DNA of 64,000 bases, taken from a virus. Position numbers and translations under genes: made by a program. Where the stretch lies: positions 36,395 to 100,394 of the IMG/VR virus record IMGVR_UViG_3300009169_000001. One strand, written 5' to 3'. The notes under the pieces were generated by a model that was not told where the DNA came from, searched no databases, and was given only the letters and a program-made list of their open reading frames with translations. Numbering within the stretch: position 1 is the stretch's first letter; every line of letters starts with the position of its first letter. This document shows, piece after piece, positions 1 through 64,000 of the stretch.

Positions 1-52
1 CACCACCCGCACTGGCCCTCGCAAGTTCTCTATCCGGGACAAGGAGTAGACC

Positions 53-412
53 ATGCCACAGTTAAAGAGCCAAGGGTTTCAACCTGTTGCATTCTGGGTG
101 AATCGCTGGGGCGTAAGCCCTGCGGCCCTGTACAGTACCGCCCGCCGTACGAAAGCCCCCACACGGTACAGTGGGACAACGGCTGAGTACCGGTTCACTG
201 CCAAGCTGGATGCCAAGTACCTCAACCGCAAGGACCGCCTTGACGCTTTCCGTGCCGCCCGGCTGGAGAAGAAAGCGGAGGCCATAGTCGAGACGAAGTT
301 CAGCACGGAGGCGGATGCGGCCATGAGTAGCATTGCTGATTTGATCAGCGCCAACCACCGACTCCAAGATAAGCTGGAGCGGATTCAAGCCATCATTAAC
401 GAGAAGGGGTAG
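53..412 (+). CDS. hypothetical protein
   Basis: 119 aa ORF with AAGGAG RBS, co-directional with the downstream operon. Confidence 0.6.
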   Translation: MPQLKSQGFQPVAFWVNRWGVSPAALYSTARRTKAPTRYSGTTAEYRFTAKLDAKYLNRKDRLDAFRAARLEKKAEAIVETKFSTEADAAMSSIADLISANHRLQDKLERIQAIINEKG

Positions 413-414
413 CT

Positions 415-714
415 ATGGACGCAGCACTGGTAAGGGCCGCCATCAAGGACAAGGTCAACTTGAAGTTTGGTGGCGATGATAAGCGCACCATGCGGGACGT
501 CGCCATCGATCTGATCAACGCATCGGGCCTATCGTGGAAGGAGATCGCCGAGGGGTGCTACCTTGCGGGAACCACCATAAAAAATCTGGCGATGGAGAAG
601 ACCCTCTTCCCGCGCTACGATACCGTGGAGCGGGTGTTCAAGTTCTTCAACTACGAAGCTAACCTGAAGTACGTGAGTACCATTACCCCCCAAAACGGTA
701 ACAAGAAAAAATGA
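415..714 (+). CDS. XRE/Cro-like HTH DNA-binding protein
   Basis: SGLSWKEIAEGCYLAGTTIKNL...PRYDTVERV resembles an XRE helix-turn-helix. Confidence 0.6.
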   Translation: MDAALVRAAIKDKVNLKFGGDDKRTMRDVAIDLINASGLSWKEIAEGCYLAGTTIKNLAMEKTLFPRYDTVERVFKFFNYEANLKYVSTITPQNGNKKK

Positions 715-1037
715 ACGAAGGGCAGAAACTAAAAGAACAAGGCATGAACTTGGTTTTTGATGCGTCGCCCACCGGCTGGAAGCTGGAGGTCAGTGTCGCC
801 TTATTTAGTTTCGACGATGGAGTGGAGTTGATTGGGGAGGACATTCGTAAGCGCGTGGCCTCGCAACCAAAGCACCCTAATGCGTGGGGGGCTATAATTA
901 ACCGGTACGTACGAAAGGGGATACTTGTCCCTACCGGTAATTACATTCAGTCAAAGTCGCCAGCCAACCATGCCCGGAGAGTACAAGTTTATCGGCTATG
1001 TAAGGCTGCTGCTTGGGGCGGGAACGGGTATGAATGA
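711..1037 (+). CDS. hypothetical phage protein
   Basis: Translationally coupled 108 aa ORF, HPNAWGA motif. Confidence 0.55.
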   Translation: MNEGQKLKEQGMNLVFDASPTGWKLEVSVALFSFDDGVELIGEDIRKRVASQPKHPNAWGAIINRYVRKGILVPTGNYIQSKSPANHARRVQVYRLCKAAAWGGNGYE

Positions 1038-1998
1038 GGAGCTGGCACGCCGTCTCTTCAAGGCCTTGGACATCAAGGACCCGGAGATGCGACAGGACAA
1101 ATGGCTCAACGGCTGCTGCCCGCTGGCACCGGTGACCCACGCCAAGGGGTACGACACCAATCCCAGCTTCGGCGTGTCTGTCCATGAGCACCACCCGGAG
1201 GCCAGTCATTTCTTTTGCTGGTCCTGTGGTGAGCGGGGGGCGGTCTCCAAGCTGTTGTTCGACATGACCGACATCGCGGAGGAGAACCCCCGGATCAAGT
1301 TGGGGTTGGCCTACGAGGTGCTGCAGGCTGAGGCGGATGGTCTGGAGGGGTACTTCCCCACCGACTGGGCCGAGACCAAAGCGGACAAGGGCTTCGATGA
1401 GTTCCCGGAGTGGTGGTTGGAGTCATTCCCACCATGGTCGACCTCACAAGCCTGTCAAGATTACTTGGCACTGCGTCGGGTGCGCCCGGAGGCTGCGGAC
1501 TACTTCGAGCTGCGGTACGACGCGAAGATGCACGCCGTGGGCTTTCCGTACTGGAACAAGAAGGGCCAGCTCGCAGGCATGCGGGGGCGCTACCTCAACC
1601 CCAAGGGCAAGAACAAGTACCATGACTACTCGTTCAACGACTTCAACAACTCGGCGAAGGTTTGGTTCAACGAGAGCCGGATTGACTGGTTGCGCCCGCT
1701 GGTGGTGTGCGAGGGTTCGTTCGATGTGCTGGCGGTGCATGAGCACTATACCAATGTGGCCAGCCCATGGACGTGCACACCCAAGTTGGAGATGCTCAAC
1801 CTCCTGAAGAAGTGCGTGTCGGTAGTGGTGGCGTTCGACAGTGACGTGGCGGGGCAGCGCGGCTACCAGAAGATCATGGAGGTGATTGGCAACGAGATCG
1901 CCGTGACGCAGCTGGCGCTACCCGACGGCTTCGATTGTGCAGAGATGGATCCAGATTCTTTACGGGATGCCTTGGCTTTTGCCGGAGTCCCGCTATAA
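1030..1998 (+). CDS. DNA primase (Zn-binding + TOPRIM)
   Basis: CCP..H / CWSC zinc motif, TOPRIM motifs VCEGSFD and AFDSDVAG; ATG at 1030 overlaps the upstream stop. Confidence 0.9.
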   Translation: MNEELARRLFKALDIKDPEMRQDKWLNGCCPLAPVTHAKGYDTNPSFGVSVHEHHPEASHFFCWSCGERGAVSKLLFDMTDIAEENPRIKLGLAYEVLQAEADGLEGYFPTDWAETKADKGFDEFPEWWLESFPPWSTSQACQDYLALRRVRPEAADYFELRYDAKMHAVGFPYWNKKGQLAGMRGRYLNPKGKNKYHDYSFNDFNNSAKVWFNESRIDWLRPLVVCEGSFDVLAVHEHYTNVASPWTCTPKLEMLNLLKKCVSVVVAFDSDVAGQRGYQKIMEVIGNEIAVTQLALPDGFDCAEMDPDSLRDALAFAGVPL

Positions 1999-2064
1999 TG
2001 TTTCCCGCCTAAACGGGCAATCGCACCTACCGATCGTAGGTTTAGAAGCTAGAGAGGTGACATT

Positions 2065-2793
2065 ATGTCATGGGCAACACAGGGGGCAGAAGCCGCCGCA
2101 GAGTTCGAGAAAGAGCACACCCAGAAAGAAACCCAGCGAGAGCAGAGCTATCGCATGTGGCGGTTCTGGCTCAAACCCGGAGAAGAGGCACGCATCACGT
2201 TCATTGATGGTGACTTGGTCGATGGGAAACTTAACTGCTTCAGCTATCCCCAGCACACCGTGTACATGAACGGGAACTGGAACAACCACTTCGTCTGTGT
2301 CGCCAAGCAGGAACCCTGCCCGGTATGCGAGAGTGGTAACAACGCATCGCGAGTTGCGGTGTTCACCATCATCGACCATCGCGTCACCACGTCGAAGGAC
2401 GGTAAGAAAACCTATAGCGACCAGCCCCGGCTATTCGTGGCGAAGTACAACACGTTCCAGCTGCTCCAGAACATGGCAGCGAAGCGTGGCGGCCTCGCAG
2501 GTATCACCGTTGATGCTTTCCGAGCTGATGACCACGCCGCCAACGTAGGCTCCGCGTTCGACTTCATTGAGAAGAACGATGTGCAGGCGCTGCGGAACAT
2601 GTTCTTCAAGGTCGATGAAAAAACGGGTAAGAAGGAGACCTACTTCGTACCTGCCAATTACGTGGAAGAGGCGGGTCGCAAGACCGCTGCCGAGCTGCGT
2701 GAGCTGGGCTTCGGGGGTGCACCTCCGTTAGGCAGCGCAGCGGGTAATCAAGCCATGGCCGCTAAGGCCGGAGGCTTTGAAGACCAGCTGTAA
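2065..2793 (+). CDS. single-stranded DNA-binding protein (phage gp32-like)
   Basis: RFWLKPGE, C..EPCPVC zinc motif, flexible acidic C-terminus, position between primase and helicase. Confidence 0.65.
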   Translation: MSWATQGAEAAAEFEKEHTQKETQREQSYRMWRFWLKPGEEARITFIDGDLVDGKLNCFSYPQHTVYMNGNWNNHFVCVAKQEPCPVCESGNNASRVAVFTIIDHRVTTSKDGKKTYSDQPRLFVAKYNTFQLLQNMAAKRGGLAGITVDAFRADDHAANVGSAFDFIEKNDVQALRNMFFKVDEKTGKKETYFVPANYVEEAGRKTAAELRELGFGGAPPLGSAAGNQAMAAKAGGFEDQL

Positions 2794-2894
2794 CCGTACC
2801 GCCGGGGGCGGGTGATTGATGGGCTGAGGGAGAAAGGTTCAGCTCTGGTTACCCTCGGTGCCCGCTCCCGGCACTTTACTACTAAGGAGAGGCT

Positions 2895-4199
2895 ATGGCG
2901 CTTCCAAGAATTTCACAGCAGCCCGTGCAGACCGATGCACTGGCGTGGTTCCCTCGAACTATGGGCCTACAGAAGCAGCTCACGGTCCAGTTCAAATTCG
3001 ATGACAAGCCGCTGCACTTGTACGCAGAGAAAGGGGCTCACATCGGTGTACCCCGTGGACTGTGCGAGCTGGTAGGCATTGATCACCGCGTACAGGGAAC
3101 CCCTAGTGTAATTAATTGCACTGTGCCCCCCAAGAACGATGAGCAGGTCTCGGTGCTGGCGAAAGCGGCAGCCCGACTGAAGGCCGGGAGATCGTTTGTG
3201 CTACAGGCGACCACCGGGTTCGGTAAGACTTACTGTGCGGCCAACCTGCTGTCGGTGGTGAACACCACCACCCTGATCGTGGTGACCAAGGAAGACATGA
3301 TGCTCCAGTGGCGCAAGGAGCTGCTGAAGTTCACCGATCTGACCGAGGATGAAATCGGCACGGCTCAGCAAGACCAGTGCGACTACAAGGGCAAGAAGGT
3401 GGTGCTGGGCATGATCCATTCGCTGGCCAAGAACAAGTACGGCACGGCGTTCAACAACTACTTCGGCTTCGTGATCTACGATGAGGTCCACCGTCTTGGA
3501 GCCGAGACATTCTCCAAGACCGCCGGGATGTTCCCCGCCAAGCTACGCCTTGGGCTCTCTGCGACCGTTGACCGGGTGGATGGTAAGCAGGACATCTTCA
3601 CGGCGCATATTGGCCCTGTGGGCGTACAGACGGCTGTGGTGCAGCTGCCGCCCAAGATCCTGATGAGGGAGACCGGGTACAAACCCTCGCGCAAGATCAA
3701 GATCGAGCCTGCCCGCATGATGGCCTTGTACAAAGACATGGGCCAGAACTACGCCCGCAATGCCATTATCGTGGAGTTCCTGCTGGCCAGCTACAAGAAG
3801 GGGCGCAACACCATCGTGTTCAGTGATCTGATCGGTGACCATCTGGACATCCTGCACCCCATGGCCCGGCACGCAGGGATACCGGCACACGATATGGCGT
3901 ACTACATCGGCGGCATGTCGGAGAAGGCCCGAGCCGATGCCAAGACCAAGCGCGTGCTGTTCGCCACCTACGCCATGACGGCGGAGGCCACGGACATCCC
4001 CCGGCTGGACACGGCGGTGTTTGCAACACCTCGGGCTAACATCACGCAGCCATTGGGGCGGATTCTTCGGGAGTTCCCCGGTAAGCCTCAGCCGGTGGTG
4101 CTGGATCTGGTCGATGGATTCTCGCCGATGCTCATGGGTTTCATGTCGAAAAGGCGTACGCAGTATTTTTCTTTGAAAGCAACGCTGCTAAGCATTTAA
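2895..4199 (+). CDS. superfamily 2 DNA helicase
   Basis: Walker A TTGFGKT, DEVH, LSAT, QPLGRILR motifs. Confidence 0.92.
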   Translation: MALPRISQQPVQTDALAWFPRTMGLQKQLTVQFKFDDKPLHLYAEKGAHIGVPRGLCELVGIDHRVQGTPSVINCTVPPKNDEQVSVLAKAAARLKAGRSFVLQATTGFGKTYCAANLLSVVNTTTLIVVTKEDMMLQWRKELLKFTDLTEDEIGTAQQDQCDYKGKKVVLGMIHSLAKNKYGTAFNNYFGFVIYDEVHRLGAETFSKTAGMFPAKLRLGLSATVDRVDGKQDIFTAHIGPVGVQTAVVQLPPKILMRETGYKPSRKIKIEPARMMALYKDMGQNYARNAIIVEFLLASYKKGRNTIVFSDLIGDHLDILHPMARHAGIPAHDMAYYIGGMSEKARADAKTKRVLFATYAMTAEATDIPRLDTAVFATPRANITQPLGRILREFPGKPQPVVLDLVDGFSPMLMGFMSKRRTQYFSLKATLLSI

Positions 4200-4248
4200 C
4201 AAACGTTAAGATGTAGGGTAGACTACCCCACCGACAAGGAGGGGCCCC

Positions 4249-4665
4249 ATGGCAGCTGACATCAAAGAATCACCATACCAACGATGGCACCGCAAGAACA
4301 AAGAGGATTTCAACAAACGTCGCCGGGAGCGTTACTCCGTAGACAAGAAGTACCGGAACAAACAGCTGGAGATGGCTCGCCGTCGCAGGCTGGCACAACC
4401 ACCCAAGGAGAAATCCGTGGATGAAGGCCTGACCACTTCGGAGGCAGGCCAGATGGTCGGGCGTAAGGCGCAGACCCTTCTCCTGTGGGAGAAGATCGGC
4501 CTGATCCCGGCACCGCTCAAGACACCGTTCCGACGGTACACCGAAGTACAGGTGAACCTGATGGCACTGCTGGCTGAGTATATGAACACCAACCGCGTCC
4601 GCCGTGCGAAGCATGAAGACGAGGAGCTGGATAAGTTGATCCAACACATTAGGGAGAAGTGGTGA
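4249..4665 (+). CDS. MerR-like HTH protein
   Basis: TTSEAGQMVGRKAQTLLLWEKIGLIP...RRYT is a MerR-type HTH. Confidence 0.7.
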   Translation: MAADIKESPYQRWHRKNKEDFNKRRRERYSVDKKYRNKQLEMARRRRLAQPPKEKSVDEGLTTSEAGQMVGRKAQTLLLWEKIGLIPAPLKTPFRRYTEVQVNLMALLAEYMNTNRVRRAKHEDEELDKLIQHIREKW

Positions 4666-5348
4666 TGGCTATTACCAAAGTGAGTAAAAACGCACCGTCT
4701 AACGCCCCGTCTGACGGCAAGCCCTCCGTAGTCGGCGGGTTCATGGCCAAGAAGCTGGCCGCGCTGCAAGCGGAGCTGGGCGTGGACCCGCTAGACGGCG
4801 TTCAGGAGGAGGCCTCTATCCCATGGGTGGAGGAGGACGTGGGCCCCGAACAAGAGCCGGGTGTCGTGGTGGGCTATGATTTCTCCCCGACGAAGGACAC
4901 CACCAGCACCACACCGTACACCATCGGCGAGGCCCTCAAGAAAGGCGAGAACCTGAAGAAGACCGCTGCGGGTCACGCGACCACCACCCTGCAGCACACC
5001 GTAGCTTCGACGGCTGCCGAAGACCCGGAAGAGGTTTTTGAGGAGCAGGTGCCTGCACCCCACCTTATGACAGCGGCCAGCCTTGCCAAGGTCGATATTG
5101 AGCTGGGCCGTACGATCAACACGGGCAATTACAGCAGCGCCCGGTTCTCGGTGCGCCTGACCATGCCGTGTGACCCGGAGCACCTCGACAGCACCTACCA
5201 GTTCGTGGAAGCATGGGTTTCTGATCGGGTCATCGCACTGGCGGCGCAGGTCTCGGCCCCCGCTAATCAGGATACGGGATCTGCTAAATCACCCGTCAGC
5301 TACTCTGCCAAATCACCCTTCAGCTACAGTGGCGAGGAAGACCTCTGA
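4665..5348 (+). CDS. hypothetical protein
   Basis: Acidic low-complexity N-terminus, C-terminal GRTINTGNYSSAR domain, short tandem duplication SAKSPxSY. Confidence 0.6.
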   Translation: MAITKVSKNAPSNAPSDGKPSVVGGFMAKKLAALQAELGVDPLDGVQEEASIPWVEEDVGPEQEPGVVVGYDFSPTKDTTSTTPYTIGEALKKGENLKKTAAGHATTTLQHTVASTAAEDPEEVFEEQVPAPHLMTAASLAKVDIELGRTINTGNYSSARFSVRLTMPCDPEHLDSTYQFVEAWVSDRVIALAAQVSAPANQDTGSAKSPVSYSAKSPFSYSGEEDL

Positions 5349-6391
5349 TGGCGTCTGGTGAGCTGGAACAAATCCTCAAGAAGGCCCACAAAGATTTTGG
5401 GGAAGGTATTGGCGGTAAGGGACATTCGCTCCTGCCTGTGGACCGGATCAAGACGGGGATGTTCGCGCTGGACCTTGCGACCGGTGGCGGGTTTCCCCGA
5501 GGCAAGACCAGCATCATCTACGGGCCGGAGTCATCAGGCAAGACCACCATCGCCTACAACGCGCTCGCCTTTGTGCAGAACGTGCTGCAGATGGACGCCG
5601 TGCTAATCGACATCGAGAACTCCTTCGACCCGGTGTGGGCTGAGGCGTGCGGGATCAACGTGGAGAAGCTGGTCCTGCTCTACCCGGAGACGGCGGAGGT
5701 TGCCGTGGATCTGGTAGATGCCACCATCCGCGCCGAGTCTGTGGGCCTCGTGGTGCTGGACTCCATTGGGTCCATGATCACCTACAACGAGGTGGAGAGC
5801 GACGCCGGGAAGCAGATCGTGGGCGGCTCAGCACAGATCGTGAGCAAGATGATGCGCAAGGTGGGGCAGGCTTACATGGCCGAGGCCAAGCGCGGGCACC
5901 AGCCCGCACTGATCTGCATCAACCAGATCCGTCACAAGATCGGCGTGATGTTTGGTGACCCTGAAGGCATGCCCGGAGGCAACCTGCTGAAGTTTGCCAG
6001 CAGTATGACGCTGCGGGTGTACGGCAAGGACAAGATGGTGGAGGCAATCAACAAGGACATGCCTGTGCTCAAGACCATCAAGGGCATTCTGAAGAAGTGG
6101 AAGGTCCCGATCCTCGCCAAGAATTTCGAGTGCGACATGTGCACCGTGGCCCACGACGGTATGACGCCCGGCGACACCGAGTCATGGAACACCGTGGTCA
6201 ATTACCTGAAGCTCCACGGCACCGTAGCCAAGCACGGCACCGGGTGGGTGTGCTTCGGGGAAGAGTTCAAGACACTGGCGGCCATCAAGGAGCGCTACAT
6301 GGTGAACCAGCTCTACCGCGTGAAGCTGCAACAGTCCGTCGTGGATCTGGAGTTGGGGAGTGGCCAATCCATACCTGCGCAGGTCGGCTAA
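5348..6391 (+). CDS. recA: RecA-like recombinase
   Basis: GPESSGKTT Walker A, LVVLDS Walker B, INQIRHKIGVMFGDPE..PGG..LKF. Confidence 0.95.
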   Translation: MASGELEQILKKAHKDFGEGIGGKGHSLLPVDRIKTGMFALDLATGGGFPRGKTSIIYGPESSGKTTIAYNALAFVQNVLQMDAVLIDIENSFDPVWAEACGINVEKLVLLYPETAEVAVDLVDATIRAESVGLVVLDSIGSMITYNEVESDAGKQIVGGSAQIVSKMMRKVGQAYMAEAKRGHQPALICINQIRHKIGVMFGDPEGMPGGNLLKFASSMTLRVYGKDKMVEAINKDMPVLKTIKGILKKWKVPILAKNFECDMCTVAHDGMTPGDTESWNTVVNYLKLHGTVAKHGTGWVCFGEEFKTLAAIKERYMVNQLYRVKLQQSVVDLELGSGQSIPAQVG

Positions 6392-6728
6392 CAACAAGAC
6401 TGGGCACGGGCGTAAGGCGGAGAAGCGTCTGGCCCGTGAGCATGGTGCAAGGCTAACACCGGGGTCCGGGGCATTCTCGGGCCACAAGTCCGACATGACA
6501 CGTGAAGGAGCGGGGGTAAAGTTGCAGATCGAAGTGAAGACGACCAACAACGACAGCATTGGTATCAAGCTGAAGTGGCTGGACAAAATAACCCAAGAGG
6601 CCAAGGGCACTAACTCGCTGCCGATTCTGATGGTGTCCTTCGTCACGGACAACGGCGCAGCCCGGCCCAATGGTGACTGGGTGATGATGCCCAAGGCCCT
6701 GTTTGACTTACTGGATGGACTCGAATGA
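6360..6728 (+). CDS. PD-(D/E)xK nuclease, Hjc-type resolvase-like
   Basis: G..AE, PGSGA, KSD, IEVK motifs. Confidence 0.7.
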   Translation: MANPYLRRSANNKTGHGRKAEKRLAREHGARLTPGSGAFSGHKSDMTREGAGVKLQIEVKTTNNDSIGIKLKWLDKITQEAKGTNSLPILMVSFVTDNGAARPNGDWVMMPKALFDLLDGLE

Positions 6729-7618
6729 CCCTGAAGAAAGCCAAGATGACCCAGACCCATGCGGGGATACCCAGCCTGATCGAGATCGCTGAGCACCTTA
6801 TGGGTAAGACTGAACCGGGGCGGCCCTTCAGTACCATCCATGCGTCGATGCTGACCAACGAGAAGAAGCGCTTCTGTCCGCGTGAGGTGGCCCTGTCCGA
6901 CATCACGGGCAACGCGCCCAAAGGCGAGTACATCAGCGCCACGCTCAAGGCTACGTTCGATGTAGGCTGGCAGATCCACCACCTGATGACGGACAACTGG
7001 CTACGGCAGATCGCCGTGGGGAACTGGAGGTGTCCACGCTGTGAGCAGGCAAGCGGTTGGGGCCCGTATCCAGAGGATGGCTTCTGCCTGCATTGCGCGA
7101 GTAGCCACAGGAAGTGGATCTACTTGGAGGCGAACTTTGTCCACACGGATACCAAGATCAGCGGGTCCATCGATTTGATTGTGGACCTTGGGCTGGAGAA
7201 GCTGATCCCGGTCGAGATCAAGTCGATCGATAAGGATCAGTTCAAAGACCTTGTAGCCCCCCTAGCCGAGCACCGCGTGAGGAGCCAGCTGTATCTCGAC
7301 CTGATAAAAAACTCCAACCATCTGCAGGCCCACAAGGTGAGCCACAAGCTGGCCAAGATTATTTACGTGAGCAAGGGGTACGGGGCCAAGAACAGTAATG
7401 GCAAGATCAGTCCGTTCCGGGAGTTCAACGTACAGGCCAATGAGAAGGCTATTGCACCGTACCTCGCCATGGGTGAAAAAGTGGTGCACTGGCGCACGCA
7501 GGGCGTGATGCCTGCAGGTGTGTGTCCCAACTCGTTCGGCCCCCGTGTGAGTTCCTGCTCGTGTCCCAAGGAATGCTTCTCGGGGCATTACCCGGCAGGC
7601 ATGACGGTGGCCCCATGA
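6725..7618 (+). CDS. PD-(D/E)xK exonuclease (Cas4/RecB-like)
   Basis: CPRE, GSID, EIKS, Q..Y motifs and C-terminal Cys cluster. Confidence 0.75.
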   Translation: MTLKKAKMTQTHAGIPSLIEIAEHLMGKTEPGRPFSTIHASMLTNEKKRFCPREVALSDITGNAPKGEYISATLKATFDVGWQIHHLMTDNWLRQIAVGNWRCPRCEQASGWGPYPEDGFCLHCASSHRKWIYLEANFVHTDTKISGSIDLIVDLGLEKLIPVEIKSIDKDQFKDLVAPLAEHRVRSQLYLDLIKNSNHLQAHKVSHKLAKIIYVSKGYGAKNSNGKISPFREFNVQANEKAIAPYLAMGEKVVHWRTQGVMPAGVCPNSFGPRVSSCSCPKECFSGHYPAGMTVAP

Positions 7619-8079
7619 CCTACCCGGTACTGGGCATCGATCCTTCAACCTTCACCGGGTACGCCCTACTCTGGGAGACGGGTGTGGTGCTGGCCTCAGA
7701 GATCAATTTCAAGAAGCTCTCCGGGATACCCCGCGCCGAGGCGTTCATGGACCACACCATGCGGCTGGTAGAGCACCATAAACCCTGCGCTGTGTTCATT
7801 GAAGGGTACGGGTTTGGCAACGCCCACACCCTCGCGATTCTGGTTGAAATAGGTACCGCGATCAGGTTAGCCTTGCATGGCTGTGGCATGACCTACACCG
7901 AGGTGGCTCCGACCTCCCTGAAGAAGTTTGCGACCGGGAAGGGGAACTCCCAAAAGGATCAGGTCATGCTGGCAGTCTACAAAAAATGGGGGTTTACCCC
8001 CGAGACCAACAACATCGCCGACGCCTATGTGCTGGCCAAGATGGCGGCCAATGCAGAGGGCTGGGCAGACCCCGAGTGA
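7615..8079 (+). CDS. RuvC-like Holliday junction resolvase
   Basis: LGIDPS, FIEGY, PTSLKKFATGKG, ADA motifs. Confidence 0.85.
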   Translation: MTYPVLGIDPSTFTGYALLWETGVVLASEINFKKLSGIPRAEAFMDHTMRLVEHHKPCAVFIEGYGFGNAHTLAILVEIGTAIRLALHGCGMTYTEVAPTSLKKFATGKGNSQKDQVMLAVYKKWGFTPETNNIADAYVLAKMAANAEGWADPE

Positions 8080-8097
8080 AATTAACTGCACCAATGT

Positions 8098-8126
8098 TTG
8101 ACAAACTAATATACGCCTGCCATAAT
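8098..8126 (+). promoter_or_regulatory. sigma70-like promoter
   Basis: TTGACA-17 bp-CATAAT with extended -10 TG; a 16-bp palindrome copy lies just upstream (8076-8091). Confidence 0.75.
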
Positions 8127-8160
8127 ACTCGCAGGGTCAATCACTAAAGGAGTACGGAAA

Positions 8161-9063
8161 ATGACTGCTACCGCATCAATGCTGAAACAGAAGAAAAAGG
8201 CCGTAAAGGAACAGGCTTCTGAGGAAGGCCTGCTGCTGAAGGTCGCCAATGAGATCCAATCGATGGAGCAGGCTGAGGCGGCGGATAATCTTGCCGTGCT
8301 GCTTGAAAGTGAAGGCCTCAATGACTTTAAACTGGGCGGCGTGCTCGCCCTGTATCAGGCCCACTCTGATTGGTGGGATGGCTGTGAGACCTTCAAGGAA
8401 TACGTCAACACCAAGGTGGCCCTGCACTACCGCAAGGTGATGTATCTGATCGAGATCCACGTCTGCCTCGTGGATAACAAGATCGAGTGGGACACCGTCA
8501 AGTCCATAGGCTGGACTAAGCTGAAGGAGCTGGTCAAGGTGCTCACCCCCGACAACGTCGAGGATTGGGTGGCCAAGGCCAAGGTGATGACCACCCTGCA
8601 GCTGAAGGATGCGGTCAAGGCCCATCTGGCCAGCCTGAACGGCGGGGAGGAAGATCCGGGCATTACCAGTGACGTGACCACCATGACCTTCAAAGTCCAC
8701 GCTGACCAGAAGGAGCAGATCCGTTTGGCGCTGGACAAGGCCAAGGCTGAGCTGAACACTGAGGTGGACACCGTGGCGCTGGAAGGCCTCTGCACTGCCT
8801 ATCTGGGCGGGACCTTCGCGATCGAGTCCACCGGTGGTTCACTGGTCGATGCGATCAAGGGCCACAGTCTGGAAGAGATCAATGCGGCGGTCGAGATTGT
8901 GTTCCCCGACGCAGTGATCGAAGGTGCGGTATCGGACGGATTCGCCGCTGCGACCGGCCCGGCTCCAACCCTGTTGCAGACCCTGATCGCCAACGGATCG
9001 GACGCGGTACTGGCTGCCTTTGAAGAGGCTTTCCCCGAGATGGAGTTGACTCTCGCGGTGTAA
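8161..9063 (+). CDS. hypothetical protein, possibly DNA-binding
   Basis: 300 aa monocistronic ORF with its own promoter, AAGGAG RBS and terminator; IGWTKLKEL helical motif. Confidence 0.6.
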   Translation: MTATASMLKQKKKAVKEQASEEGLLLKVANEIQSMEQAEAADNLAVLLESEGLNDFKLGGVLALYQAHSDWWDGCETFKEYVNTKVALHYRKVMYLIEIHVCLVDNKIEWDTVKSIGWTKLKELVKVLTPDNVEDWVAKAKVMTTLQLKDAVKAHLASLNGGEEDPGITSDVTTMTFKVHADQKEQIRLALDKAKAELNTEVDTVALEGLCTAYLGGTFAIESTGGSLVDAIKGHSLEEINAAVEIVFPDAVIEGAVSDGFAAATGPAPTLLQTLIANGSDAVLAAFEEAFPEMELTLAV

Positions 9064-9106
9064 CTTTCGGTGCGGGAAGTACCTTCATGGGGAAGAACCG
9101 ATGACA

Positions 9107-9130
9107 GCCGGGAAAGACCGGCGCTTTTTT
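9107..9130 (+). terminator. intrinsic terminator
   Basis: GCCGG-loop-CCGGC stem followed by a T tract. Confidence 0.55.
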
Positions 9131-9310
9131 CACGCTCTATAAGGAGATCACAATGAGCGCCAATTCCATCATTTTTTATGGAGGCCTGATCCTGACCTTC
9201 ATCGCCCCGACGGATATGAATTTCGCCCTGCTCTTCGGCTTCGGCTGCATGTGCTTCGCCGGGTACCGTTTCCTGCAGCGCGAAAAGAAACGCCTGATTT
9301 GAAAAAATAC

Positions 9311-9340
9311 TTGCACTGACCCCCACATAGTAGTACTATG
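9311..9340 (+). promoter_or_regulatory. sigma70-like promoter with CATAGT-N3-ACTATG operator
   Basis: TTGCAC-17-TACTAT overlapping CATAGTAGTACTATG (9326-9340). Confidence 0.65.
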
Positions 9341-9377
9341 TCAGTGGAAGTTTGATTCACATTGGGAGGAGCCCGCC

Positions 9378-9611
9378 ATGATCAGTGTCTACCCCGCCTA
9401 CGGCAGAGACTACAAATCCAAGGCTGAAGTCATCGAGGCCTTTAACGCCAACAAGGACTTCATCGTCGCAGATGCTTTTCACCGCTACTGCGGCGCGGCC
9501 TGCAACAAGTCAGACCTTGTCGCCGGGAACGAAGGGAAAGTCAAAATCCGCTACAAGAAGCTGGCCAATATCGTGATCCTCGACGCAGTGTCTGGGAAGG
9601 AGGCAAAGTGA
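9378..9611 (+). CDS. small hypothetical phage protein
   Basis: GGAGG RBS; PAYGRDYKS motif. Confidence 0.65.
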   Translation: MISVYPAYGRDYKSKAEVIEAFNANKDFIVADAFHRYCGAACNKSDLVAGNEGKVKIRYKKLANIVILDAVSGKEAK

Positions 9612-9826
9612 TGGGCAAGTTAGAACGGCTGAAGGCCCGACTGGAAGCTGGCCACGAGATCAACGAGGCCGCATGCAGTATGTGGGTCGAGGGTAACCGG
9701 ATCGAGATGTCCGGAAGCCGGTGGGGCAACCACTCTATCCTCCGGTCATCGAGTGAGGAGCGGATAGCCGCCCACTGGGCCGGGTACCTGAACAACGCCG
9801 CGAGGGCCGCAGGCCTGATTGATTGA
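9608..9826 (+). CDS. small hypothetical protein
   Basis: Coupled ORF with GGAGG RBS. Confidence 0.55.
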   Translation: MMGKLERLKARLEAGHEINEAACSMWVEGNRIEMSGSRWGNHSILRSSSEERIAAHWAGYLNNAARAAGLID

Positions 9827-9836
9827 AAAAAAGTAC

Positions 9837-9865
9837 TTGACCCCATAGTAGTACTATGAGACGAT
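9837..9865 (+). promoter_or_regulatory. sigma70-like promoter with operator
   Basis: TTGACC-17-GACGAT; spacer contains CATAGTAGTACTATG (9844-9858). Confidence 0.6.
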
Positions 9866-9904
9866 AATGGTGTCGGGGAAGGGTCCCCAATCTGGAAGGA
9901 GCCA

Positions 9905-10165
9905 GTGATGAAAAAGCCAGAATTTCAGTTCAAAGTCGGTGACCGGATCGTGGTCCATGGTCATCGCATCAATGCCGCCATTGCCCAGCGCGGAGAGGTG
10001 GTTGATATCTACGCCCTGCCCCGCGACGGGTACCGCTACTGGATCCGCTTCGATGGTGACAGCGCCTCCTACGGGTACGGCGTAGAACAGTCACTGGGGG
10101 GCATCAACGGTTTGGCCAGCAGCATCAAGGCCTACAGAGTCAACAATCTGGAGTACGCGCTATGA
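9905..10165 (+). CDS. small hypothetical protein (SH3-like start FKVGDRI)
   Basis: GAAGGAG RBS. Confidence 0.55.
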   Translation: MMKKPEFQFKVGDRIVVHGHRINAAIAQRGEVVDIYALPRDGYRYWIRFDGDSASYGYGVEQSLGGINGLASSIKAYRVNNLEYAL

Positions 10166-10392
10166 GAGAGCAACTTTTCAACCTGTACTGCGGGTCCAAC
10201 AATGTCGAGGGCTCGAAGGGGTCACTGGTCCGGGCTGACATCTCCCGGTCCAATGTCTGCTCCGCCCAGATCCAGCGGATGATGGACTACGTGGTGTCCG
10301 AGCCCGCCTGCGTCGGCGTCGAGTTCCAGCTGGAGATTGACGGCGAACTCTGGTACGTCCAGAAGGCTGAATACCGATTCGAAAGTGTTTGA
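10162..10392 (+). CDS. small hypothetical protein
   Basis: ATGA-coupled ORF. Confidence 0.5.
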   Translation: MREQLFNLYCGSNNVEGSKGSLVRADISRSNVCSAQIQRMMDYVVSEPACVGVEFQLEIDGELWYVQKAEYRFESV

Positions 10393-10417
10393 CATCCTAG
10401 TACTACTATGAGACCAT
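10389..10417 (+). promoter_or_regulatory. sigma70-like promoter with operator
   Basis: TTGACA-17-GACCAT; spacer contains CCTAGTACTACTATG (10396-10410). Confidence 0.6.
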
Positions 10418-10446
10418 AATACTGTAGTCGAGAGGAGGGAGCCGCG

Positions 10447-10593
10447 ATGATTGTTCTGGGTTTTGAGAGAGAAGAGATTCTGGCCTTGGTGGCGGCTGAC
10501 CTGCCGCTGGATGATGGCCCGGACGCTGCTGGCGGGAACCACTGGGACGCCTGCGACATCCATGAAGACTTCAACGACGAGTTTGACTACTAG
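10447..10593 (+). CDS. small acidic protein (48 aa; not in ORF track)
   Basis: GAGGAGG RBS; MIVLGFEREEILAL...DEFDY*. Confidence 0.5.
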   Translation: MIVLGFEREEILALVAADLPLDDGPDAAGGNHWDACDIHEDFNDEFDY

Positions 10594-10612
10594 ACCCCAA
10601 GGAGGGACTGCC

Positions 10613-10858
10613 ATGAAAGCCAATGCACGAAAAGCGTTCAACGAACTGAAGAAGGCCGGGTTTAGCGTGTGGGAAGACCTGCGCTGGTCGAGCCCCGGCT
10701 CCGGAGCCCACTTCGAGATTTCGGGGGAAGACGGCCTCGGGTTCTGCTACTACGACGATTACGATGGTGAGGCCTGCGGTGTGGCCGCCATCCTGAAGAA
10801 AAACAAGCTGTACTTCGAGTGGTACAACGCCGGGGTTGCGGCGGTCTACGATGGGTAA
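10613..10858 (+). CDS. small hypothetical protein
   Basis: AAGGAGG RBS before ATG 10613. Confidence 0.6.
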   Translation: MKANARKAFNELKKAGFSVWEDLRWSSPGSGAHFEISGEDGLGFCYYDDYDGEACGVAAILKKNKLYFEWYNAGVAAVYDG

Positions 10859-11020
10859 GCGCTGCCGGTTCTCCGGCCCGATAGAGACTTCAGTGGGGGA
10901 GCGGATGTCCGGTAAGGCCCGCTGCCCCGGATGCGGAAGGGTCATGAAGATCGCCCTCCGCAAGAACGATGAAGATGGAATCCGGTACCTCAGGTACCAC
11001 AACGAGAAGGAGCTGAAATC

Positions 11021-11344
11021 ATGATGCTACTCCGTAAGTCTGATCTGGCTGCGTTGGAGAAAAACCGGGGCGTCCCATCACCCAAGCCCGTGGTGAAATT
11101 CTTCAACCCCTGTGGCGCGGCCACGTGGTTGATCGCCGACATCGATGAGGACGGCGACACCCTGTTCGGCCTGTGTGATCTAGGCATGGGTTGCCCGGAA
11201 CTGGGCTACGTCTCCCTGCGAGAGCTGGAGAACCTGCGCCTGCCCTTTGGTCTGAAAATTGAGCGGGACCGCAGTTTCAAAGCGAGTAAGTCCCTGCTAG
11301 AGTACGCCAACGAAGCCAGTGCCAACGGTTGCATTCGCGCCTGA
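11021..11344 (+). CDS. DUF2958-family protein
   Basis: PVVKFFNP.GAATW, LFGLCDLGMGCPELGYVSLREL, IERD signature. Confidence 0.8.
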   Translation: MMLLRKSDLAALEKNRGVPSPKPVVKFFNPCGAATWLIADIDEDGDTLFGLCDLGMGCPELGYVSLRELENLRLPFGLKIERDRSFKASKSLLEYANEASANGCIRA

Positions 11345-11368
11345 CCCCCGAGACCCGAAAGGGTCCTT

Positions 11369-11393
11369 AGCCCCCCACGAGGGGGCTTTTTTT
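11369..11393 (+). terminator. intrinsic terminator
   Basis: AGCCCCC/GGGGGCT stem plus T tract, preceded by a GACCC-GAAA-GGGTC hairpin. Confidence 0.75.
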
Positions 11394-11452
11394 CGGACAT
11401 GGAAAATGTCCTAAGTTTGATTCTAGGACACGCGGTACGGTACTATCGCGAG

Positions 11453-12079
11453 ATGGCCGATATTAAAACCCCGAAGATGCTCAAGCCACTACCACCTGAG
11501 AAGATGCACGAGGTGAACGTGATGCTGATGGAAGCCCGTCGCACGGCGACCGTTGCCCGGATCATTCAGGAGGACTGGGGTTTTATCCCGGACGTGGAGC
11601 GCTCCAGTCTGATGCGCATCCTGAACCGGCACCGCACTGAGACCATCACCGAGTTCGATGTCCTTGAGCACAACGGGGCCAGCAAGCTACTGGCCTCCGT
11701 GGGCGATAAACTGGAGCGCCACGTTAAGGTTCTCGACGAGTATCAGGACCTGATCCGACTGCAGAAGGCCCGCATCGCGGCAGGGATGTACAAGGAGGGG
11801 ATCACCCCTGACGCTAAGGTGGGGCATGGCAAGCCCGACCGGCAGGTAACCAGCGACATCATGGCCATGAACAACATCCTCAACAGCTACGCCAACATCG
11901 GCCTGAAGATCGGCCTGCTCCGCACCATGACACCGGAGGAAGCCGACAAGGCTACGCGTGGCGTGCTGGTAGGTGAGCTGGCGGGGGACGTGCTGACCGA
12001 CACCGACCTGAAGGTCGGCCTGATGTCCCTGATCGGCAACATCCTCGAAGACGTGAGAGCCTCGCCTGATGACGCCTAA
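11453..12079 (+). CDS. putative terminase small subunit
   Basis: Helical ~208 aa ORF overlapping the start of the large subunit; positional inference. Confidence 0.55.
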   Translation: MADIKTPKMLKPLPPEKMHEVNVMLMEARRTATVARIIQEDWGFIPDVERSSLMRILNRHRTETITEFDVLEHNGASKLLASVGDKLERHVKVLDEYQDLIRLQKARIAAGMYKEGITPDAKVGHGKPDRQVTSDIMAMNNILNSYANIGLKIGLLRTMTPEEADKATRGVLVGELAGDVLTDTDLKVGLMSLIGNILEDVRASPDDA

Positions 12080-13925
12080 GGGGCAGGCGATTCTACAAAG
12101 TCTGCAGGCCCGCCTCCCGGCGGTGTTGGCGACCATGCAGACCAAGAGCCAGAAGGTCGAGTTCCTGCAGCGCTTTCACGACCACGTCGCCAATGATGAG
12201 TGGGACAAGCTATCCGAGATCGTTGAGACCAAGGCGACCCGGACGGTGGGAATCAAGGAGTTCATCGAGAGCCGGGACTTCCTGAACATGCGGGACGTGC
12301 TGTACCCGATCGTGATGGATGAGATCCAGCAGATGAACGGCGGCGACTACGTGGAGCTGGTGCTGACCGGGGCCATCGGGACAGGCAAGACGACCATCGC
12401 CCTGATCACCACCGCCTACCAGCTTTATCTGCTCGCCCAGTACGACTATCCCCAGAGAAAATTCGGCCTAGACCCGGCCTCCGAGATCGTGTTCATCTTC
12501 CAGTCGCTCAACGCCAAGCTGGCCAAAGACGTGGACTACGCCCGCTTCAAAGCCATGATCGACGGTAGCCCATGGTTCCAGCAGCACTTCCGTTACGACA
12601 AGACCATCGAGTCGGAGCTACAGTTTCCGAATCGCATTATCGTCAAGCCGGTGTCCGGGGCCGAGACTGCGGCGATAGGCCAGAACGTGTTCGGTGGCGT
12701 GATCGACGAATTGAACTTCATGGCCAAGATCGAGGGATCGAAGCGATCCGTGGATGGCGGCAACTACGATCAGGCGACCTCGCTGTACAACAGCATCGCC
12801 CGACGCCGGAAGTCCCGCTTCATGAAGCAGGGCAAGATGCCCGGCATCCTGTGTCTGGTATCGTCTGTCCGCTACCCCGGACAGTTCACCGACACCAAGA
12901 TCGAGGAGCAGCGCCGGGACATCGACCGCCACGGGTCCAGCACCATCTTCGTCTACAACAAGACCACATGGGGCATCAAGCCGCCGGGGACTTTCACCGG
13001 GTCATGGTTCGAGGTGTTCACCGGCAGCGCCAGCCGTTCGCCCCGGATCCTCCAGCCCAACGAGGTTCTGCTCCCGGAGGATCAGCGACTGGTGATCTCA
13101 ATCCCGGAGGAGTACCGGACCGAGTTCGAGAAGGACATGATGAACGCCCTGCGCGACATCGCCGGTGTGGCGACGCTGGCCATGCACCCGTACATCATCG
13201 TTACCGAGAAGATCACCGAGTGCGCCGACCCGAAGCTCCCGGTCCTGCTCAGCCGGAACGAGGTGGACTTCGTGGACACCAAGCTCAAGATCTATCCGGA
13301 GCGGATCACGAACCCGACCTACCCACGCTTCGCTCACGTGGACTTGGGCCTGACCGGGGACAGCGCCGGTGTGGTCATTGGGCACGTGGTGGGCTTCATG
13401 GATTGTGACCGGGGAGACCACATCGAGCAGGCCCCCAAGATTGTGATCGATGCGATACTGGAGGTGTCACCGCCGAGGAACGGGGAGATCCTGTTCTGGA
13501 AGATCCGGGACGTGTTCTACGCCCTGAAGAAATTCGGGATGAACATCAAGTGGATCACCTTCGACAGCTACCAGTCCGCTGACTCCCTGCAGCTGCTGAG
13601 GCAGGCGGGGTTCATCGCCGACATTCAGTCCATGGACAAGAGCATTGATCCGTACGAGTACACCAAGTCCGCGATCTACGATGGCCGCCTGAAATTCAAC
13701 CCGCACCCTAAGCTGCAGCGCGAGCTGGCCTCACTGGAGCTGGACACCAAGCGCGGCAAGGTGGACCACCCGCCCGGTGGCTCCAAAGACTGCTCCGATG
13801 CGCTGGCTGGCGTGGTCTACGGCCTGACCATGCGCCGAGAGGTCTGGGCGATTTTTGGCGTAAGGCCGCTGAACATGCCGACCAAGGTCAAGGCCGTGCT
13901 GGCAGCCCAGAAGCCCGACAAGTAG
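12069..13925 (+). CDS. terminase large subunit
   Basis: GAIGTGKT Walker A, VIDE Walker B, HVDLG and KDCSDA nuclease motifs. Confidence 0.9.
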   Translation: MTPKGQAILQSLQARLPAVLATMQTKSQKVEFLQRFHDHVANDEWDKLSEIVETKATRTVGIKEFIESRDFLNMRDVLYPIVMDEIQQMNGGDYVELVLTGAIGTGKTTIALITTAYQLYLLAQYDYPQRKFGLDPASEIVFIFQSLNAKLAKDVDYARFKAMIDGSPWFQQHFRYDKTIESELQFPNRIIVKPVSGAETAAIGQNVFGGVIDELNFMAKIEGSKRSVDGGNYDQATSLYNSIARRRKSRFMKQGKMPGILCLVSSVRYPGQFTDTKIEEQRRDIDRHGSSTIFVYNKTTWGIKPPGTFTGSWFEVFTGSASRSPRILQPNEVLLPEDQRLVISIPEEYRTEFEKDMMNALRDIAGVATLAMHPYIIVTEKITECADPKLPVLLSRNEVDFVDTKLKIYPERITNPTYPRFAHVDLGLTGDSAGVVIGHVVGFMDCDRGDHIEQAPKIVIDAILEVSPPRNGEILFWKIRDVFYALKKFGMNIKWITFDSYQSADSLQLLRQAGFIADIQSMDKSIDPYEYTKSAIYDGRLKFNPHPKLQRELASLELDTKRGKVDHPPGGSKDCSDALAGVVYGLTMRREVWAIFGVRPLNMPTKVKAVLAAQKPDK

Positions 13926-14004
13926 TGCACTTAATTGCACCCTAGCGATTGACAGGTACTTCGCCCATCCGCACTCTTTAGGTAGGGACGGGGGAGGGCT
14001 TGTT

Positions 14005-14211
14005 ATGTTTGGAATCGATATCCACACGGTGGTGAATTTTATGAAGAGGCACCGTGGCATGTGGGAGCACAAGACGGTGTTTGACCGCAAAAAAATGCGG
14101 TACACCACGAAGGTGTACATCGCAGGCGAACTGTTTACTGAAGAGGTGCTGGACGTTCAGCCCTTGGCCGACGCCATCATGGAGATGATGTCGGCTAAAA
14201 AAGCGTCATAG
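14005..14211 (+). CDS. small hypothetical protein
   Basis: GGAGG RBS; TTGACAGG promoter-like element at 13949. Confidence 0.45.
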   Translation: MFGIDIHTVVNFMKRHRGMWEHKTVFDRKKMRYTTKVYIAGELFTEEVLDVQPLADAIMEMMSAKKAS

Positions 14212-14373
14212 TGCTGCGGGGCTCACCGGGACATCCGCCAGCACCACGGCCAGCAGCCCCTGCTTTGACTTCGGCACTTTGAACAGAGCCACCGCTTTCT
14301 GCTTGGCCTCCCAAAGGCTTTGAGCCCCAAACCAGATTTGCTTTCCTTTGTAGTACGCAACGTAGTCGCGCAT
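14206..14373 (-). CDS. small hypothetical protein (55 aa; not in ORF track)
   Basis: Minus-strand GAGGTG RBS; MRDYVAYYKGKQI...AAL*. Confidence 0.55.
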   Translation of the reverse strand: MRDYVAYYKGKQIWFGAQSLWEAKQKAVALFKVPKSKQGLLAVVLADVPVSPAAL

Positions 14374-14384
14374 ATCACCTCTCC

Positions 14385-14615
14385 CTAGAGTTTTACTTCT
14401 TCTTCCAAGACCTTGAAGATCCCATCCGCGTCATCGCAGTGTGCGACCCGTTTCCCGGCCCACTCATTGCCATGGACCCAGAAATATCGCACCAGCAGGT
14501 AGTCGCCACCCACACCTCTGCAGACCGACAGCCTCACGTAGCTGCCAATGGCCATGTGGGAGACGACTTCATAACCGTCTTCCTCATAGGCCCGCACGTC
14601 CAGTAGTCCAGCCAT
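14385..14615 (-). CDS. small hypothetical protein
   Basis: Minus-strand AGGAGG RBS and its own promoter. Confidence 0.6.
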   Translation of the reverse strand: MAGLLDVRAYEEDGYEVVSHMAIGSYVRLSVCRGVGGDYLLVRYFWVHGNEWAGKRVAHCDDADGIFKVLEEEVKL

Positions 14616-14651
14616 CTCAACCTCCTCCTTGAAACTCCCACCAACAAGGAC

Positions 14652-14712
14652 ACCTTAGCATAGTATTACTAGTAATGCAACATTTGACAAACACGTACGA
14701 CTATGATACAGT
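14652..14712. promoter_or_regulatory. divergent sigma70-like promoter pair with operator motifs
   Basis: Minus: TTGCAT-17-TAAGGT. Plus: TTGACA(14684)-17-TACAGT. Both spacers carry the GTA-N2-ACTATG motif. Confidence 0.65.
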
Positions 14713-14755
14713 GCTTATATCGGGGGTAGTTCCCCCAGCCACTGAAGGAGCGATC

Positions 14756-14965
14756 ATGGCGAAGGTAAAGAAGGCCCCACCCCCCCTAGTCCGCAACGAG
14801 AAGATCCCGAAGCTCGTTAAAGCGTTCGACGGGTCGGACCTCAAGAAATGGCGACTGCCCGCCCTGCTCAAAGAACGGGCGGCACTGATCCGGGACGCGG
14901 AGCGCGGGCGCCCCGCCCCGCAGGCGCTGGCGGAAGTGGAGCGTGCAATCGAGGAGCGAAGCTGA
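14756..14965 (+). CDS. small hypothetical protein
   Basis: GAAGGAG RBS. Confidence 0.55.
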   Translation: MAKVKKAPPPLVRNEKIPKLVKAFDGSDLKKWRLPALLKERAALIRDAERGRPAPQALAEVERAIEERS

Positions 14966-15207
14966 TGAGCTACAGCACGGTGTACAAGCACAAGGTGTCC
15001 AAGAAAAAGGCGGCGTCGGGTGGCTACCCGGATGGTTGGGACTGGGCCATCTACACGACCAAGTCGAACACCGACCATCACCTGTTCCTGAGGGAGTTCC
15101 ATGGGGGTAAGACTTACCGTGATCTGAAGTGGGCAACGACCCATCTGGTCTGCGGGATGTTCCCGATCCCAGTCCCCATGGTAAACGCGGCGGAGGAGGT
15201 CCAGTGA
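14965..15207 (+). CDS. small hypothetical protein
   Basis: TGATG coupling. Confidence 0.5.
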   Translation: MSYSTVYKHKVSKKKAASGGYPDGWDWAIYTTKSNTDHHLFLREFHGGKTYRDLKWATTHLVCGMFPIPVPMVNAAEEVQ

Positions 15208-15620
15208 AATTAACTGCAATACAGGGTAAGAATTCTTACTGCGGTCCAGCGGCGATCGCGGCCATCGTCGGCATCTCTACCGATGCAGCGGCCAAGGCCA
15301 TCCGGGAGACCGGGTACAAGCGCAAGTCAGTTCGCAGGCTCCACCCGGAGGAGCTGGAGTGGGCACTGGCCAAGCTGGGGTACGCTGTCCACTACCAGCA
15401 GATGTCCCCTTCCGATACGCCGACCTTGGCCAAGTGGATCCGCGACCGCGAGGACCGTGCGGCGGTCAACATCGTGTACGTGACCGGGCACTACGCCGTG
15501 GTCTCTGGCAATAAGTACATCGACAACCATACCAAGGAGGCGGTGTGGATCAGCAAAGCACCGGGCCGCAGGAAGCGCGTGAAGGGTGTGCTCACCGTGG
15601 AGAAAAAAGCATGCAAGTGA
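15204..15620 (+). CDS. papain-like/C39-type cysteine peptidase-like protein
   Basis: Q...YCGPAAIA, GHY and D catalytic pattern; GTG start after GGAGG. Confidence 0.6.
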   Translation: MKLTAIQGKNSYCGPAAIAAIVGISTDAAAKAIRETGYKRKSVRRLHPEELEWALAKLGYAVHYQQMSPSDTPTLAKWIRDREDRAAVNIVYVTGHYAVVSGNKYIDNHTKEAVWISKAPGRRKRVKGVLTVEKKACK

Positions 15621-15799
15621 TTGTGACGTTGGACTACTACGATGGCAGCAAGGGTAAGTCCATTGTGGTGGCTGCGGAGGACATCCCCTCCCGGACGTTG
15701 ATGTTCAAGATGATGGAGTCGGGCGTGTGCGGGTACACCGTGACCCGGCTGGATACGCTGGGCAAATTGATGGAGCGCATGGCTCCGGAGGACGGTTGA

Positions 15800-16618
15800 A
15801 TGTTACGAGTGGAGGAAGCACTGGAGGCCACGGTCCGGGCCTTACAGCTGGGCGATGACGCCCCGGCGGGCCGAGAGCGTTATGGCGACCTACTGGATAG
15901 GCTGCGCGTAAGTCAGCATTTCTTGGTGCCCGACAGTGTGGCCGATCAGCTGAGTGAACGCATGCCTGCGGTGGATCTTTTAACGGTAAGTTTTCCGTTC
16001 CCCTGCAACTACCTGCAGATCGACAGAGTGAGCTACCCGAAGGTGGACCAGCTCGGATTCTTTTTTCTGCAAGGCGTTGGCCTGATGGGCTTGGACCGGT
16101 CTACCCCCACCGTACCCGGTATCTACAGCGCGATCATGGTGCTCTTCCCGGACCGCAATCTGTCGACGACCCCAAACATGGTGGCCTGTTTGACTGTGTG
16201 GGCGGACGGAGAGGTAACCCTCTCGACCATGGCAGACGGCGACGCGGAAGCACCCTCACACACGCGGGAGATTCTGAAGTCGGAGATAGCGCGGGCCCTG
16301 AATGTGATGAGCGCTACGACCGAGGGCGTGCTCACCCAGTACGTCCCCAGCACTCTCCGTCGGAAGGCCAAGGCGAAGCACAAGCACAAGCATCCGCTGA
16401 TTCAGTACAAGCTGCTCAAGCTGGACCTGTCTAAGCTGGAGGTACGACCGGTCCCCGGTGGTGGCCACCACGCCAGCCCCCGGCTGCACCTGAGGCGTGG
16501 GCACTGGCGGGCCTACAAGTCCGGACACCGGAAGTGGATCAACCCGATGTGGGTCGGTGACAAGGAGAAGGGGATGGTGGTCAAAAGTTATTCCATTGCG
16601 GCCACCCGAAACCCTTGA
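15800..16618 (+). CDS. hypothetical phage protein
   Basis: C-terminal SPRLHLRRGHWR...WINPMWVG motif common in phage proteins. Confidence 0.65.
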   Translation: MLRVEEALEATVRALQLGDDAPAGRERYGDLLDRLRVSQHFLVPDSVADQLSERMPAVDLLTVSFPFPCNYLQIDRVSYPKVDQLGFFFLQGVGLMGLDRSTPTVPGIYSAIMVLFPDRNLSTTPNMVACLTVWADGEVTLSTMADGDAEAPSHTREILKSEIARALNVMSATTEGVLTQYVPSTLRRKAKAKHKHKHPLIQYKLLKLDLSKLEVRPVPGGGHHASPRLHLRRGHWRAYKSGHRKWINPMWVGDKEKGMVVKSYSIAATRNP

Positions 16619-16645
16619 CACCCTAGTACCACTATGTCATAGTTA
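16615..16645 (+). promoter_or_regulatory. sigma70-like promoter with operator
   Basis: TTGACA-17-CATAGT; 31 bp identical to 17246-17276. Confidence 0.7.
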
Positions 16646-16679
16646 GCTCGTGGTTGGGAAATGTTGAAGGAGCAATGAG

Positions 16680-16895
16680 ATGGACGCGATAAAACTGGCA
16701 GTGAAAATCATGAACTACGCCGAGGCCCACTACGCTGATGGCAAGGGCTGGGACGTGGTGGTGGAGTGCAACGAGATCCCCGAGATCAAGGACGAGCTGG
16801 TCGAGATGGGTATCAAGAGCGTCAAGGAGTACTATGACAGGGTGGTCGCCCCCTACCACGAATACGCGATGGAAATAGCTTCTTCCGCCTACTAA
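16680..16895 (+). CDS. small hypothetical protein
   Basis: GAAGGAG RBS; GWDVVVEC motif. Confidence 0.6.
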   Translation: MDAIKLAVKIMNYAEAHYADGKGWDVVVECNEIPEIKDELVEMGIKSVKEYYDRVVAPYHEYAMEIASSAY

Positions 16896-17245
16896 GGAGA
16901 GTGCCATGGACCTGAAATACTTTGAATGGAAAGCTCGGATGGCCGCCCCCCAGCGGTCCCTGTCTGACTACTACAAGGCCGTGAAGTGGCCTAACGACTG
17001 CCCGGTCCGTCCGGTGCCAGTAAAGGCCGCCCCGGCCAAGGACGCTTAATGAACCATTCCCCGAGGGGTAACCTTATCCCCCAGACGGTAGAGTCGCTGC
17101 AGGAAGTGATGGCGGCTGACGCCGTCCTGATGGAGAAAATGGGCCAGAAGATTGCTGAGCTGGAAAAGACGCTCAAGGCCCGAAACGAGACGATTGCCAA
17201 GCTGCTGAGGCAGCGAGAAATACTTAGGGCGCTCAATAAAAAACG

Positions 17246-17276
17246 TTGACACCCTAGTACCACTATGTCATAGTTA
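17246..17276 (+). promoter_or_regulatory. sigma70-like promoter with operator
   Basis: TTGACACCCTAGTACCACTATGTCATAGTTA, duplicate of 16615-16645. Confidence 0.7.
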
Positions 17277-17310
17277 CTTCGTGGTTTGGATTTTCGAAGG
17301 AGCGAGAAAA

Positions 17311-18183
17311 ATGGGATATTTTCTGAGGGATGGGAGACCGGTCGCCGACCCAATGGTGCTGGTCGAAATCAAGTCGGTCAACGAGGCCAAGGTCCGGGTT
17401 TGGGAAGACTGCAACAGGTGTTGCGGCAAGGGGCATATCCCCTACTACAGCCACATCGCCGGTGGCGTGTGCTTCGCCTGCGGGGACTCAAAAGGTTGGT
17501 GGAAACTGAAGCCCTGCTACTCTGCGGAGAAGCTGGCCAAGCTGGTCGCCGCCGCCGATAAGAAGGCGGATGAAAAAGCGGCCAAGATCGCGGCCAAGAA
17601 GGCAGCGGCCCTGAGCGCCTCGATCGCCAAAGTCGGTGCTGACCTCTGGGCGGATATCGACGGCTGGGTCAATGGGCTGGGCCTGAACGCCAACTGGGAT
17701 GATGCCTACGATCACAACGCCGATGTCTACGACGGCCTGAACAAGTGGGACAGGATAATCATCGACCTCCACGGCAAGGCCGGGGCGGCGGTCGACGGCG
17801 GCCTCTCTGACAAGGCGGCGGATTTCCTGAAAAGCCTCTGGGCCAACAAAGTCAAGTTCGCCGCTGAGAAGGCGGCCAAGGACGCTGAGGCGGTGGACGT
17901 TCCCGCCGGGCGCTATGAGGTGAAGGGCAAGGTCCTGAGCATCAAGGAGTACCACGGGGACTACGGTGTGGTCTTCAAGATGCTGGTAGACTGCGGTGAC
18001 TACCGCGTGTTCGGGTCGGTTCCGGCCTCGATCAGGAAGGAAGCCCTCGCTGAGGACTGCATCCTGCAGATGGCTCTGGTCGGGAAGGTGGTCAAGTTCT
18101 CCGGGGAGTTTGAGCCGAAGGAAAAAGGTTTCGGGTTCTTCAGCCGCCCAAGCAAGGCTGAGATGGTCAAGGAGGAAGCGTGA
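17311..18183 (+). CDS. Zn-ribbon protein with C-terminal OB-fold-like domain
   Basis: CNRC.G.G...GGVCFAC; beta-rich C-terminus ending GFFSRP. Confidence 0.6.
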   Translation: MGYFLRDGRPVADPMVLVEIKSVNEAKVRVWEDCNRCCGKGHIPYYSHIAGGVCFACGDSKGWWKLKPCYSAEKLAKLVAAADKKADEKAAKIAAKKAAALSASIAKVGADLWADIDGWVNGLGLNANWDDAYDHNADVYDGLNKWDRIIIDLHGKAGAAVDGGLSDKAADFLKSLWANKVKFAAEKAAKDAEAVDVPAGRYEVKGKVLSIKEYHGDYGVVFKMLVDCGDYRVFGSVPASIRKEALAEDCILQMALVGKVVKFSGEFEPKEKGFGFFSRPSKAEMVKEEA

Positions 18184-18464
18184 TGAAGATGGACGTTTAC
18201 ATTGGTGACTTCAGGGACCGGTTCAAAGCCATGGGCCGGGATGGGGGCTGGTCTTATGAGGGTCTGGAGGCCCTGTACGATTACCTCGAAGAGATTTTCG
18301 ATGGTGAGTACAACTTGGATGTGGTCGAGCTGTGCGGGATCTACTCTGAGTACAAGGACCTTGAAGAGTACAACAAGGACACCGGCAACGACTACGACTG
18401 CAGCGATGATATCGAAGAGATCGTGGCCAGAGTTGGAGACGACGGATTTATTGTTGCCCGGTAG
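18183..18464 (+). CDS. small acidic hypothetical protein
   Basis: SYEGLEALYDYLE...LDVVELC motif. Confidence 0.6.
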   Translation: MKMDVYIGDFRDRFKAMGRDGGWSYEGLEALYDYLEEIFDGEYNLDVVELCGIYSEYKDLEEYNKDTGNDYDCSDDIEEIVARVGDDGFIVAR

Positions 18465-18477
18465 GGCGGAGGGAGCC

Positions 18478-18654
18478 ATGGACAATTTCGAAGCGGTAGG
18501 GCTGGCAGAAGGTTTCATCGACGGCGACGAGGATCAGGTGATCGAAGCGTGGCAGCATCTGGTAGACACTGGGCTGGCATGGCAGCTGCAGGGCTTTTTC
18601 GGTCGGCAGGCCCGCGCCATGATCGATGCGGGGGTGATCAATGAAGCCGCTTGA
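18478..18654 (+). CDS. small hypothetical protein
   Basis: AWQHLVDTGLAWQLQGFFGR motif, GGAGG RBS. Confidence 0.6.
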   Translation: MDNFEAVGLAEGFIDGDEDQVIEAWQHLVDTGLAWQLQGFFGRQARAMIDAGVINEAA

Positions 18655-19045
18655 AGATCGGACTTTCAACGAGCTGGTAGAGTGGGCCTCCGGGTATCTG
18701 CTCCAGCAGCTGCTCGCCGGGGACTTCCAGACCGGGGTCTATACGGTGATGAGTACCACGGCCTCGTGGCGCAGGCGGCAGGATGAGCGGGAGCTGGGGC
18801 CCAAGCGCCCGGTGCCCAAGCGCCATGATGGGTCCGCCGGGAAGTACGAAGCGGTCTGCAACTCGGAGCTGAGCACCCGCGCCAAGAACGCCCTGATCCG
18901 GGCCAACCTGACCGACGCCTATGCGGTGCGGAACGCGATCAAGAATTTTAGCGGAACGGACAAGGTGGGGGCCCTGAAAAAGATCCCCAATATCGGTACC
19001 CGTATCGCTCTGGAGATCATCAACTACTACGAGGTTTGGGAATGA
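18641..19045 (+). CDS. protein with RNA polymerase alpha-CTD-like domain
   Basis: ELSTRAKNAL...LKKIPNIG..IALEI matches the alpha-CTD/HhH pattern. Confidence 0.6.
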   Translation: MKPLEDRTFNELVEWASGYLLQQLLAGDFQTGVYTVMSTTASWRRRQDERELGPKRPVPKRHDGSAGKYEAVCNSELSTRAKNALIRANLTDAYAVRNAIKNFSGTDKVGALKKIPNIGTRIALEIINYYEVWE

Positions 19046-19431
19046 AGTGCGCATGTTGCGGGGAAGAGTGCAAAGCCGTCATCGAGGACCACGGTATCGG
19101 GCCCTACGAGTTCCAAGGGGCCAAGGGCGTGGACCGGAAGCAGGTGCTCGTCAGCGATTGCTGCGGCGACGCCGTACTCGATGACAACGGTGCCGAATGT
19201 GACGTGGAGGTCCTCGATGATCGAGAGGACGCCCTGATCGAGGACTACGACGACTGGCGTAACGACCGGTGAGCAGACACAATAAGCCCCGGTGCAAGAA
19301 GAAAATTCTGATGGGCTGGAAGAGCCACCGACGGTGTGCGGTTAGCGTGATGGAGGGGAGCGAGTACTGCTGCCACCATCAGCCGACACTGATTTATTTC
19401 AATGACATTAATTGCACTAAGGAGAAGGACA

Positions 19432-19617
19432 ATGGCACAAGAGAAGTGGGATCAGAGCTACAGGGAGAAGAATCAGGGCGCGGGGCTGGTGAAAGTGGCG
19501 GTGTGGATTCCGGCAGGCCGGAGGGTGGAGCTGAAAGCGCTGGCGGGCGAGTGGCGGAAGGCTGCTCGGGCGGAGGCGGGGGTAAACAAGGGCACCCCGG
19601 AGGACTTGATATCCTAG
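19432..19617 (+). CDS. small putative RHH-like DNA-binding protein
   Basis: YRE...AGLVKVAVWIP pattern; AAGGA RBS. Confidence 0.45.
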   Translation: MAQEKWDQSYREKNQGAGLVKVAVWIPAGRRVELKALAGEWRKAARAEAGVNKGTPEDLIS

Positions 19618-19634
19618 TACGACTATGGGATAAT
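19606..19634 (+). promoter_or_regulatory. sigma70-like promoter with operator
   Basis: TTGATA-17-GATAAT with extended -10; spacer CCTAGTACGACTATG. Confidence 0.7.
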
Positions 19635-19671
19635 GTCGCTGGAGGTTTGGTTGTTGTTTCAAGGAGGAAAG

Positions 19672-19983
19672 ATGAGAAAGTTTGACGGTTATAGGGTTGG
19701 AGAGAGAATCAGGGGTTACGACTTCATTTGCGTTTTTGACGTCTACCTCGAAGGGGAAATCGTAGCGGTCCACAGGTGGGGTGAGCCCGGTGTGGATTTC
19801 GACTGCTACGAGGTGAAGGTCGAAAGGCGTGTTGTGAACGGGGAGGACTGCCCGGAATTTTGTGGGGAGCACTTTTACATTCCGATGGAATTGGATATTC
19901 TCGATTTTGATTGGAGGGTGATGCCCGCTGGACACGATAATTTGGCTAGAGAAATTGCAGCGAGAAACAACGCGTGTGGGTGA
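19672..19983 (+). CDS. hypothetical protein
   Basis: AAGGAGG RBS. Confidence 0.55.
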   Translation: MRKFDGYRVGERIRGYDFICVFDVYLEGEIVAVHRWGEPGVDFDCYEVKVERRVVNGEDCPEFCGEHFYIPMELDILDFDWRVMPAGHDNLAREIAARNNACG

Positions 19984-20050
19984 CGGTAGGGTATGCTGCT
20001 CTTAGGTTAGGTGTTGGGAGACTCCGAAACCCTATTGGCAGCATTGCCCG

Positions 20051-20076
20051 CCCTCGGTCTCCGGGGGTTCTTTTTT
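20051..20076 (+). terminator. intrinsic terminator
   Basis: CCCTCGG/CCGGGGG stem plus T tract. Confidence 0.55.
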
Positions 20077-20086
20077 GGAGCAGCCT

Positions 20087-20323
20087 ATGGCTAACGGAAG
20101 GCCCGGACCAGCGAAGATCTCAGGGCGTTTCAAATCCCGCGAAGTGCTGGAGCTGTACGTGATACAGGAGCACGAGGCCGGGGAGTACACCAAGGTTATC
20201 GCCGAAAAGGCCGGGATCTCGATCGGCACGGCCACCAACATCATCAAAGACTTCAAGGCCCGGCAGGCACCCCCGGCGTCCGCCGAGAAGCCGAAGCCAT
20301 GGCTGTCCCGGAAGTGGCTATGA
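20087..20323 (+). CDS. HTH DNA-binding protein
   Basis: TKVIAEKAGISIGTATNII. Confidence 0.6.
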   Translation: MANGRPGPAKISGRFKSREVLELYVIQEHEAGEYTKVIAEKAGISIGTATNIIKDFKARQAPPASAEKPKPWLSRKWL

Positions 20324-20327
20324 GTAT

Positions 20328-20356
20328 TTGACAAAGGGCACCACCCATGTTAAGGT
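20328..20356 (+). promoter_or_regulatory. sigma70-like promoter
   Basis: TTGACA-17-TAAGGT with extended -10 TG. Confidence 0.6.
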
Positions 20357-20386
20357 GGTTCCAGAAGTTACGAAGGAGCGGAGAAA

Positions 20387-22438
20387 ATGTTCAGCTACCA
20401 TACCCTAGAGGACAACATCCCGGTGGATCTGCGGAACGCGGACTATCTCGGGGGCAAAGGCTTCGGCCTGTACAAGATGCGCAACGCCGGGGTGCCGGTC
20501 CCCCCCGCCATCATTATCCCGACTGCAGCCTGCATAGCCTACCGCGACGATCCCAAGGCCGTCATGGAGTGGGTGCTGCTGGACGTGCTGCCCGCGATTG
20601 AAGACTACTTCATGGAGCCGCTGGGCTATCTCCCGCTGCTCTCTGTTCGGTCCGGTGCCAAGTTCTCGATGCCCGGCATGATGGACACGATCCTGAACGT
20701 GGGCCTCAACCCCCTCAACTACCCCCTATGGAAAGCTAGGTTAGGGCTGGAGTGCATGCTCGACTGTCGCAAGCGGTTGATCACCATGTACGCGGACGTG
20801 GTACTGGGTAAGCGTTACGCTGATTACGATCTCGGCGGTGCCCCGGAGCAGGTCTTCTGGACCATGAGCGGGGGCCAAGAGTTCCCCGCCCCGCGACTTC
20901 AGCTGCTGAATTCTATCGAAGCGGTGTTCCGAAGCTGGGACAACGAGCGGGCCGTGATCTACCGCGACCTGAACAAGATTGACCATGACCTCGGGACCGC
21001 TGTGATCATCCAGCAGATGGTGTTCGGTAACCTTAACGAGAACAGCTATACCGGGGTGGTGTTCAGCCGCTGCCCTTCGACTGGCGCTCCGGCTATGACC
21101 GGGGAGTTCTTACAGAACGCGCAAGGTGAGGACGTGGTGGCCGGAGGCCGGACCCCGCTCCCGATCGGCGAGCTGGAGAAATTGGACCCGGACCTCTACG
21201 CAGCGCTGGAGGCGCACGTGGTTGCTCTGGAGGAGACTAACCGAGATATGCAGGACGTTGAGTTCACTGTCGAGGACGGCAAGCTCTGGATCCTGCAGAC
21301 CCGGAACGGCAAGCGCTCTACTCAGGCAGCAGTGGTGATCGCCTGCGGCATGCTCGAAGACGAGCTGATCACCTACACCGAGCTGAAGTCACGAGTGACC
21401 CTGAAGCAGTACTTGGCCCTGAACCAGCCCCGACTGGACCCGGACTTCGACGTGGTACCGAGTGGTATAGGGATCGGGGCCAGCACCGGAGTGGTGGTGG
21501 GCCGGGCGGTGTTCTCCAGCAAAGCGGCGGTAGCCAGCAAGGACCCGTGCATCTTGATCGCGAAGGAGACCACCCCGGATGATATTGCAGGGATCAACGC
21601 AGCGGTGGGGATCCTGACTGCTAAGGGTGGGGCGACCAGTCACGCGGCAGTGGTGGCCAGAGGCATGGGCAAGGTCTGTGTCGTCGGGGCCACTGGGCTA
21701 CTGATCGGACCGACCACCGTCTCATCAGGTGAAGTCCTGATCGGGGAAGGTGACTGGGTGACGATCGATGGGTCCACCGGGCGCTACTGGCTGGGAGTGC
21801 GGGCCGCGTTGGTTGAAGGCTCAGCCAAGATAGCTCGCCGATTCGAAGAGACCATCCTGCGCCAGCTTGAAGTTAAGGATGTGATCATCACCCACCCGGA
21901 CACCCTCAGTGCTGGGGTGGTGCGGGTTCAGCAGTTCATCAAGGATCACGGTGTGGTGGCCATGGAGGCACTGATTGCCAAGATGAGTGGTGGAGTACTG
22001 GATTGCAGACCGATCGACGCCGTGGCGGAGACTGAGGCAACGCAGGGCCTTGCAGTGTACGAGGCCAACGCCTTGATCGGTAGCATGTTTGGCGGCCCTG
22101 ACAAGGGCATACCATGGAAGACGCTCTACAGTATCCTTGACTCGGTGAAGCTGAAGCCGAAGGCTGAGATCACGGTGATGTATACCGAGAACGTCACCGT
22201 GCCACCCCAGTACAGGGGTGTGGCTGTGGTGACCACCCTCTCTGAGTTGATCTATTCGAAGGGCTACATCACCCCGTCGTTCGATCTGGATCAGCAGGCG
22301 CTGGACAAGGGGGCGCTCGATAGGCTCATCGATCTGAAGGCCAATGCGGGTGAGCCAGTGAAATTTATCCTTGGAAAGGGCGCACCGATCCACGGGGCCA
22401 TGACCGCGCTCCAGCATGTACAGGGGGCGTTGGCGTGA
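20387..22438 (+). CDS. PPDK-like phosphotransferase (ATP-grasp + phospho-His domain; non-canonical C-terminus)
   Basis: LGGKG, PLLSVRSGAKFSMPGMMDTILNVG, NAQGEDVVAG, QDVEFT..LQTR, GGATSHAAVVAR. Confidence 0.9.
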   Translation: MFSYHTLEDNIPVDLRNADYLGGKGFGLYKMRNAGVPVPPAIIIPTAACIAYRDDPKAVMEWVLLDVLPAIEDYFMEPLGYLPLLSVRSGAKFSMPGMMDTILNVGLNPLNYPLWKARLGLECMLDCRKRLITMYADVVLGKRYADYDLGGAPEQVFWTMSGGQEFPAPRLQLLNSIEAVFRSWDNERAVIYRDLNKIDHDLGTAVIIQQMVFGNLNENSYTGVVFSRCPSTGAPAMTGEFLQNAQGEDVVAGGRTPLPIGELEKLDPDLYAALEAHVVALEETNRDMQDVEFTVEDGKLWILQTRNGKRSTQAAVVIACGMLEDELITYTELKSRVTLKQYLALNQPRLDPDFDVVPSGIGIGASTGVVVGRAVFSSKAAVASKDPCILIAKETTPDDIAGINAAVGILTAKGGATSHAAVVARGMGKVCVVGATGLLIGPTTVSSGEVLIGEGDWVTIDGSTGRYWLGVRAALVEGSAKIARRFEETILRQLEVKDVIITHPDTLSAGVVRVQQFIKDHGVVAMEALIAKMSGGVLDCRPIDAVAETEATQGLAVYEANALIGSMFGGPDKGIPWKTLYSILDSVKLKPKAEITVMYTENVTVPPQYRGVAVVTTLSELIYSKGYITPSFDLDQQALDKGALDRLIDLKANAGEPVKFILGKGAPIHGAMTALQHVQGALA

Positions 22439-22952
22439 TAATTCTGTCGATTGCACCAATTGCACTGGGCTGGTACGATCACGGGCTAACTCGTTTCAGT
22501 TCGGGATTAGACGGTTGGCCCTTAGATTTGATTGCCCCAAGTGCAACCGTAAGCAGGCATGGTTGGAGGTCACGCATCCAGACGTGGTGCTCCGATGCTT
22601 GTGCGGATTTTGGCGGGTGGTCGAAACCCAACTCGAAACAATTACGATACGGCATGTGGACTCCGGCGCTAATGTTCGCCTACCTAAGCGGGACTCCAAA
22701 CTGTACCGTACCTTGGCCACGCTATATGCGGTCGAACCCGCATCCACAGCGTATGTGACTGAGATGCTAGATCTATCAAGCAAGCACCACGTAGTACCGC
22801 AAGAGTTTACCGTATCTGATGTAGCATCACAGTTGACTGTGCTAAAGTATCGAGGGTTGGTCGAAGTGACTTCGAACAAAAAGGGAGTAGTCGGCGGTTC
22901 TACGTGGCAGATGACCACTGCCGCTAAACAAATGTTTGAGCAAGGGGTATAA
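22416..22952 (+). CDS. Zn-finger plus winged-helix-like protein (start uncertain)
   Basis: CPKC/CLC motifs; SDVASQLTVLKYRGLV. Confidence 0.5.
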   Translation: MYRGRWRDNSVDCTNCTGLVRSRANSFQFGIRRLALRFDCPKCNRKQAWLEVTHPDVVLRCLCGFWRVVETQLETITIRHVDSGANVRLPKRDSKLYRTLATLYAVEPASTAYVTEMLDLSSKHHVVPQEFTVSDVASQLTVLKYRGLVEVTSNKKGVVGGSTWQMTTAAKQMFEQGV

Positions 22953-22954
22953 CC

Positions 22955-23230
22955 GTGGCACTGATCTTGGGCGTAACGACAGGCGGCAAGGTTTACGTGG
23001 GTGATACCCCCGTGGAGATCGTCTATGCAGAAATCGGCAGCGACACCATCGCGGTGAAGGTGCATGGCAAGATGACCATCCTTACCGGAAGAGAATCAAG
23101 TGAGATCCTGCCAGACGTTTTTATGTACGTCGGCAAGGGGAAAGAGTCGAGTGATCCGCGTCTGGCCATTGAGGCCCCACGCGACATCACCATACTCAGG
23201 CCGGAGCTTTATGAAAAGCAAGCGGGATAG
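22955..23230 (+). CDS. CsrA/RsmA-like protein
   Basis: ALIL...G.KVYVGD and RLAIEAPRDITILRPEL match CsrA termini. Confidence 0.65.
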   Translation: MALILGVTTGGKVYVGDTPVEIVYAEIGSDTIAVKVHGKMTILTGRESSEILPDVFMYVGKGKESSDPRLAIEAPRDITILRPELYEKQAG

Positions 23231-23609
23231 AGGCTTCCTCATACCCTTGAGGTTGACCAACTTAGCGATACAATCCGGGGTCAGTGTCGAGAAGCTGCAG
23301 TTCATGTTGCAGCGGTCTGCACGGTGCACGCACCCCGCAGGGAACCGCCGGTACCACGACTACATCTTCAACGTGGAAGGCAATCGGGTGCTGGGCTTCC
23401 TACACGAGCCAGAGATGGCCGAAGACGAAGACACCGACCATCAAGTCTACAAGTGCGACGTGTGCAAGGACACGCGCAAGGTTCAAGTGTTCAATGAGTG
23501 CCCACGGTGCCACGGCGAAGGCTGCCCAAAGTGCGACGAGGGATTGCTTGCAGGGTCGATACCCTGCCCAGAATGTAAGGCGCAGAAAACGTTTAAGCAC
23601 CACCATTAA
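23211..23609 (+). CDS. Cys-rich zinc-finger protein
   Basis: CDVC, CPRCHGEGCPKC, CPEC. Confidence 0.55.
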   Translation: MKSKRDRGFLIPLRLTNLAIQSGVSVEKLQFMLQRSARCTHPAGNRRYHDYIFNVEGNRVLGFLHEPEMAEDEDTDHQVYKCDVCKDTRKVQVFNECPRCHGEGCPKCDEGLLAGSIPCPECKAQKTFKHHH

Positions 23610-23626
23610 CCCAAAGGAGTGACACC

Positions 23627-24079
23627 ATGATCAGGAACATCCCCTTCAAATTCGGCTTTGGTAACACCGTGTACATTTACGGAGGCCCCTACCGCGCCCG
23701 CCCCACTAACACCTACAACATTTGCATGGCGGCGGAGATCGATGAGCCCGCCGACATCCGGGTTGAGACCCGTGACTTTTCCGTCCCTGACACCGAGGAG
23801 CTGCTGGCGGCTCTGAAGGGGGGCCTGCTGGCACTGGGTGCCCGGAGGCAGGTGTTTGTCGGGTGCATGGGCGGCATAGGCCGGACCGGGCTGTACCTTG
23901 CCGCCATGGCCAAGGTGCTGGGAGAGAAGTACCCGGTGATCTACGTCCGGGAGAACTACCTGTCCCATGCGGTGGAGACTAAGGAGCAGATGCGGTTTAT
24001 CAACGAGCTGGATGTCAGTTCATTGAAATTAACTGCACTGGCAGCCAAGGTCGGACACGCACTTTTATTCTGGAAGTGA
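23627..24079 (+). CDS. Cys-based (CX5R) phosphatase, dual-specificity/PTP-like
   Basis: DFSVP, VGCMGGIGRTG, AVETKEQ. Confidence 0.85.
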   Translation: MIRNIPFKFGFGNTVYIYGGPYRARPTNTYNICMAAEIDEPADIRVETRDFSVPDTEELLAALKGGLLALGARRQVFVGCMGGIGRTGLYLAAMAKVLGEKYPVIYVRENYLSHAVETKEQMRFINELDVSSLKLTALAAKVGHALLFWK

Positions 24080-24143
24080 TTTGACGATTGGGGGGGTGGG
24101 GTGGTATACTACCCCCAGAAGGCAAGTTTCGAAGGAGCGAAAA

Positions 24144-25214
24144 ATGTACCACCTGAATCCGACCACGTTGTCCTACTACAAACAGTTCATTGGACTGCAG
24201 CGGGCGAACAACAGCATGGTTGCGCTAACCGATGTGATCAAGGGGGTGAAGGCCTACATGCCCGCGTCCCCGGAACAGGCGTCCCCGGAATCCGAGGCCC
24301 TTCGGTTTTATCTGCTCAACCATGGGTTCGCCACCTTGTGCGCCACCTACCATGATGATGAGCCCATGCCCGAGAGGGCGGTGGAGCTGGCCGCCGAATA
24401 CGTCAAGCAGCTGGCGATCATTGGCCGCCGGGCGGTAACCTACACTTTGCTGATCATCACCCGTGAGGCTCGCCACCTGCATAAGAGCGCGACCTTTTCG
24501 GCACAGCTGAAGAGCTTGTTCGGGCCGGAGTTCCATAAGTTTCGAACGGGCCTGCCCCACTCGTCTGACGGGTGCGTGACCTACCTGCTGGAAAAGGCCC
24601 CGGACGTTCCGCTGGGCCTGTACGTTGCCGCCATCACCCACCTGTTCGACCATGGTAACTTCTCCAGTGGCTACGGTGGGAAGGCGTGGGGTGTGGTCGC
24701 CGAGGCCCTCCGCCGGTACGTGACCGGGGAGACCAGTTTGGAGATGTTCGTGGATACCGTGTGGACCCTTGCCCACAACAACGGGCCGATCTTCAACAAG
24801 GGCATGCTCTACACCGGGTACAGCGGGCACCTCTACACCATTCTCGACGTCCAAGCCGCAGGGCAGATACCGCAGCTGGTCAGTGACTGTATCAAGAGCG
24901 TCTACACCATCGATGGCGTAACCCTCAACATCCGGGATTACTTGCTGCACTATGGCGAGATCTTTGGGATCGCGAGGCCTGACTTCTACACCGATTGGCA
25001 CACGGTGGAAGCGCTGGGGTCGAAGAAGAAATACTCCAGCTACAAGCCGATCCAGCACAAGAAATACGGGGTGCCGCCGCACATGGCCGAAGCCGAAGCT
25101 GCTAAGCTCAAGGCTGAAGCAGAGCAGCACGCTCTCGAACAGGCAGCAGAGGCCTCGAAGTTTTACGTCAGCCCCGGTCAATTCGCCCTTATCGTCAAGA
25201 GGAACGCAGCATGA
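24144..25214 (+). CDS. hypothetical phage protein
   Basis: GYGGKAW and HNNGPIFNKG motifs; own promoter TTGACG-18-TATACT at 24081. Confidence 0.65.
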   Translation: MYHLNPTTLSYYKQFIGLQRANNSMVALTDVIKGVKAYMPASPEQASPESEALRFYLLNHGFATLCATYHDDEPMPERAVELAAEYVKQLAIIGRRAVTYTLLIITREARHLHKSATFSAQLKSLFGPEFHKFRTGLPHSSDGCVTYLLEKAPDVPLGLYVAAITHLFDHGNFSSGYGGKAWGVVAEALRRYVTGETSLEMFVDTVWTLAHNNGPIFNKGMLYTGYSGHLYTILDVQAAGQIPQLVSDCIKSVYTIDGVTLNIRDYLLHYGEIFGIARPDFYTDWHTVEALGSKKKYSSYKPIQHKKYGVPPHMAEAEAAKLKAEAEQHALEQAAEASKFYVSPGQFALIVKRNAA

Positions 25215-25876
25215 GCCATTACAAGAAAACCCTACCCCGGTGCTACGAAACCCACAAAGCACTGCAGATAGGGGACTACCAAGTCTATGGTGGGAACTGT
25301 GCGTTCCCCATGGTGACGGACGCCGACGTCTATGTCGGGCTGGACCACTCCATGAGGCACCAGCACAGGGTCTACCCATGGCAGCCGAAGCCCGAGAAAG
25401 AAGTGATCGAGGTCCACTTCCTGATCACGGACATGTCTGCGCCCAGCGATCCAAAGTTGTTCAAGGAGATGATCACGTGGCTGGCGATACAGGTTCAGCT
25501 CGGTAAGAAGGTTCACGTCGGATGTATCGGAGGCCATGGCCGGACCGGCACCGTCCTGTCGGCGCTGTACAATGAACTGACTGGGGACACTGACTCAACC
25601 AACCGGGTCCGGGATGGGTACTGCCAAAAGGCGGTGGAGTCCAAGTCGCAGATCCACTTTTTGCACAAGCACTTCGGCATCGAGCCGGTGAAGCCGACCA
25701 AGGACTACAGCGTGGGCTCGCAGTTCCCCTCGGTTACGCGTGGGGGCAGCTATTTCGGCGACACCGTGAACTTCCCCAGCAGCAGTGAGCGCACCGCCAA
25801 CCGGATGAAGAACTACTCGCTGAACACGCACCTGACTCCGTACGTACCCCCGGCGGCGGAGAAGAAAAAGAAGTGA
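25211..25876 (+). CDS. Cys-based (CX5R) phosphatase, dual-specificity/PTP-like
   Basis: ITDMSAP, HVGCIGGHGRTG, AVESKSQ. Confidence 0.85.
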   Translation: MSHYKKTLPRCYETHKALQIGDYQVYGGNCAFPMVTDADVYVGLDHSMRHQHRVYPWQPKPEKEVIEVHFLITDMSAPSDPKLFKEMITWLAIQVQLGKKVHVGCIGGHGRTGTVLSALYNELTGDTDSTNRVRDGYCQKAVESKSQIHFLHKHFGIEPVKPTKDYSVGSQFPSVTRGGSYFGDTVNFPSSSERTANRMKNYSLNTHLTPYVPPAAEKKKK

Positions 25877-25946
25877 TCCATTTGACAAAACAGGGGATAC
25901 AGGGTAGAGTAGTTCTAGTGATTGTTACGCCATTGAAGGAGCGGAT

Positions 25947-26660
25947 ATGGCCATTACAGTAAAGGCGAAAGGAGCGGATACGGTGCACTTACTCCAGATT
26001 GTGGGGCTGGACCCCAAAGCGAACTTGGAGCTATCCAAGCGTGGCATCGTGGTAAACACATCCTTGAAGGATGTGATCTTCTCGCGCAACGGGGTGGAGC
26101 TGACAAGGGCCAAGATGTCGGTACCAATAGCCACGCTGCTGAAGCCCGACAGTTTATCTGCGACGGTGCTTTCGGCCTGCCGGGGCTCGATTGTCAACGC
26201 CATGCTCAAGGCCATGGACATGGCGGAGAAGATCGAGTCCTCAGTCCCCCTGAAGGGGTCATTCGAGGACACCGTGATAAAGGTCAAGAAGCCACCTCAG
26301 TACCCCCCCAAGCTGGAGGCGTGCCCACTGAAGGACGCCACCCAGATGTACCAGCCGGTACGTGGCACCAGCGGTGGATCCAAGTACTTCGTGGTTGCCC
26401 TGAGCGATGACGTCAAGGTGGCGGCCCGAGTGCAAGGTAATGCGGTGTCGGTCCGGGCGGAAGGTAACCTGACCCCGAAGATCAAGGCGGCACTTGGTAG
26501 TGTCGGGATGGATGACAAGGTGGACTACATGAGCGCACACTTCACGGCCACGCCCAACGCCTCGGCGAAGAAAGTGGTAGGTGCGGTGCTGATCGGTTGC
26601 GGGTTGGACTTCGATACCCCGGTGCCCAGTGTTGATAAAATCCAAGACAAGGGCCAATGA
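25947..26660 (+). CDS. hypothetical protein
   Basis: Own promoter TTGACA(25882)-17-TAGAGT; YQPVRGTS..SKY motif. Confidence 0.6.
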   Translation: MAITVKAKGADTVHLLQIVGLDPKANLELSKRGIVVNTSLKDVIFSRNGVELTRAKMSVPIATLLKPDSLSATVLSACRGSIVNAMLKAMDMAEKIESSVPLKGSFEDTVIKVKKPPQYPPKLEACPLKDATQMYQPVRGTSGGSKYFVVALSDDVKVAARVQGNAVSVRAEGNLTPKIKAALGSVGMDDKVDYMSAHFTATPNASAKKVVGAVLIGCGLDFDTPVPSVDKIQDKGQ

Positions 26661-26663
26661 TTC

Positions 26664-29036
26664 ATGCTGGTATTCTGGGGCACCGATGATCCCAAGATCA
26701 TCCATAAAGAAATACCCGCCCTCGTAAAGTACGACGGACCCAAATCTCTTTCCACCTCCTACAACAGGCCCTCGGTTGAACCGGGCAGCCTGTTGGTTGC
26801 CATGGGGTCAAAGCGTCTGGCGCAGCTGGGTGAGGAGGCGCTCATACCCAAGAACCGGACCGTAGCGTGGTGCCGGTACCCGCGCTTGTTCACGGCACCC
26901 GAGGGTGGTCGCATCATGGTGACCTATGGCCCCTCGGCTAAGGAGTACTCCTACTCCAGCTACGTGCACTTCCGAGCTGACGTGCACCTTGCTGATCGGT
27001 TCATGCGGACCGGCACCTTCTCCCCGGTCCCCGGTAAGTACGAGTATGTCTCCAGCTTCGCTAGTGCAATTAAGTGCATTAGTGATGAGTACCAGAAGAC
27101 CGGCAAGCCTGTGGAGGTGGCGCTGGATCTGGAGACGCTAGGCCTCAATCCTTATGACCCCGACGCGTACATCATCACGATCCAGCTGAGCTACGAGGTG
27201 GGTCACTCCATGGTGATTGCGTTCCACAGCAAGGCGGAGGCCGACCAAGCTCTGAGCGAGTTCAATCCTTTATGGCTGGAGCTGTCATGGCTGCTGGACA
27301 CCCCCATGGTGTCGCTGCGCGGGGCCAACTTCAAGTACGACCTGATCTGGCTGGCCGTCAAGGCCCAGCTGGAGTGCACCAACTTCAAGTTCGATACTAT
27401 GCTCGTGGGCAGCTTGCTCGATGAGAACCGGCACAACTCCCTGAACACGCACGCCAAGTGGTACCTCCCTGATCTGGGTGGGTACGACGACAAGTTCGAT
27501 CTGGAACACGACAAGAGCCGGATGGATCTGGCGCTGGAGCAGGACCCTGCCGGGTTCCTGACCTATGCCGGGGGAGACACCGACGCCTGCCTGCAGGTAA
27601 GCAAGCTGATGAAGGCCGAGCTGATACAGAAGCCGGGGCTGGCCAACTTCTACATCAACGTCCTGCACCCGGCAGCACGGGCCTATGAGTTGGTGGAACG
27701 CACCGGCCTGCTGGTAGACGTGGACTACTACATGGAGCTGGAGTACGAGATTCTGGAGGAGATGGAGATGCTCTCCCGCCGGGGCTTGGCGCTGCTTCCG
27801 CATTCGCTGTTGTACAAGCACCGCAAGAATCTATCCCTGAGCAAGCCGAGCCTGATCATCGACTTCCTGTTCACACCGGCTGGGCTCAACCTGAAGCCGA
27901 AGAAATTCACCGAGACCACTGAGGCACCGGCGACCTCCGCTGACCACATGGCCATGTTCATCAACCATCCGAAGGCCGGGCCTTTCGTCAAGATATTGGA
28001 CGCGTACGCTGACTGCTCCAAGACCCTGAGCACGTATGTGCTGAAGCGGGACAAGCACGGTAACCCCACGTCCGGGTTTTTGCAGCACCTGCGCATCGAT
28101 CGCCGCTACCACCCGACGCACTTCCTGCACAACAGCGGGGATGGTAGCGGGGGCACCAACACCGGGCGGATCTCGGTGCGCGACCCCGCCATGCAGACCG
28201 TGCCCAAGCACACCAAGTGGGCCAAGCGCTTGCGCCGGGCGTTCATCGCACCGCCGGGCATGCTTGTCATGGGCAACGACTACTCACAGGGCGAGCTGAA
28301 GATCGCGGCGTGTCTGGCCAATGAGACCACCATGATCAACGCCTACCGGCAGGGGCTGGACTTGCACGCGGTGACCGGGGCCCGGATGGCCAACCTCAAC
28401 TTCAACGACTTCCTGAAGCTGAATGACACCAAGCCCGACCTCTTTGCCATGATCCGGCAGCGGGCCAAGGCGGGGAACTTCGGGTTTCTGTACGGCATGG
28501 GTGCGGCGGGATTCGTGGAGTACGCCCTCAACTCATACGGTGTGAAGGTTACCGAAGCAGAGGCCGAGGAGGCCCGGCAGGCGTTTTTCTCCGCCTATCC
28601 AATGCTTGACCCATGGCACAAGGAGTACAAGGCCTACGCGTTCCAGCACCGCATAATCCACTCACCCTTGGGCCGTATCCGCCACCTGCCGATGATCCGA
28701 TCCACGTTCTCAGAAGTGTCTTCAAAGGAGGAGCGCCGGGCGGTCAACGCCCCGGTCCAGTCAACGCTGTCGGATATGTCCCTGTGGGCCACTTCGATCC
28801 TGCACCAGCAGGGGCTGATGAAGACCCAGCCGGTGGTCGCCATGATCCACGATCAGCTGGTGAGCTATGTCCCTGAAGACGACTGGGAGGCCTCAGCCGT
28901 GCGGATGATGGGCATCATGGAGAACCTGCCCTTCGAGAAGGTGGGCTGGAAGCCTCAACTGCAGTTTACCGTGGACTGTGAAGTCGGCCCCAACCTCGGG
29001 GACCTGAAGAAGCAGTCTTTTAAGAAGGCCGCTTAG
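26664..29036 (+). CDS. family A DNA polymerase with 3'-5' exonuclease
   Basis: Exo motifs DLET, ANFKYD, YAGGD; TGRIS, DYSQGELK, RQRAKAGNFGFLYG, NAPVQS, IHDQ. Confidence 0.95.
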   Translation: MLVFWGTDDPKIIHKEIPALVKYDGPKSLSTSYNRPSVEPGSLLVAMGSKRLAQLGEEALIPKNRTVAWCRYPRLFTAPEGGRIMVTYGPSAKEYSYSSYVHFRADVHLADRFMRTGTFSPVPGKYEYVSSFASAIKCISDEYQKTGKPVEVALDLETLGLNPYDPDAYIITIQLSYEVGHSMVIAFHSKAEADQALSEFNPLWLELSWLLDTPMVSLRGANFKYDLIWLAVKAQLECTNFKFDTMLVGSLLDENRHNSLNTHAKWYLPDLGGYDDKFDLEHDKSRMDLALEQDPAGFLTYAGGDTDACLQVSKLMKAELIQKPGLANFYINVLHPAARAYELVERTGLLVDVDYYMELEYEILEEMEMLSRRGLALLPHSLLYKHRKNLSLSKPSLIIDFLFTPAGLNLKPKKFTETTEAPATSADHMAMFINHPKAGPFVKILDAYADCSKTLSTYVLKRDKHGNPTSGFLQHLRIDRRYHPTHFLHNSGDGSGGTNTGRISVRDPAMQTVPKHTKWAKRLRRAFIAPPGMLVMGNDYSQGELKIAACLANETTMINAYRQGLDLHAVTGARMANLNFNDFLKLNDTKPDLFAMIRQRAKAGNFGFLYGMGAAGFVEYALNSYGVKVTEAEAEEARQAFFSAYPMLDPWHKEYKAYAFQHRIIHSPLGRIRHLPMIRSTFSEVSSKEERRAVNAPVQSTLSDMSLWATSILHQQGLMKTQPVVAMIHDQLVSYVPEDDWEASAVRMMGIMENLPFEKVGWKPQLQFTVDCEVGPNLGDLKKQSFKKAA

Positions 29037-29248
29037 ATGGACCAGAGGGCGAAATACAGAACCCACATGGCTATGGGGAGTATCAATACCAGTACTACTG
29101 TGTCGTCGATTTTCATGAGGGCCATGGTACCGGGAATAATTAGAACTGAGATTCTAATATCGGGGTCATTATTACTGTTCTTAGGTGCGACATTGATCGG
29201 TAGCAGGGGCTGGTGTACTCTGCTGGAGAAACTATCAGGGCATAACCC

Positions 29249-31102
29249 ATGGCCATAACGAAGGTACCGAAGCCGGACGCGCCTACCAGTAAGGTGACGT
29301 TTGCAGGGATCCCGATCAAGAAGCGGGACACCCAAGCCACGGTCGTGGACAACTTGATGTACGAGGACCAGTTCGCTGGACTGTACTGGAGTGACGTCAA
29401 CGCCACCAACCTGCTGATCGAGCCGCCGTACAACCCCAAGGTACTGTTCGGGCTGGTCACCAAGAACAACATCCTGTCCCAGTGCATCTCCGCCATGGAG
29501 GTGAACGTGGACGGCACCGGCTACACCATTGAGCCGGTAGACGAGACCAGCAACGCCGATCCTGACGATGAGTACAAGACGCTGGACGCGTTCCTGAAGG
29601 AGCCGTTTCCAGAGGTCGGGCTCATCAGCATCCGCCGCCGACTTCGCATAGACCTTGAGTCCACGGGCAACGCCTACCTTGAAGTGCTACGCAGTTTGGC
29701 GGGCGATGTGACCTTCCTGCGCTGGGTAGACTCGACCGACATGAGACTGGTCAAGCTCGACGAAGCCGTGGAAGTGGAGAAGCAGATTACCCGCAACGGC
29801 AAGAAGGTCACGGCCAAGATGCTGACGCGGGAGCGTCGATACGCCCAGAAGGTAGGTGAGCAGACCATATTCTTCAAGGAGTTTGGGGCCAGCCGAGAGA
29901 TCGATCGTAACACGGGCGAATGGGTGGATGGCAAGAATCAAGGGGCCAAGGTCACCAAGGCCGACAAGGAACAGACGCTGGGCACGGAGATCATCCACCT
30001 GAAGGTGAACCCTGACGCCAACAGTGCGTACGGCCTGCCCCGCTGGATCAACCAAGTCCCCAGCGTACTAGGTAGCCGCAAGGCCGAAGAGTTCAATCTG
30101 GAGTTCTTCGACTCCGGCGGTGTGCCGCCTGCAGCCATCTTCATCCAAGGGGGGGCTGTCGCCGATGACGTGACCCAGCAGCTGAAGGCCTACTTCAACG
30201 GTGACGCCAGCAGCAAGCACAGGGTAGCCATCGTGGAGGTGCAGAGCGCGTCCGGTAGCTTGGCCAACCCCGGCTCTGTGAAGGTGACCACTGAGCGCTT
30301 CGGTGAGTCCAAGAACGACGCCATGTTCCAAGACTACGACAAGAACTGCGAGGAGCACATTCGCGTGGGCTTCCGTCTGCACCCGTTGTTCCTCGGTAGG
30401 GCACAGGACTACAACTTTGCTACCGCCATGACCGGGTACATGGTGACCGAGGCGCAGGTGTTTGCCCCTGAGCGGGTTGAGTTTGATGAAATCATCAACA
30501 ACAAGATTGTCCGGGCCATGGGCATAACCAAGTGGACCATGAAATCCAAGCCGCTGACTATCAAGAACGTTGAGGTCCAGCTGTCGGCCATGGAGCTGGT
30601 AAAGACCATGATCGACCCCGAGGACCTGATTGGGTCCGTGAACGACATGGTATCGCTGGACCTGAAGTACTCGAAGGAAGCACACGACAAGCACTTGGAG
30701 TCCCTAAACCCGATCCCGCCCGCTATGCCCGGCCAGCCTGCCGCCGGTGGCAAGGTGACGCCCGCTGCAGTAGGGAAGCCGAAGACCACGCAGCCCAGCA
30801 ACGTGACGCCCATCAAAGACGCCAAGGATACGCGCCGAGGTAAGCTGGTGAAGAAAGCTGAGGAGATGGACGCTGAGGACGTGGTGACGCTGGTCACCGA
30901 TTGGTCTATCGCCATGGGTCTGGAAGTAGGCGAGATCGACGACGAGGCCGTGACTCACGTCCTGAAGGCGGCCCGCGACCTGAATGACTCGCAGCGCAGG
31001 ATCTTCAACAACGTATTGGCGACCAAGGCCTTTGTGGGCGTGGGCATAGACGCCGAGGGCTTGGCTGCGATAGCAGGGTGCTGCGCTCACGCAATGGAGT
31101 AG
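29249..31102 (+). CDS. portal protein
   Basis: IEPPY, DLESTGNAYLEV, YGLPRW, FFDSGGVP, DYNFATA; precedes the head genes. Confidence 0.88.
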   Translation: MAITKVPKPDAPTSKVTFAGIPIKKRDTQATVVDNLMYEDQFAGLYWSDVNATNLLIEPPYNPKVLFGLVTKNNILSQCISAMEVNVDGTGYTIEPVDETSNADPDDEYKTLDAFLKEPFPEVGLISIRRRLRIDLESTGNAYLEVLRSLAGDVTFLRWVDSTDMRLVKLDEAVEVEKQITRNGKKVTAKMLTRERRYAQKVGEQTIFFKEFGASREIDRNTGEWVDGKNQGAKVTKADKEQTLGTEIIHLKVNPDANSAYGLPRWINQVPSVLGSRKAEEFNLEFFDSGGVPPAAIFIQGGAVADDVTQQLKAYFNGDASSKHRVAIVEVQSASGSLANPGSVKVTTERFGESKNDAMFQDYDKNCEEHIRVGFRLHPLFLGRAQDYNFATAMTGYMVTEAQVFAPERVEFDEIINNKIVRAMGITKWTMKSKPLTIKNVEVQLSAMELVKTMIDPEDLIGSVNDMVSLDLKYSKEAHDKHLESLNPIPPAMPGQPAAGGKVTPAAVGKPKTTQPSNVTPIKDAKDTRRGKLVKKAEEMDAEDVVTLVTDWSIAMGLEVGEIDDEAVTHVLKAARDLNDSQRRIFNNVLATKAFVGVGIDAEGLAAIAGCCAHAME

Positions 31103-31107
31103 TGGGC

Positions 31108-33351
31108 ATGACGGTAAAAGTTGAGGCTTTCCTAGCGATTGAGGATAGCCTGACCGCTCGTTTACAGAAGACCTACACGCGACTGGCCCGTGGGTACGAG
31201 CGTGCGGTGCAGGCAGCCATGGCCGAAGGTGATGTGCTAAAGGCGCAGGCCGTCGCCGAGAGCATCGACATGACCCCGGTCTACACCGAGAACGAGTCAT
31301 TCATCCGCATGCAGACCTACGCCTCGCTGACGTTCGGGGCCACACGCCTGACACCCGAGCCCAAGGACACGTCTGTTTCCACAGGTATCTACTCCGGCCT
31401 CGTGAACCGCATGATGAAGAAGCTGAAGGCCGAGATCGTCGGCACGTTCACGCAACGCGTGCAAGACATGATGGTGCAGTTAATTGCACAGGAAGGTGCG
31501 GGCGAGACTGTTGATGAACTGGTCGTACAGAAATACAACGAGAACCAACCCCGTGAGCCCAAGGGGTCCCCCATCGGTGGCCGCTTCAAGGGTGGTGGTG
31601 GCGGCACGGGCCGCACCCTGTACCATGTGACCCTGACCTCACGTGTAGAGGCCATCCAAGAGAAGGGTCTGCTACCCATGCAGACCAGCAACTGGATTCA
31701 AGCAGGTAGCGGCCAGCGCTATGGTGCGGGGGAGGTGTACGCCTTTGAGTCCAAGAAGGATGCGATTCGATGGGCCGCACGCTGGGACTGGCAATTGAAC
31801 AAGGCCACCGGCACCGGTGACGTGAGCATACTGGAGGTGGACAGTGATCCAGATGACTGGCAGGTAGATGAGAACGACCCGCTGAGCCAAGCAGGCGGCG
31901 AGGGGCGCTGGTTCAAGCGCATGGCGAGGATACCCCCTGAGTTTATCGGAAAGCCGTCCAAGGTCACTGCAGAGGCCATACGCTCGATCGTTATGGTGGC
32001 GAAGTACGACAAGAACCAACCCCGTGATCCCAAAGGCAGCCCCACCGGGGGTCAATGGACTTCACAGTACGCGTCCAGTGCGGATAACCCTGACGGCCTA
32101 CCCATGGATCAGGCCTCACGCTTGGAGAGGGCCCGACAGCAGGGCTTCGACACGAGCCGGGTGCTGTACCATGGGTCCAAGCAGGACATCAACGAGTTCA
32201 AGCCGGGCTACGATGATGGGCTGATCTTCCTGACCACCAACCCGGAGTTCGCGGCCAAGTGGATTCATGGCACCGGCGGCCTACGTACAAGAACGACGGG
32301 CCCCTCGGGAGAGCTGTGGGCCGACCAAGAGTACGATGCCCTGAGGGAGCGCATGAGGCCCCTACGGGCCAATTACCCTGAGGGAGACGACGGGGATACC
32401 GCGTACTATGACATGGTGTACGCCGAGAGAGCCAAGCTGGTATCCGCTAGTGCGGTGGACTCAGCGGTGTACCCCGTGTACCTGCGCGTGCACCCTGAGC
32501 AGATCTTCGACCCCCGTACCCAGTGGGCTGAGATCGAGGACACTCTCCGGGAGATCGGCAGGAAGCGACTACGGGAGACCGGTGAGGACCAAGGGTGGGA
32601 CAAGCTGATCGCCGAGGGCAGGCACAAGGAAGGTAACTGGATCATCTACGAGCGCAAGGAAGTGGTGCGGGCCCTCAATGGCATGGGATACAACGCCATG
32701 TGGATCCGTGAGTCCGCACTGCAGGATGCACCCACCGAGACCATTGCGGTGTTCGACCCTAGTGACATTCGATCCGTGAATGCGGTGTTCGACCCCAAGC
32801 ACCAGTTCAGCAAGAACATCCTCAAGTATGATGAGAACCAGCTTAGGGACAGCAGGGGTAGGTGGGCCACAATGTGGCATCTGACTGATAACCCTCAGTT
32901 TGCGTTAGATTCGGCACGCACCCCGGAGAAGAACACCTCGATGGGTCTGGGGGTTAAGCCGGGACTTTTTGTTGCTAAGGATCTGGAGCCATGGGTCAAT
33001 GGCTACGACTACGTGCGCCCGTTTGCAGTGGAGCTGAAGGTGCCACTGGATTTGTCCACCCCTGATCCCGGCATGTATGGCGGGGAGCGGTTTATTCCGG
33101 CGGAGAGATTTGGTGATGTGGAGGTATCCCGCGTGATACCTCTCGATGCGTATGCGCGTGAGGTCTACAATGACTATGGTTGGCTGGAATCGTGGCGGGA
33201 CTCACCCCCTATGGGCCAGAAACCTCCCGAGCGGTGGTACACAGGCCCTGACGTCCGGGTGATGCCTAAGAAACAACAGCGGGCGTACATTCAACTCGCG
33301 CAAGAGTATTTACGTGCTAACCGCCCATGGGTGTTGGACGAGCAGGAGTAA
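31108..33351 (+). CDS. polyprotein: MuF/gp7-like N-terminal region + three tagged ADP-ribosyltransferase-fold domains
   Basis: Helical N-terminal ~140 aa directly after portal; tags at 31522, 31993, 32815; domains LYHVT..GL.P..IPPE, LYHGS..VYPVYL..VFDP.DIRS, MWHLT..GLFV..ERFIP. Confidence 0.7.
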   Translation: MTVKVEAFLAIEDSLTARLQKTYTRLARGYERAVQAAMAEGDVLKAQAVAESIDMTPVYTENESFIRMQTYASLTFGATRLTPEPKDTSVSTGIYSGLVNRMMKKLKAEIVGTFTQRVQDMMVQLIAQEGAGETVDELVVQKYNENQPREPKGSPIGGRFKGGGGGTGRTLYHVTLTSRVEAIQEKGLLPMQTSNWIQAGSGQRYGAGEVYAFESKKDAIRWAARWDWQLNKATGTGDVSILEVDSDPDDWQVDENDPLSQAGGEGRWFKRMARIPPEFIGKPSKVTAEAIRSIVMVAKYDKNQPRDPKGSPTGGQWTSQYASSADNPDGLPMDQASRLERARQQGFDTSRVLYHGSKQDINEFKPGYDDGLIFLTTNPEFAAKWIHGTGGLRTRTTGPSGELWADQEYDALRERMRPLRANYPEGDDGDTAYYDMVYAERAKLVSASAVDSAVYPVYLRVHPEQIFDPRTQWAEIEDTLREIGRKRLRETGEDQGWDKLIAEGRHKEGNWIIYERKEVVRALNGMGYNAMWIRESALQDAPTETIAVFDPSDIRSVNAVFDPKHQFSKNILKYDENQLRDSRGRWATMWHLTDNPQFALDSARTPEKNTSMGLGVKPGLFVAKDLEPWVNGYDYVRPFAVELKVPLDLSTPDPGMYGGERFIPAERFGDVEVSRVIPLDAYAREVYNDYGWLESWRDSPPMGQKPPERWYTGPDVRVMPKKQQRAYIQLAQEYLRANRPWVLDEQE

Positions 33352-33355
33352 CTAT

Positions 33356-33550
33356 ATGAACTACCCCAAACTGATCGCGAGAAACAAATACGATGGTGCT
33401 GGTGTGTGGGTACTGGGCGAGGGCCGCAATGCCCCGGCTGTTATCAGCGTGGAAGCGCCTGACCCTGAGACGGCGGTGACCAGACCCCTGCAGGCACTGG
33501 TAGCCCACCTCGATCTGGGTGAATGGCAGAAGGTCACGGATACTGACTGA
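33356..33550 (+). CDS. small partner protein (putative immunity), 64 aa
   Basis: GGAG RBS, directly after an effector polyprotein. Confidence 0.5.
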   Translation: MNYPKLIARNKYDGAGVWVLGEGRNAPAVISVEAPDPETAVTRPLQALVAHLDLGEWQKVTDTD

Positions 33551-35616
33551 TGTACGAGATCCTCAAGTTCGACGAGAGCCAACCACGCCACCCCAAAGGC
33601 AGCCCCGAGGGAGGCCAGTGGAGCGGGGCCCCCGTTCCCAAACTGGGCAAATACGCCCGCATGGTCATAGAGCAGGTGAACTCCAACACGTGGTACCACG
33701 GGAGCAGACGCAACCTCGACATTGACAATCTGGACCTCGACCAACCCATCTACCTGACGGAGTCTGCCCGGTACGCCAGCTACTATGCCGCAGGGGAAGC
33801 CACGGGCAGCCCACTCTCATTTAATCCCGCCAAGGACACACCCCTCCCTGACTTGAGCTACGAGGAGTGGGAAGCCGAGATTGAGGCGTCCGCCAAGACC
33901 CTGAAGCAACCCCTCGACACCGACCAGCAGTACACGCGCCTACGGGAATTGGAGGAGCTTGAGAACAAGTACCAAAGTGACAGGATCATGCACCAGATCG
34001 AGATCATCCCCGATGATGTTTGGGCCACGATTGAAGCCAAGTGGCAGGCGCAGAAGCCTGAGCTGGATGCACTGCGGGCCCGATGGGAAGAAGCGGATAA
34101 ATTGCGGGACGCCCATTTCCGCCTGATCAACCGGAGATACGGGCGGCCCCAGATATACCCAGTGAAGCTGGAGATCAAAGCCCCCTACCTGACCACCAAT
34201 GAAGATTTCATTCTAGGCTTTGAAGGCGGGCTCTCCATTAAGGAGGACGAAGACATCCAGCGACTATTGGCCAAGGGCTACGACTCCATTGTGTGGACAC
34301 CCAGCGCTGAAGAGATGGATGGATTCGAAGACTTCGGGAAGATGCAAGGGTACGCCTACGGCTCAGAACTACTGATCATTGACCCCAAGGTGATCAAGAA
34401 AATCCGCTCTGTTTACCGCAAGAGAGACCGCGTCCAGTTTTTGTCCGGGACAGACCTGCGCGTCCTGAAGTACGACCAAAATCAAAAAAGACACCCCAAG
34501 GGTCACCCGAAAGGGGGGCAGTGGGCGGATGAGGGCGCAGAAAACAGCGCACCACTGGCCGAAAGACTGACCAGTTTCATGGAAGAATTGTGGGCTACGA
34601 CGGACCCACACCCCTTCGCACATGGCATGCGGTTGACCAAGGACTGGGTGGGTTTGGAGGTGAGGCCGTTCGATAACGCGATCCACCTGAGTTCGATCAT
34701 GTCGTTTGTGCCCAAGGGCAAAGGGGCAGGCACCAGAGGTTTGTTGCAGTTAATTGCACTGGCAGACAAGCATCAGGTCGACATCACCGGGTTTGTAAAG
34801 CCGATCGAGAATGCGGGGTCTGATGAAGGTAAGCCGAGCCTGACCAAGAAGCAGCTGCACAAGTGGTACGCCAAGCATGGCTTCAAGAAGGACAAGGCGG
34901 GGGACTACATCCGACGCACGCCCAAGGTTGAGGTTGAGAAGTACAGCAAAGACCAGCCCCGACACCCGAAGGGCACGCGTGAAGGGGGACGCTTCGCTTC
35001 TTCAGGCAACCATGCGCTGGCCAACAATGGACGGGCCGCCCTGCGCCGGAAAGGCTTTGATCCAGATCAAGTGCTTCGGGATTTGAAGAAAGAACAGGCC
35101 AAATTCACCAAGAATGGCGCGAATTTGGGCATTCGGGTCGACGCCGACCTCGATCAAGAGGCCCTGCCTACTGAGGAACTGACTCGGATCATGAAAATGT
35201 TCCCGGCGAAGAGCTACGAGGGCTGGACCTTGGCACATGGTGAGGAGTTCGTCTCCCCAGCCACACCACCCCCGATCAAACTGGGCACACCGAAGCAATG
35301 CTTTGCCAACGCGGGCAAGTACGTGGCCATGGACTCCGTGTTCGCCAAGGATGATGTGGAGTATGTGGAGGGCTTTGTGATGGACGCTCGCCTGCCATTC
35401 CCTATCCACCACGCGTGGTACGTGAAGAGCGGGACCAATGAGGTAATCGACCCCACGATGGGCTGGAGACCCGGAGCTGCCTACTATGGTGTGCGCTTCG
35501 ATCGGGCATTCCTGCGCAAGAAGCTGTTCGACCAGAAATACTATGGCCTATTCACCGATGGCCTGCGGCCCCTGCCGCTGATACTAGGTGAAGATGAGGA
35601 CTACGACTACACATGA
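33550..35616 (+). CDS. polyprotein: tagged ART-like + GNAT + papain/transglutaminase-like domains
   Basis: Tags at 33556, 34459, 34930; WYHGS..IYPVKL..GYDS; KGKGAGT..WYAKHGF; CFANA..HHAW..IDPT. Confidence 0.75.
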   Translation: MYEILKFDESQPRHPKGSPEGGQWSGAPVPKLGKYARMVIEQVNSNTWYHGSRRNLDIDNLDLDQPIYLTESARYASYYAAGEATGSPLSFNPAKDTPLPDLSYEEWEAEIEASAKTLKQPLDTDQQYTRLRELEELENKYQSDRIMHQIEIIPDDVWATIEAKWQAQKPELDALRARWEEADKLRDAHFRLINRRYGRPQIYPVKLEIKAPYLTTNEDFILGFEGGLSIKEDEDIQRLLAKGYDSIVWTPSAEEMDGFEDFGKMQGYAYGSELLIIDPKVIKKIRSVYRKRDRVQFLSGTDLRVLKYDQNQKRHPKGHPKGGQWADEGAENSAPLAERLTSFMEELWATTDPHPFAHGMRLTKDWVGLEVRPFDNAIHLSSIMSFVPKGKGAGTRGLLQLIALADKHQVDITGFVKPIENAGSDEGKPSLTKKQLHKWYAKHGFKKDKAGDYIRRTPKVEVEKYSKDQPRHPKGTREGGRFASSGNHALANNGRAALRRKGFDPDQVLRDLKKEQAKFTKNGANLGIRVDADLDQEALPTEELTRIMKMFPAKSYEGWTLAHGEEFVSPATPPPIKLGTPKQCFANAGKYVAMDSVFAKDDVEYVEGFVMDARLPFPIHHAWYVKSGTNEVIDPTMGWRPGAAYYGVRFDRAFLRKKLFDQKYYGLFTDGLRPLPLILGEDEDYDYT

Positions 35617-37601
35617 TGGACCTCCACGACGACGAGTACCTGTACCTCAACCAATCGGTGGAAGGCCAGCCGATTGAGCCTGATGAGATGGCGATGCTGG
35701 CAACGACCAGCCTGATGCGCATCCTCAAGTACAGCAAGGACCAGCCGAGGGCCCCGAAGGGTACGGCTATCGGGGGCCAGTTCGTGGATGATCTGGAAGC
35801 GGGGCTTGCCATGACCCGTACGAAGATTTTGGCACTGGGCAACAAGTCTGGCATGGAGCACTTGGCGGTGTTGGGCCCTGATGGCAAGCTGGCGGTCGAT
35901 ATCAAGCGCGGCAACAAGAGCAGCGTGGAGTTCACTCCCGAGATGCTGAAGCTGTTCGAGATGGAGGAGAACGACTACCTGCTGGTGCACAACCACCCGA
36001 AGACGTCATCGCTCTCTATGGCGGATCTGACCGCAACCATGTTCCCCGGCGTCAAGGCCATTGAGGCCGTAGCCAGTGATGGGCCCAACAACATTGCGTT
36101 CCGGGGGTCCATGATCATTGGTAAGGATCTGGACAGCGAAGAGCTGCGCAACACCATAGGCGGGTACCTGCGCAACATGAACACCCGGATCGGTGACCAT
36201 ATCTTCAAGCCGCTGTCGGAGAAAATGACTTCAGGTGACATCACCTCTTTTGAGGCTAACCTGTTCCACACCCACTCGGTCAATGAGGTGCTCCGGAGGG
36301 CCAAGGTCACCGACTACAAGGTGGAGGATCCCACCGGGATGCTGCCCAAGATCGAGAAAAAGGTACGCAAGAGCGTAGCGTGGGATGATGTTCTGAAAGC
36401 CGCCCAGAAAGATCTGGAGGGTATGGTGGATATGGAGTTCCTGCAGGAAGACATCGCTGCCCATGAGAGCGAGCGAGTGCACAAGGCCGACTGGTTCGTG
36501 GGCCTCATCGACCCTCCCACTCTGGAGTACGCCACCACCGAAGAGCTGCGGGAGTGGAAAGCCGATCTGGACGCTATGCCCATGTTCGCAGACAAGCCTG
36601 ACATGGTGCGGGATGTGCACGCCGCTCTGGCAGCGCGAGGCCAGTACGCGTTCATCCTCAAGTACAGCGAGAATCAGCCCCGAGACCCTAAGGGCACTCC
36701 CACCGGAGGCCAGTGGTCGGCGACGGGGGGTGAGGCAGGCAACACTTACGGTGCAATTAATGTCAATAGCGGGGCGGTGCGTTACCGGGAGGATGCACTT
36801 CTCGATGCCATGGTGCAACGCGGGACGTTTACCGAGCCTAAGGCCATTGATCTACTCAACCGTGCCGATGAAAACCTTCGGGGGGTACTGGCTGAGGCCG
36901 ACATCGTGATCAACCGCAGGACCCTTGAAGTGCTCGCAGGCATTGCCATGGACGGGCGCATCAAATCTCAGTTCGAGACTGGCAAGTCCGATGGCATGCT
37001 GGACCCCAATTTCCGGAGCAAGGCTGAGAGCATGTTGTTCGGCATCGATCACCATGATGACGATGAGGACCTCTGGGATGAAGATGGGGGCCGCAAGCCC
37101 GGCAGCAAGATCAAGGAGTTCCCCCCTGCGCTGCGCCCTATCTATGGGTACGCGAAAGATGAGGATGATGATTTCGATGTGGCCTCTGAGTACGGGCGCT
37201 ACCAGCTGGTACTGAAGAATTCTGTGCGGGAGCGCACTACCATTACCGGGGGCGACAGTCTGGACTACTCGTTCGATGACCCACGCTACATGCCCTCCCC
37301 GATCGATAGCCCCTCGGTGGTGTCGTTTACCAACCACAGCGACCCTGATGAGGCAGCCAACTTTGCGGAGGTCGCCGCCAATGGTGGACTGGGTAACACC
37401 AAGGACATCCGGGCACACGTGCGGTACAGCGGCTATCTTGAGGTCCAGATCCATGGGGGCGTCAAGCTGTCCGATGTCAAGAAGCTGCGGGTGCCCAAGC
37501 CGGTGGTCGATCAGGAGCAGTATCGGGAGCAGGCTGAAGTGATCATGCAGATGTACCGTGACGCCGGGATAGAGGTCGAAGTTTACGAGTTTGACAGGTA
37601 A
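35613..37601 (+). CDS. polyprotein: tagged JAB/MPN-like + DUF3626-like domains
   Basis: Tags at 35718, 36651; E..HNHP..SLS..D; KSQFETG, RPIYG, YG, RTT..GDS, YLEVQIHG. Confidence 0.7.
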   Translation: MMDLHDDEYLYLNQSVEGQPIEPDEMAMLATTSLMRILKYSKDQPRAPKGTAIGGQFVDDLEAGLAMTRTKILALGNKSGMEHLAVLGPDGKLAVDIKRGNKSSVEFTPEMLKLFEMEENDYLLVHNHPKTSSLSMADLTATMFPGVKAIEAVASDGPNNIAFRGSMIIGKDLDSEELRNTIGGYLRNMNTRIGDHIFKPLSEKMTSGDITSFEANLFHTHSVNEVLRRAKVTDYKVEDPTGMLPKIEKKVRKSVAWDDVLKAAQKDLEGMVDMEFLQEDIAAHESERVHKADWFVGLIDPPTLEYATTEELREWKADLDAMPMFADKPDMVRDVHAALAARGQYAFILKYSENQPRDPKGTPTGGQWSATGGEAGNTYGAINVNSGAVRYREDALLDAMVQRGTFTEPKAIDLLNRADENLRGVLAEADIVINRRTLEVLAGIAMDGRIKSQFETGKSDGMLDPNFRSKAESMLFGIDHHDDDEDLWDEDGGRKPGSKIKEFPPALRPIYGYAKDEDDDFDVASEYGRYQLVLKNSVRERTTITGGDSLDYSFDDPRYMPSPIDSPSVVSFTNHSDPDEAANFAEVAANGGLGNTKDIRAHVRYSGYLEVQIHGGVKLSDVKKLRVPKPVVDQEQYREQAEVIMQMYRDAGIEVEVYEFDR

Positions 37602-37645
37602 CCTCGCCCCACCGACAATTGCCCTACGCGCCAAGAGACACCACC

Positions 37646-38194
37646 ATGAAGAACCTGCTGAAGATCCTCAAGTACGACGTGAACCAACCCCGAGATAAGA
37701 ACGGGATGTGGACCAAAGGCGGTGGCGGCGGTAAGGCCAACTTATCGCTAGGCTCAGCGAATAGCCTACCCAATCCGACCTCGATCCTGAACGCGATTAC
37801 GGCCCAGTATGGCGGCAGCACCGAGAGGGTGGTGTACAACCCCGAATACCCAGAGTCGCAGCCCCTGATGGTGGAGGAGGACTCTCAGCGCGAGCGCCTG
37901 AGGGCGGACCTGTTGCAGTCCGGGTGGGTGAATACCAAGATCCAGAGCTATGAGGCCACCTATTACGGCAGGATGGCGGATACGGACCACGTGTTCGAGC
38001 ACCCCCTGAGCAAAACCTCCCAGATCATCATTCGAAACAATAATCCTCGAATAGATATTCGGGGCACGCGCAAGCCAAAGCCCGGCGAGCGCAAGCCAGC
38101 GCCCGGTAGCGATGAGGCGGAAGGCTGGAGTTTTATGCCAGACCCCAATAATCCGGGCAATGGCTTCCACATACCTCCGGACTGGTATGGCTAA
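37646..38194 (+). CDS. tagged protein of unknown function
   Basis: MKNLLKILKYDVNQPRDKNGMW; own promoter TTGACA(37591)-17-GACAAT. Confidence 0.65.
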   Translation: MKNLLKILKYDVNQPRDKNGMWTKGGGGGKANLSLGSANSLPNPTSILNAITAQYGGSTERVVYNPEYPESQPLMVEEDSQRERLRADLLQSGWVNTKIQSYEATYYGRMADTDHVFEHPLSKTSQIIIRNNNPRIDIRGTRKPKPGERKPAPGSDEAEGWSFMPDPNNPGNGFHIPPDWYG

Positions 38195-38200
38195 AAACAT

Positions 38201-41200
38201 TTGACAAACCACCCCCTACTGTCTAGTATGGGGGTGTACTTCAAGGAGGAGCCCATGATCGAAATTGCCCTGATTAGCCTGACAGTCGTCTTTCTCGGAC
38301 TGACGTTCATTTTGTTCGTGTGGCCCAGTATTCGAGTGGATAAGCATATCCGCCTGAGTGATGACTGGGACCCCATGGAGAGCCGTGGGCGCATCAAGAA
38401 GAGGTGGTACGAGTGATCGAGATTATCAGCCGAAGCAGCCGCATGAACGTGATCAGCGTGAATGGCGAGGTGTACAAATTCAGACGACGCAGCTCTTCCG
38501 CCCGGTTGGCCGGGTTCGAGCAGCGCTCTGAGGCGGGCAGGATCTTCCGCAACGTGTGGGTCGAGTGCGACGCATGGCCGGGGGAGCGAATGAGCCGCCT
38601 CAAGGTTGAAGCGGTACTCCGCCACCTTGATCTGGGTGAGACGGCTGCGCAGGCTTTCGAGGACGCACAGGAGTGGGAAGTGCGTGGGGATCAAGTTCGC
38701 TACATATCATGGGGGTAAGATGAATCTGGAAGACCTGCAACGCCGCAAGCGCACGGACCGATCCACCGGTAACTATGAGACCCGTGAGGAACTGGTTGCC
38801 GCCTGCCTGTACATGAACAGCGTGACCAAGTTGTCACACCGCCAGATAGGTGAGAAGGTAGGGGTGGCGCAGACCACCGTCACCCGAATACTCTCCGGGG
38901 ACGCACCCGAGTACCGCAAGGCCTACGCGGCGGTGAGGGAGCTGCCAAGCACCAAACTCAACAAACTGTGGAAGGTGCCAAAATCCACAGTGGGTCAACC
39001 CGTTATCAACCCGAAGTACCAGTGAAGGAGCACACCATGAGCAAAGTACTGTCACCTGACGAACGTTGCACCAAGTCGGTACGCACCGAGGGCACTAACT
39101 TCAGGCACCACCAATGCAAGCGAGGTGCGGTGAAGGACGGCTTCTGTCTGCAGCACCACCCGGACACGGTAGATGCCCGACGCAAGGCCTCTGATGATGC
39201 TTTCAAGCGGAAGCATGAGCAGAGCATTTATGGCCAGTACCGCCGGGCGCTGGAGCGTGTCAAGGTGCTGGAGACCACCATCGAGAACGTCCTGTACGGG
39301 ATACCCACCGACTACCAAGGTAGCCGAGATGACCACGGCCTGCTGCGAAAGGCTGATGTGGAATTGGCGATCTCCCTGCTGCAGTCAGTATTACCGGAGA
39401 AGAAAAATGACGTATGAATCGATCGGGCTGATAACCCTATTTCTATTGAGCAGCCTACTGGTTCACCTACTGGTGAAGAACGCGTACCTGCGGGGCCGAG
39501 CAGACGGCTATGAGTCGGCGTCCAAGCTACTGGACACCGGTCTGAAAAGTATTTTTCGTGAGTAGCCCATGACCTTTGATGAATGGGTGTACCAGCTGCC
39601 TGATGATGAACTGGAATGTCTGTGCCCTGCCGATGCTTGGCGGGCCGGGGCACTCGCCATGATCGACGCACTGATTGATCGAGGCTACATCAGCTTGGAC
39701 TACGCAATGCTTGCGCGGGAAGACGTGGCCGATATCTGTTCGTTAGGGGGTACGAGGTGAGCGACCGGTTGTGTGACACCTGCGGGGATTACAAAGAGTT
39801 GTGCGGGCACGAGTACCTTTACGCTGAAATAAAAAGGCTCAAGGCAGAGAACCAGAGGCTGCGAGAGATACACAAAAGCAATGTGGATGAGGATACGCAC
39901 AGCAGAATCATGCGGAGCAGCCACTTCTGCGAATGGCGCACCTCCTTTGAGGCTGTAATTGAACGCAGCAAGGCAGCCCTACTGCAGGAGGACAAGGCCA
40001 ATGAGTGACAAACTTTATCAATCAGCGTTAAGCAGGCTTTCCAAGGCCTATTGCGATGATAGTGCCGCAGGCGATATAGAAGATCATGTTGAGGGATTGG
40101 AGGCCCGCATCACCCTGCTGGAGGCCTTAGTAAAAAGGCGTGACCGAGGAATGCACACTATAGGGCAGCATGAGCAGGGGTGTCCGGGCCGTTACCCATC
40201 AGGCCGCTGCATCTGTGGTCACGACGATGTGGCCAAGTATTTTAAGGAGCAAGGGGGGTGAGTAAGAGTATACTCGAACGGATACAAGCATGGAGCAGAT
40301 TCCACAAAGGCGTAGCGTTTAAGCCCGAGACACCCTCCGTCAGTGACAGCGAAGTGGTAGCCGAATTACTCCGGCTAGAAAAGCGCATCGCCCTGCTGGA
40401 GGCAGCGATACGGAACCATAAAGCGTGTGGGGGCGAACCCGTAGATAGTGAACGGCTATACTCTGTACTGCAGGAGGACAAGCCATGAGTGGGGAGAGTA
40501 CTGTGAAAGTAGTGCTTGGGCTTTTCGTCCTGTTGGCAGTTATAGCGGTCTGTAGCGCCTACGTTCTTGGAGGCTGTGGATGAGTGACTGCCCAGAGTGT
40601 GGCGTTATCAACTACGGCATAAACCCGCGCTGTGCTTCATGCGTGAGGAAGGTGATGCTGGAGCGCATCAAAGAGCTAGAGGATGTGGCAGAGGCGGCGG
40701 AAGGAGCACTGGATTTTATAGAAGAATGGGCCTCGCACACCCGACGTAACCTTGAAAAAGCCCTTACAGCGGCTGGGTATCCGAAGGGGCAAAACAAATG
40801 AAGGCGTGCGGGCATGAGAACGTCACGGTGGAAGGGTGTGACACCTGCTACGTCGTGAAGCTGAAAAAGCGGGTCGATAAACTGCTGGCAGCCGAGCACA
40901 AGCGTCTCGACCGCATCAGGGAGCTGGAATCAGCAGCAAGAGCTGTGCTCATTCACTACCGCCTTGATGGCGGAGACTTTGTTGATGCGATGAACGATCT
41001 GGAAAAACTATTACCGGAGCAAGGGAAATGACTAGGTCCATTTTAAAGTATCCATTTGACACCTCTGTCAGCATGCTCAAGGGGGCAAAGATTCTTACCG
41101 CTCAATATCAGCGCGGGAATCTTTGTATCTGGGCCTTGGTTGACGCAGACGAGACAGCAACTGAAGTCCGCAATTTCATGATCTACGGCACAGGTATGAC

Positions 41201-43257
41201 ACTGCCAGACAACCCCGGCGTATATATCGACACCGTCCAAGAAGTAGACCTGTTCGTGTGGCACATTTTTGAGGGGGTGGGGAATGAGTAAGTTAGTTCC
41301 ATGCGGTAAGACATTGGGTCACGGTGTGAGCTGCACTGACAGCTTTGAAGGCGGACTGTGCGATAGTTGTCAGCACATAAAGGAGCTGGAGGAGGACAAG
41401 GTAACCCTCCGTGAAGTGACATGGACTCAGGATGCCCGCATCAAGGAGCTGGAGGCAAGGCTCGCAACGATTATTAAAATCTACCGCACCGCTGGCCCAT
41501 GCTTAGATTGTGACGCAATAGGTGAAGCAATAGAGCAAGCAGAAGGCTGCGGTGAATGGTACTGGGCAGATTTGGGCATGCCTGTTTCTGAGAGTGCCGA
41601 GAACCCGAACGAAAATTGCTTCACAAAAGTATGGGTACCGGAATGAAACACGAAACGACGATTGAGTTAAAACCCTTCAGCACACCGAATTATGTGCTGA
41701 TTGCTCCAAAGCTGGGGAGGCGGCAGGACGGGTTCGACCATGCACCTGCCATCCCCCTGTCTGACCTGAGTGTAGAGACGCTGGACTCCCTGTGCACGCA
41801 GTTCAGGGCCGACGTATTCGCCAAAGCAGGCAAGGCCGACGTAAAAGAGGGGAAGGGCCGATGACTGATTGCGAGCACGGACAGCCCGAGTGGGCCGCCT
41901 GTCCAAAGTGTATTGAGGCCGCTGAGGAGCGCATGGCTGCCCGACTCCAAGAGTTGGAAGAGCGGCAGGTGGCGTGGCTGCAGGAAAAAATGGAGGAGGC
42001 ACAGAAAGTGGCCAAGCTGGCTCGCATGCTCTACCTTGCACGAGACGCCCTTACCCAGATCAGTCTGGCCAGCAATAACAGTATGTCTACAAAAATCGAG
42101 TGCGGGCGGATCGCCCGTAAAGCCTTGAAGGAGCTGCACCTATGAGTGATAACCCCCTCTGCCCCCACTGTGGGAAGATCTTCTATGAAGCAAATCGTGT
42201 GAGCATACATGGTATGTACGACGCCCACCTTTTTCAGAAAGTTACGGGGAACAGTGTTGATGAGATCATCCTGAACTGGGTGCTGGAGGAAGACGACGTT
42301 CAGTACGGCCCAACGTCTCTCTGCCCCGCCATTGTGCTGTGCGGCAAGAGGGAGTTGCGACGCGTGGGTCCCATGGTGCATAGGCGCACTGACGCCGCTG
42401 TGCTCAAGCAGTACCGGGAAGCGCTGCTGGCCGACCCCGATATACCCCGCCTGCTGGGTTTGGGTACAGCCTCTGAAAGGCCGGAGTGACGCCATGAGTG
42501 CATTCAGTGAATTTGTGATAACCTACTGGCACTTCACGGTCCCTGTAACTCTGATCGTTGGAAGTTTTTTGGCAGGCCGCTACGCCTAAGGTGAGCTACC
42601 ATGAGAATACGCACGTTCAGGAAGATATCGACCCTCGGCCTGTTGATGGTGGCCACGACGCTGCCGATACTGATCACCAACTTCCACGCCCCCGGCGGGC
42701 TGGAGTACATCCTGTCCATGTCGGCGTCCATCGGCATACCTCTGGGGCTGCTAACCTCTATAGCGCTGCGGACAGGGCACCTCTATGACGTTTGATCCCA
42801 AGGTACGGTAATGAAGACGCGATATTTACTGCTAGGTATGTTTATAGGCATTCTCGGGGGAGCGCTATTTCAGTTTGTGCTCATACATGCACCGCACCAC
42901 AGCACAGTACTCTTCTGTGAAGAAATCATGGCCCGTAACCCACATGATGGGAGGTAGCATGAGCCTAGCAGAGGATGCCACAGGGCTTATCCTAATCTTT
43001 TTCGTAGGCGGGCTCTTCTACCTTGGGTGGGTGCTATCCAAGAGGAAAAAGTGATGGCGTGGTGGCAAAGGATACGCGCCCGGTGGTGGATAATTCGACA
43101 CCATGGGGACTCGATAAATCGGCGGGTGGAGGTAGAGAATTACCTGCTGAAAGCCTACAAAGGACAGAAGCCTCTACCGGATAAAGCCATGTGTCGAGAG
43201 CTGGCCGTGAAACTGGGCGTGCCCACAGACTGGCAGAAAAAACCGGGTAGCCCCTAA
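38201..43257 (+). other. block of ~20 small, tightly coupled hypothetical ORFs (includes HTH 38720-39025 and small membrane peptides)
   Basis: Promoter TTGACA(38201)-17-TAGTAT; 45-150 aa ORFs with overlapping start/stop codons; none carry the peptide tag. Confidence 0.65.
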
Positions 43258-43477
43258 GAAGCTCCCAACGTATTCCGAGCCGAAAGGCTTTCGTTGGGAC
43301 CTGCGGTAGCGCGTGGGGCAAAGTCGTGATGCTGGCACAGCCGTCCCTGACACTTCAACGGCTGTGACTGGGTAAGGTGTGGGGCGTAAAGTAATGCACT
43401 TAATCACGGAATAGCTATTCTTTGACAGGGGGTACGCACCCCCCTAGCATGTAGGGATGCGCCGAGAGAACTCTGAC

Positions 43478-44275
43478 ATGTCCCTGTTTTCCATCCTAAA
43501 ATTCAACCCGTACCACGACCCGAAGGATGGCCGGTTCACCACCGGCGACGGGGGTGGTAAGGGCGTTGTTACTACTTCAGATGTGAACGCAGCCGCCAAG
43601 GCGCTGGCTGAGGGGCGGAAGGTACGCCTGACCAGCACCAAGCAGGTATCGACCCTGCTGGCCAAATTGCGAGAGATCGTCGCCGACGCCAAGGCCAAGG
43701 GCAAAGACGCCCCCAATTACAACTTGTGCAGCGTGTCCGTGAAGGGCACCAACCTCTTCTGTGCCGAGAACAAGGGCCTTGCCCGTGTGCAGATGCCGCA
43801 GCTCTCTGGCAAGCCCCTGCCGGGCAGTAAGGGCGACAAGCTGCCCAAGGATAAGGACGGCGGCATCGATCTTACTGGTAAGTTCCGGGAGCACCTTGAG
43901 AAGGCGCTAGGCGTCAAGGTGTCGGATGAGGATGAGAAGGCCTCGTACCTGAAAGCCACACAGAACGAACTGAACGGCGTGAAGGTGGCGGGCATGTCCG
44001 GTGCCTTGGAGTCCGGCACCCTGCCGGATGCCAGACTGTTCGTGTCCAAGGACAACTACGTCGTGGACGGGCACCACCGCTGGGCGGCCAATGTTGGCGC
44101 TGACGCGTCTGATGGGAAGCTGGGGGACCTCACGATGAAGGTGGCGCGGGTAGACATGGACATCATCACCCTGCTGTACGAGTCCAATAAATTCGCCAAG
44201 GACTGGGGCCTGCCCCAGATGAGTGCCGCCAACGTGAAGAAGACCACGGGCTGCGGGTGCGCTACGTGCAGTTAA
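43478..44275 (+). CDS. tagged ParB/Srx-like domain protein
   Basis: SILKFNPYHDPKDGRF tag; LKATQ, VSKDNYVVDGHHRWAA; promoter TTGACA(43422)-17-TAGCAT. Confidence 0.75.
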   Translation: MSLFSILKFNPYHDPKDGRFTTGDGGGKGVVTTSDVNAAAKALAEGRKVRLTSTKQVSTLLAKLREIVADAKAKGKDAPNYNLCSVSVKGTNLFCAENKGLARVQMPQLSGKPLPGSKGDKLPKDKDGGIDLTGKFREHLEKALGVKVSDEDEKASYLKATQNELNGVKVAGMSGALESGTLPDARLFVSKDNYVVDGHHRWAANVGADASDGKLGDLTMKVARVDMDIITLLYESNKFAKDWGLPQMSAANVKKTTGCGCATCS

Positions 44276-45207
44276 TTGCACTGCTGAAGTTCAACAAGCA
44301 CCACGAGCCTGCAGGCACTGAGATAGGCGGCCAGTTTGCTTCCGTTGAGGCGTGGCGTCTGCAGCCGGGGATCTACCAGAAAAACGGCGTGTGGGTCCGC
44401 AACGGCAAGACGGTAACCGGCGCTGACGCAGCGACGTTGAAGCGCATGCGCGTGCCCCCAGCGTGGAAGGACGTCAAGGTCAACCCCAACCCTGATGCCA
44501 AGCTGCAGGTGATCGGCAAGGACGTGAAGGGCCGAACCCAGTACCTGTACTCCGCCGCTCACAGTGAGCAGGCCGCCGCTGAGAAGTTTGCCCGGATCAA
44601 GGCGTTCCACGATGCGCTGCCCAACCTGCGCAACCACATGACGCGGGACATCCATGACCCCAACCAGCCTGCAGCTGTGCGGGAGTCCGCTCTGGTGCTG
44701 CGCCTGATCGATAAAACGACGTTCCGGGTGGGCTCGAATGCGGAAACCCATGGGGTTAAGAAGGCCTATGGGGCCACGACTTTGCGGGGCGAGCATGTTA
44801 CAATACTGGGTAACAAGGTCGCGTTTTCCTTCGTTGGAAAGAAGGGCGTCCAGATAGACCAAACGATCACCGATCCGGTACTGGCGAAGGAGCTGCGAGC
44901 CCGGAAGCGCGAGGCCAAGAACGGCCCACTGTTCAAGGTAACCGACAGCCGCCTGCGCCAATACATCAAAGATGAGGGCTTCGGGGGTTTTTCGCCGAAG
45001 GACTTCAGGACATACCACGCGACCTCGATGGCGCTGGCGCTGGTGCGCAAGACCCCTATGCCGGGGAACCGTACGCAGGCCAAGAAGGCCAGAAAGGAAG
45101 TTGCGACCAAGGTGTCTACCAAGCTGGGCAACTCGCCCGCCATGGCACTGGCATCGTACATCAGCCCCGAGGTGTTCTCGGACTGGGAGGATCTACTCTA
45201 TGACTGA
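44266..45207 (+). CDS. tagged DNA topoisomerase IB
   Basis: VPPAW, GKDVKGRTQYLY, FRVG, GATTL, F.GKKG, KDFRT, LGN, SYI (catalytic R-K-R-N-Y); start may be 44257 or 44266. Confidence 0.88.
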   Translation: MQLIALLKFNKHHEPAGTEIGGQFASVEAWRLQPGIYQKNGVWVRNGKTVTGADAATLKRMRVPPAWKDVKVNPNPDAKLQVIGKDVKGRTQYLYSAAHSEQAAAEKFARIKAFHDALPNLRNHMTRDIHDPNQPAAVRESALVLRLIDKTTFRVGSNAETHGVKKAYGATTLRGEHVTILGNKVAFSFVGKKGVQIDQTITDPVLAKELRARKREAKNGPLFKVTDSRLRQYIKDEGFGGFSPKDFRTYHATSMALALVRKTPMPGNRTQAKKARKEVATKVSTKLGNSPAMALASYISPEVFSDWEDLLYD

Positions 45208-45334
45208 GAAAGACGACACGATCAACGAAAAGAAGGAGGAGCAGTTAATGCTCGATTTCTTCGGGACCGTGCAATACGACAAGACCAAGCCTTGGCAGAA
45301 AACGCCGGAGACTGAAGAGGATCCTGACGAATGA
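45200..45334 (+). CDS. small acidic partner protein, 44 aa
   Basis: GGAGG RBS; overlaps the topoisomerase stop; ends ETEEDPDE. Confidence 0.5.
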   Translation: MTEKDDTINEKKEEQLMLDFFGTVQYDKTKPWQKTPETEEDPDE

Positions 45335-46089
45335 CACTGCTGGCCATCTTCAAGTTCAACCCCTATCACGATGAGAAGGGGCGTTTTGCTACGGCTGACG
45401 GCCATGCGTCCCGGTCACCCGCCCAAGGGCAGGGCATCGATTTCGTCTCACCGAACAAGGCCAACCTGAGCTATGTCCGGGCCAAAGAGCGGCTGCAGTC
45501 TCGTGAGCAGTCCCTGCTGGTCCAGTACGGTACCAAGATCAACGCAGCACTGGGCATCAAGGGCTCGATCGCATCGGTAGTAGGGGCGTGGGCTGACGGC
45601 GCTGAGAACAGCACTGTGGGGGTGTACGACGATGACACCCCCTACGAGGCCATCCGCGCCGCAGCCTCCCTGAAGGGGCTACTGGAGCGGCAGAAAGCGG
45701 TCATCGCATTTAAGGCCAGACCCAAGGGCAAGGCCCGTGTGTCCATGCTCGAATTGAAAGGTGGATTGGACATACATCATAATGCTATGATAGAAGCAGG
45801 CATAGAATTTCACACCCTGCAGCCGACCGCTGATGGCGTGAAGGCGTGGGTGTTTCAAGATAAGAGTTCCTCGGCCCTCAACACGAAACTGGCGCACTAC
45901 GCCAAGTCGATGGGGGGGCAGCTAACCACGTGGGCCGGAGACGGTGAGTTCGTGGGGAGCTGGTCTTCCCGCACGGAGGGGAAAGCCGCGTACCTGAAGG
46001 AGCTGGACAGCTACACCGAGCGACACCCGGAGACCAAGGCTGGGATCGACGGAATACTCAAGGACTGGAGACGGAGGTCTGGGCAATGA
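45331..46089 (+). CDS. tagged protein of unknown function
   Basis: AIFKFNPYHDEKGRF tag; GAWADGAENS motif. Confidence 0.7.
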   Translation: MTLLAIFKFNPYHDEKGRFATADGHASRSPAQGQGIDFVSPNKANLSYVRAKERLQSREQSLLVQYGTKINAALGIKGSIASVVGAWADGAENSTVGVYDDDTPYEAIRAAASLKGLLERQKAVIAFKARPKGKARVSMLELKGGLDIHHNAMIEAGIEFHTLQPTADGVKAWVFQDKSSSALNTKLAHYAKSMGGQLTTWAGDGEFVGSWSSRTEGKAAYLKELDSYTERHPETKAGIDGILKDWRRRSGQ

Positions 46090-46283
46090 AGGCGAAGGGC
46101 GTGATACCGGGGTGGGAAGAAAAGCTGAGCCCCGAGGACAGGGCTATTCTTGAGAGGCACCGGAAGGTGTATCCTGCCATGATCGCGGCCAAGCCACGTA
46201 TGACCGACGAAGAATTTATGGGCCTCACCGAAGCGTCGGCGGAGCAGTACAAGAAAGGGATAATCCTGCCGGGGGTGGGGTAG
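46086..46283 (+). CDS. small partner protein, 65 aa
   Basis: ATGA-coupled, GGAGG RBS. Confidence 0.5.
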   Translation: MKAKGVIPGWEEKLSPEDRAILERHRKVYPAMIAAKPRMTDEEFMGLTEASAEQYKKGIILPGVG

Positions 46284-46284
46284 C

Positions 46285-47301
46285 ATGAATTTTCTCGACA
46301 TTCTGAAGTTCGATGAGAACCAGCCGCGCAAGCCGAAGGGCACCCCTGAGGGCGGCCAGTTTGCCTCTACTGGGGGCAAGGCCTCTGGCGGCGGTGTCAT
46401 GGGCGGCCCCGGCGCGGGCAGCACCTTAGACGGGACCTCTGCAGCGCTGCTCCGGGATAAGAACATGGAGGCCGCAGCCCTGAGAGGCGTACAGGCCGCG
46501 CTCAAGAACAAAGGCTTGGACCCTTCCATGGCGGAGCAGCTGCTGGCCCGAGGTAAGGCGATCGAGAAGGAAGTCGAAGACAACTACACCAAGAACGCCA
46601 CCGAGTTCATGCACAAGCTGAAGAACGGCGACTGGACACCTGAGCGGCGGGATCTGCACACCAAAATTCTTGAGGAGTTCTTCGCGAACGAAGACCGGTT
46701 CAAGCCGCCCACCGGTGAGCCCCCGCAGGTACTGCTGTTAGCAGGCCGACCGGGCTCCGGCAAATCCAATTTCGGCAAGGCCCTCAAGATTTACGACAAG
46801 GAGAGCTACATCGTACTGGACTCGGATGAGTTCAAGGCGTTGTTGCCTGAGTACGACCCGGAGCGTCCGGGGTACACTCACCGGGAAGCCTCGGATCTGA
46901 TGGACACCGCTGGCTTGATAGCGCGGGCCAAGGGACTGAACATCGTCTATGACATGACGATGAAAAAGCCCCCAGATGACCTGATCACTATGTTCAAGAA
47001 CCACGGCTACAAGATCGAAGGGCATCAGATGGATGTCTCTGAAGAGACCTCCGCCGAGCGGGCCTACTTCCGGTGGGTTAATGACGGCCAGAACGGCACA
47101 CCGGGCCGCCTCGTACCCCTGAGCATTATTAAGGAAATGAAGAAAATTCCTGAGGTGTTCAAGGCGACAGCCAGTAAATTAGACGCATGGACGCACTACA
47201 CGCATGAGAATCTGGGAGAACAGATCCGGGTAGCGGCCAGTGAGAAGTACAGGGTAGCGAAGGCTTTCCTGAAACGAATCCTCAAGGGAGTTACACGATG
47301 A
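46285..47301 (+). CDS. tagged zeta-toxin-like P-loop kinase
   Basis: DILKFDENQPRKPKGTPEGGQF tag; AGRPGSGKS, LDSDEFK, HREAS, NIVYDMT. Confidence 0.8.
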   Translation: MNFLDILKFDENQPRKPKGTPEGGQFASTGGKASGGGVMGGPGAGSTLDGTSAALLRDKNMEAAALRGVQAALKNKGLDPSMAEQLLARGKAIEKEVEDNYTKNATEFMHKLKNGDWTPERRDLHTKILEEFFANEDRFKPPTGEPPQVLLLAGRPGSGKSNFGKALKIYDKESYIVLDSDEFKALLPEYDPERPGYTHREASDLMDTAGLIARAKGLNIVYDMTMKKPPDDLITMFKNHGYKIEGHQMDVSEETSAERAYFRWVNDGQNGTPGRLVPLSIIKEMKKIPEVFKATASKLDAWTHYTHENLGEQIRVAASEKYRVAKAFLKRILKGVTR

Positions 47302-47486
47302 CCGATTTATCCAAGGATGAAATACGCCAACGGGCCTACGATGATACCCCGGACCCCATGGGCGTGACCATCCTGTTCAGCATGTGGTACAACGACGCAG
47401 GGAAGAAGCCCGAGGAACTGGGCCCTGAGTATGATGACTTGAAAGTGGCGTACGCCAATTGGTTGAAGGCCCGAGGATATGCCTGA
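47298..47486 (+). CDS. small partner protein (putative antitoxin), 62 aa
   Basis: ATGA-coupled to the zeta-like gene. Confidence 0.5.
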   Translation: MTDLSKDEIRQRAYDDTPDPMGVTILFSMWYNDAGKKPEELGPEYDDLKVAYANWLKARGYA

Positions 47487-47808
47487 TCTACTCCGCATCT
47501 TAAAAATGAACCCGTGGCATGATGAAGCGGGTCGATTCGCTCATGCACCGGGGGGTCGGAACCTTGTGCCCAACATCGCGTGGATATCGGACGGCAAAAA
47601 TCGGATATCCACCGACGGGCGCTTCAAGATCGAACCTTCCAGTTCCAATGGCCAGAAATTTAAGAAGGGCACCCCGGTGTACCTCCTGACCGACACTCGC
47701 CACAACAGAGACACCCTGCTGAAGTTCCCCAAGTACCGGGAGTTTATGAAGTTGGAAGACGCGAAAATCGAAGCGAACATGCGGCTGGAAGAACTTGTTG
47801 ATAGCTAA
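47479..47808 (+). CDS. tagged small protein of unknown function
   Basis: RILKMNPWHDEAGRF tag. Confidence 0.65.
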   Translation: MPDLLRILKMNPWHDEAGRFAHAPGGRNLVPNIAWISDGKNRISTDGRFKIEPSSSNGQKFKKGTPVYLLTDTRHNRDTLLKFPKYREFMKLEDAKIEANMRLEELVDS

Positions 47809-49102
47809 GGCTGAGCGGATTGTCCGGGACTTCACGTCCTTTGACACCGAGGCCAAAAACCTATTGCAGTTAATTTCACAGCTGCACACGAGTCGTGTGT
47901 CGGGCTACGGCTACACCGCTGAGGCCGAGATACTGGGCGTGGAGTACTACGCCATCAATGAGCAGCTGGATGTGCGCACCTGCCCTGTGTGCGAGATGAT
48001 GCACGGCAGGGTGTTCCCGGTTTCCGAGGCTAGACGCTTGCTCGACGATATCCTCTTCGAGGAGGATCCCGAGATCATCAAGACCAAGCAGCCGTGGCCT
48101 AGCCAGAAGCAGGCCGCCGTAGCATCAATGCAATTAATGTCACCGGAAGAATTGATCGGTAAGGGGTGGCACATCCCACCCTTCCACCCGTGGTGCAGGG
48201 GCATACTGGTCCACGTGAAGGATGTGCCCGACAAGATCATGCCTGTGGAAGTGGCGGCCCTGCAGGAAGTACTGTCTTCACCGGTACACGCTGGGCGTCC
48301 GATCGAGGTTACGGATTTTGAGGCTCTCAAGCAGATCTCCACCCTAGACTTCAGCATTCAAAACCCCAATGGGAAGATCCCGGAGCTGCGCCCCGAGCAC
48401 TTGGCCACGTGGAACAAGGTGATGGGAGACGTCACCCCCGCCGCGCTGTACAACGTGGTCAACAACGGATTCAAAGGTGCGTTGGCGGTGAACGGCGGGG
48501 AGTTTACCCTGAGCATAGGGGGGGACAACATCCTCATGTCTGCCCGGATGTGGGATGACGTGAAGGGTACCGTGGGGCGCAGCATACTGGCGCACCTAGA
48601 GCGCACTTTTGTTCGCGAGCGGGATGGCGTGCTCAATGTAGAGCATGATTACTTCAAGATTGCTAACCGGCACGCCCGCAGCGGGTACGGCAAGAATTTC
48701 ATGTCCGAGTCCTTTCGCCTCTACGAAGAGATGGGCGTCGAGGCGGTAGATGTAGATGCCAACATCGAGGTGGGGGCCTACGCGTGGGCCAAGTACGGCT
48801 TCAAGCCTAAAAACCTCAAGGTGTCCAAGGCCCTCTCCGATAATTTGAGAACCACCCTGAGAGCGATGTCTTGGCGCTTGTCCCCGGATGTTGTGGACGC
48901 CGTGCAGGAGGTGATCACCAAGATCCAGACCGATCCCACGGCCTTGTGGGTCCTGTCTGACATCGGGTTCATCACTGAAGGTGAGCCCCTTGCCAAGAGC
49001 CTGCTGTATCGTAAATCGTGGCTGGGTACGATTAGACTGGATGATGATGTAGCCATGAATCGGCTATGGGCCTACGTAGGGAGACCTGAAAATGTCAAAT
49101 GA
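47795..49102 (+). CDS. MuF/gp7-like C-terminal domain + C-terminal GNAT-like effector
   Basis: LDVRTCPVC..MHG and PPFHPWCRG MuF motifs; ARSGYG..GAYAWAKYGF; TTG start uncertain. Confidence 0.8.
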   Translation: MLIAKAERIVRDFTSFDTEAKNLLQLISQLHTSRVSGYGYTAEAEILGVEYYAINEQLDVRTCPVCEMMHGRVFPVSEARRLLDDILFEEDPEIIKTKQPWPSQKQAAVASMQLMSPEELIGKGWHIPPFHPWCRGILVHVKDVPDKIMPVEVAALQEVLSSPVHAGRPIEVTDFEALKQISTLDFSIQNPNGKIPELRPEHLATWNKVMGDVTPAALYNVVNNGFKGALAVNGGEFTLSIGGDNILMSARMWDDVKGTVGRSILAHLERTFVRERDGVLNVEHDYFKIANRHARSGYGKNFMSESFRLYEEMGVEAVDVDANIEVGAYAWAKYGFKPKNLKVSKALSDNLRTTLRAMSWRLSPDVVDAVQEVITKIQTDPTALWVLSDIGFITEGEPLAKSLLYRKSWLGTIRLDDDVAMNRLWAYVGRPENVK

Positions 49103-49268
49103 GATGTTCACCCGGAATGGACGTGTCAAAACGGATGAGGCCCTGCACAAGCCCATGCTGGCCAACTTCGAGGCCGACAAAATGACGCAGGAGCAATCTG
49201 CGGCGGTCGCCCGTTCGTGGGGCATGTCCACCGAGATGGTCCAAAAGCTGTTCCCACTGGCAAATTGA
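49092..49268 (+). CDS. small partner protein, 58 aa (not in ORF track)
   Basis: GGGAG RBS; MSNEMFTRNG...LFPLAN*; overlaps the MuF-GNAT stop. Confidence 0.5.
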   Translation: MSNEMFTRNGRVKTDEALHKPMLANFEADKMTQEQSAAVARSWGMSTEMVQKLFPLAN

Positions 49269-49318
49269 CAGGTAGGGCCCCACCCCCCAGAATCCCCGCT
49301 AACTACCGGGGATTTTTT

Positions 49319-49918
49319 ATGTCCGAATTAAAGCTGGCCTCCGAAGAGAAGCGCATCGTCTGGGCCGAGGTCTATGTGCCTAACGTACCCGACTCGGACG
49401 GTGATTTCATGGACCACGAAGGTGTGGAGAAGGCCGCCTACCAGTTCATGATGGACCTGAACCTCAAGAAGATCGATGTGCAGCACTCCAACGACCTAGT
49501 GCCGGGGGCCAGTGTCGTCGAGTCGTTTATCGCCCGCAAAGGGGATCCGGATTTCATCGAAGGATCGTGGGTGGTAGGGGTGCACATTCCAGATGACGCA
49601 ACATGGTCCCAGATCAAGAAGGGCGAGATTAACGGCTTCAGCCTCGAAGCACTGGTCAAGGGCGAGCACGTCGATATCGAGGTGGAGATCCCACCAGTGC
49701 TCACCGGAAGGACGTCAAAATCTGAAGGTTTCGATAGTCACGAGCACACGTTTTACGTTACGTACGACCCGACGGGCAATCTTGTGGGTGGGCGCACGGA
49801 TGTGGTTGGCGGGCATTCTCATATTATCAAGCGGGGAACTCTTACCGAAGTGGCTTCGGGGCACGACCACCGATTCTCCTTCATCGAGGGACTAGGGCCC
49901 CTGTACGGACCCCAGTGA
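49319..49918 (+). CDS. prohead protease, XkdF-like
   Basis: VY.P..PDSDGDFM, IDVQH, GSWVVG, IKKGEINGFS; promoter TTGACA(49265)-17-CAGAAT. Confidence 0.8.
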   Translation: MSELKLASEEKRIVWAEVYVPNVPDSDGDFMDHEGVEKAAYQFMMDLNLKKIDVQHSNDLVPGASVVESFIARKGDPDFIEGSWVVGVHIPDDATWSQIKKGEINGFSLEALVKGEHVDIEVEIPPVLTGRTSKSEGFDSHEHTFYVTYDPTGNLVGGRTDVVGGHSHIIKRGTLTEVASGHDHRFSFIEGLGPLYGPQ

Positions 49919-49988
49919 AACCAATTGCACTGAAAAAAAGTGCTAGAAAAGTTTCTTCGGAGGCTTTTCAGGGTGTTAGTTTGGCACC

Positions 49989-51089
49989 ATGAGCAAGACG
50001 ACTATCAGAGCGCGAAAGTTATCGGACCCCAAAGTCCAGTTCATTTCTCTGGTGGACCGGGGTGCTAATAGGGTTCCATTTAGAATTATCAAGCAACAGG
50101 AGAACGGCATGATAGACATCGGTAGACTGTTTAAGGGCAGCAAAGAGCCTGCTACGACCAAAGTCGTCGTTGCCGCTCTGGCTGTTGAGAAGCGCGAGGA
50201 CATGGCCCCTGTTCGCGAAGCGATCCAGAAGGCCGGGTTCAAGGTCGACGCCGAGATCGAGCGGGAAGACGGCGCTGTACTCTATCCTCAGGTCGAGAAT
50301 TTCGACGAAGCAGCTTGTACAGTGTACAAGGTGAACGGCGACGTACTGGCCCTGATGACTGGCACCATGGTTGCCAAGGCAGAGCAGACCGGCTTCATCA
50401 AGGACCTGTTTGGCCGCTACGGCTACGTGCCCTCCATGCAGGAAGCGTCGCAGGCTGTGGTCCAGTCCGTACTGACCGAAGCGGGCAACGTCACCGAGGA
50501 GAACTTCGAAGGCTTCCAGACCATGATGAAGTCCGACTTCTCTGAGCTGGCCAACTACATCAGCGACACGCTGGTGAGCATGCCTGCCAACCTGTTCGAC
50601 ATCAAACTGCCCGAGGTAGTTGCCAAGTCTGAAGTGGCCGACGGCGCAGAAGACGATGCGACCGACGTGGGCACCGGTGAAGGCGAAGAAGCCCCCGCTG
50701 AAGAGGCCCCCGCTGCTGAAGGCGAAGCTGAGGGCGGAGTTGAAGTGGCCAAGGCAGAGACCGACATTGCAGCACTGATTGCCAAGGCGATGGGCCCCGT
50801 GGCCACCCAGATGGGTGACATGGTTACGGCCCTCACCGGCATCAGCCGAGAAATTACCACCCTGAAGTCAGAAGTCTCTGACATCAAAGAGGGCCAAACT
50901 GAGCTGGCCTCCAAGGTGGATGAAGTCGATACGGTAGCGAAGGCCGCCAATGAAGCTGTTGGTGGGACCATCGTGAGTTCAGCACCCCCCGGTGATAAAA
51001 AGCCGGTAAGCCGTATCGTTAAGGCTGAGGATTCCGATCCGAGGCAAGGCGTATTTGACACCGCGTTCCTTCCGGGCGCACGTCATTAA
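49989..51089 (+). CDS. scaffold-like head protein
   Basis: FISLVDRGAN N-terminal motif, acidic linker, coiled-coil; lies between protease and capsid. Confidence 0.7.
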   Translation: MSKTTIRARKLSDPKVQFISLVDRGANRVPFRIIKQQENGMIDIGRLFKGSKEPATTKVVVAALAVEKREDMAPVREAIQKAGFKVDAEIEREDGAVLYPQVENFDEAACTVYKVNGDVLALMTGTMVAKAEQTGFIKDLFGRYGYVPSMQEASQAVVQSVLTEAGNVTEENFEGFQTMMKSDFSELANYISDTLVSMPANLFDIKLPEVVAKSEVADGAEDDATDVGTGEGEEAPAEEAPAAEGEAEGGVEVAKAETDIAALIAKAMGPVATQMGDMVTALTGISREITTLKSEVSDIKEGQTELASKVDEVDTVAKAANEAVGGTIVSSAPPGDKKPVSRIVKAEDSDPRQGVFDTAFLPGARH

Positions 51090-51115
51090 TCTGAGAGCTA
51101 AATAGGAGCTTTTCA

Positions 51116-52051
51116 ATGGAAAATCAAAGTCTCATCAAAAAAGCCGATATCGCTCTTGGCGACTTGGCATCCGGCGGTGGTCTGCTGAACCCTGAGATGA
51201 CGGATAAGTTTATCCGTACCCTCATCGACAGCCCGACTATCATAAACCGTGCGCGTACTGTCACCATGAATGCGCCCACTCGCAAGATCAACAAGATCGG
51301 CTTCGGCACTCGGATCTTGCGTCCTGCGCTGTCTGCTACAGCACTGTCTTCAGGGGATCGCGTTAAGCCCGACCTGAGCCAGATCCAGCTGGACACCAAA
51401 GAAGTCATCGCGGAAGTTCACATTCCGTACGACGTTCTGGAAGACAACATCGAAGGCGGCAACATCAACGCTGGGATGGAGTCTGGTGCTGGCGGTCTGC
51501 ATGCGACCATCGTTCAGCTGATGGCCGAGCGTGCTGCGCTTGACCTCGAAGAGCTGCTCCTGTTGGGCGACACCCTTTCTGGCGACCCCTACTTGGCTCT
51601 GCTCGATGGCTACCTGAAGCGTTCAACTGCTCACATCGTTGACGCTGGCGGTGCAACCATCGACAAGGCCCTGTTGAAGGCAGGTATCAAGGCGATGCCC
51701 GACAAGTACCTGCGGAACCGCGCTGCTCTTGAGCACTTCGTGTCCGTAGACAACGACACCGAGTACCGCGATACCTACGCGAGCCGTCAGACTGCTCTGG
51801 GTGACAACATGCTGCAGGGCACTGGCCCGGTCTACGCATGGGGTTCTCAGCTGAAGTCAGTGCCCCTGATGCCTAACACCAGTGGCCTGTACTGCAACCC
51901 GCTGAACCTGATCTTCGGTATCCAGCGTCGCATCACGATCGAATACGACAAGGACATCCGCACCCGCGAGTTCATCGTCGTAATCACCACTCGTGTGGCG
52001 AACCAGATCGAAGAAACCGACGCGGTCTGCAAGTACATCAACATCGGCTAA
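51116..52051 (+). CDS. major capsid protein
   Basis: GGLLNPE, VLEDNIEG, DLEELLLLGD, NLIFGIQR; highly expressed codon style; followed by a terminator. Confidence 0.9.
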   Translation: MENQSLIKKADIALGDLASGGGLLNPEMTDKFIRTLIDSPTIINRARTVTMNAPTRKINKIGFGTRILRPALSATALSSGDRVKPDLSQIQLDTKEVIAEVHIPYDVLEDNIEGGNINAGMESGAGGLHATIVQLMAERAALDLEELLLLGDTLSGDPYLALLDGYLKRSTAHIVDAGGATIDKALLKAGIKAMPDKYLRNRAALEHFVSVDNDTEYRDTYASRQTALGDNMLQGTGPVYAWGSQLKSVPLMPNTSGLYCNPLNLIFGIQRRITIEYDKDIRTREFIVVITTRVANQIEETDAVCKYINIG

Positions 52052-52088
52052 ACCCCGGTGCGTTGACTCTTGACGCAAAGCACGCCAG

Positions 52089-52122
52089 AATCCCCCTTCA
52101 GGAATCCTGTTGGGGGATTTTT
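52089..52122 (+). terminator. intrinsic terminator after the capsid gene
   Basis: AATCCCCC/GGGGGATT stem plus T tract. Confidence 0.6.
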
Positions 52123-52141
52123 GCTTTCTACGGAGTGGACA

Positions 52142-52603
52142 ATGGCCATAACCAAAACAACAGCTGCGGCATCTGCAGCGACGATCGACCTTGAACTGAC
52201 TACTGCAGCCACCTACGTCCACCCCTCCGGGATGGTATTCCGTGGGGGTGAGATATACACCGTGGAAGCCACCGACGCTCGTGATCTTCTGGGCAGGCTT
52301 GACGACCGGCAGGTCCCCGTGTTCCGCAAGTACCGCAAGCCCGAGCCTGTCACCTCGAAGACCCGCGCAGGCAACCACGATGCGGCCATGACCTCGGATG
52401 AAGGCGTCGTACGTCTGCCAGAGCACATGAAGAAAGGCCGTGAGGCGATGGAAGCTGAGCAGAACGCAGCGGCTGAGACCCAGTCCGAGCGCCCTGCGGA
52501 GCCCAAGGTTAAATCCACCCGCAGCACCAAGCCCGCAGCTCAGGTAGATGGCGATGATGTAGACTCAGGCGAGTTCGACTCCGCAGAGGGTGTCGAAGTT
52601 TAA
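52142..52603 (+). CDS. hypothetical virion-associated protein
   Basis: Position after capsid; GGAG RBS. Confidence 0.55.
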   Translation: MAITKTTAAASAATIDLELTTAATYVHPSGMVFRGGEIYTVEATDARDLLGRLDDRQVPVFRKYRKPEPVTSKTRAGNHDAAMTSDEGVVRLPEHMKKGREAMEAEQNAAAETQSERPAEPKVKSTRSTKPAAQVDGDDVDSGEFDSAEGVEV

Positions 52604-52619
52604 AGCCTGAGGAGGACAC

Positions 52620-53210
52620 GTGAATCTGGTAACCGCTGATGATGTCAAAACCAAGATGGGCCTACCAGACAACGTCCTCGAAGCCGATGATGCGATCGAG
52701 TCTGCGATCTCTTCCGGCGAGAATTTTGTGCGGGCCCTGCTAGGCACAGACACAGAGTACAATGCCAGCAGGACCGACACATACCTTCTCCGGCTCAACG
52801 AGTTCCCGCCTCTTCAACCGTTTCAGCGGGTCAAGCTCCGCCTGAAGCAGGGCTTCGTGAAGACCGGTACGGTCGTGGTGATGGCCGGGGAGAGCTACAC
52901 CTCCATGGCTGTGGTCGGCGATACCGAGTACCGCGTGGACCTGACGTTGGGCATTCTTCATCTGGAGCCCTCTTACCTTGGCCAGTATGTAGAGGTAACC
53001 TACGCTGCCGGATTCGAGCAGCCAGCGGATATCCCTCAGTGGCTCAAGGACGCTGTACTGGCCTACGTGCCGGGGGTGATGAACACCATGCAGGTCACCA
53101 ACCGGAGTGAGGAGTACAGCACCACCATGAAGCAGTCGGAAGAGCTGGCGATCGGCATTCTATCCTCGCACATGAGGGGTAAAGCACTGCAGCACAGGCC
53201 CATCTACTGA
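52620..53210 (+). CDS. head-tail adaptor/connector
   Basis: LVTADDVK, VTYAAGF..IPQWLKDAV. Confidence 0.7.
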   Translation: MNLVTADDVKTKMGLPDNVLEADDAIESAISSGENFVRALLGTDTEYNASRTDTYLLRLNEFPPLQPFQRVKLRLKQGFVKTGTVVVMAGESYTSMAVVGDTEYRVDLTLGILHLEPSYLGQYVEVTYAAGFEQPADIPQWLKDAVLAYVPGVMNTMQVTNRSEEYSTTMKQSEELAIGILSSHMRGKALQHRPIY

Positions 53211-53665
53211 TGCAGCTCGAAGTCGACTTCAACTTCGACAAGCTGTTCGACGTATTCGATAGGCTTGCCAAGGCCACCAACACCACCCAGATCCTAGATG
53301 AGGCAGGGGCGGTAATCCTGAACAGGATCCGCACGCGCTTCCTCGCAGAGGAGGATGCTGACGGCTCGAAGTGGCCCGAGTCCCGAGCGGCTGAGAAGCG
53401 CAAAGGGGGCGGATACACGATCCGGGGCGGCAAGAAGTGGCGTGGCACCGGGACCCTGTTCGAGACCGGCACCCTGTTCCGCTCCCTGCAGCTGGCAGGC
53501 ACTGGGCCTGATGAGCGCAAGATCCTCACGGATGTCGAGTACGGTAAGTATCACCAGTACGGGACTAAATTGCTCCCCAGACGGGTATTTCTCGCATTCA
53601 ATCAGGCAGACGCAGACCTTGTGTCGACGCTTATCACCCGACGCATTGAGAAGGCCTTAAAATGA
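53210..53665 (+). CDS. virion morphogenesis/tail completion protein
   Basis: RF..E.DADG.KW, LFETGTL, YGKYHQYG, PRR.FL. Confidence 0.75.
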   Translation: MQLEVDFNFDKLFDVFDRLAKATNTTQILDEAGAVILNRIRTRFLAEEDADGSKWPESRAAEKRKGGGYTIRGGKKWRGTGTLFETGTLFRSLQLAGTGPDERKILTDVEYGKYHQYGTKLLPRRVFLAFNQADADLVSTLITRRIEKALK

Positions 53666-54093
53666 CAACCATTGCAGTTAATTGCACTGAAGATATCAAG
53701 GCCCGCCTTGAGCAGACCGAAGAATTCGGGAATAAGATTTTTTCTGTTTTCAGCGAAGAAGATATGTTGGACAAGGCGTCCAAGCTACGCCTCCCTGCGG
53801 TGGGGGTCTTGTACGAGGGGATCTTCCCGGAAGGAGGACAGGATCGCTCCCGGCAGGGCCTGATGGGCACGCTGCGTGTGGCGGTGGTCCTGATCGTGTC
53901 GGGCAAGGCCACGTCCATGGACCGCAAGGATGCCGCTGCGGAGTTGCTGGACGCCACCCGCACCTGCCTGCTGGGCACGGCATCCCCCACAGGGCACAAG
54001 TGGCAGTACGCTGGAGAATTTCCCGCAGGGGACGCCTCTGGAGTCATGGTCTACCTACAGCGGTGGCAGACGGCAGCCCCGTTGACAAAGTAA
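53662..54093 (+). CDS. putative tail terminator
   Basis: Position, size and PAVGVLY motif. Confidence 0.55.
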   Translation: MTTIAVNCTEDIKARLEQTEEFGNKIFSVFSEEDMLDKASKLRLPAVGVLYEGIFPEGGQDRSRQGLMGTLRVAVVLIVSGKATSMDRKDAAAELLDATRTCLLGTASPTGHKWQYAGEFPAGDASGVMVYLQRWQTAAPLTK

Positions 54094-54360
54094 ATTTGTT
54101 AGGTGGACCCCAGACGCATAGAATGAAGCAACGGGATCAACGGAAGCGGTAGGGATTAGGCTAGATGGACTTGGAACTACTCAAGAACCACACACACGCA
54201 GGGACCAAGTACCCGGCGGGGGCCATAATCACTGTTCCTGATGGCAAGGTGGCATACATGGTAGCCATGGGCATTGGCAAGAAAGTGAAGCCCGCGCCCC
54301 CGACAAGACAAGACTCTAAGACCCTCAACGCAAACCTCGAACTACCTTTAGGAGAAGACA

Positions 54361-55017
54361 ATGGCCTTGCAACCGACGAATAAACTGCTTGGTGATGGTG
54401 GCGTAGGCCTGAATGATCAGGCGGGCAAAGCCATTCGTGAACTACAAGGGATGAGGGTCGCCATTGTGGCTGGCGCTTCAGCCAACGCCCAGATCAACAT
54501 CGCCGCCATTCGCACGGAGGACACTGTTCTCTCCGTGATCGAGTCCGCTGCAGGTGTTCTGACCGACCGTACCAGTACCACGAGTATCGTGGATCTGCGT
54601 GCTACCGGGACCATCACTGTAGGCGCTGTTGTAGCCGACAACACTGTGACCGTTCGCGGCGTGGTGTACACCTACAAAGCCGCCCCAGCCAGCCTGCAAC
54701 AAGTTAAGCTGACCCTCGGTGACGCCAACGCTAATGCTGCAGCCCTTGCCGCCGCTGTCAACGCCTACGAGCGCCGGTACGGCGGCTCAGGTTGGACGGT
54801 TCCGCTGGTTCTGGCAACCGTTGCAACCAACGTGGTCACGATCACTGCGGTAGTTGAAGGCACCACTGCTAACGCCTATACAATCGCTTCAAACAGCGCG
54901 AATGCCGTGGCTTCTGCCGCTACGTTGGCTGGGGGTTCTGCGACCGGCGGGATCAAAAATTCAGTAGACACGACTGGCGATAGCCTGATTGTCATCTGGT
55001 TCAACAAGAACGCCTAA
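54361..55017 (+). CDS. structural protein (Ala/Thr/Val-rich)
   Basis: Beta-rich composition; lies in the tail operon. Confidence 0.6.
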   Translation: MALQPTNKLLGDGGVGLNDQAGKAIRELQGMRVAIVAGASANAQINIAAIRTEDTVLSVIESAAGVLTDRTSTTSIVDLRATGTITVGAVVADNTVTVRGVVYTYKAAPASLQQVKLTLGDANANAAALAAAVNAYERRYGGSGWTVPLVLATVATNVVTITAVVEGTTANAYTIASNSANAVASAATLAGGSATGGIKNSVDTTGDSLIVIWFNKNA

Positions 55018-55044
55018 TAGCCCGTCTGGGTAGGAGATAAAGAT

Positions 55045-56076
55045 ATGAGTACTTGGGACGGTAACAACTTTTACTACTCCGGGCAGGGCGTGGTCCTTAT
55101 CGGCGAGCGGGATGCTGCAGGCAACCCGAAGAACCTCGTACCGGTAGGTAACGTGTCTGCACTGAGCATCGCTATCGCGACCTCAGTACTGGAGCACAAG
55201 GAGTCACAGACGGGTTCACGCGGTATCGACCTGCGCTTGACCACTGAGACCAACTGTAACCTGACGATGACGATGGAGAACTTCATCTCCGCCAACCTCG
55301 ACATCGCTCTGCGCGGCAGCACCACCAAGGAAGTGGCTGGCACGGTAACCGGTGAGGTGCTCAACCACCCCATACCCGGCGCGGTGCTCCCGCTGGACAA
55401 GATCAACGTGGCTGCAGTTGTGATCGACAACCCGGCTGGCACCCCGCTGGTTCTTTACACCAACGATTCCACTCCGTGGGACTACAAGCTGAACGCTAAC
55501 TCTGGCTCGATTCAGTTGAATGATGGTGTCGCTCAGCTTATGTCTGCCATGGCCACAGGCGGAACCCCCCTCACTGCTGTTAGCGCGGCAACTCAAGCAG
55601 TAGTTACTGTCAACAACGTCACTCTGGGAGCCTCTGCGGGTGATTACGTCACCTTCACCTTGGTTACAGGCACTGATGCTGCTGACCTGAACGGCAAGTG
55701 GTTCAGGGTAGTCTCAGCCACCACCACCACAGTGACCATCGACTACAACAGTACTGCCAAGACGTTCACGTACACCACCGCTGTGATGACCTCCAGTCAC
55801 AAGACTCTGAGCGCAGACTACACCTACACGGCTCAGAACTTGGTAGACGCCCTGACTGAAGGCGCTACTGAGCGGTACCTGCGCTTCGAAGGTCTCAACA
55901 CCGCTGACGGTAACAACCCGGTAGTGGTGGAGGTGTTCAAGTTCAGCACTGACCCGCTCCAGCAGCTGGCGCTCATCGGCGATGAAGTACAGCAGTTCGA
56001 ATTGGCAGGTAACGTACTGGCCGATCCGCTGCAGACTTCTGGCTCGAAGTTCTTCAAGCAGCGCATGGTCCGCTAA
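55045..56076 (+). CDS. major tail tube protein
   Basis: YYSGQG, VGNV, LEHKES, LRFEGLNTA; followed by terminator and chaperone. Confidence 0.8.
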   Translation: MSTWDGNNFYYSGQGVVLIGERDAAGNPKNLVPVGNVSALSIAIATSVLEHKESQTGSRGIDLRLTTETNCNLTMTMENFISANLDIALRGSTTKEVAGTVTGEVLNHPIPGAVLPLDKINVAAVVIDNPAGTPLVLYTNDSTPWDYKLNANSGSIQLNDGVAQLMSAMATGGTPLTAVSAATQAVVTVNNVTLGASAGDYVTFTLVTGTDAADLNGKWFRVVSATTTTVTIDYNSTAKTFTYTTAVMTSSHKTLSADYTYTAQNLVDALTEGATERYLRFEGLNTADGNNPVVVEVFKFSTDPLQQLALIGDEVQQFELAGNVLADPLQTSGSKFFKQRMVR

Positions 56077-56092
56077 TCCACAGTGGTACGAC

Positions 56093-56117
56093 AAGGGGCC
56101 TCCGGGCCCCTTTTTTT
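56093..56117 (+). terminator. intrinsic terminator
   Basis: GGGGCC-TCCG-GGCCCC plus T7. Confidence 0.8.
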
Positions 56118-56163
56118 GTGCCCGGTATCCTGCTAGGATCACACCACAACAAAGGAGTGCCAC

Positions 56164-56792
56164 ATGGCCGTAGTGATTGCAGATCTGCTTCCCGAAGCAG
56201 TGCTAGTTGAAGTTGGAAAAGGCAGTATAGAAGTGCGGGGGATACCGCTCGATCAGCTGGTGCCATTAATTGCACGGCACGGCGAAGGGCTCTCCAAGTT
56301 TCTCGTGGGGGATAAGTTCAACGCGGAGGCCATGGCCCTGCACGCCCCGGAGATCGTAGTGGATCTGTTGGCCGCAGCTTGTGATGCCAAGGGGCAGGAA
56401 GCTGACCTACGCAGGCTGCCTGCAGCGGTGCAGATCGAGATTTTGCTGACCACATGGAAGTTGTCGGTGCCTGATGTAAAAAAGCTCCGAAGCTCGTTGT
56501 TGGGGCTAATCAAGTCTCTAAACCTAAGCGACGCGCAAAAGGCGAAGTTGATTCCTTTGAACGGGCCATCGGAAACTCTCTCGCCATCGCCGTTGAGCGA
56601 CTCATCGCCAACGGACATCGACTCAGAGACATCCGAGGCTACACCCTAAGGCAGATCGATGCCTTTAACGTCCTGAGCTTTAATAGGGGTGCGGAGGCTG
56701 ATAAAGATGTAGCATACATAAACAGGCTTGCTCAGCACGCTGATGACAAGCAATTCAAAAAGTTTATAGAGGCTACGCACGACGATGGCTGA
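56164..56792 (+). CDS. tail assembly chaperone G (56164-56649) and -1 frameshift product GT (to 56792)
   Basis: In-phase slippery A AAA AAG at 56478-56484; -1 frame stays open (…LIANGHRLRDIRGYTLRQI…) to TGA 56790-56792, overlapping the TMP start. Confidence 0.8.
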
Positions 56793-59700
56793 TAGCGTTG
56801 TCGATATCACGATCAAAGCGTCGAACGAAGCTGGGGCAGTATTCAAGCAGCTTCTGAAGGACCTCGCCGAGGTAAAAGCGGCCCTCAGGACGGTGGGCGA
56901 CGTACCCGCGTCTGCGGGTGTTACCGCCTCACTGGAAGACATCTCCGGCGCAGCCCAGAGCGCCATCAAATCGATCACTGCAGTCAGCACCGCGTTGACT
57001 GGCGCAGCCGCGCCTACGGGCGACATGGCCGGGGCTTCTGAAGAGCTGGCCACAGGCCTGACGGCTACGGCCACTGCCGCCGCCTCGGTAGAGAACTCGG
57101 TAACTCCGGCAGCGGATTCACTAGGTGAACTGGGTCAAGCGGCCAACGACGCTGTAGTCCCCATGCAGGGCCTCCCCAAGGCGACGGATGAAGCCAGCAA
57201 TGCCATGGGCCGCATGGGTGAGGAAGTGGAGGCCCTGTCGGAATCCCTACCCAAGATGGTGCGGTTCCTCAAGCTCGCACTGGGTGGTTTTCTCGCATTC
57301 CAATCCGTCCGATTTGGTAAGGGCCTCGCAGACGATGCGGCCCGTACGGAGGTACTGGGCACAGTACTGCGCACGGTGGGGGCCAACGCCGGTATCGGGT
57401 CAGCAGCCATTGAGACGATGGACAAGGCTGTCCAGAAGCTGGGTATCACGGCTGAGGCGTCACGGGACGCACTGACCAAGCTGATCCAGTCGGGTCTGGT
57501 CAACGCGGAGACGTCCTACCGGGCAGCCGAACTCGCTCGACTGGCACAGGACCTCGCGGTCACCTCTGGGCAGAACTCCTCAGAGACTTTCCGCCGGTTG
57601 ATTCTCAACATCCAGCAACTGGACACGGTGGGCCTGCGGTATCAGGGTCTCGTGGTGGACCGGGCGGCGGCAGAAAAGGAACTCATCCGCACCCAAGGCT
57701 TGATGACCAGCACCCTGACCAAGGCCCAGCAGCAACAGGCCATGTACAACGCGGTGGTGCTCGAAGGCGGCAAGCTGACAGGTATCTACGAGCTGTCCAT
57801 GCAGAACGTGGGCAAGCAGATAGGATCTTTGGAGCGCCTGCATGAGACGTTGTCCGAGACGGTGGGCGATTCACTGCTACCTGCGTATTTGGCCATCGTG
57901 GAGGTCTACGGCGAGTTCCTGAAGGAGGTCACCGAAGGCGCTGCGGCGTTCGATGCTAATGGGGAGGCGGCGGTCACTCTAGGGGTCGTGGTCCGAGAGC
58001 TGGCGACCCTCCTCAAGGATGCCGTACTGACCCTGCTCGAATTCAAGGAAGCGCTCATCATTCTGGCGGCCCTGATAGGTACCGGGCTGGTGCTCAAGGC
58101 TACCATTGCACTGGGCACGGCTGTGGCGGCACTGGGGGCCCAGTTCCTGTTCACCGGGGCGGCAGCGATCACCATGGCCAAGCAGGTGGGGGTCATGGCC
58201 ACCGCCATGGGTGTAGCCCGTACCGCTGTCACACTGCTGGGCTTCGCCATACGTGCGGCGTTCTTCGTCGGCTGGATAATTGCGATTATTGAAGTGCTGG
58301 TCACCCTCAACGAGCGCTTTGGCATCATTGGGGATTCGGCCAATGTTGCGTGGGCGGCAATAAAGCTGGGTGTTCAGAAGGCAATACAGCCCTTGAAGGA
58401 GCTGTACTACGGCCTGATCGCTGTCGGCAAGGCGATGGAGGCGCTGCGCGACGGGAAGGGAACAAAAGGCGCAGCGGATGCGTTCGCTAAGGAGTACGCC
58501 AAAGCCTTTAAGGGCGTACTTGATGCGAAGCAGGATTTTGATGACTCGATTAATGACTTCGGCGGCCTGAACGGTAAGACCCAAGATCAGCTGATCGAGA
58601 AGGGCAAGATACTGGTTCGGCAGTTATCCCTGTACAACGATTCACTGGCGGAGGCCAAGGTCGCCCTGTTCGAGCTGCGGGCTCAGCGCACGGATGAAAA
58701 CGCCGACGTACTGGACGAACAGATCAAGGATGCCGAAGACAAGGTCAAGAGCATCGAGGCGGATGTCCAGACGGCGGCGAAGGGCGTTGCGGCTATCACC
58801 CGTAACCTCGGCGAGGCGGGTAGGGAGTCTCTGCGGGCACTGGACACCGACCTACGCGCAGCCCGTGGATCCGTAGCCACTGAGCTGGCCAAAGCCAAGG
58901 TAGTTGTTATCGAGGCCGAAGCGGCCCTGTATGGCAAGGAGTCCGACGCCGGTAACAGTCGCCTGTCGAAAGGCTTCCAAGCCGCAGCCGCTGCATTCAA
59001 GCAACTGCAGCTGCCCGAGGTCACCGCACTGGTTAGCCGGTCCACCGACCAGATCGCCCGAGACTTCGAACGCCTCGGAGATGCCGCCAAAAACCCAGCA
59101 GAGATTGCACAGGCCTTGTCACTGGTCCCGGCAGAGCTGGTCAACACCGTGGCAGCGATCGCACGCACCCAGCAGGATTTGCAGGACCGCTTTGCGACGG
59201 CTACCACGGCAGAACTAGACGCCAAGTTCCAAGGGCTCACCACGCGTCTCAACGGGCTCAAGGACGCCATCAATCTGGGCCGGGACGCACAGCGCGGGCT
59301 GGATGCAGACACCAGCAATCTGACCCAACAGCTACTAGGCCTCGGCATACCGCTTGCCCAAGCTCAGCAGGGCATGGGGGCGTTCAGCGGCTCACTGGCT
59401 AACCTGTCAACGAGCTTCAAGGATCTGGCCAGCATTTCGCTGGACAATCTGAGCACTCAGTTTGCCACGCTGTCGAGCGCCTACCAGACGGACCTCAGCA
59501 ACTTCAACCGGGTACAAGGTGAGAAGCGTGCCGAGATCACGCGCACCGCCAGTAGCGAAGCGGAGGCAACGCGAGCCATCAAGGTGCTTGATGCCCAGTC
59601 TCTAGCAGGACGTGCGGAGCTGGCCAAGAAATACTTCAGCGACCTGAGGGCCTTGCGTGAGCAGTCACTGCAGGAGTACGTCGCCGCGAAGGAGAAGGTC

Positions 59701-60732
59701 AAGGCGATCGACCAACAGCAGTTTGACATCCGTACGGATGAGGCTGCGTTCCGACGCGAGACCTACCGTGAGGGCCTGAGCGACGCTGCCCAGTACTACG
59801 ACCGCCTGAAGGAACTGAATGAGCTGGCCATCCAGTCCCGGTCTGCTGATCTGCGGGGTGAGTTCGAGGTCGCCAATGATCTGAACCGCAAGCGGGTCGA
59901 GCTGGCCCGCAGCCTACGGGGCGCTGAGGGGATCGACCCTTACAAGTCTCGCAGGGATTCACTCCGGGAGTCGCAGAAGGCCAGCGAAGACTATCTGCGC
60001 AGTTTGGACAAGGAGAAAGCCAAGGCCCAAGAGACCGCAGACAAGCAGGAAGCCCAGTACAAGCGATTGACCGATGCGCTGACCAAACTGGCGGATGTAT
60101 TAAAGGGCATCGGCAAGGAGCAGCAGGTAACCCTGACTGCTGAGCTGGAGACGGCTGCGGTCGAGCAACAGCTGGAGCTGCTGGGCGAGCAGGTTTACGT
60201 CGTACCCATCCAAGCGGAGCTGGACACCGAGAAATTCAAGAAAGACATCATCAGCTTGAAGGGCATTGTTGAATCGGCACTAGCCGGGATCAGGCTTAAC
60301 GGCGGGGACACTGCGGCACCTCTGCGTCGAGCATTCGGGGGTCCGGTATTCGGGGCAGGCACCAGCACCAGTGACTCCATCCCCGCGTGGCTGTCGAACA
60401 ACGAGTTCGTGATGCAAGCCAAGTCGGTACAGAAGTACGGCATGGGCTTCATGAAGGCGGTCAACGACGGCACCCTATCACTGGCCCACCTGATACCCGC
60501 ATTTAAGAGTGGCGGCATGGCGCAGACCTTCCGTCAGCAGACGCTGCTCCCCGGCCACATTCCGGCGTACCGTACCGGGGGCCCGGTCTCCGCGCCGAAA
60601 GCGGGGCAAGGCCCTAGTGATGAGGTAACGATCAACCTGAGGATGGGTGGCAAGAAGGTGACCCTGATGGCTGAGAGGTCACAGGCCCGTGGATTTGTGG
60701 ACCTGCTTACGGCAGTAGAGGCTCAAAGGTGA
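56785..60732 (+). CDS. tape measure protein
   Basis: 1315 aa Ala-rich helical protein with hydrophobic segment; C-terminal GAGTSTSDSIPAWLSNNEFV. Confidence 0.9.
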   Translation: MADSVVDITIKASNEAGAVFKQLLKDLAEVKAALRTVGDVPASAGVTASLEDISGAAQSAIKSITAVSTALTGAAAPTGDMAGASEELATGLTATATAAASVENSVTPAADSLGELGQAANDAVVPMQGLPKATDEASNAMGRMGEEVEALSESLPKMVRFLKLALGGFLAFQSVRFGKGLADDAARTEVLGTVLRTVGANAGIGSAAIETMDKAVQKLGITAEASRDALTKLIQSGLVNAETSYRAAELARLAQDLAVTSGQNSSETFRRLILNIQQLDTVGLRYQGLVVDRAAAEKELIRTQGLMTSTLTKAQQQQAMYNAVVLEGGKLTGIYELSMQNVGKQIGSLERLHETLSETVGDSLLPAYLAIVEVYGEFLKEVTEGAAAFDANGEAAVTLGVVVRELATLLKDAVLTLLEFKEALIILAALIGTGLVLKATIALGTAVAALGAQFLFTGAAAITMAKQVGVMATAMGVARTAVTLLGFAIRAAFFVGWIIAIIEVLVTLNERFGIIGDSANVAWAAIKLGVQKAIQPLKELYYGLIAVGKAMEALRDGKGTKGAADAFAKEYAKAFKGVLDAKQDFDDSINDFGGLNGKTQDQLIEKGKILVRQLSLYNDSLAEAKVALFELRAQRTDENADVLDEQIKDAEDKVKSIEADVQTAAKGVAAITRNLGEAGRESLRALDTDLRAARGSVATELAKAKVVVIEAEAALYGKESDAGNSRLSKGFQAAAAAFKQLQLPEVTALVSRSTDQIARDFERLGDAAKNPAEIAQALSLVPAELVNTVAAIARTQQDLQDRFATATTAELDAKFQGLTTRLNGLKDAINLGRDAQRGLDADTSNLTQQLLGLGIPLAQAQQGMGAFSGSLANLSTSFKDLASISLDNLSTQFATLSSAYQTDLSNFNRVQGEKRAEITRTASSEAEATRAIKVLDAQSLAGRAELAKKYFSDLRALREQSLQEYVAAKEKVKAIDQQQFDIRTDEAAFRRETYREGLSDAAQYYDRLKELNELAIQSRSADLRGEFEVANDLNRKRVELARSLRGAEGIDPYKSRRDSLRESQKASEDYLRSLDKEKAKAQETADKQEAQYKRLTDALTKLADVLKGIGKEQQVTLTAELETAAVEQQLELLGEQVYVVPIQAELDTEKFKKDIISLKGIVESALAGIRLNGGDTAAPLRRAFGGPVFGAGTSTSDSIPAWLSNNEFVMQAKSVQKYGMGFMKAVNDGTLSLAHLIPAFKSGGMAQTFRQQTLLPGHIPAYRTGGPVSAPKAGQGPSDEVTINLRMGGKKVTLMAERSQARGFVDLLTAVEAQR

Positions 60733-61109
60733 TACAGTTAGGCGCTACGGTACTGAACCCCAACCTGACGTGGCCCGATCGGGATAATTTTTCGAGCGTG
60801 GTGCAGACTCGCGCTCGCACGCTGGGGGGTTCACAGGTATTCTGGGCTCAGGAGGTCAGCGCTGGCAGGCCGATATCACTGGTTGCGATCAACGATCAGG
60901 GGTGGTTTACCAAGGAGCAGAAGGATGCGGTGGTAGCCATGGCGCAGGTAGCGGGGGCGGTTTATACCCTGATCATCGGTGCTGAGAGCTTTTCTGTTAT
61001 GTTTGACCACGAACAGGGGAACGCTATTGAATTCCAACCGTTGATCACACGTGCTGTGGATCTGACGGGGGATTATTTTTGGGGCCAGATCAAATTAATT
61101 ACTGTGTAG
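60729..61109 (+). CDS. distal tail-like protein
   Basis: Follows TMP; W.D, RTLGG, GRPISL motifs. Confidence 0.6.
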   Translation: MIQLGATVLNPNLTWPDRDNFSSVVQTRARTLGGSQVFWAQEVSAGRPISLVAINDQGWFTKEQKDAVVAMAQVAGAVYTLIIGAESFSVMFDHEQGNAIEFQPLITRAVDLTGDYFWGQIKLITV

Positions 61110-61118
61110 GAGTAGAGC

Positions 61119-62135
61119 ATGTCAATCCAATCAAGTGAACTCGTGTGGCGCACGTCTCTGGAGGTTTCCGACGCTGGAACCAACGGTGGGGCGATGTCCA
61201 ACGTAACCAGCACCAGCACGGTGAAGAATAATATCTTCCCCGACATATCGCAGGCCCAGCGCCTCGCAGGTGTAACCCAGCATCGCAAGATGTTCATTCT
61301 GGTGAACAATTCAGAGACCAACGGTAACGACGCGGGGCTGGATCTGATCACGCCCCGTGTGTTCGTTGAGACCAAGACTCCGGGAGATGACATGGTGCTC
61401 TTCTTCGCGGGCACCCAGACCAACATCCAGAGCGCCATCACCGGCGCAGAGCAGAAATACGGGGCGGGTCTGCTGAACGCGCCAGTATCCCCGGCGGCCA
61501 CCACCATCGTGGTGAACGTGGAGGACTGGGATGCGGGTGCCATCTTCGTGGCTGGCATGACCATACGGATCTCGGACAAGACGTCGGTAGACGCGGTCCC
61601 CGGTAATGCTGAGTACCACGTGATAGACACCGGCGGCGTGTCAGTTAACGTGGACCAAATCACCCTGACACTCGCTACCCCGTTGGCCTTTGGCTACAGC
61701 GCCGGAGCCAAGGTGGCCTCGGTGTATATGCCTGCCACCGTCTCAGCGAGCGTGAACACCCTGAACAACACAGGATCAGGCACGTTCAACATCGCGGGTG
61801 TCACTACCGACAACACCGGCACCATCTATCAGCAATGGAGGATCACCTTCACCTCCGCTACCGCCTACAACGTGGAAGGCCTCAACGGTGTGGGTTCAGT
61901 GGGCTCCGGCAACGTGGGGTCCGACTTCCTGTCGGCCACGAATCCTATCACCGGCGGGAAGTACTTCACGCTGCTGTCCACCCAATTCGGCGGCACCTTC
62001 ACCGCTGCGGACCAGATCACCTTCTACACCGAGCCCGCAGCGATCCCGATCTGGTACAAGCGTATTGTCCCAGCGGGTGCCAGCTCACTATCGGCTAACA
62101 AGATCATCGTTGCAGTAGACGGAGAGAGTTCATAA
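61119..62135 (+). CDS. tail/baseplate protein
   Basis: NGG.M, NNIFPD, RKMF, PIWYKRIVPAG. Confidence 0.65.
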   Translation: MSIQSSELVWRTSLEVSDAGTNGGAMSNVTSTSTVKNNIFPDISQAQRLAGVTQHRKMFILVNNSETNGNDAGLDLITPRVFVETKTPGDDMVLFFAGTQTNIQSAITGAEQKYGAGLLNAPVSPAATTIVVNVEDWDAGAIFVAGMTIRISDKTSVDAVPGNAEYHVIDTGGVSVNVDQITLTLATPLAFGYSAGAKVASVYMPATVSASVNTLNNTGSGTFNIAGVTTDNTGTIYQQWRITFTSATAYNVEGLNGVGSVGSGNVGSDFLSATNPITGGKYFTLLSTQFGGTFTAADQITFYTEPAAIPIWYKRIVPAGASSLSANKIIVAVDGESS

Positions 62136-62138
62136 CCC

Positions 62139-63413
62139 ATGGCTGGAGTGCAACAGACTTCCCTTTCGGTTACGTTTGGCGCTGACGCATTTAGTTCGTT
62201 CAGTGACTCTGGCGCGGTTATCCTTGAGCGCTCTAACCGGGAGCCCGAAGAAGACAATATCGTGTTCTTCCGGGCTCACGGGATCAGCACCCACACCATG
62301 AACAGCACCTCGGGGTTCGTGAGCAAGGAGAACAAGAACCTGCGGCGCTTCACCTCGGAGTTTGTGACCTTTACCGGGACCTCGATCGCGGCTATACGCT
62401 ACCCGAATGCGGAAAATGTCACGATCACCCGACAGGGTGTTTTCTTCGACGCGAACGGTAAGACGGTACCGGCCCCGAATCTCACCTACGACGCAGCGAA
62501 ACGGTCGATCGTAACCCCAGCACCAGTGCACGGAATTGCACTGGTAGAGTATCGGGCCCCCTACGAGCTGTGGCGTGCGACGTTCAGCGGTAACTGCCCC
62601 AGCGTGGAGCCCGTGTCGCCGCCTGTGGATACGTCACTGGGCGCACCTGACGATGACACCGCCTACACCGGTAGGCAGCCTATGGTGGTCTCAGCGTGGC
62701 TGGGAGGCAAACTGGAAGCGTCTCTGCAGCTGACCCCACCGGCCTGCGTGTACACTACCGATGAGGCTTACACTGCGGTACGCCGCATGGACGCCAAGCT
62801 GCCCAAGCTGAAGATCGAGGAGGACCCTGATGATAGGACCCGTTTGGTAGGCGGGGAGACCCAGATCCCCGGACACCTGAGGGGGCGCTGTGGCTTGAGG
62901 GTGTACCCCGGACGGTCCGGTATCCTGCTGGAAGCCTCCAATGGGTCACTGCTCCCCTACCCCTCGACGAAGTACGACATCCTGATCACGGAGACGCTTA
63001 CGTTCAATGGGTCTTCCAGTGCTTCACTGAGCTACCAGCCCACCGGGACCAGTGTCGCCGTTACGTCTGTAGGCAACTTCACGGACCAATGGGACCGCAC
63101 CTTCGCACCAGATATCCTCCAAGGCGGGGACAACGTTACCTCCGTGAACTGGGTCTCGAAGAACACCTACAATAGCCCGGTGAAGCGCAGGCTGTACGCC
63201 GACGAAATAGCGATCGCCAACCTGTTTGGGGTAGCGGTCCCCTGCTACGGTGCGGTTGAAGTGTCCTATGTCACCTCGTACTGGAAAGCGCACTTTTTCT
63301 TCGATTACAATTACTCAGAGCAGCGGTTTGAGCCTGCCTCGTTCATCGCCAAGGATTCAAAGCAGACTGCGAGTCTGACTCTGCAAGGTCCGACCGTTAA
63401 AGGATTTTATTGA
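62139..63413 (+). CDS. putative tail protein
   Basis: 424 aa beta-rich ORF in the tail operon. Confidence 0.55.
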   Translation: MAGVQQTSLSVTFGADAFSSFSDSGAVILERSNREPEEDNIVFFRAHGISTHTMNSTSGFVSKENKNLRRFTSEFVTFTGTSIAAIRYPNAENVTITRQGVFFDANGKTVPAPNLTYDAAKRSIVTPAPVHGIALVEYRAPYELWRATFSGNCPSVEPVSPPVDTSLGAPDDDTAYTGRQPMVVSAWLGGKLEASLQLTPPACVYTTDEAYTAVRRMDAKLPKLKIEEDPDDRTRLVGGETQIPGHLRGRCGLRVYPGRSGILLEASNGSLLPYPSTKYDILITETLTFNGSSSASLSYQPTGTSVAVTSVGNFTDQWDRTFAPDILQGGDNVTSVNWVSKNTYNSPVKRRLYADEIAIANLFGVAVPCYGAVEVSYVTSYWKAHFFFDYNYSEQRFEPASFIAKDSKQTASLTLQGPTVKGFY

Positions 63414-63859
63414 TGTCATCGTTAGCTTCACCCGGCTGGGGCTTTGAAGGCTACAAGCTGTGGAAGGTCATCTACGACAAGCGCGTGATCACCTCGGACG
63501 GCGTCTACGCTGAGGGACAGGTACCGGTCGACTACGCCGGGGCTGAGCTGGAGGTTGAGTTCCACCAGCTGATGATCTTCGCAACCCCCGGTGGGCGCTT
63601 TTTGGAGTGGGGGGTCTTCGACTACGCCGAGGTCATGGACAAGGACAAGAAGAAGGGCATCGGCTACACCTACACCCCCACGGGTGGCGGCGCGAGCACG
63701 CTGGGCTACAAGGACGTGGACGCGAAAGGCCCAAGCACCCATAAGACTGAGTGGTACGACCGGGTGCTCTCCGATAATTTCGATCCTGTGGACCTGAGCA
63801 AAGTTGACTACATGTACGGGCTGTACCTAGCAGAGCTGAAAGCCGCTGAGGCACCGTGA
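63410..63859 (+). CDS. hypothetical tail-region protein
   Basis: Coupled ORF; the next ORF starts at 63856 and runs off the window. Confidence 0.5.
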   Translation: MMSSLASPGWGFEGYKLWKVIYDKRVITSDGVYAEGQVPVDYAGAELEVEFHQLMIFATPGGRFLEWGVFDYAEVMDKDKKKGIGYTYTPTGGGASTLGYKDVDAKGPSTHKTEWYDRVLSDNFDPVDLSKVDYMYGLYLAELKAAEAP

Positions 63860-64000
63860 CCGTAAATTTTGAGTCAACATTCTTTACCAAGCCGATCCGC
63901 TGGGACTCCGGCACGGTGCGGGGCTTTATCATTCGCCCACATGACGACAACGGCACTGTGTGGGGTGAACCCTATGAGGATGAGGACGGCAACCCTATCC

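Follow-up and report, generated by a model that had tools for sequence, protein, structure and literature searches.

The MuF-type minor head protein of an uncultured phage with a genome of 100,394 bp is encoded as two halves that lie ~16 kb apart. Sequence alignment confirmed that positions 31108–31533 and 47795–49102 of the window (the whole 64,000-nucleotide stretch analyzed, positions 36,395–100,394 of IMG/VR record IMGVR_UViG_3300009169_000001) are the two halves of one such protein. Our explanation of the whole locus, to which we assign a probability of roughly 70%, is that a single MuF/gp7-type gene was split by insertion of cargo, that its halves re-associate, and that a protease frees the inserted modules.

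The N half comprises the 142 residues that follow the portal protein. It starts at ATG 31108 (the mechanically called ORF starts at GTG 31078) and ends with ...GETVDELVVQK, the last Lys codon being 31531–31533; the first tag, YNENQPREPKGSPIGGRF, directly follows VVQK. The C half starts at a TTG codon, a short spacer away from GGAAG, and reads (M/L)LIAK/AERIVRDF (here and below, the slash in motifs marks the junction), with Lys at 47807–47809 and Ala at 47810. Both the DVRTCPVC..HG and the PPFHPWCRG motif are located in this half. An earlier note, made from the letters alone, had claimed that a MuF gene is split by ~16 kb at a Lys motif, that the N-terminal region belongs to a MuF protein, and that joining the two parts would give a MuF of ordinary length; it named a single contiguous homolog covering both parts as the support to look for. 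DLP3 gp2 (P0001, 445 aa) proved to be such an unbroken homolog. The N half aligned to its residues 1–139 (30% identity, E 5e-13), with VVQK identical at the end (K139), and the C half to residues 141–278 (43% identity, E 2e-38), so the two halves abut within one residue in the contiguous protein. The joined length also agreed with the claim, with 142 + 431 residues compared to 370–580 in unsplit relatives. Each half is present in one copy in the complete genome. A literature search found no published description of a MuF protein split by cargo.

The assignment to the MuF family was supported by PHROG profiles, motifs and gene position. Against PF04233 (Phage_Mu_F), the C half scored 18.2 bits (E 0.004), below the cutoff of 29.6; its homologs at ~55% identity (P0014, P0016, P0018 and P0023) carry PF04233. 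The C half matched positions 160–303 of phrog_30193 (E 2e-21) and, at ~1e-7, the minor-head-protein families phrog_115, 2841, 4728 and 9907; the N half weakly matched positions 14–99 of the same phrog_30193 profile. The C half contains both family motifs, LD.RTC..C..HG and PPFHP.CR, and neither varies in alignments A1, A2 and A4. The N half starts 5 nt past the portal stop codon, the C half lies just upstream of the protease, scaffold and capsid genes, and the order portal, MuF, protease, scaffold, capsid is conserved with DLP3. A split intein was considered and rejected: the N half is followed by the tag Y-N-E-N-Q-P-R, the C half is preceded by L-I-A-K and begins with Ala, and no intein family of Pfam or PHROGs matched. 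The layout of MuF polymorphic toxins, with N-terminal MuF and C-terminal toxin, was also rejected, as the cargo sits between the MuF halves and not behind the core.

The features of the locus are collected in Table 1. All 14 tags are on the + strand, from 31531 to 47503, and none was found elsewhere in the genome. As in polyvalent proteins, several modules share one polypeptide in the ORFs at 31108, 33550 and 35613 (three, three and two tagged modules, respectively). The second cassette behind the N half is ART-PolyVal-like (PF18760, 30.9 bits against a cutoff of 31.2). The middle and last cassettes of the 688-aa polyprotein recur in relatives P0004 and P0003 with their order changed, and in P0004 the same type IB topoisomerase comes after MuF-N. 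The ParB-like region at 43457–44275 was 36% identical to the C-terminus of DLP3 gp2 over 58 aa (E 4e-4). The tag search found no cargo tags within 38201–43450; this block is unrelated to cargo and has perfect TTGACA -35 boxes at 38201 and 43422. The earlier claim that cassettes separate the halves thus holds for the 14 tagged modules, but not for these ~5.2 kb of tagless small genes. A further promoter-like site with a perfect TTGACA is located at 37591, before the single cassette at 37619–38194.

Table 1. Features of the split MuF locus, in window coordinates
Feature	Position	Strand	Evidence and details
Portal protein gene	29249..31102	+	PF04860 Phage_portal, 40.6 bits; gene order as DLP3 gp1
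MuF N half, 142-aa helical domain, head of 747-aa polyprotein	31108..31533	+	DLP3 gp2 1-139
Three tagged cassettes, in-frame fusion behind MuF-N	31531..33351	+	tag K codons 31531, 32002, 32824
688-aa polyprotein, three tagged cassettes	33550..35616	+	tags 33565, 34468, 34939; leader MYEILK/F
662-aa polyprotein, two tagged cassettes	35613..37601	+	tags 35727, 36660; second = DUF3626
Single tagged cassette without assigned function	37619..38194	+	tag 37670
Tagless block, ~15 small ORFs (HTH, DUF7352, zinc-ribbon-like)	38201..43450	+	Pfam matches; lower GC, 0.53-0.55
Tagged cassette, short tag form FNPYHDPKDGRF, ParB-like DGHHR region	43457..44275	+	tag 43499; phrog_2859
Tagged type IB topoisomerase	44257..45207	+	tag 44287; PF01028 E 1e-27, PF21338
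Tagged cassette without assigned function	45331..46089	+	tag 45352
Tagged zeta-toxin/AAA_33-type kinase	46285..47301	+	tag 46306; PF06414 E 5e-24
Last tagged cassette, 109 aa	47479..47808	+	tag 47503; ends ...EELVDS-stop, overlaps MuF-C start
MuF C half: 4-5 residue leader (M)LIAK/, core ~residues 6-145, GNAT-like C-terminal extension	47795..49102	+	
Prohead protease, XkdF type	49217..49918	+	PF14550 Peptidase_S78_2, E 2e-25
Scaffold-like protein, seven [VIL]xK/[AS] sites	49989..51089	+	site count against shuffles
Major capsid protein, N-terminus MENQSLIKK/ADIAL	51116..52051	+	capsid proteins of 13 relatives, 64-76% identity

As separate chains, the two halves are predicted to pack against each other. 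When folded in this way, they reached an ipSAE of 0.79, compared to 0.00 for the best of three controls. Of the solved complexes in the benchmark, 58 of 80 reached this mark, as did 2 of 110 mismatched pairs; these counts hold only roughly for this run because it used its own alignments. At least 83% of the contacts agreed between runs, and partner pLDDT was at least 73. A fold search found no similar solved structure. Since the halves of one fold tend to pass such a complex test, the pass speaks for one structural unit rather than for two chains meeting in the cell. The earlier note proposed that a split is harmless at this point because MuF is cut there anyway; according to the models, reassembly without a covalent link could by itself make the split harmless.

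The break falls in a linker of the protein. In the AF2 model of the unsplit relative P0010 (pTM 0.70), the N and C domains each had a pLDDT of ~90, whereas residues 130–169 had 46–55, and K161/A162 lies inside this stretch. In the otherwise hypervariable linker, [VIL]-x-K/A is conserved: [VILMF]xK/A occurred in the linker window of 30 of 45 distinct MuFs, compared to 65 of 721 background windows. The h-x-K motif also precedes all 14 cargo tags, and the separately translated cassettes start with a leader of 5–12 residues that ends in it. In the capsid proteins of 13 relatives, a variable leader of 2–9 residues is followed by [LIV][IVL]xK/AD. The scaffold protein of the window contains seven [VIL]xK/[AS] sites where 0.96 are expected, and none of 2000 composition shuffles, the sole null used for all scaffolds, reached seven. 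The motif was 4–7 times enriched in several scaffold proteins, with 10 sites against 1.85 expected in DLP3, 9 against 1.58 in L003 and 7 against 1.55 in L014; enrichment was weak in L009 (P = 0.14) and L011 (P = 0.09). The conservation in the linker, the position at the capsid N-terminus and the enrichment in scaffolds point indirectly to h-x-K/A as a putative cut site of the neighboring XkdF-type head protease. The P1' residue is mostly Phe or Tyr at the cargo tags and Ala or Ser in MuF, capsid and scaffold, so that a single protease specificity is an assumption.

This difference in P1' could also mean that the gene was indeed split by insertion, but that h-x-K/A is a short docking or structural motif (e.g., for the portal, the scaffold or a tag receptor). 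The split would then be tolerated only through non-covalent refolding, and the polyproteins would be uncut or cut elsewhere. The extensive packing predicted for N and C as separate chains fits such a motif. So does the position of the conserved part of the tag after the Lys, where the cargo would retain it, in contrast to the targeting leader of T4, which is cut off. A docking role sits poorly, however, with a motif that follows a capsid leader of variable length and occurs several-fold more often than expected in scaffolds, a classic kind of protease substrate. Leaders of 5–12 residues ending in Lys would have no obvious use if they were never removed, and polyproteins of 2500 aa with six tags are hard to square with no processing. 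We consider this explanation unlikely.

Insertion followed by proteolytic release, which we prefer, is consistent with the forms that MuF takes in related phages. The profile of the MuF-N domain retrieved 575 cluster representatives, and among its 103 classifiable top hits 41 were unsplit, 29 had N and C separated, in frame, by 150–2300 residues of tagged cargo, and at least 12 consisted of N and cargo without C. The 29 in-frame forms nearly always read h-x-K/tag ... h-x-K/A-C. Intermediates in which a single ORF holds one to six tagged cassettes in frame from N to C (P0013, P0019, P0024, L013, P0106 and P0114) uphold the proposal of the earlier note that cassettes accumulated at an internal MuF site; P0106 has 2622 aa, and P0114 has 2542 aa and six tags. 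The main difference between P0019 and its unsplit sister P0015 is one tag with an ART cassette after the Lys. P0003 and P0004 consist of MuF-N and a tag with cassettes other than those fused to MuF-N in the window, and P0006–P0012 are C-only proteins that begin at the junction, e.g., MSHSSINK/ADRV. The C half of the window is 72–74% identical to the C-only relatives. The "split" labels of P0006–P0012, P0017 and P0027 are gene calls on short contigs, with the upstream DNA out of view. In a tree of the C core, rooted at the midpoint only, the window falls in a clade (support 97/85) made up of seven split forms. Unsplit P0010 is the sister of this clade (98/92), which lies nested among further unsplit forms; the tree implies three changes for the split forms and five for the in-frame insertions. 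As the nearest relatives share the split, it is a feature of the clade and not a one-off. Judged from these sequences, insertion at the MuF junction is common among related phages.

The midpoint rooting leaves room for the reverse polarity, in which N and C were ancestrally separate genes that became fused in other lineages, and the window retains the primitive state with cargo genes between neighbors. The Pfam model Phage_Mu_F, which covers the C part only, would fit this. However, the unsplit forms are the majority and occur on every major branch, the split clade lies nested in the tree beside an unsplit sister, and P0015 and P0019 are near-identical except for one inserted cassette. N and C are also predicted to form one fold, and the polyproteins keep N first, C last and cargo between. 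These points make ancestral separation very improbable. Harder still to believe is that the split is an artefact of chimeric metagenome assembly, or that it reflects decay of MuF to a pseudogene in a defective phage. The record is an uncultured viral genome, and a one-base change at 47801 would alter how the ORF9/MuF-C boundary reads. However, N-plus-tag and C-only forms were also assembled independently from other samples, and the two halves are intact and conserved and occur once each. The genome has terminal repeats and is rated complete, and coding is continuous on one strand.

In the reading we favor, cargo insertion into one MuF gene, the ground state of the family would be a protein in which a disordered linker (10–60 aa, with [VIL]-x-K/A) joins a helical N domain (~130 aa) to a core followed by a variable C-terminal extension. 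A cargo cassette is built of a tag, an enzyme, and then h-x-K. Most relatives carry such cassettes downstream of MuF, and in many lineages they have been inserted into the linker right after the Lys, giving an N-cargo-C polyprotein. In the clade of the window, the insert would have grown to 14 tagged modules in nine ORFs plus the unrelated 5-kb block of small genes, so that N is now encoded as the head of the 747-aa polyprotein and C by its own gene with a leader of 4–5 residues. At the portal, N and C would re-associate non-covalently into the normal MuF fold, and the cargo attached to N would thereby be drawn into the prohead. The XkdF-type prohead protease would cut after the Lys of every h-x-K/ (MuF linker, tags, capsid leader and scaffold), and the modules freed inside the capsid would be ejected with the DNA.

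The role of MuF, a near-universal head protein, is poorly understood, and to our knowledge T4-like phages are the only ones for which effector loading into capsids has been worked out in detail. The locus and its relatives suggest that MuF consists of two halves around a permissive loop that is a preferred home for cargo. More tentatively, and at somewhat less than even odds, MuF may serve generally as a carrier in two pieces: like bookends, its halves would fold together at the portal around a loop that takes tagged enzymes in any number, and the XkdF-type protease would release these via h-x-K/ while the same sites serve to trim the capsid protein and destroy the scaffold. If true, phages would have a widespread and programmable way, so far undescribed, to load proteins into their capsids. 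The locus and its relatives give a testable grammar (N, then h-x-K/tag-cargo repeated, then h-x-K/A-C) and predict one cut site common to capsid, scaffold, MuF and cargo. They also offer an explanation for the MuF domain at the end of many giant "polyvalent" proteins, and they point to a position at which foreign proteins might be built in so that phage particles deliver them.

Among the closest described systems is gp2 of the Stenotrophomonas phages DLP3/DLP5, which is annotated as "ParB-like nuclease domain protein" (MT110073, PMC7326821). DLP3 gp2 is an orthologue of the MuF of the window, with the same post-portal position, N and C halves, and VVQK/A junction. It differs in being contiguous (445 aa) and in carrying the ParB-like domain fused to its C-terminus, whereas in the window the ParB-like region is a separate tagged cassette. 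In virion preparations, gp2 was detected with 8 peptides, and there was hardly any signal from the scaffold gp5 or the protease gp3 (PMC7326821, Table 4). This proteomics used trypsin (PMC7326821); tryptic proteomics is blind to cuts after Lys, so that such processing would have gone unnoticed.

According to Iyer, Burroughs, Anand, de Souza and Aravind 2017 (PMC5512222), polyvalent proteins are many-domain effectors of the head module that contain, among others, ART-PolyVal, zeta-type kinase and ParB-like domains, frequently in fusion with MuF or portal. The authors propose packaging and delivery together with the DNA, as well as processing by the proteins' own zincin or papain-like peptidase domains, and they treat MuF as one domain fused to effectors. 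The window shares with the proteins so described the multi-domain effector polypeptides encoded in the head module and domains of these kinds. It differs from that description in that the cargo lies inside a split MuF, between two halves of its fold at h-x-K/A, and in that the prohead protease is the candidate for cutting. A term search found no "linker" in that text, and the passages that it brought up do not mention tags. The present analysis measured how often MuF is in frame with cargo, split or unsplit, and it covered the linker motif together with the occurrence of this motif in capsid and scaffold, as well as the predicted N-C packing. In MuF polymorphic toxins of Firmicutes prophages, the variable module is C-terminal to MuF and immunity genes lie downstream (Jamet et al. 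2017, PMC5576092). They resemble the window in that MuF is the constant virion-associated carrier of variable toxin or enzyme modules within the packaging module. In contrast to them, the window has its insertion in mid-protein, belongs to a proteobacterial-type 100-kb phage, and has up to 14 modules.

In phage T4, IPI-III and Alt carry an N-terminal capsid-targeting leader that is removed by the prohead protease gp21, and these proteins are loaded into the prohead and ejected with the DNA. Cleavage of the leader occurs after Glu, and the cargo keeps no conserved residues from it. As in T4, unrelated proteins of the window share a short N-terminal leader that ends in a protease motif, here a putative one. 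Unlike in T4, the putative cut is after Lys and the candidate protease is of a different family (S78_2); the cargo would keep the conserved tag of 12–20 residues, and half of MuF acts as the carrier of the first polyprotein.

The ORF downstream of the portal gene begins with a 142-residue segment (N half, 31108–31533, + strand) that terminates in ...DELVVQK, with the K codon at 31531–31533, and the first peptide tag abuts it directly. The ORF at 47795 (C half) opens with (M/L)LIAK/AERIVRDF, where the slash marks the putative cut point, and bears the MuF core motifs. An earlier note had suggested that one MuF gene is split here, its first part lying after the portal gene and its C-terminal motifs ~16 kb away, and had named a single contiguous homologue covering both halves as the way to check this. 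Such a homologue was found by tblastn against cultured phages, where both pieces mapped to one gene in Stenotrophomonas phages DLP3, DLP5, and Summit. In DLP3 gp2 (445 aa), residues 1–139 matched the N piece (E 5e-13), with an identical VVQK end, and residues 141–278 matched the C piece (43% identity, E 2e-38). With no more than one residue between the two pieces in DLP3 gp2, the split was borne out. One PHROG family also spanned both, with the N piece at profile positions 14–99 (weak) and the C piece at 160–303. Each half is present in one copy in the genome. The window makes up the right-hand 64 kb of an uncultured virus whose record is complete at 100,394 bp, and the gene order flanking MuF in DLP3 is identical to that of the window.

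Gene order of the head module and contents of the region between the two MuF halves
Feature	Position	Strand	Remarks
DNA polymerase I		+	heads the listed gene order, before the portal
Portal	29249–31102	+	
747-aa ORF (N half and cargo)	ATG at 31108	+	followed by eight more ORFs
Nine tagged modules	31531–38194		include an ART-PolyVal-like module and DUF3626
Tagless small-gene block	38201–43450		lower GC; HTH, DUF7352, zinc-ribbon-like
Five tagged genes	43457–47808		ParB-like, topoisomerase IB, unknown, zeta-type kinase, small unknown
ORF with MuF core motifs	47795–49102	+	
XkdF-type prohead protease	49217–49918	+	PF14550
Scaffold-like protein	49989–51089	+	
Major capsid protein	51116–52051	+	

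The N half (residues 1–142) and the C half (residues 1–175) of the window were co-folded as separate chains. The complex had an ipSAE of 0.79 (0.79, 0.82, and 0.77 in the individual runs), compared to 0.00 for the best of three controls; the ipSAE mark is reached by 58 of 80 solved complexes and 2 of 110 mismatched pairs, which are rough counts because our own alignments were used. The contacts agreed between runs to at least 83%, and the partner pLDDT was at least 73. A Foldseek search with the unsplit MuF model revealed no similar solved fold in the PDB copy, so the high score does not come from a known complex. Because the two parts of any single fold are apt to pass such a test, the models show that N and C are one structural unit, not that free chains would meet in a cell. 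Packing of N against C could be a second reason why fission is harmless, independent of cleavage.

Fourteen copies of the tag were found at 31531–47503, all on the + strand, and none elsewhere in the genome. The tag has a long form, h-x-K/[YF]-D-x-N-Q-P-R-x-P-K-G-x-x-x-G-G-[QR]-[FW], and a short form, h-x-K/F-N-P-Y-H-D-x-x-G-R-F (h, hydrophobic; x, any residue). Nine copies head an ORF behind a leader of 5–38 residues (5–12 in eight of the nine), four are internal to three long ORFs, and one abuts the N half. The 38-residue stretch precedes the tag of ORF3 (35613–35729; ...LMRILK/YSKDQPR), and the leaders of the other ORFs comprise 5–12 residues. The inference in the earlier note that cassettes accumulated at this point of MuF stood for the tagged regions, but not for the tagless block of small genes. 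This block (5.2 kb, ~15 small ORFs, GC 0.53–0.55) lies amid the cargo cassettes, and on either side of it, at 38201 and 43422, a promoter-like site contains a perfect TTGACA. It resembles a module with transcription of its own that was placed in the head operon. The tagged ParB-like (DGHHR) cassette at 43457–44275 resembled the C-terminal domain of DLP3 MuF (locus L001, 1856–3193; 36% identity over 58 aa, E 4e-4). Because this domain is fused in DLP3 and forms a separate cassette in the window, the same cargo can sit behind MuF or inside it. In three other homologues (P0078, P0086, and P0098), a different tag follows the MuF-N junction (...VQK/GD..GHPFRGNQYTDG), which points to an insertion site shared by two or more tag families.

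When IMG/VR was scanned with the N half or the C half as a single protein, 0 relatives were returned, and an alignment was required as the query. The closest relatives of the N half (P0003 and P0004, 49–52% identity) consist of the N domain followed by a tag and cargo; their cassettes, which include topoisomerase IB, differ from those of the window in kind and order. The closest relatives of the C half (P0006–P0012, 61–74% identity) consist of the C part alone; they begin at the junction, behind a short leader whose last residue is K. The unsplit gene was found at ~30 more distant loci on viral and metagenome contigs, usually with tagged cargo genes downstream. In the maximum-likelihood tree of the C core, which was rooted at the midpoint only and in which the "split" labels of metagenome sequences are gene calls, the window fell inside a seven-member clade of split forms (support 97/85). 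The sister of this clade was the unsplit P0010 (98/92), and the clade was nested among unsplit forms. Two further split forms and five in-frame insertions, with cargo between N and C in one ORF, had separate origins. The MuF split is a feature of a clade and is derived.

One tagged cassette was present in frame between N and C in a single ORF in P0013, P0019, P0024, and locus L013; the near-identical sisters P0019 and P0015 are set apart essentially by one cassette, which P0019 has after the K. Searching with a profile of the N domain gave 575 representatives (50%-identity clusters, E ≤ 0.001). When the hits were sorted by simple motif rules, 41 of the 103 classifiable top hits were unsplit, 29 had the C core 150–2300 residues further on, and 33 were without a recognisable C core; several of the latter are unsplit but diverged, and at least 12 comprise the N domain, a tag, and cargo. 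The in-frame forms share a common grammar, N ... h-x-K/tag-cargo ... h-x-K/A-C, with P0106 (2622 aa) and P0114 (2542 aa, six tags) as the largest examples. Insertion at this point of the MuF linker is common, and the window represents the N-cargo-C architecture after fission into several genes.

The linker was further characterized in the AlphaFold2 model of the unsplit P0010 (pTM 0.70), where two confident parts (pLDDT ~90) are joined by a low-confidence stretch, residues 130–169, that holds K161/A162. The MuF linker is hypervariable in both length and sequence. The motif [VILMF]-x-K/A was found in the linker of 30 of 45 distinct MuFs, compared to 65 of 721 control windows. The same motif occurs at the N-terminus of the capsid protein, behind a variable leader of 2–9 residues, in 13 of the 13 relatives examined. 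In the scaffold, the observed motif counts exceeded those expected in the window (7 vs 0.96), in DLP3 (10 vs 1.85), and at the related loci L003 (9 vs 1.58) and L014 (7 vs 1.55), with weaker enrichment in some other relatives. The P1' residues at the tags are aromatic, unlike those of the head proteins. Since scaffolds and capsid leaders are classic substrates of prohead proteases, the simplest interpretation of the motif is a site recognised by the neighbouring S78_2 protease. In HK97, cleavage of the capsid protein follows a Lys that lies ~13 residues before the N-arm, which was not counted here as evidence. A literature search returned nothing usable on XkdF cleavage specificity or HK97 cleavage residues. 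In the proteomics of the relative DLP3, trypsin was used, which hides cuts after Lys; the MuF orthologue gp2 was detected in virion preparations, and very little of the scaffold and protease (PMC7326821).

MuF-C starts with a TTG (47795 or 47798) and overlaps the end of the last cargo ORF (ORF9, 47479–47808, ending in ...MRLEELVDS-stop) by 11–14 nt. Dropping the A at 47801 would bring ORF9 and MuF-C into one frame, ...EELVVAK/AERIV, a sequence very similar to the N-half junction DELVVQK/. The boundary may reflect genuine overlap of the two genes, a frameshift of recent origin, or an indel in the assembly. Synthesis of MuF-C by programmed frameshifting from ORF9 was also considered; a slippery site is absent, and the C-only relatives have their own ATG and short leaders. 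MuF-C is therefore more likely a gene of its own. The C-terminal ~230 residues of its ORF (48400–49102), with YAWAKYGF, form a GNAT-like extension. This extension occurs alone or on other MuFs at >60 IMG/VR loci, and relatives are named "GNAT superfamily N-acetyltransferase" by JGI.

A 14-bp quasi-palindrome, TGCAGTTAATTGCA, was present at 13 sites with ≤2 mismatches, compared to 0.26 expected. Exact copies are located at 31475, 34745, 44267, and 53673, and copies with one mismatch at 47865, 8077, 15205, 24024, 13926, and 27065. One copy lies 45 nt ahead of the junction in MuF-N, where it codes for VQLIAQ; MuF-C has a near-copy (LQLISQ) 56 nt past the junction. Gain or loss of the array by recombination between such copies was rejected, because the motif occurs genome-wide and a deletion would take parts of both halves. 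Its genome-wide occurrence makes a role as a regulatory or other DNA site probable. An intein-type interruption of MuF was rejected as well, as the break lacks intein splicing residues (the N half runs into the tag, and the C half starts with Ala) and no intein family was hit in Pfam or PHROGs.

None of the papers searched was found to describe cargo inside MuF, the conserved motif of the linker, or fission of the gene, and a search on the tags or on MuF with cargo or packaging returned nothing usable. The closest descriptions are those of polyvalent proteins (PMC5512222) and of MuF polymorphic toxins (PMC5576092). Both treat MuF as one unit to which effectors are fused.
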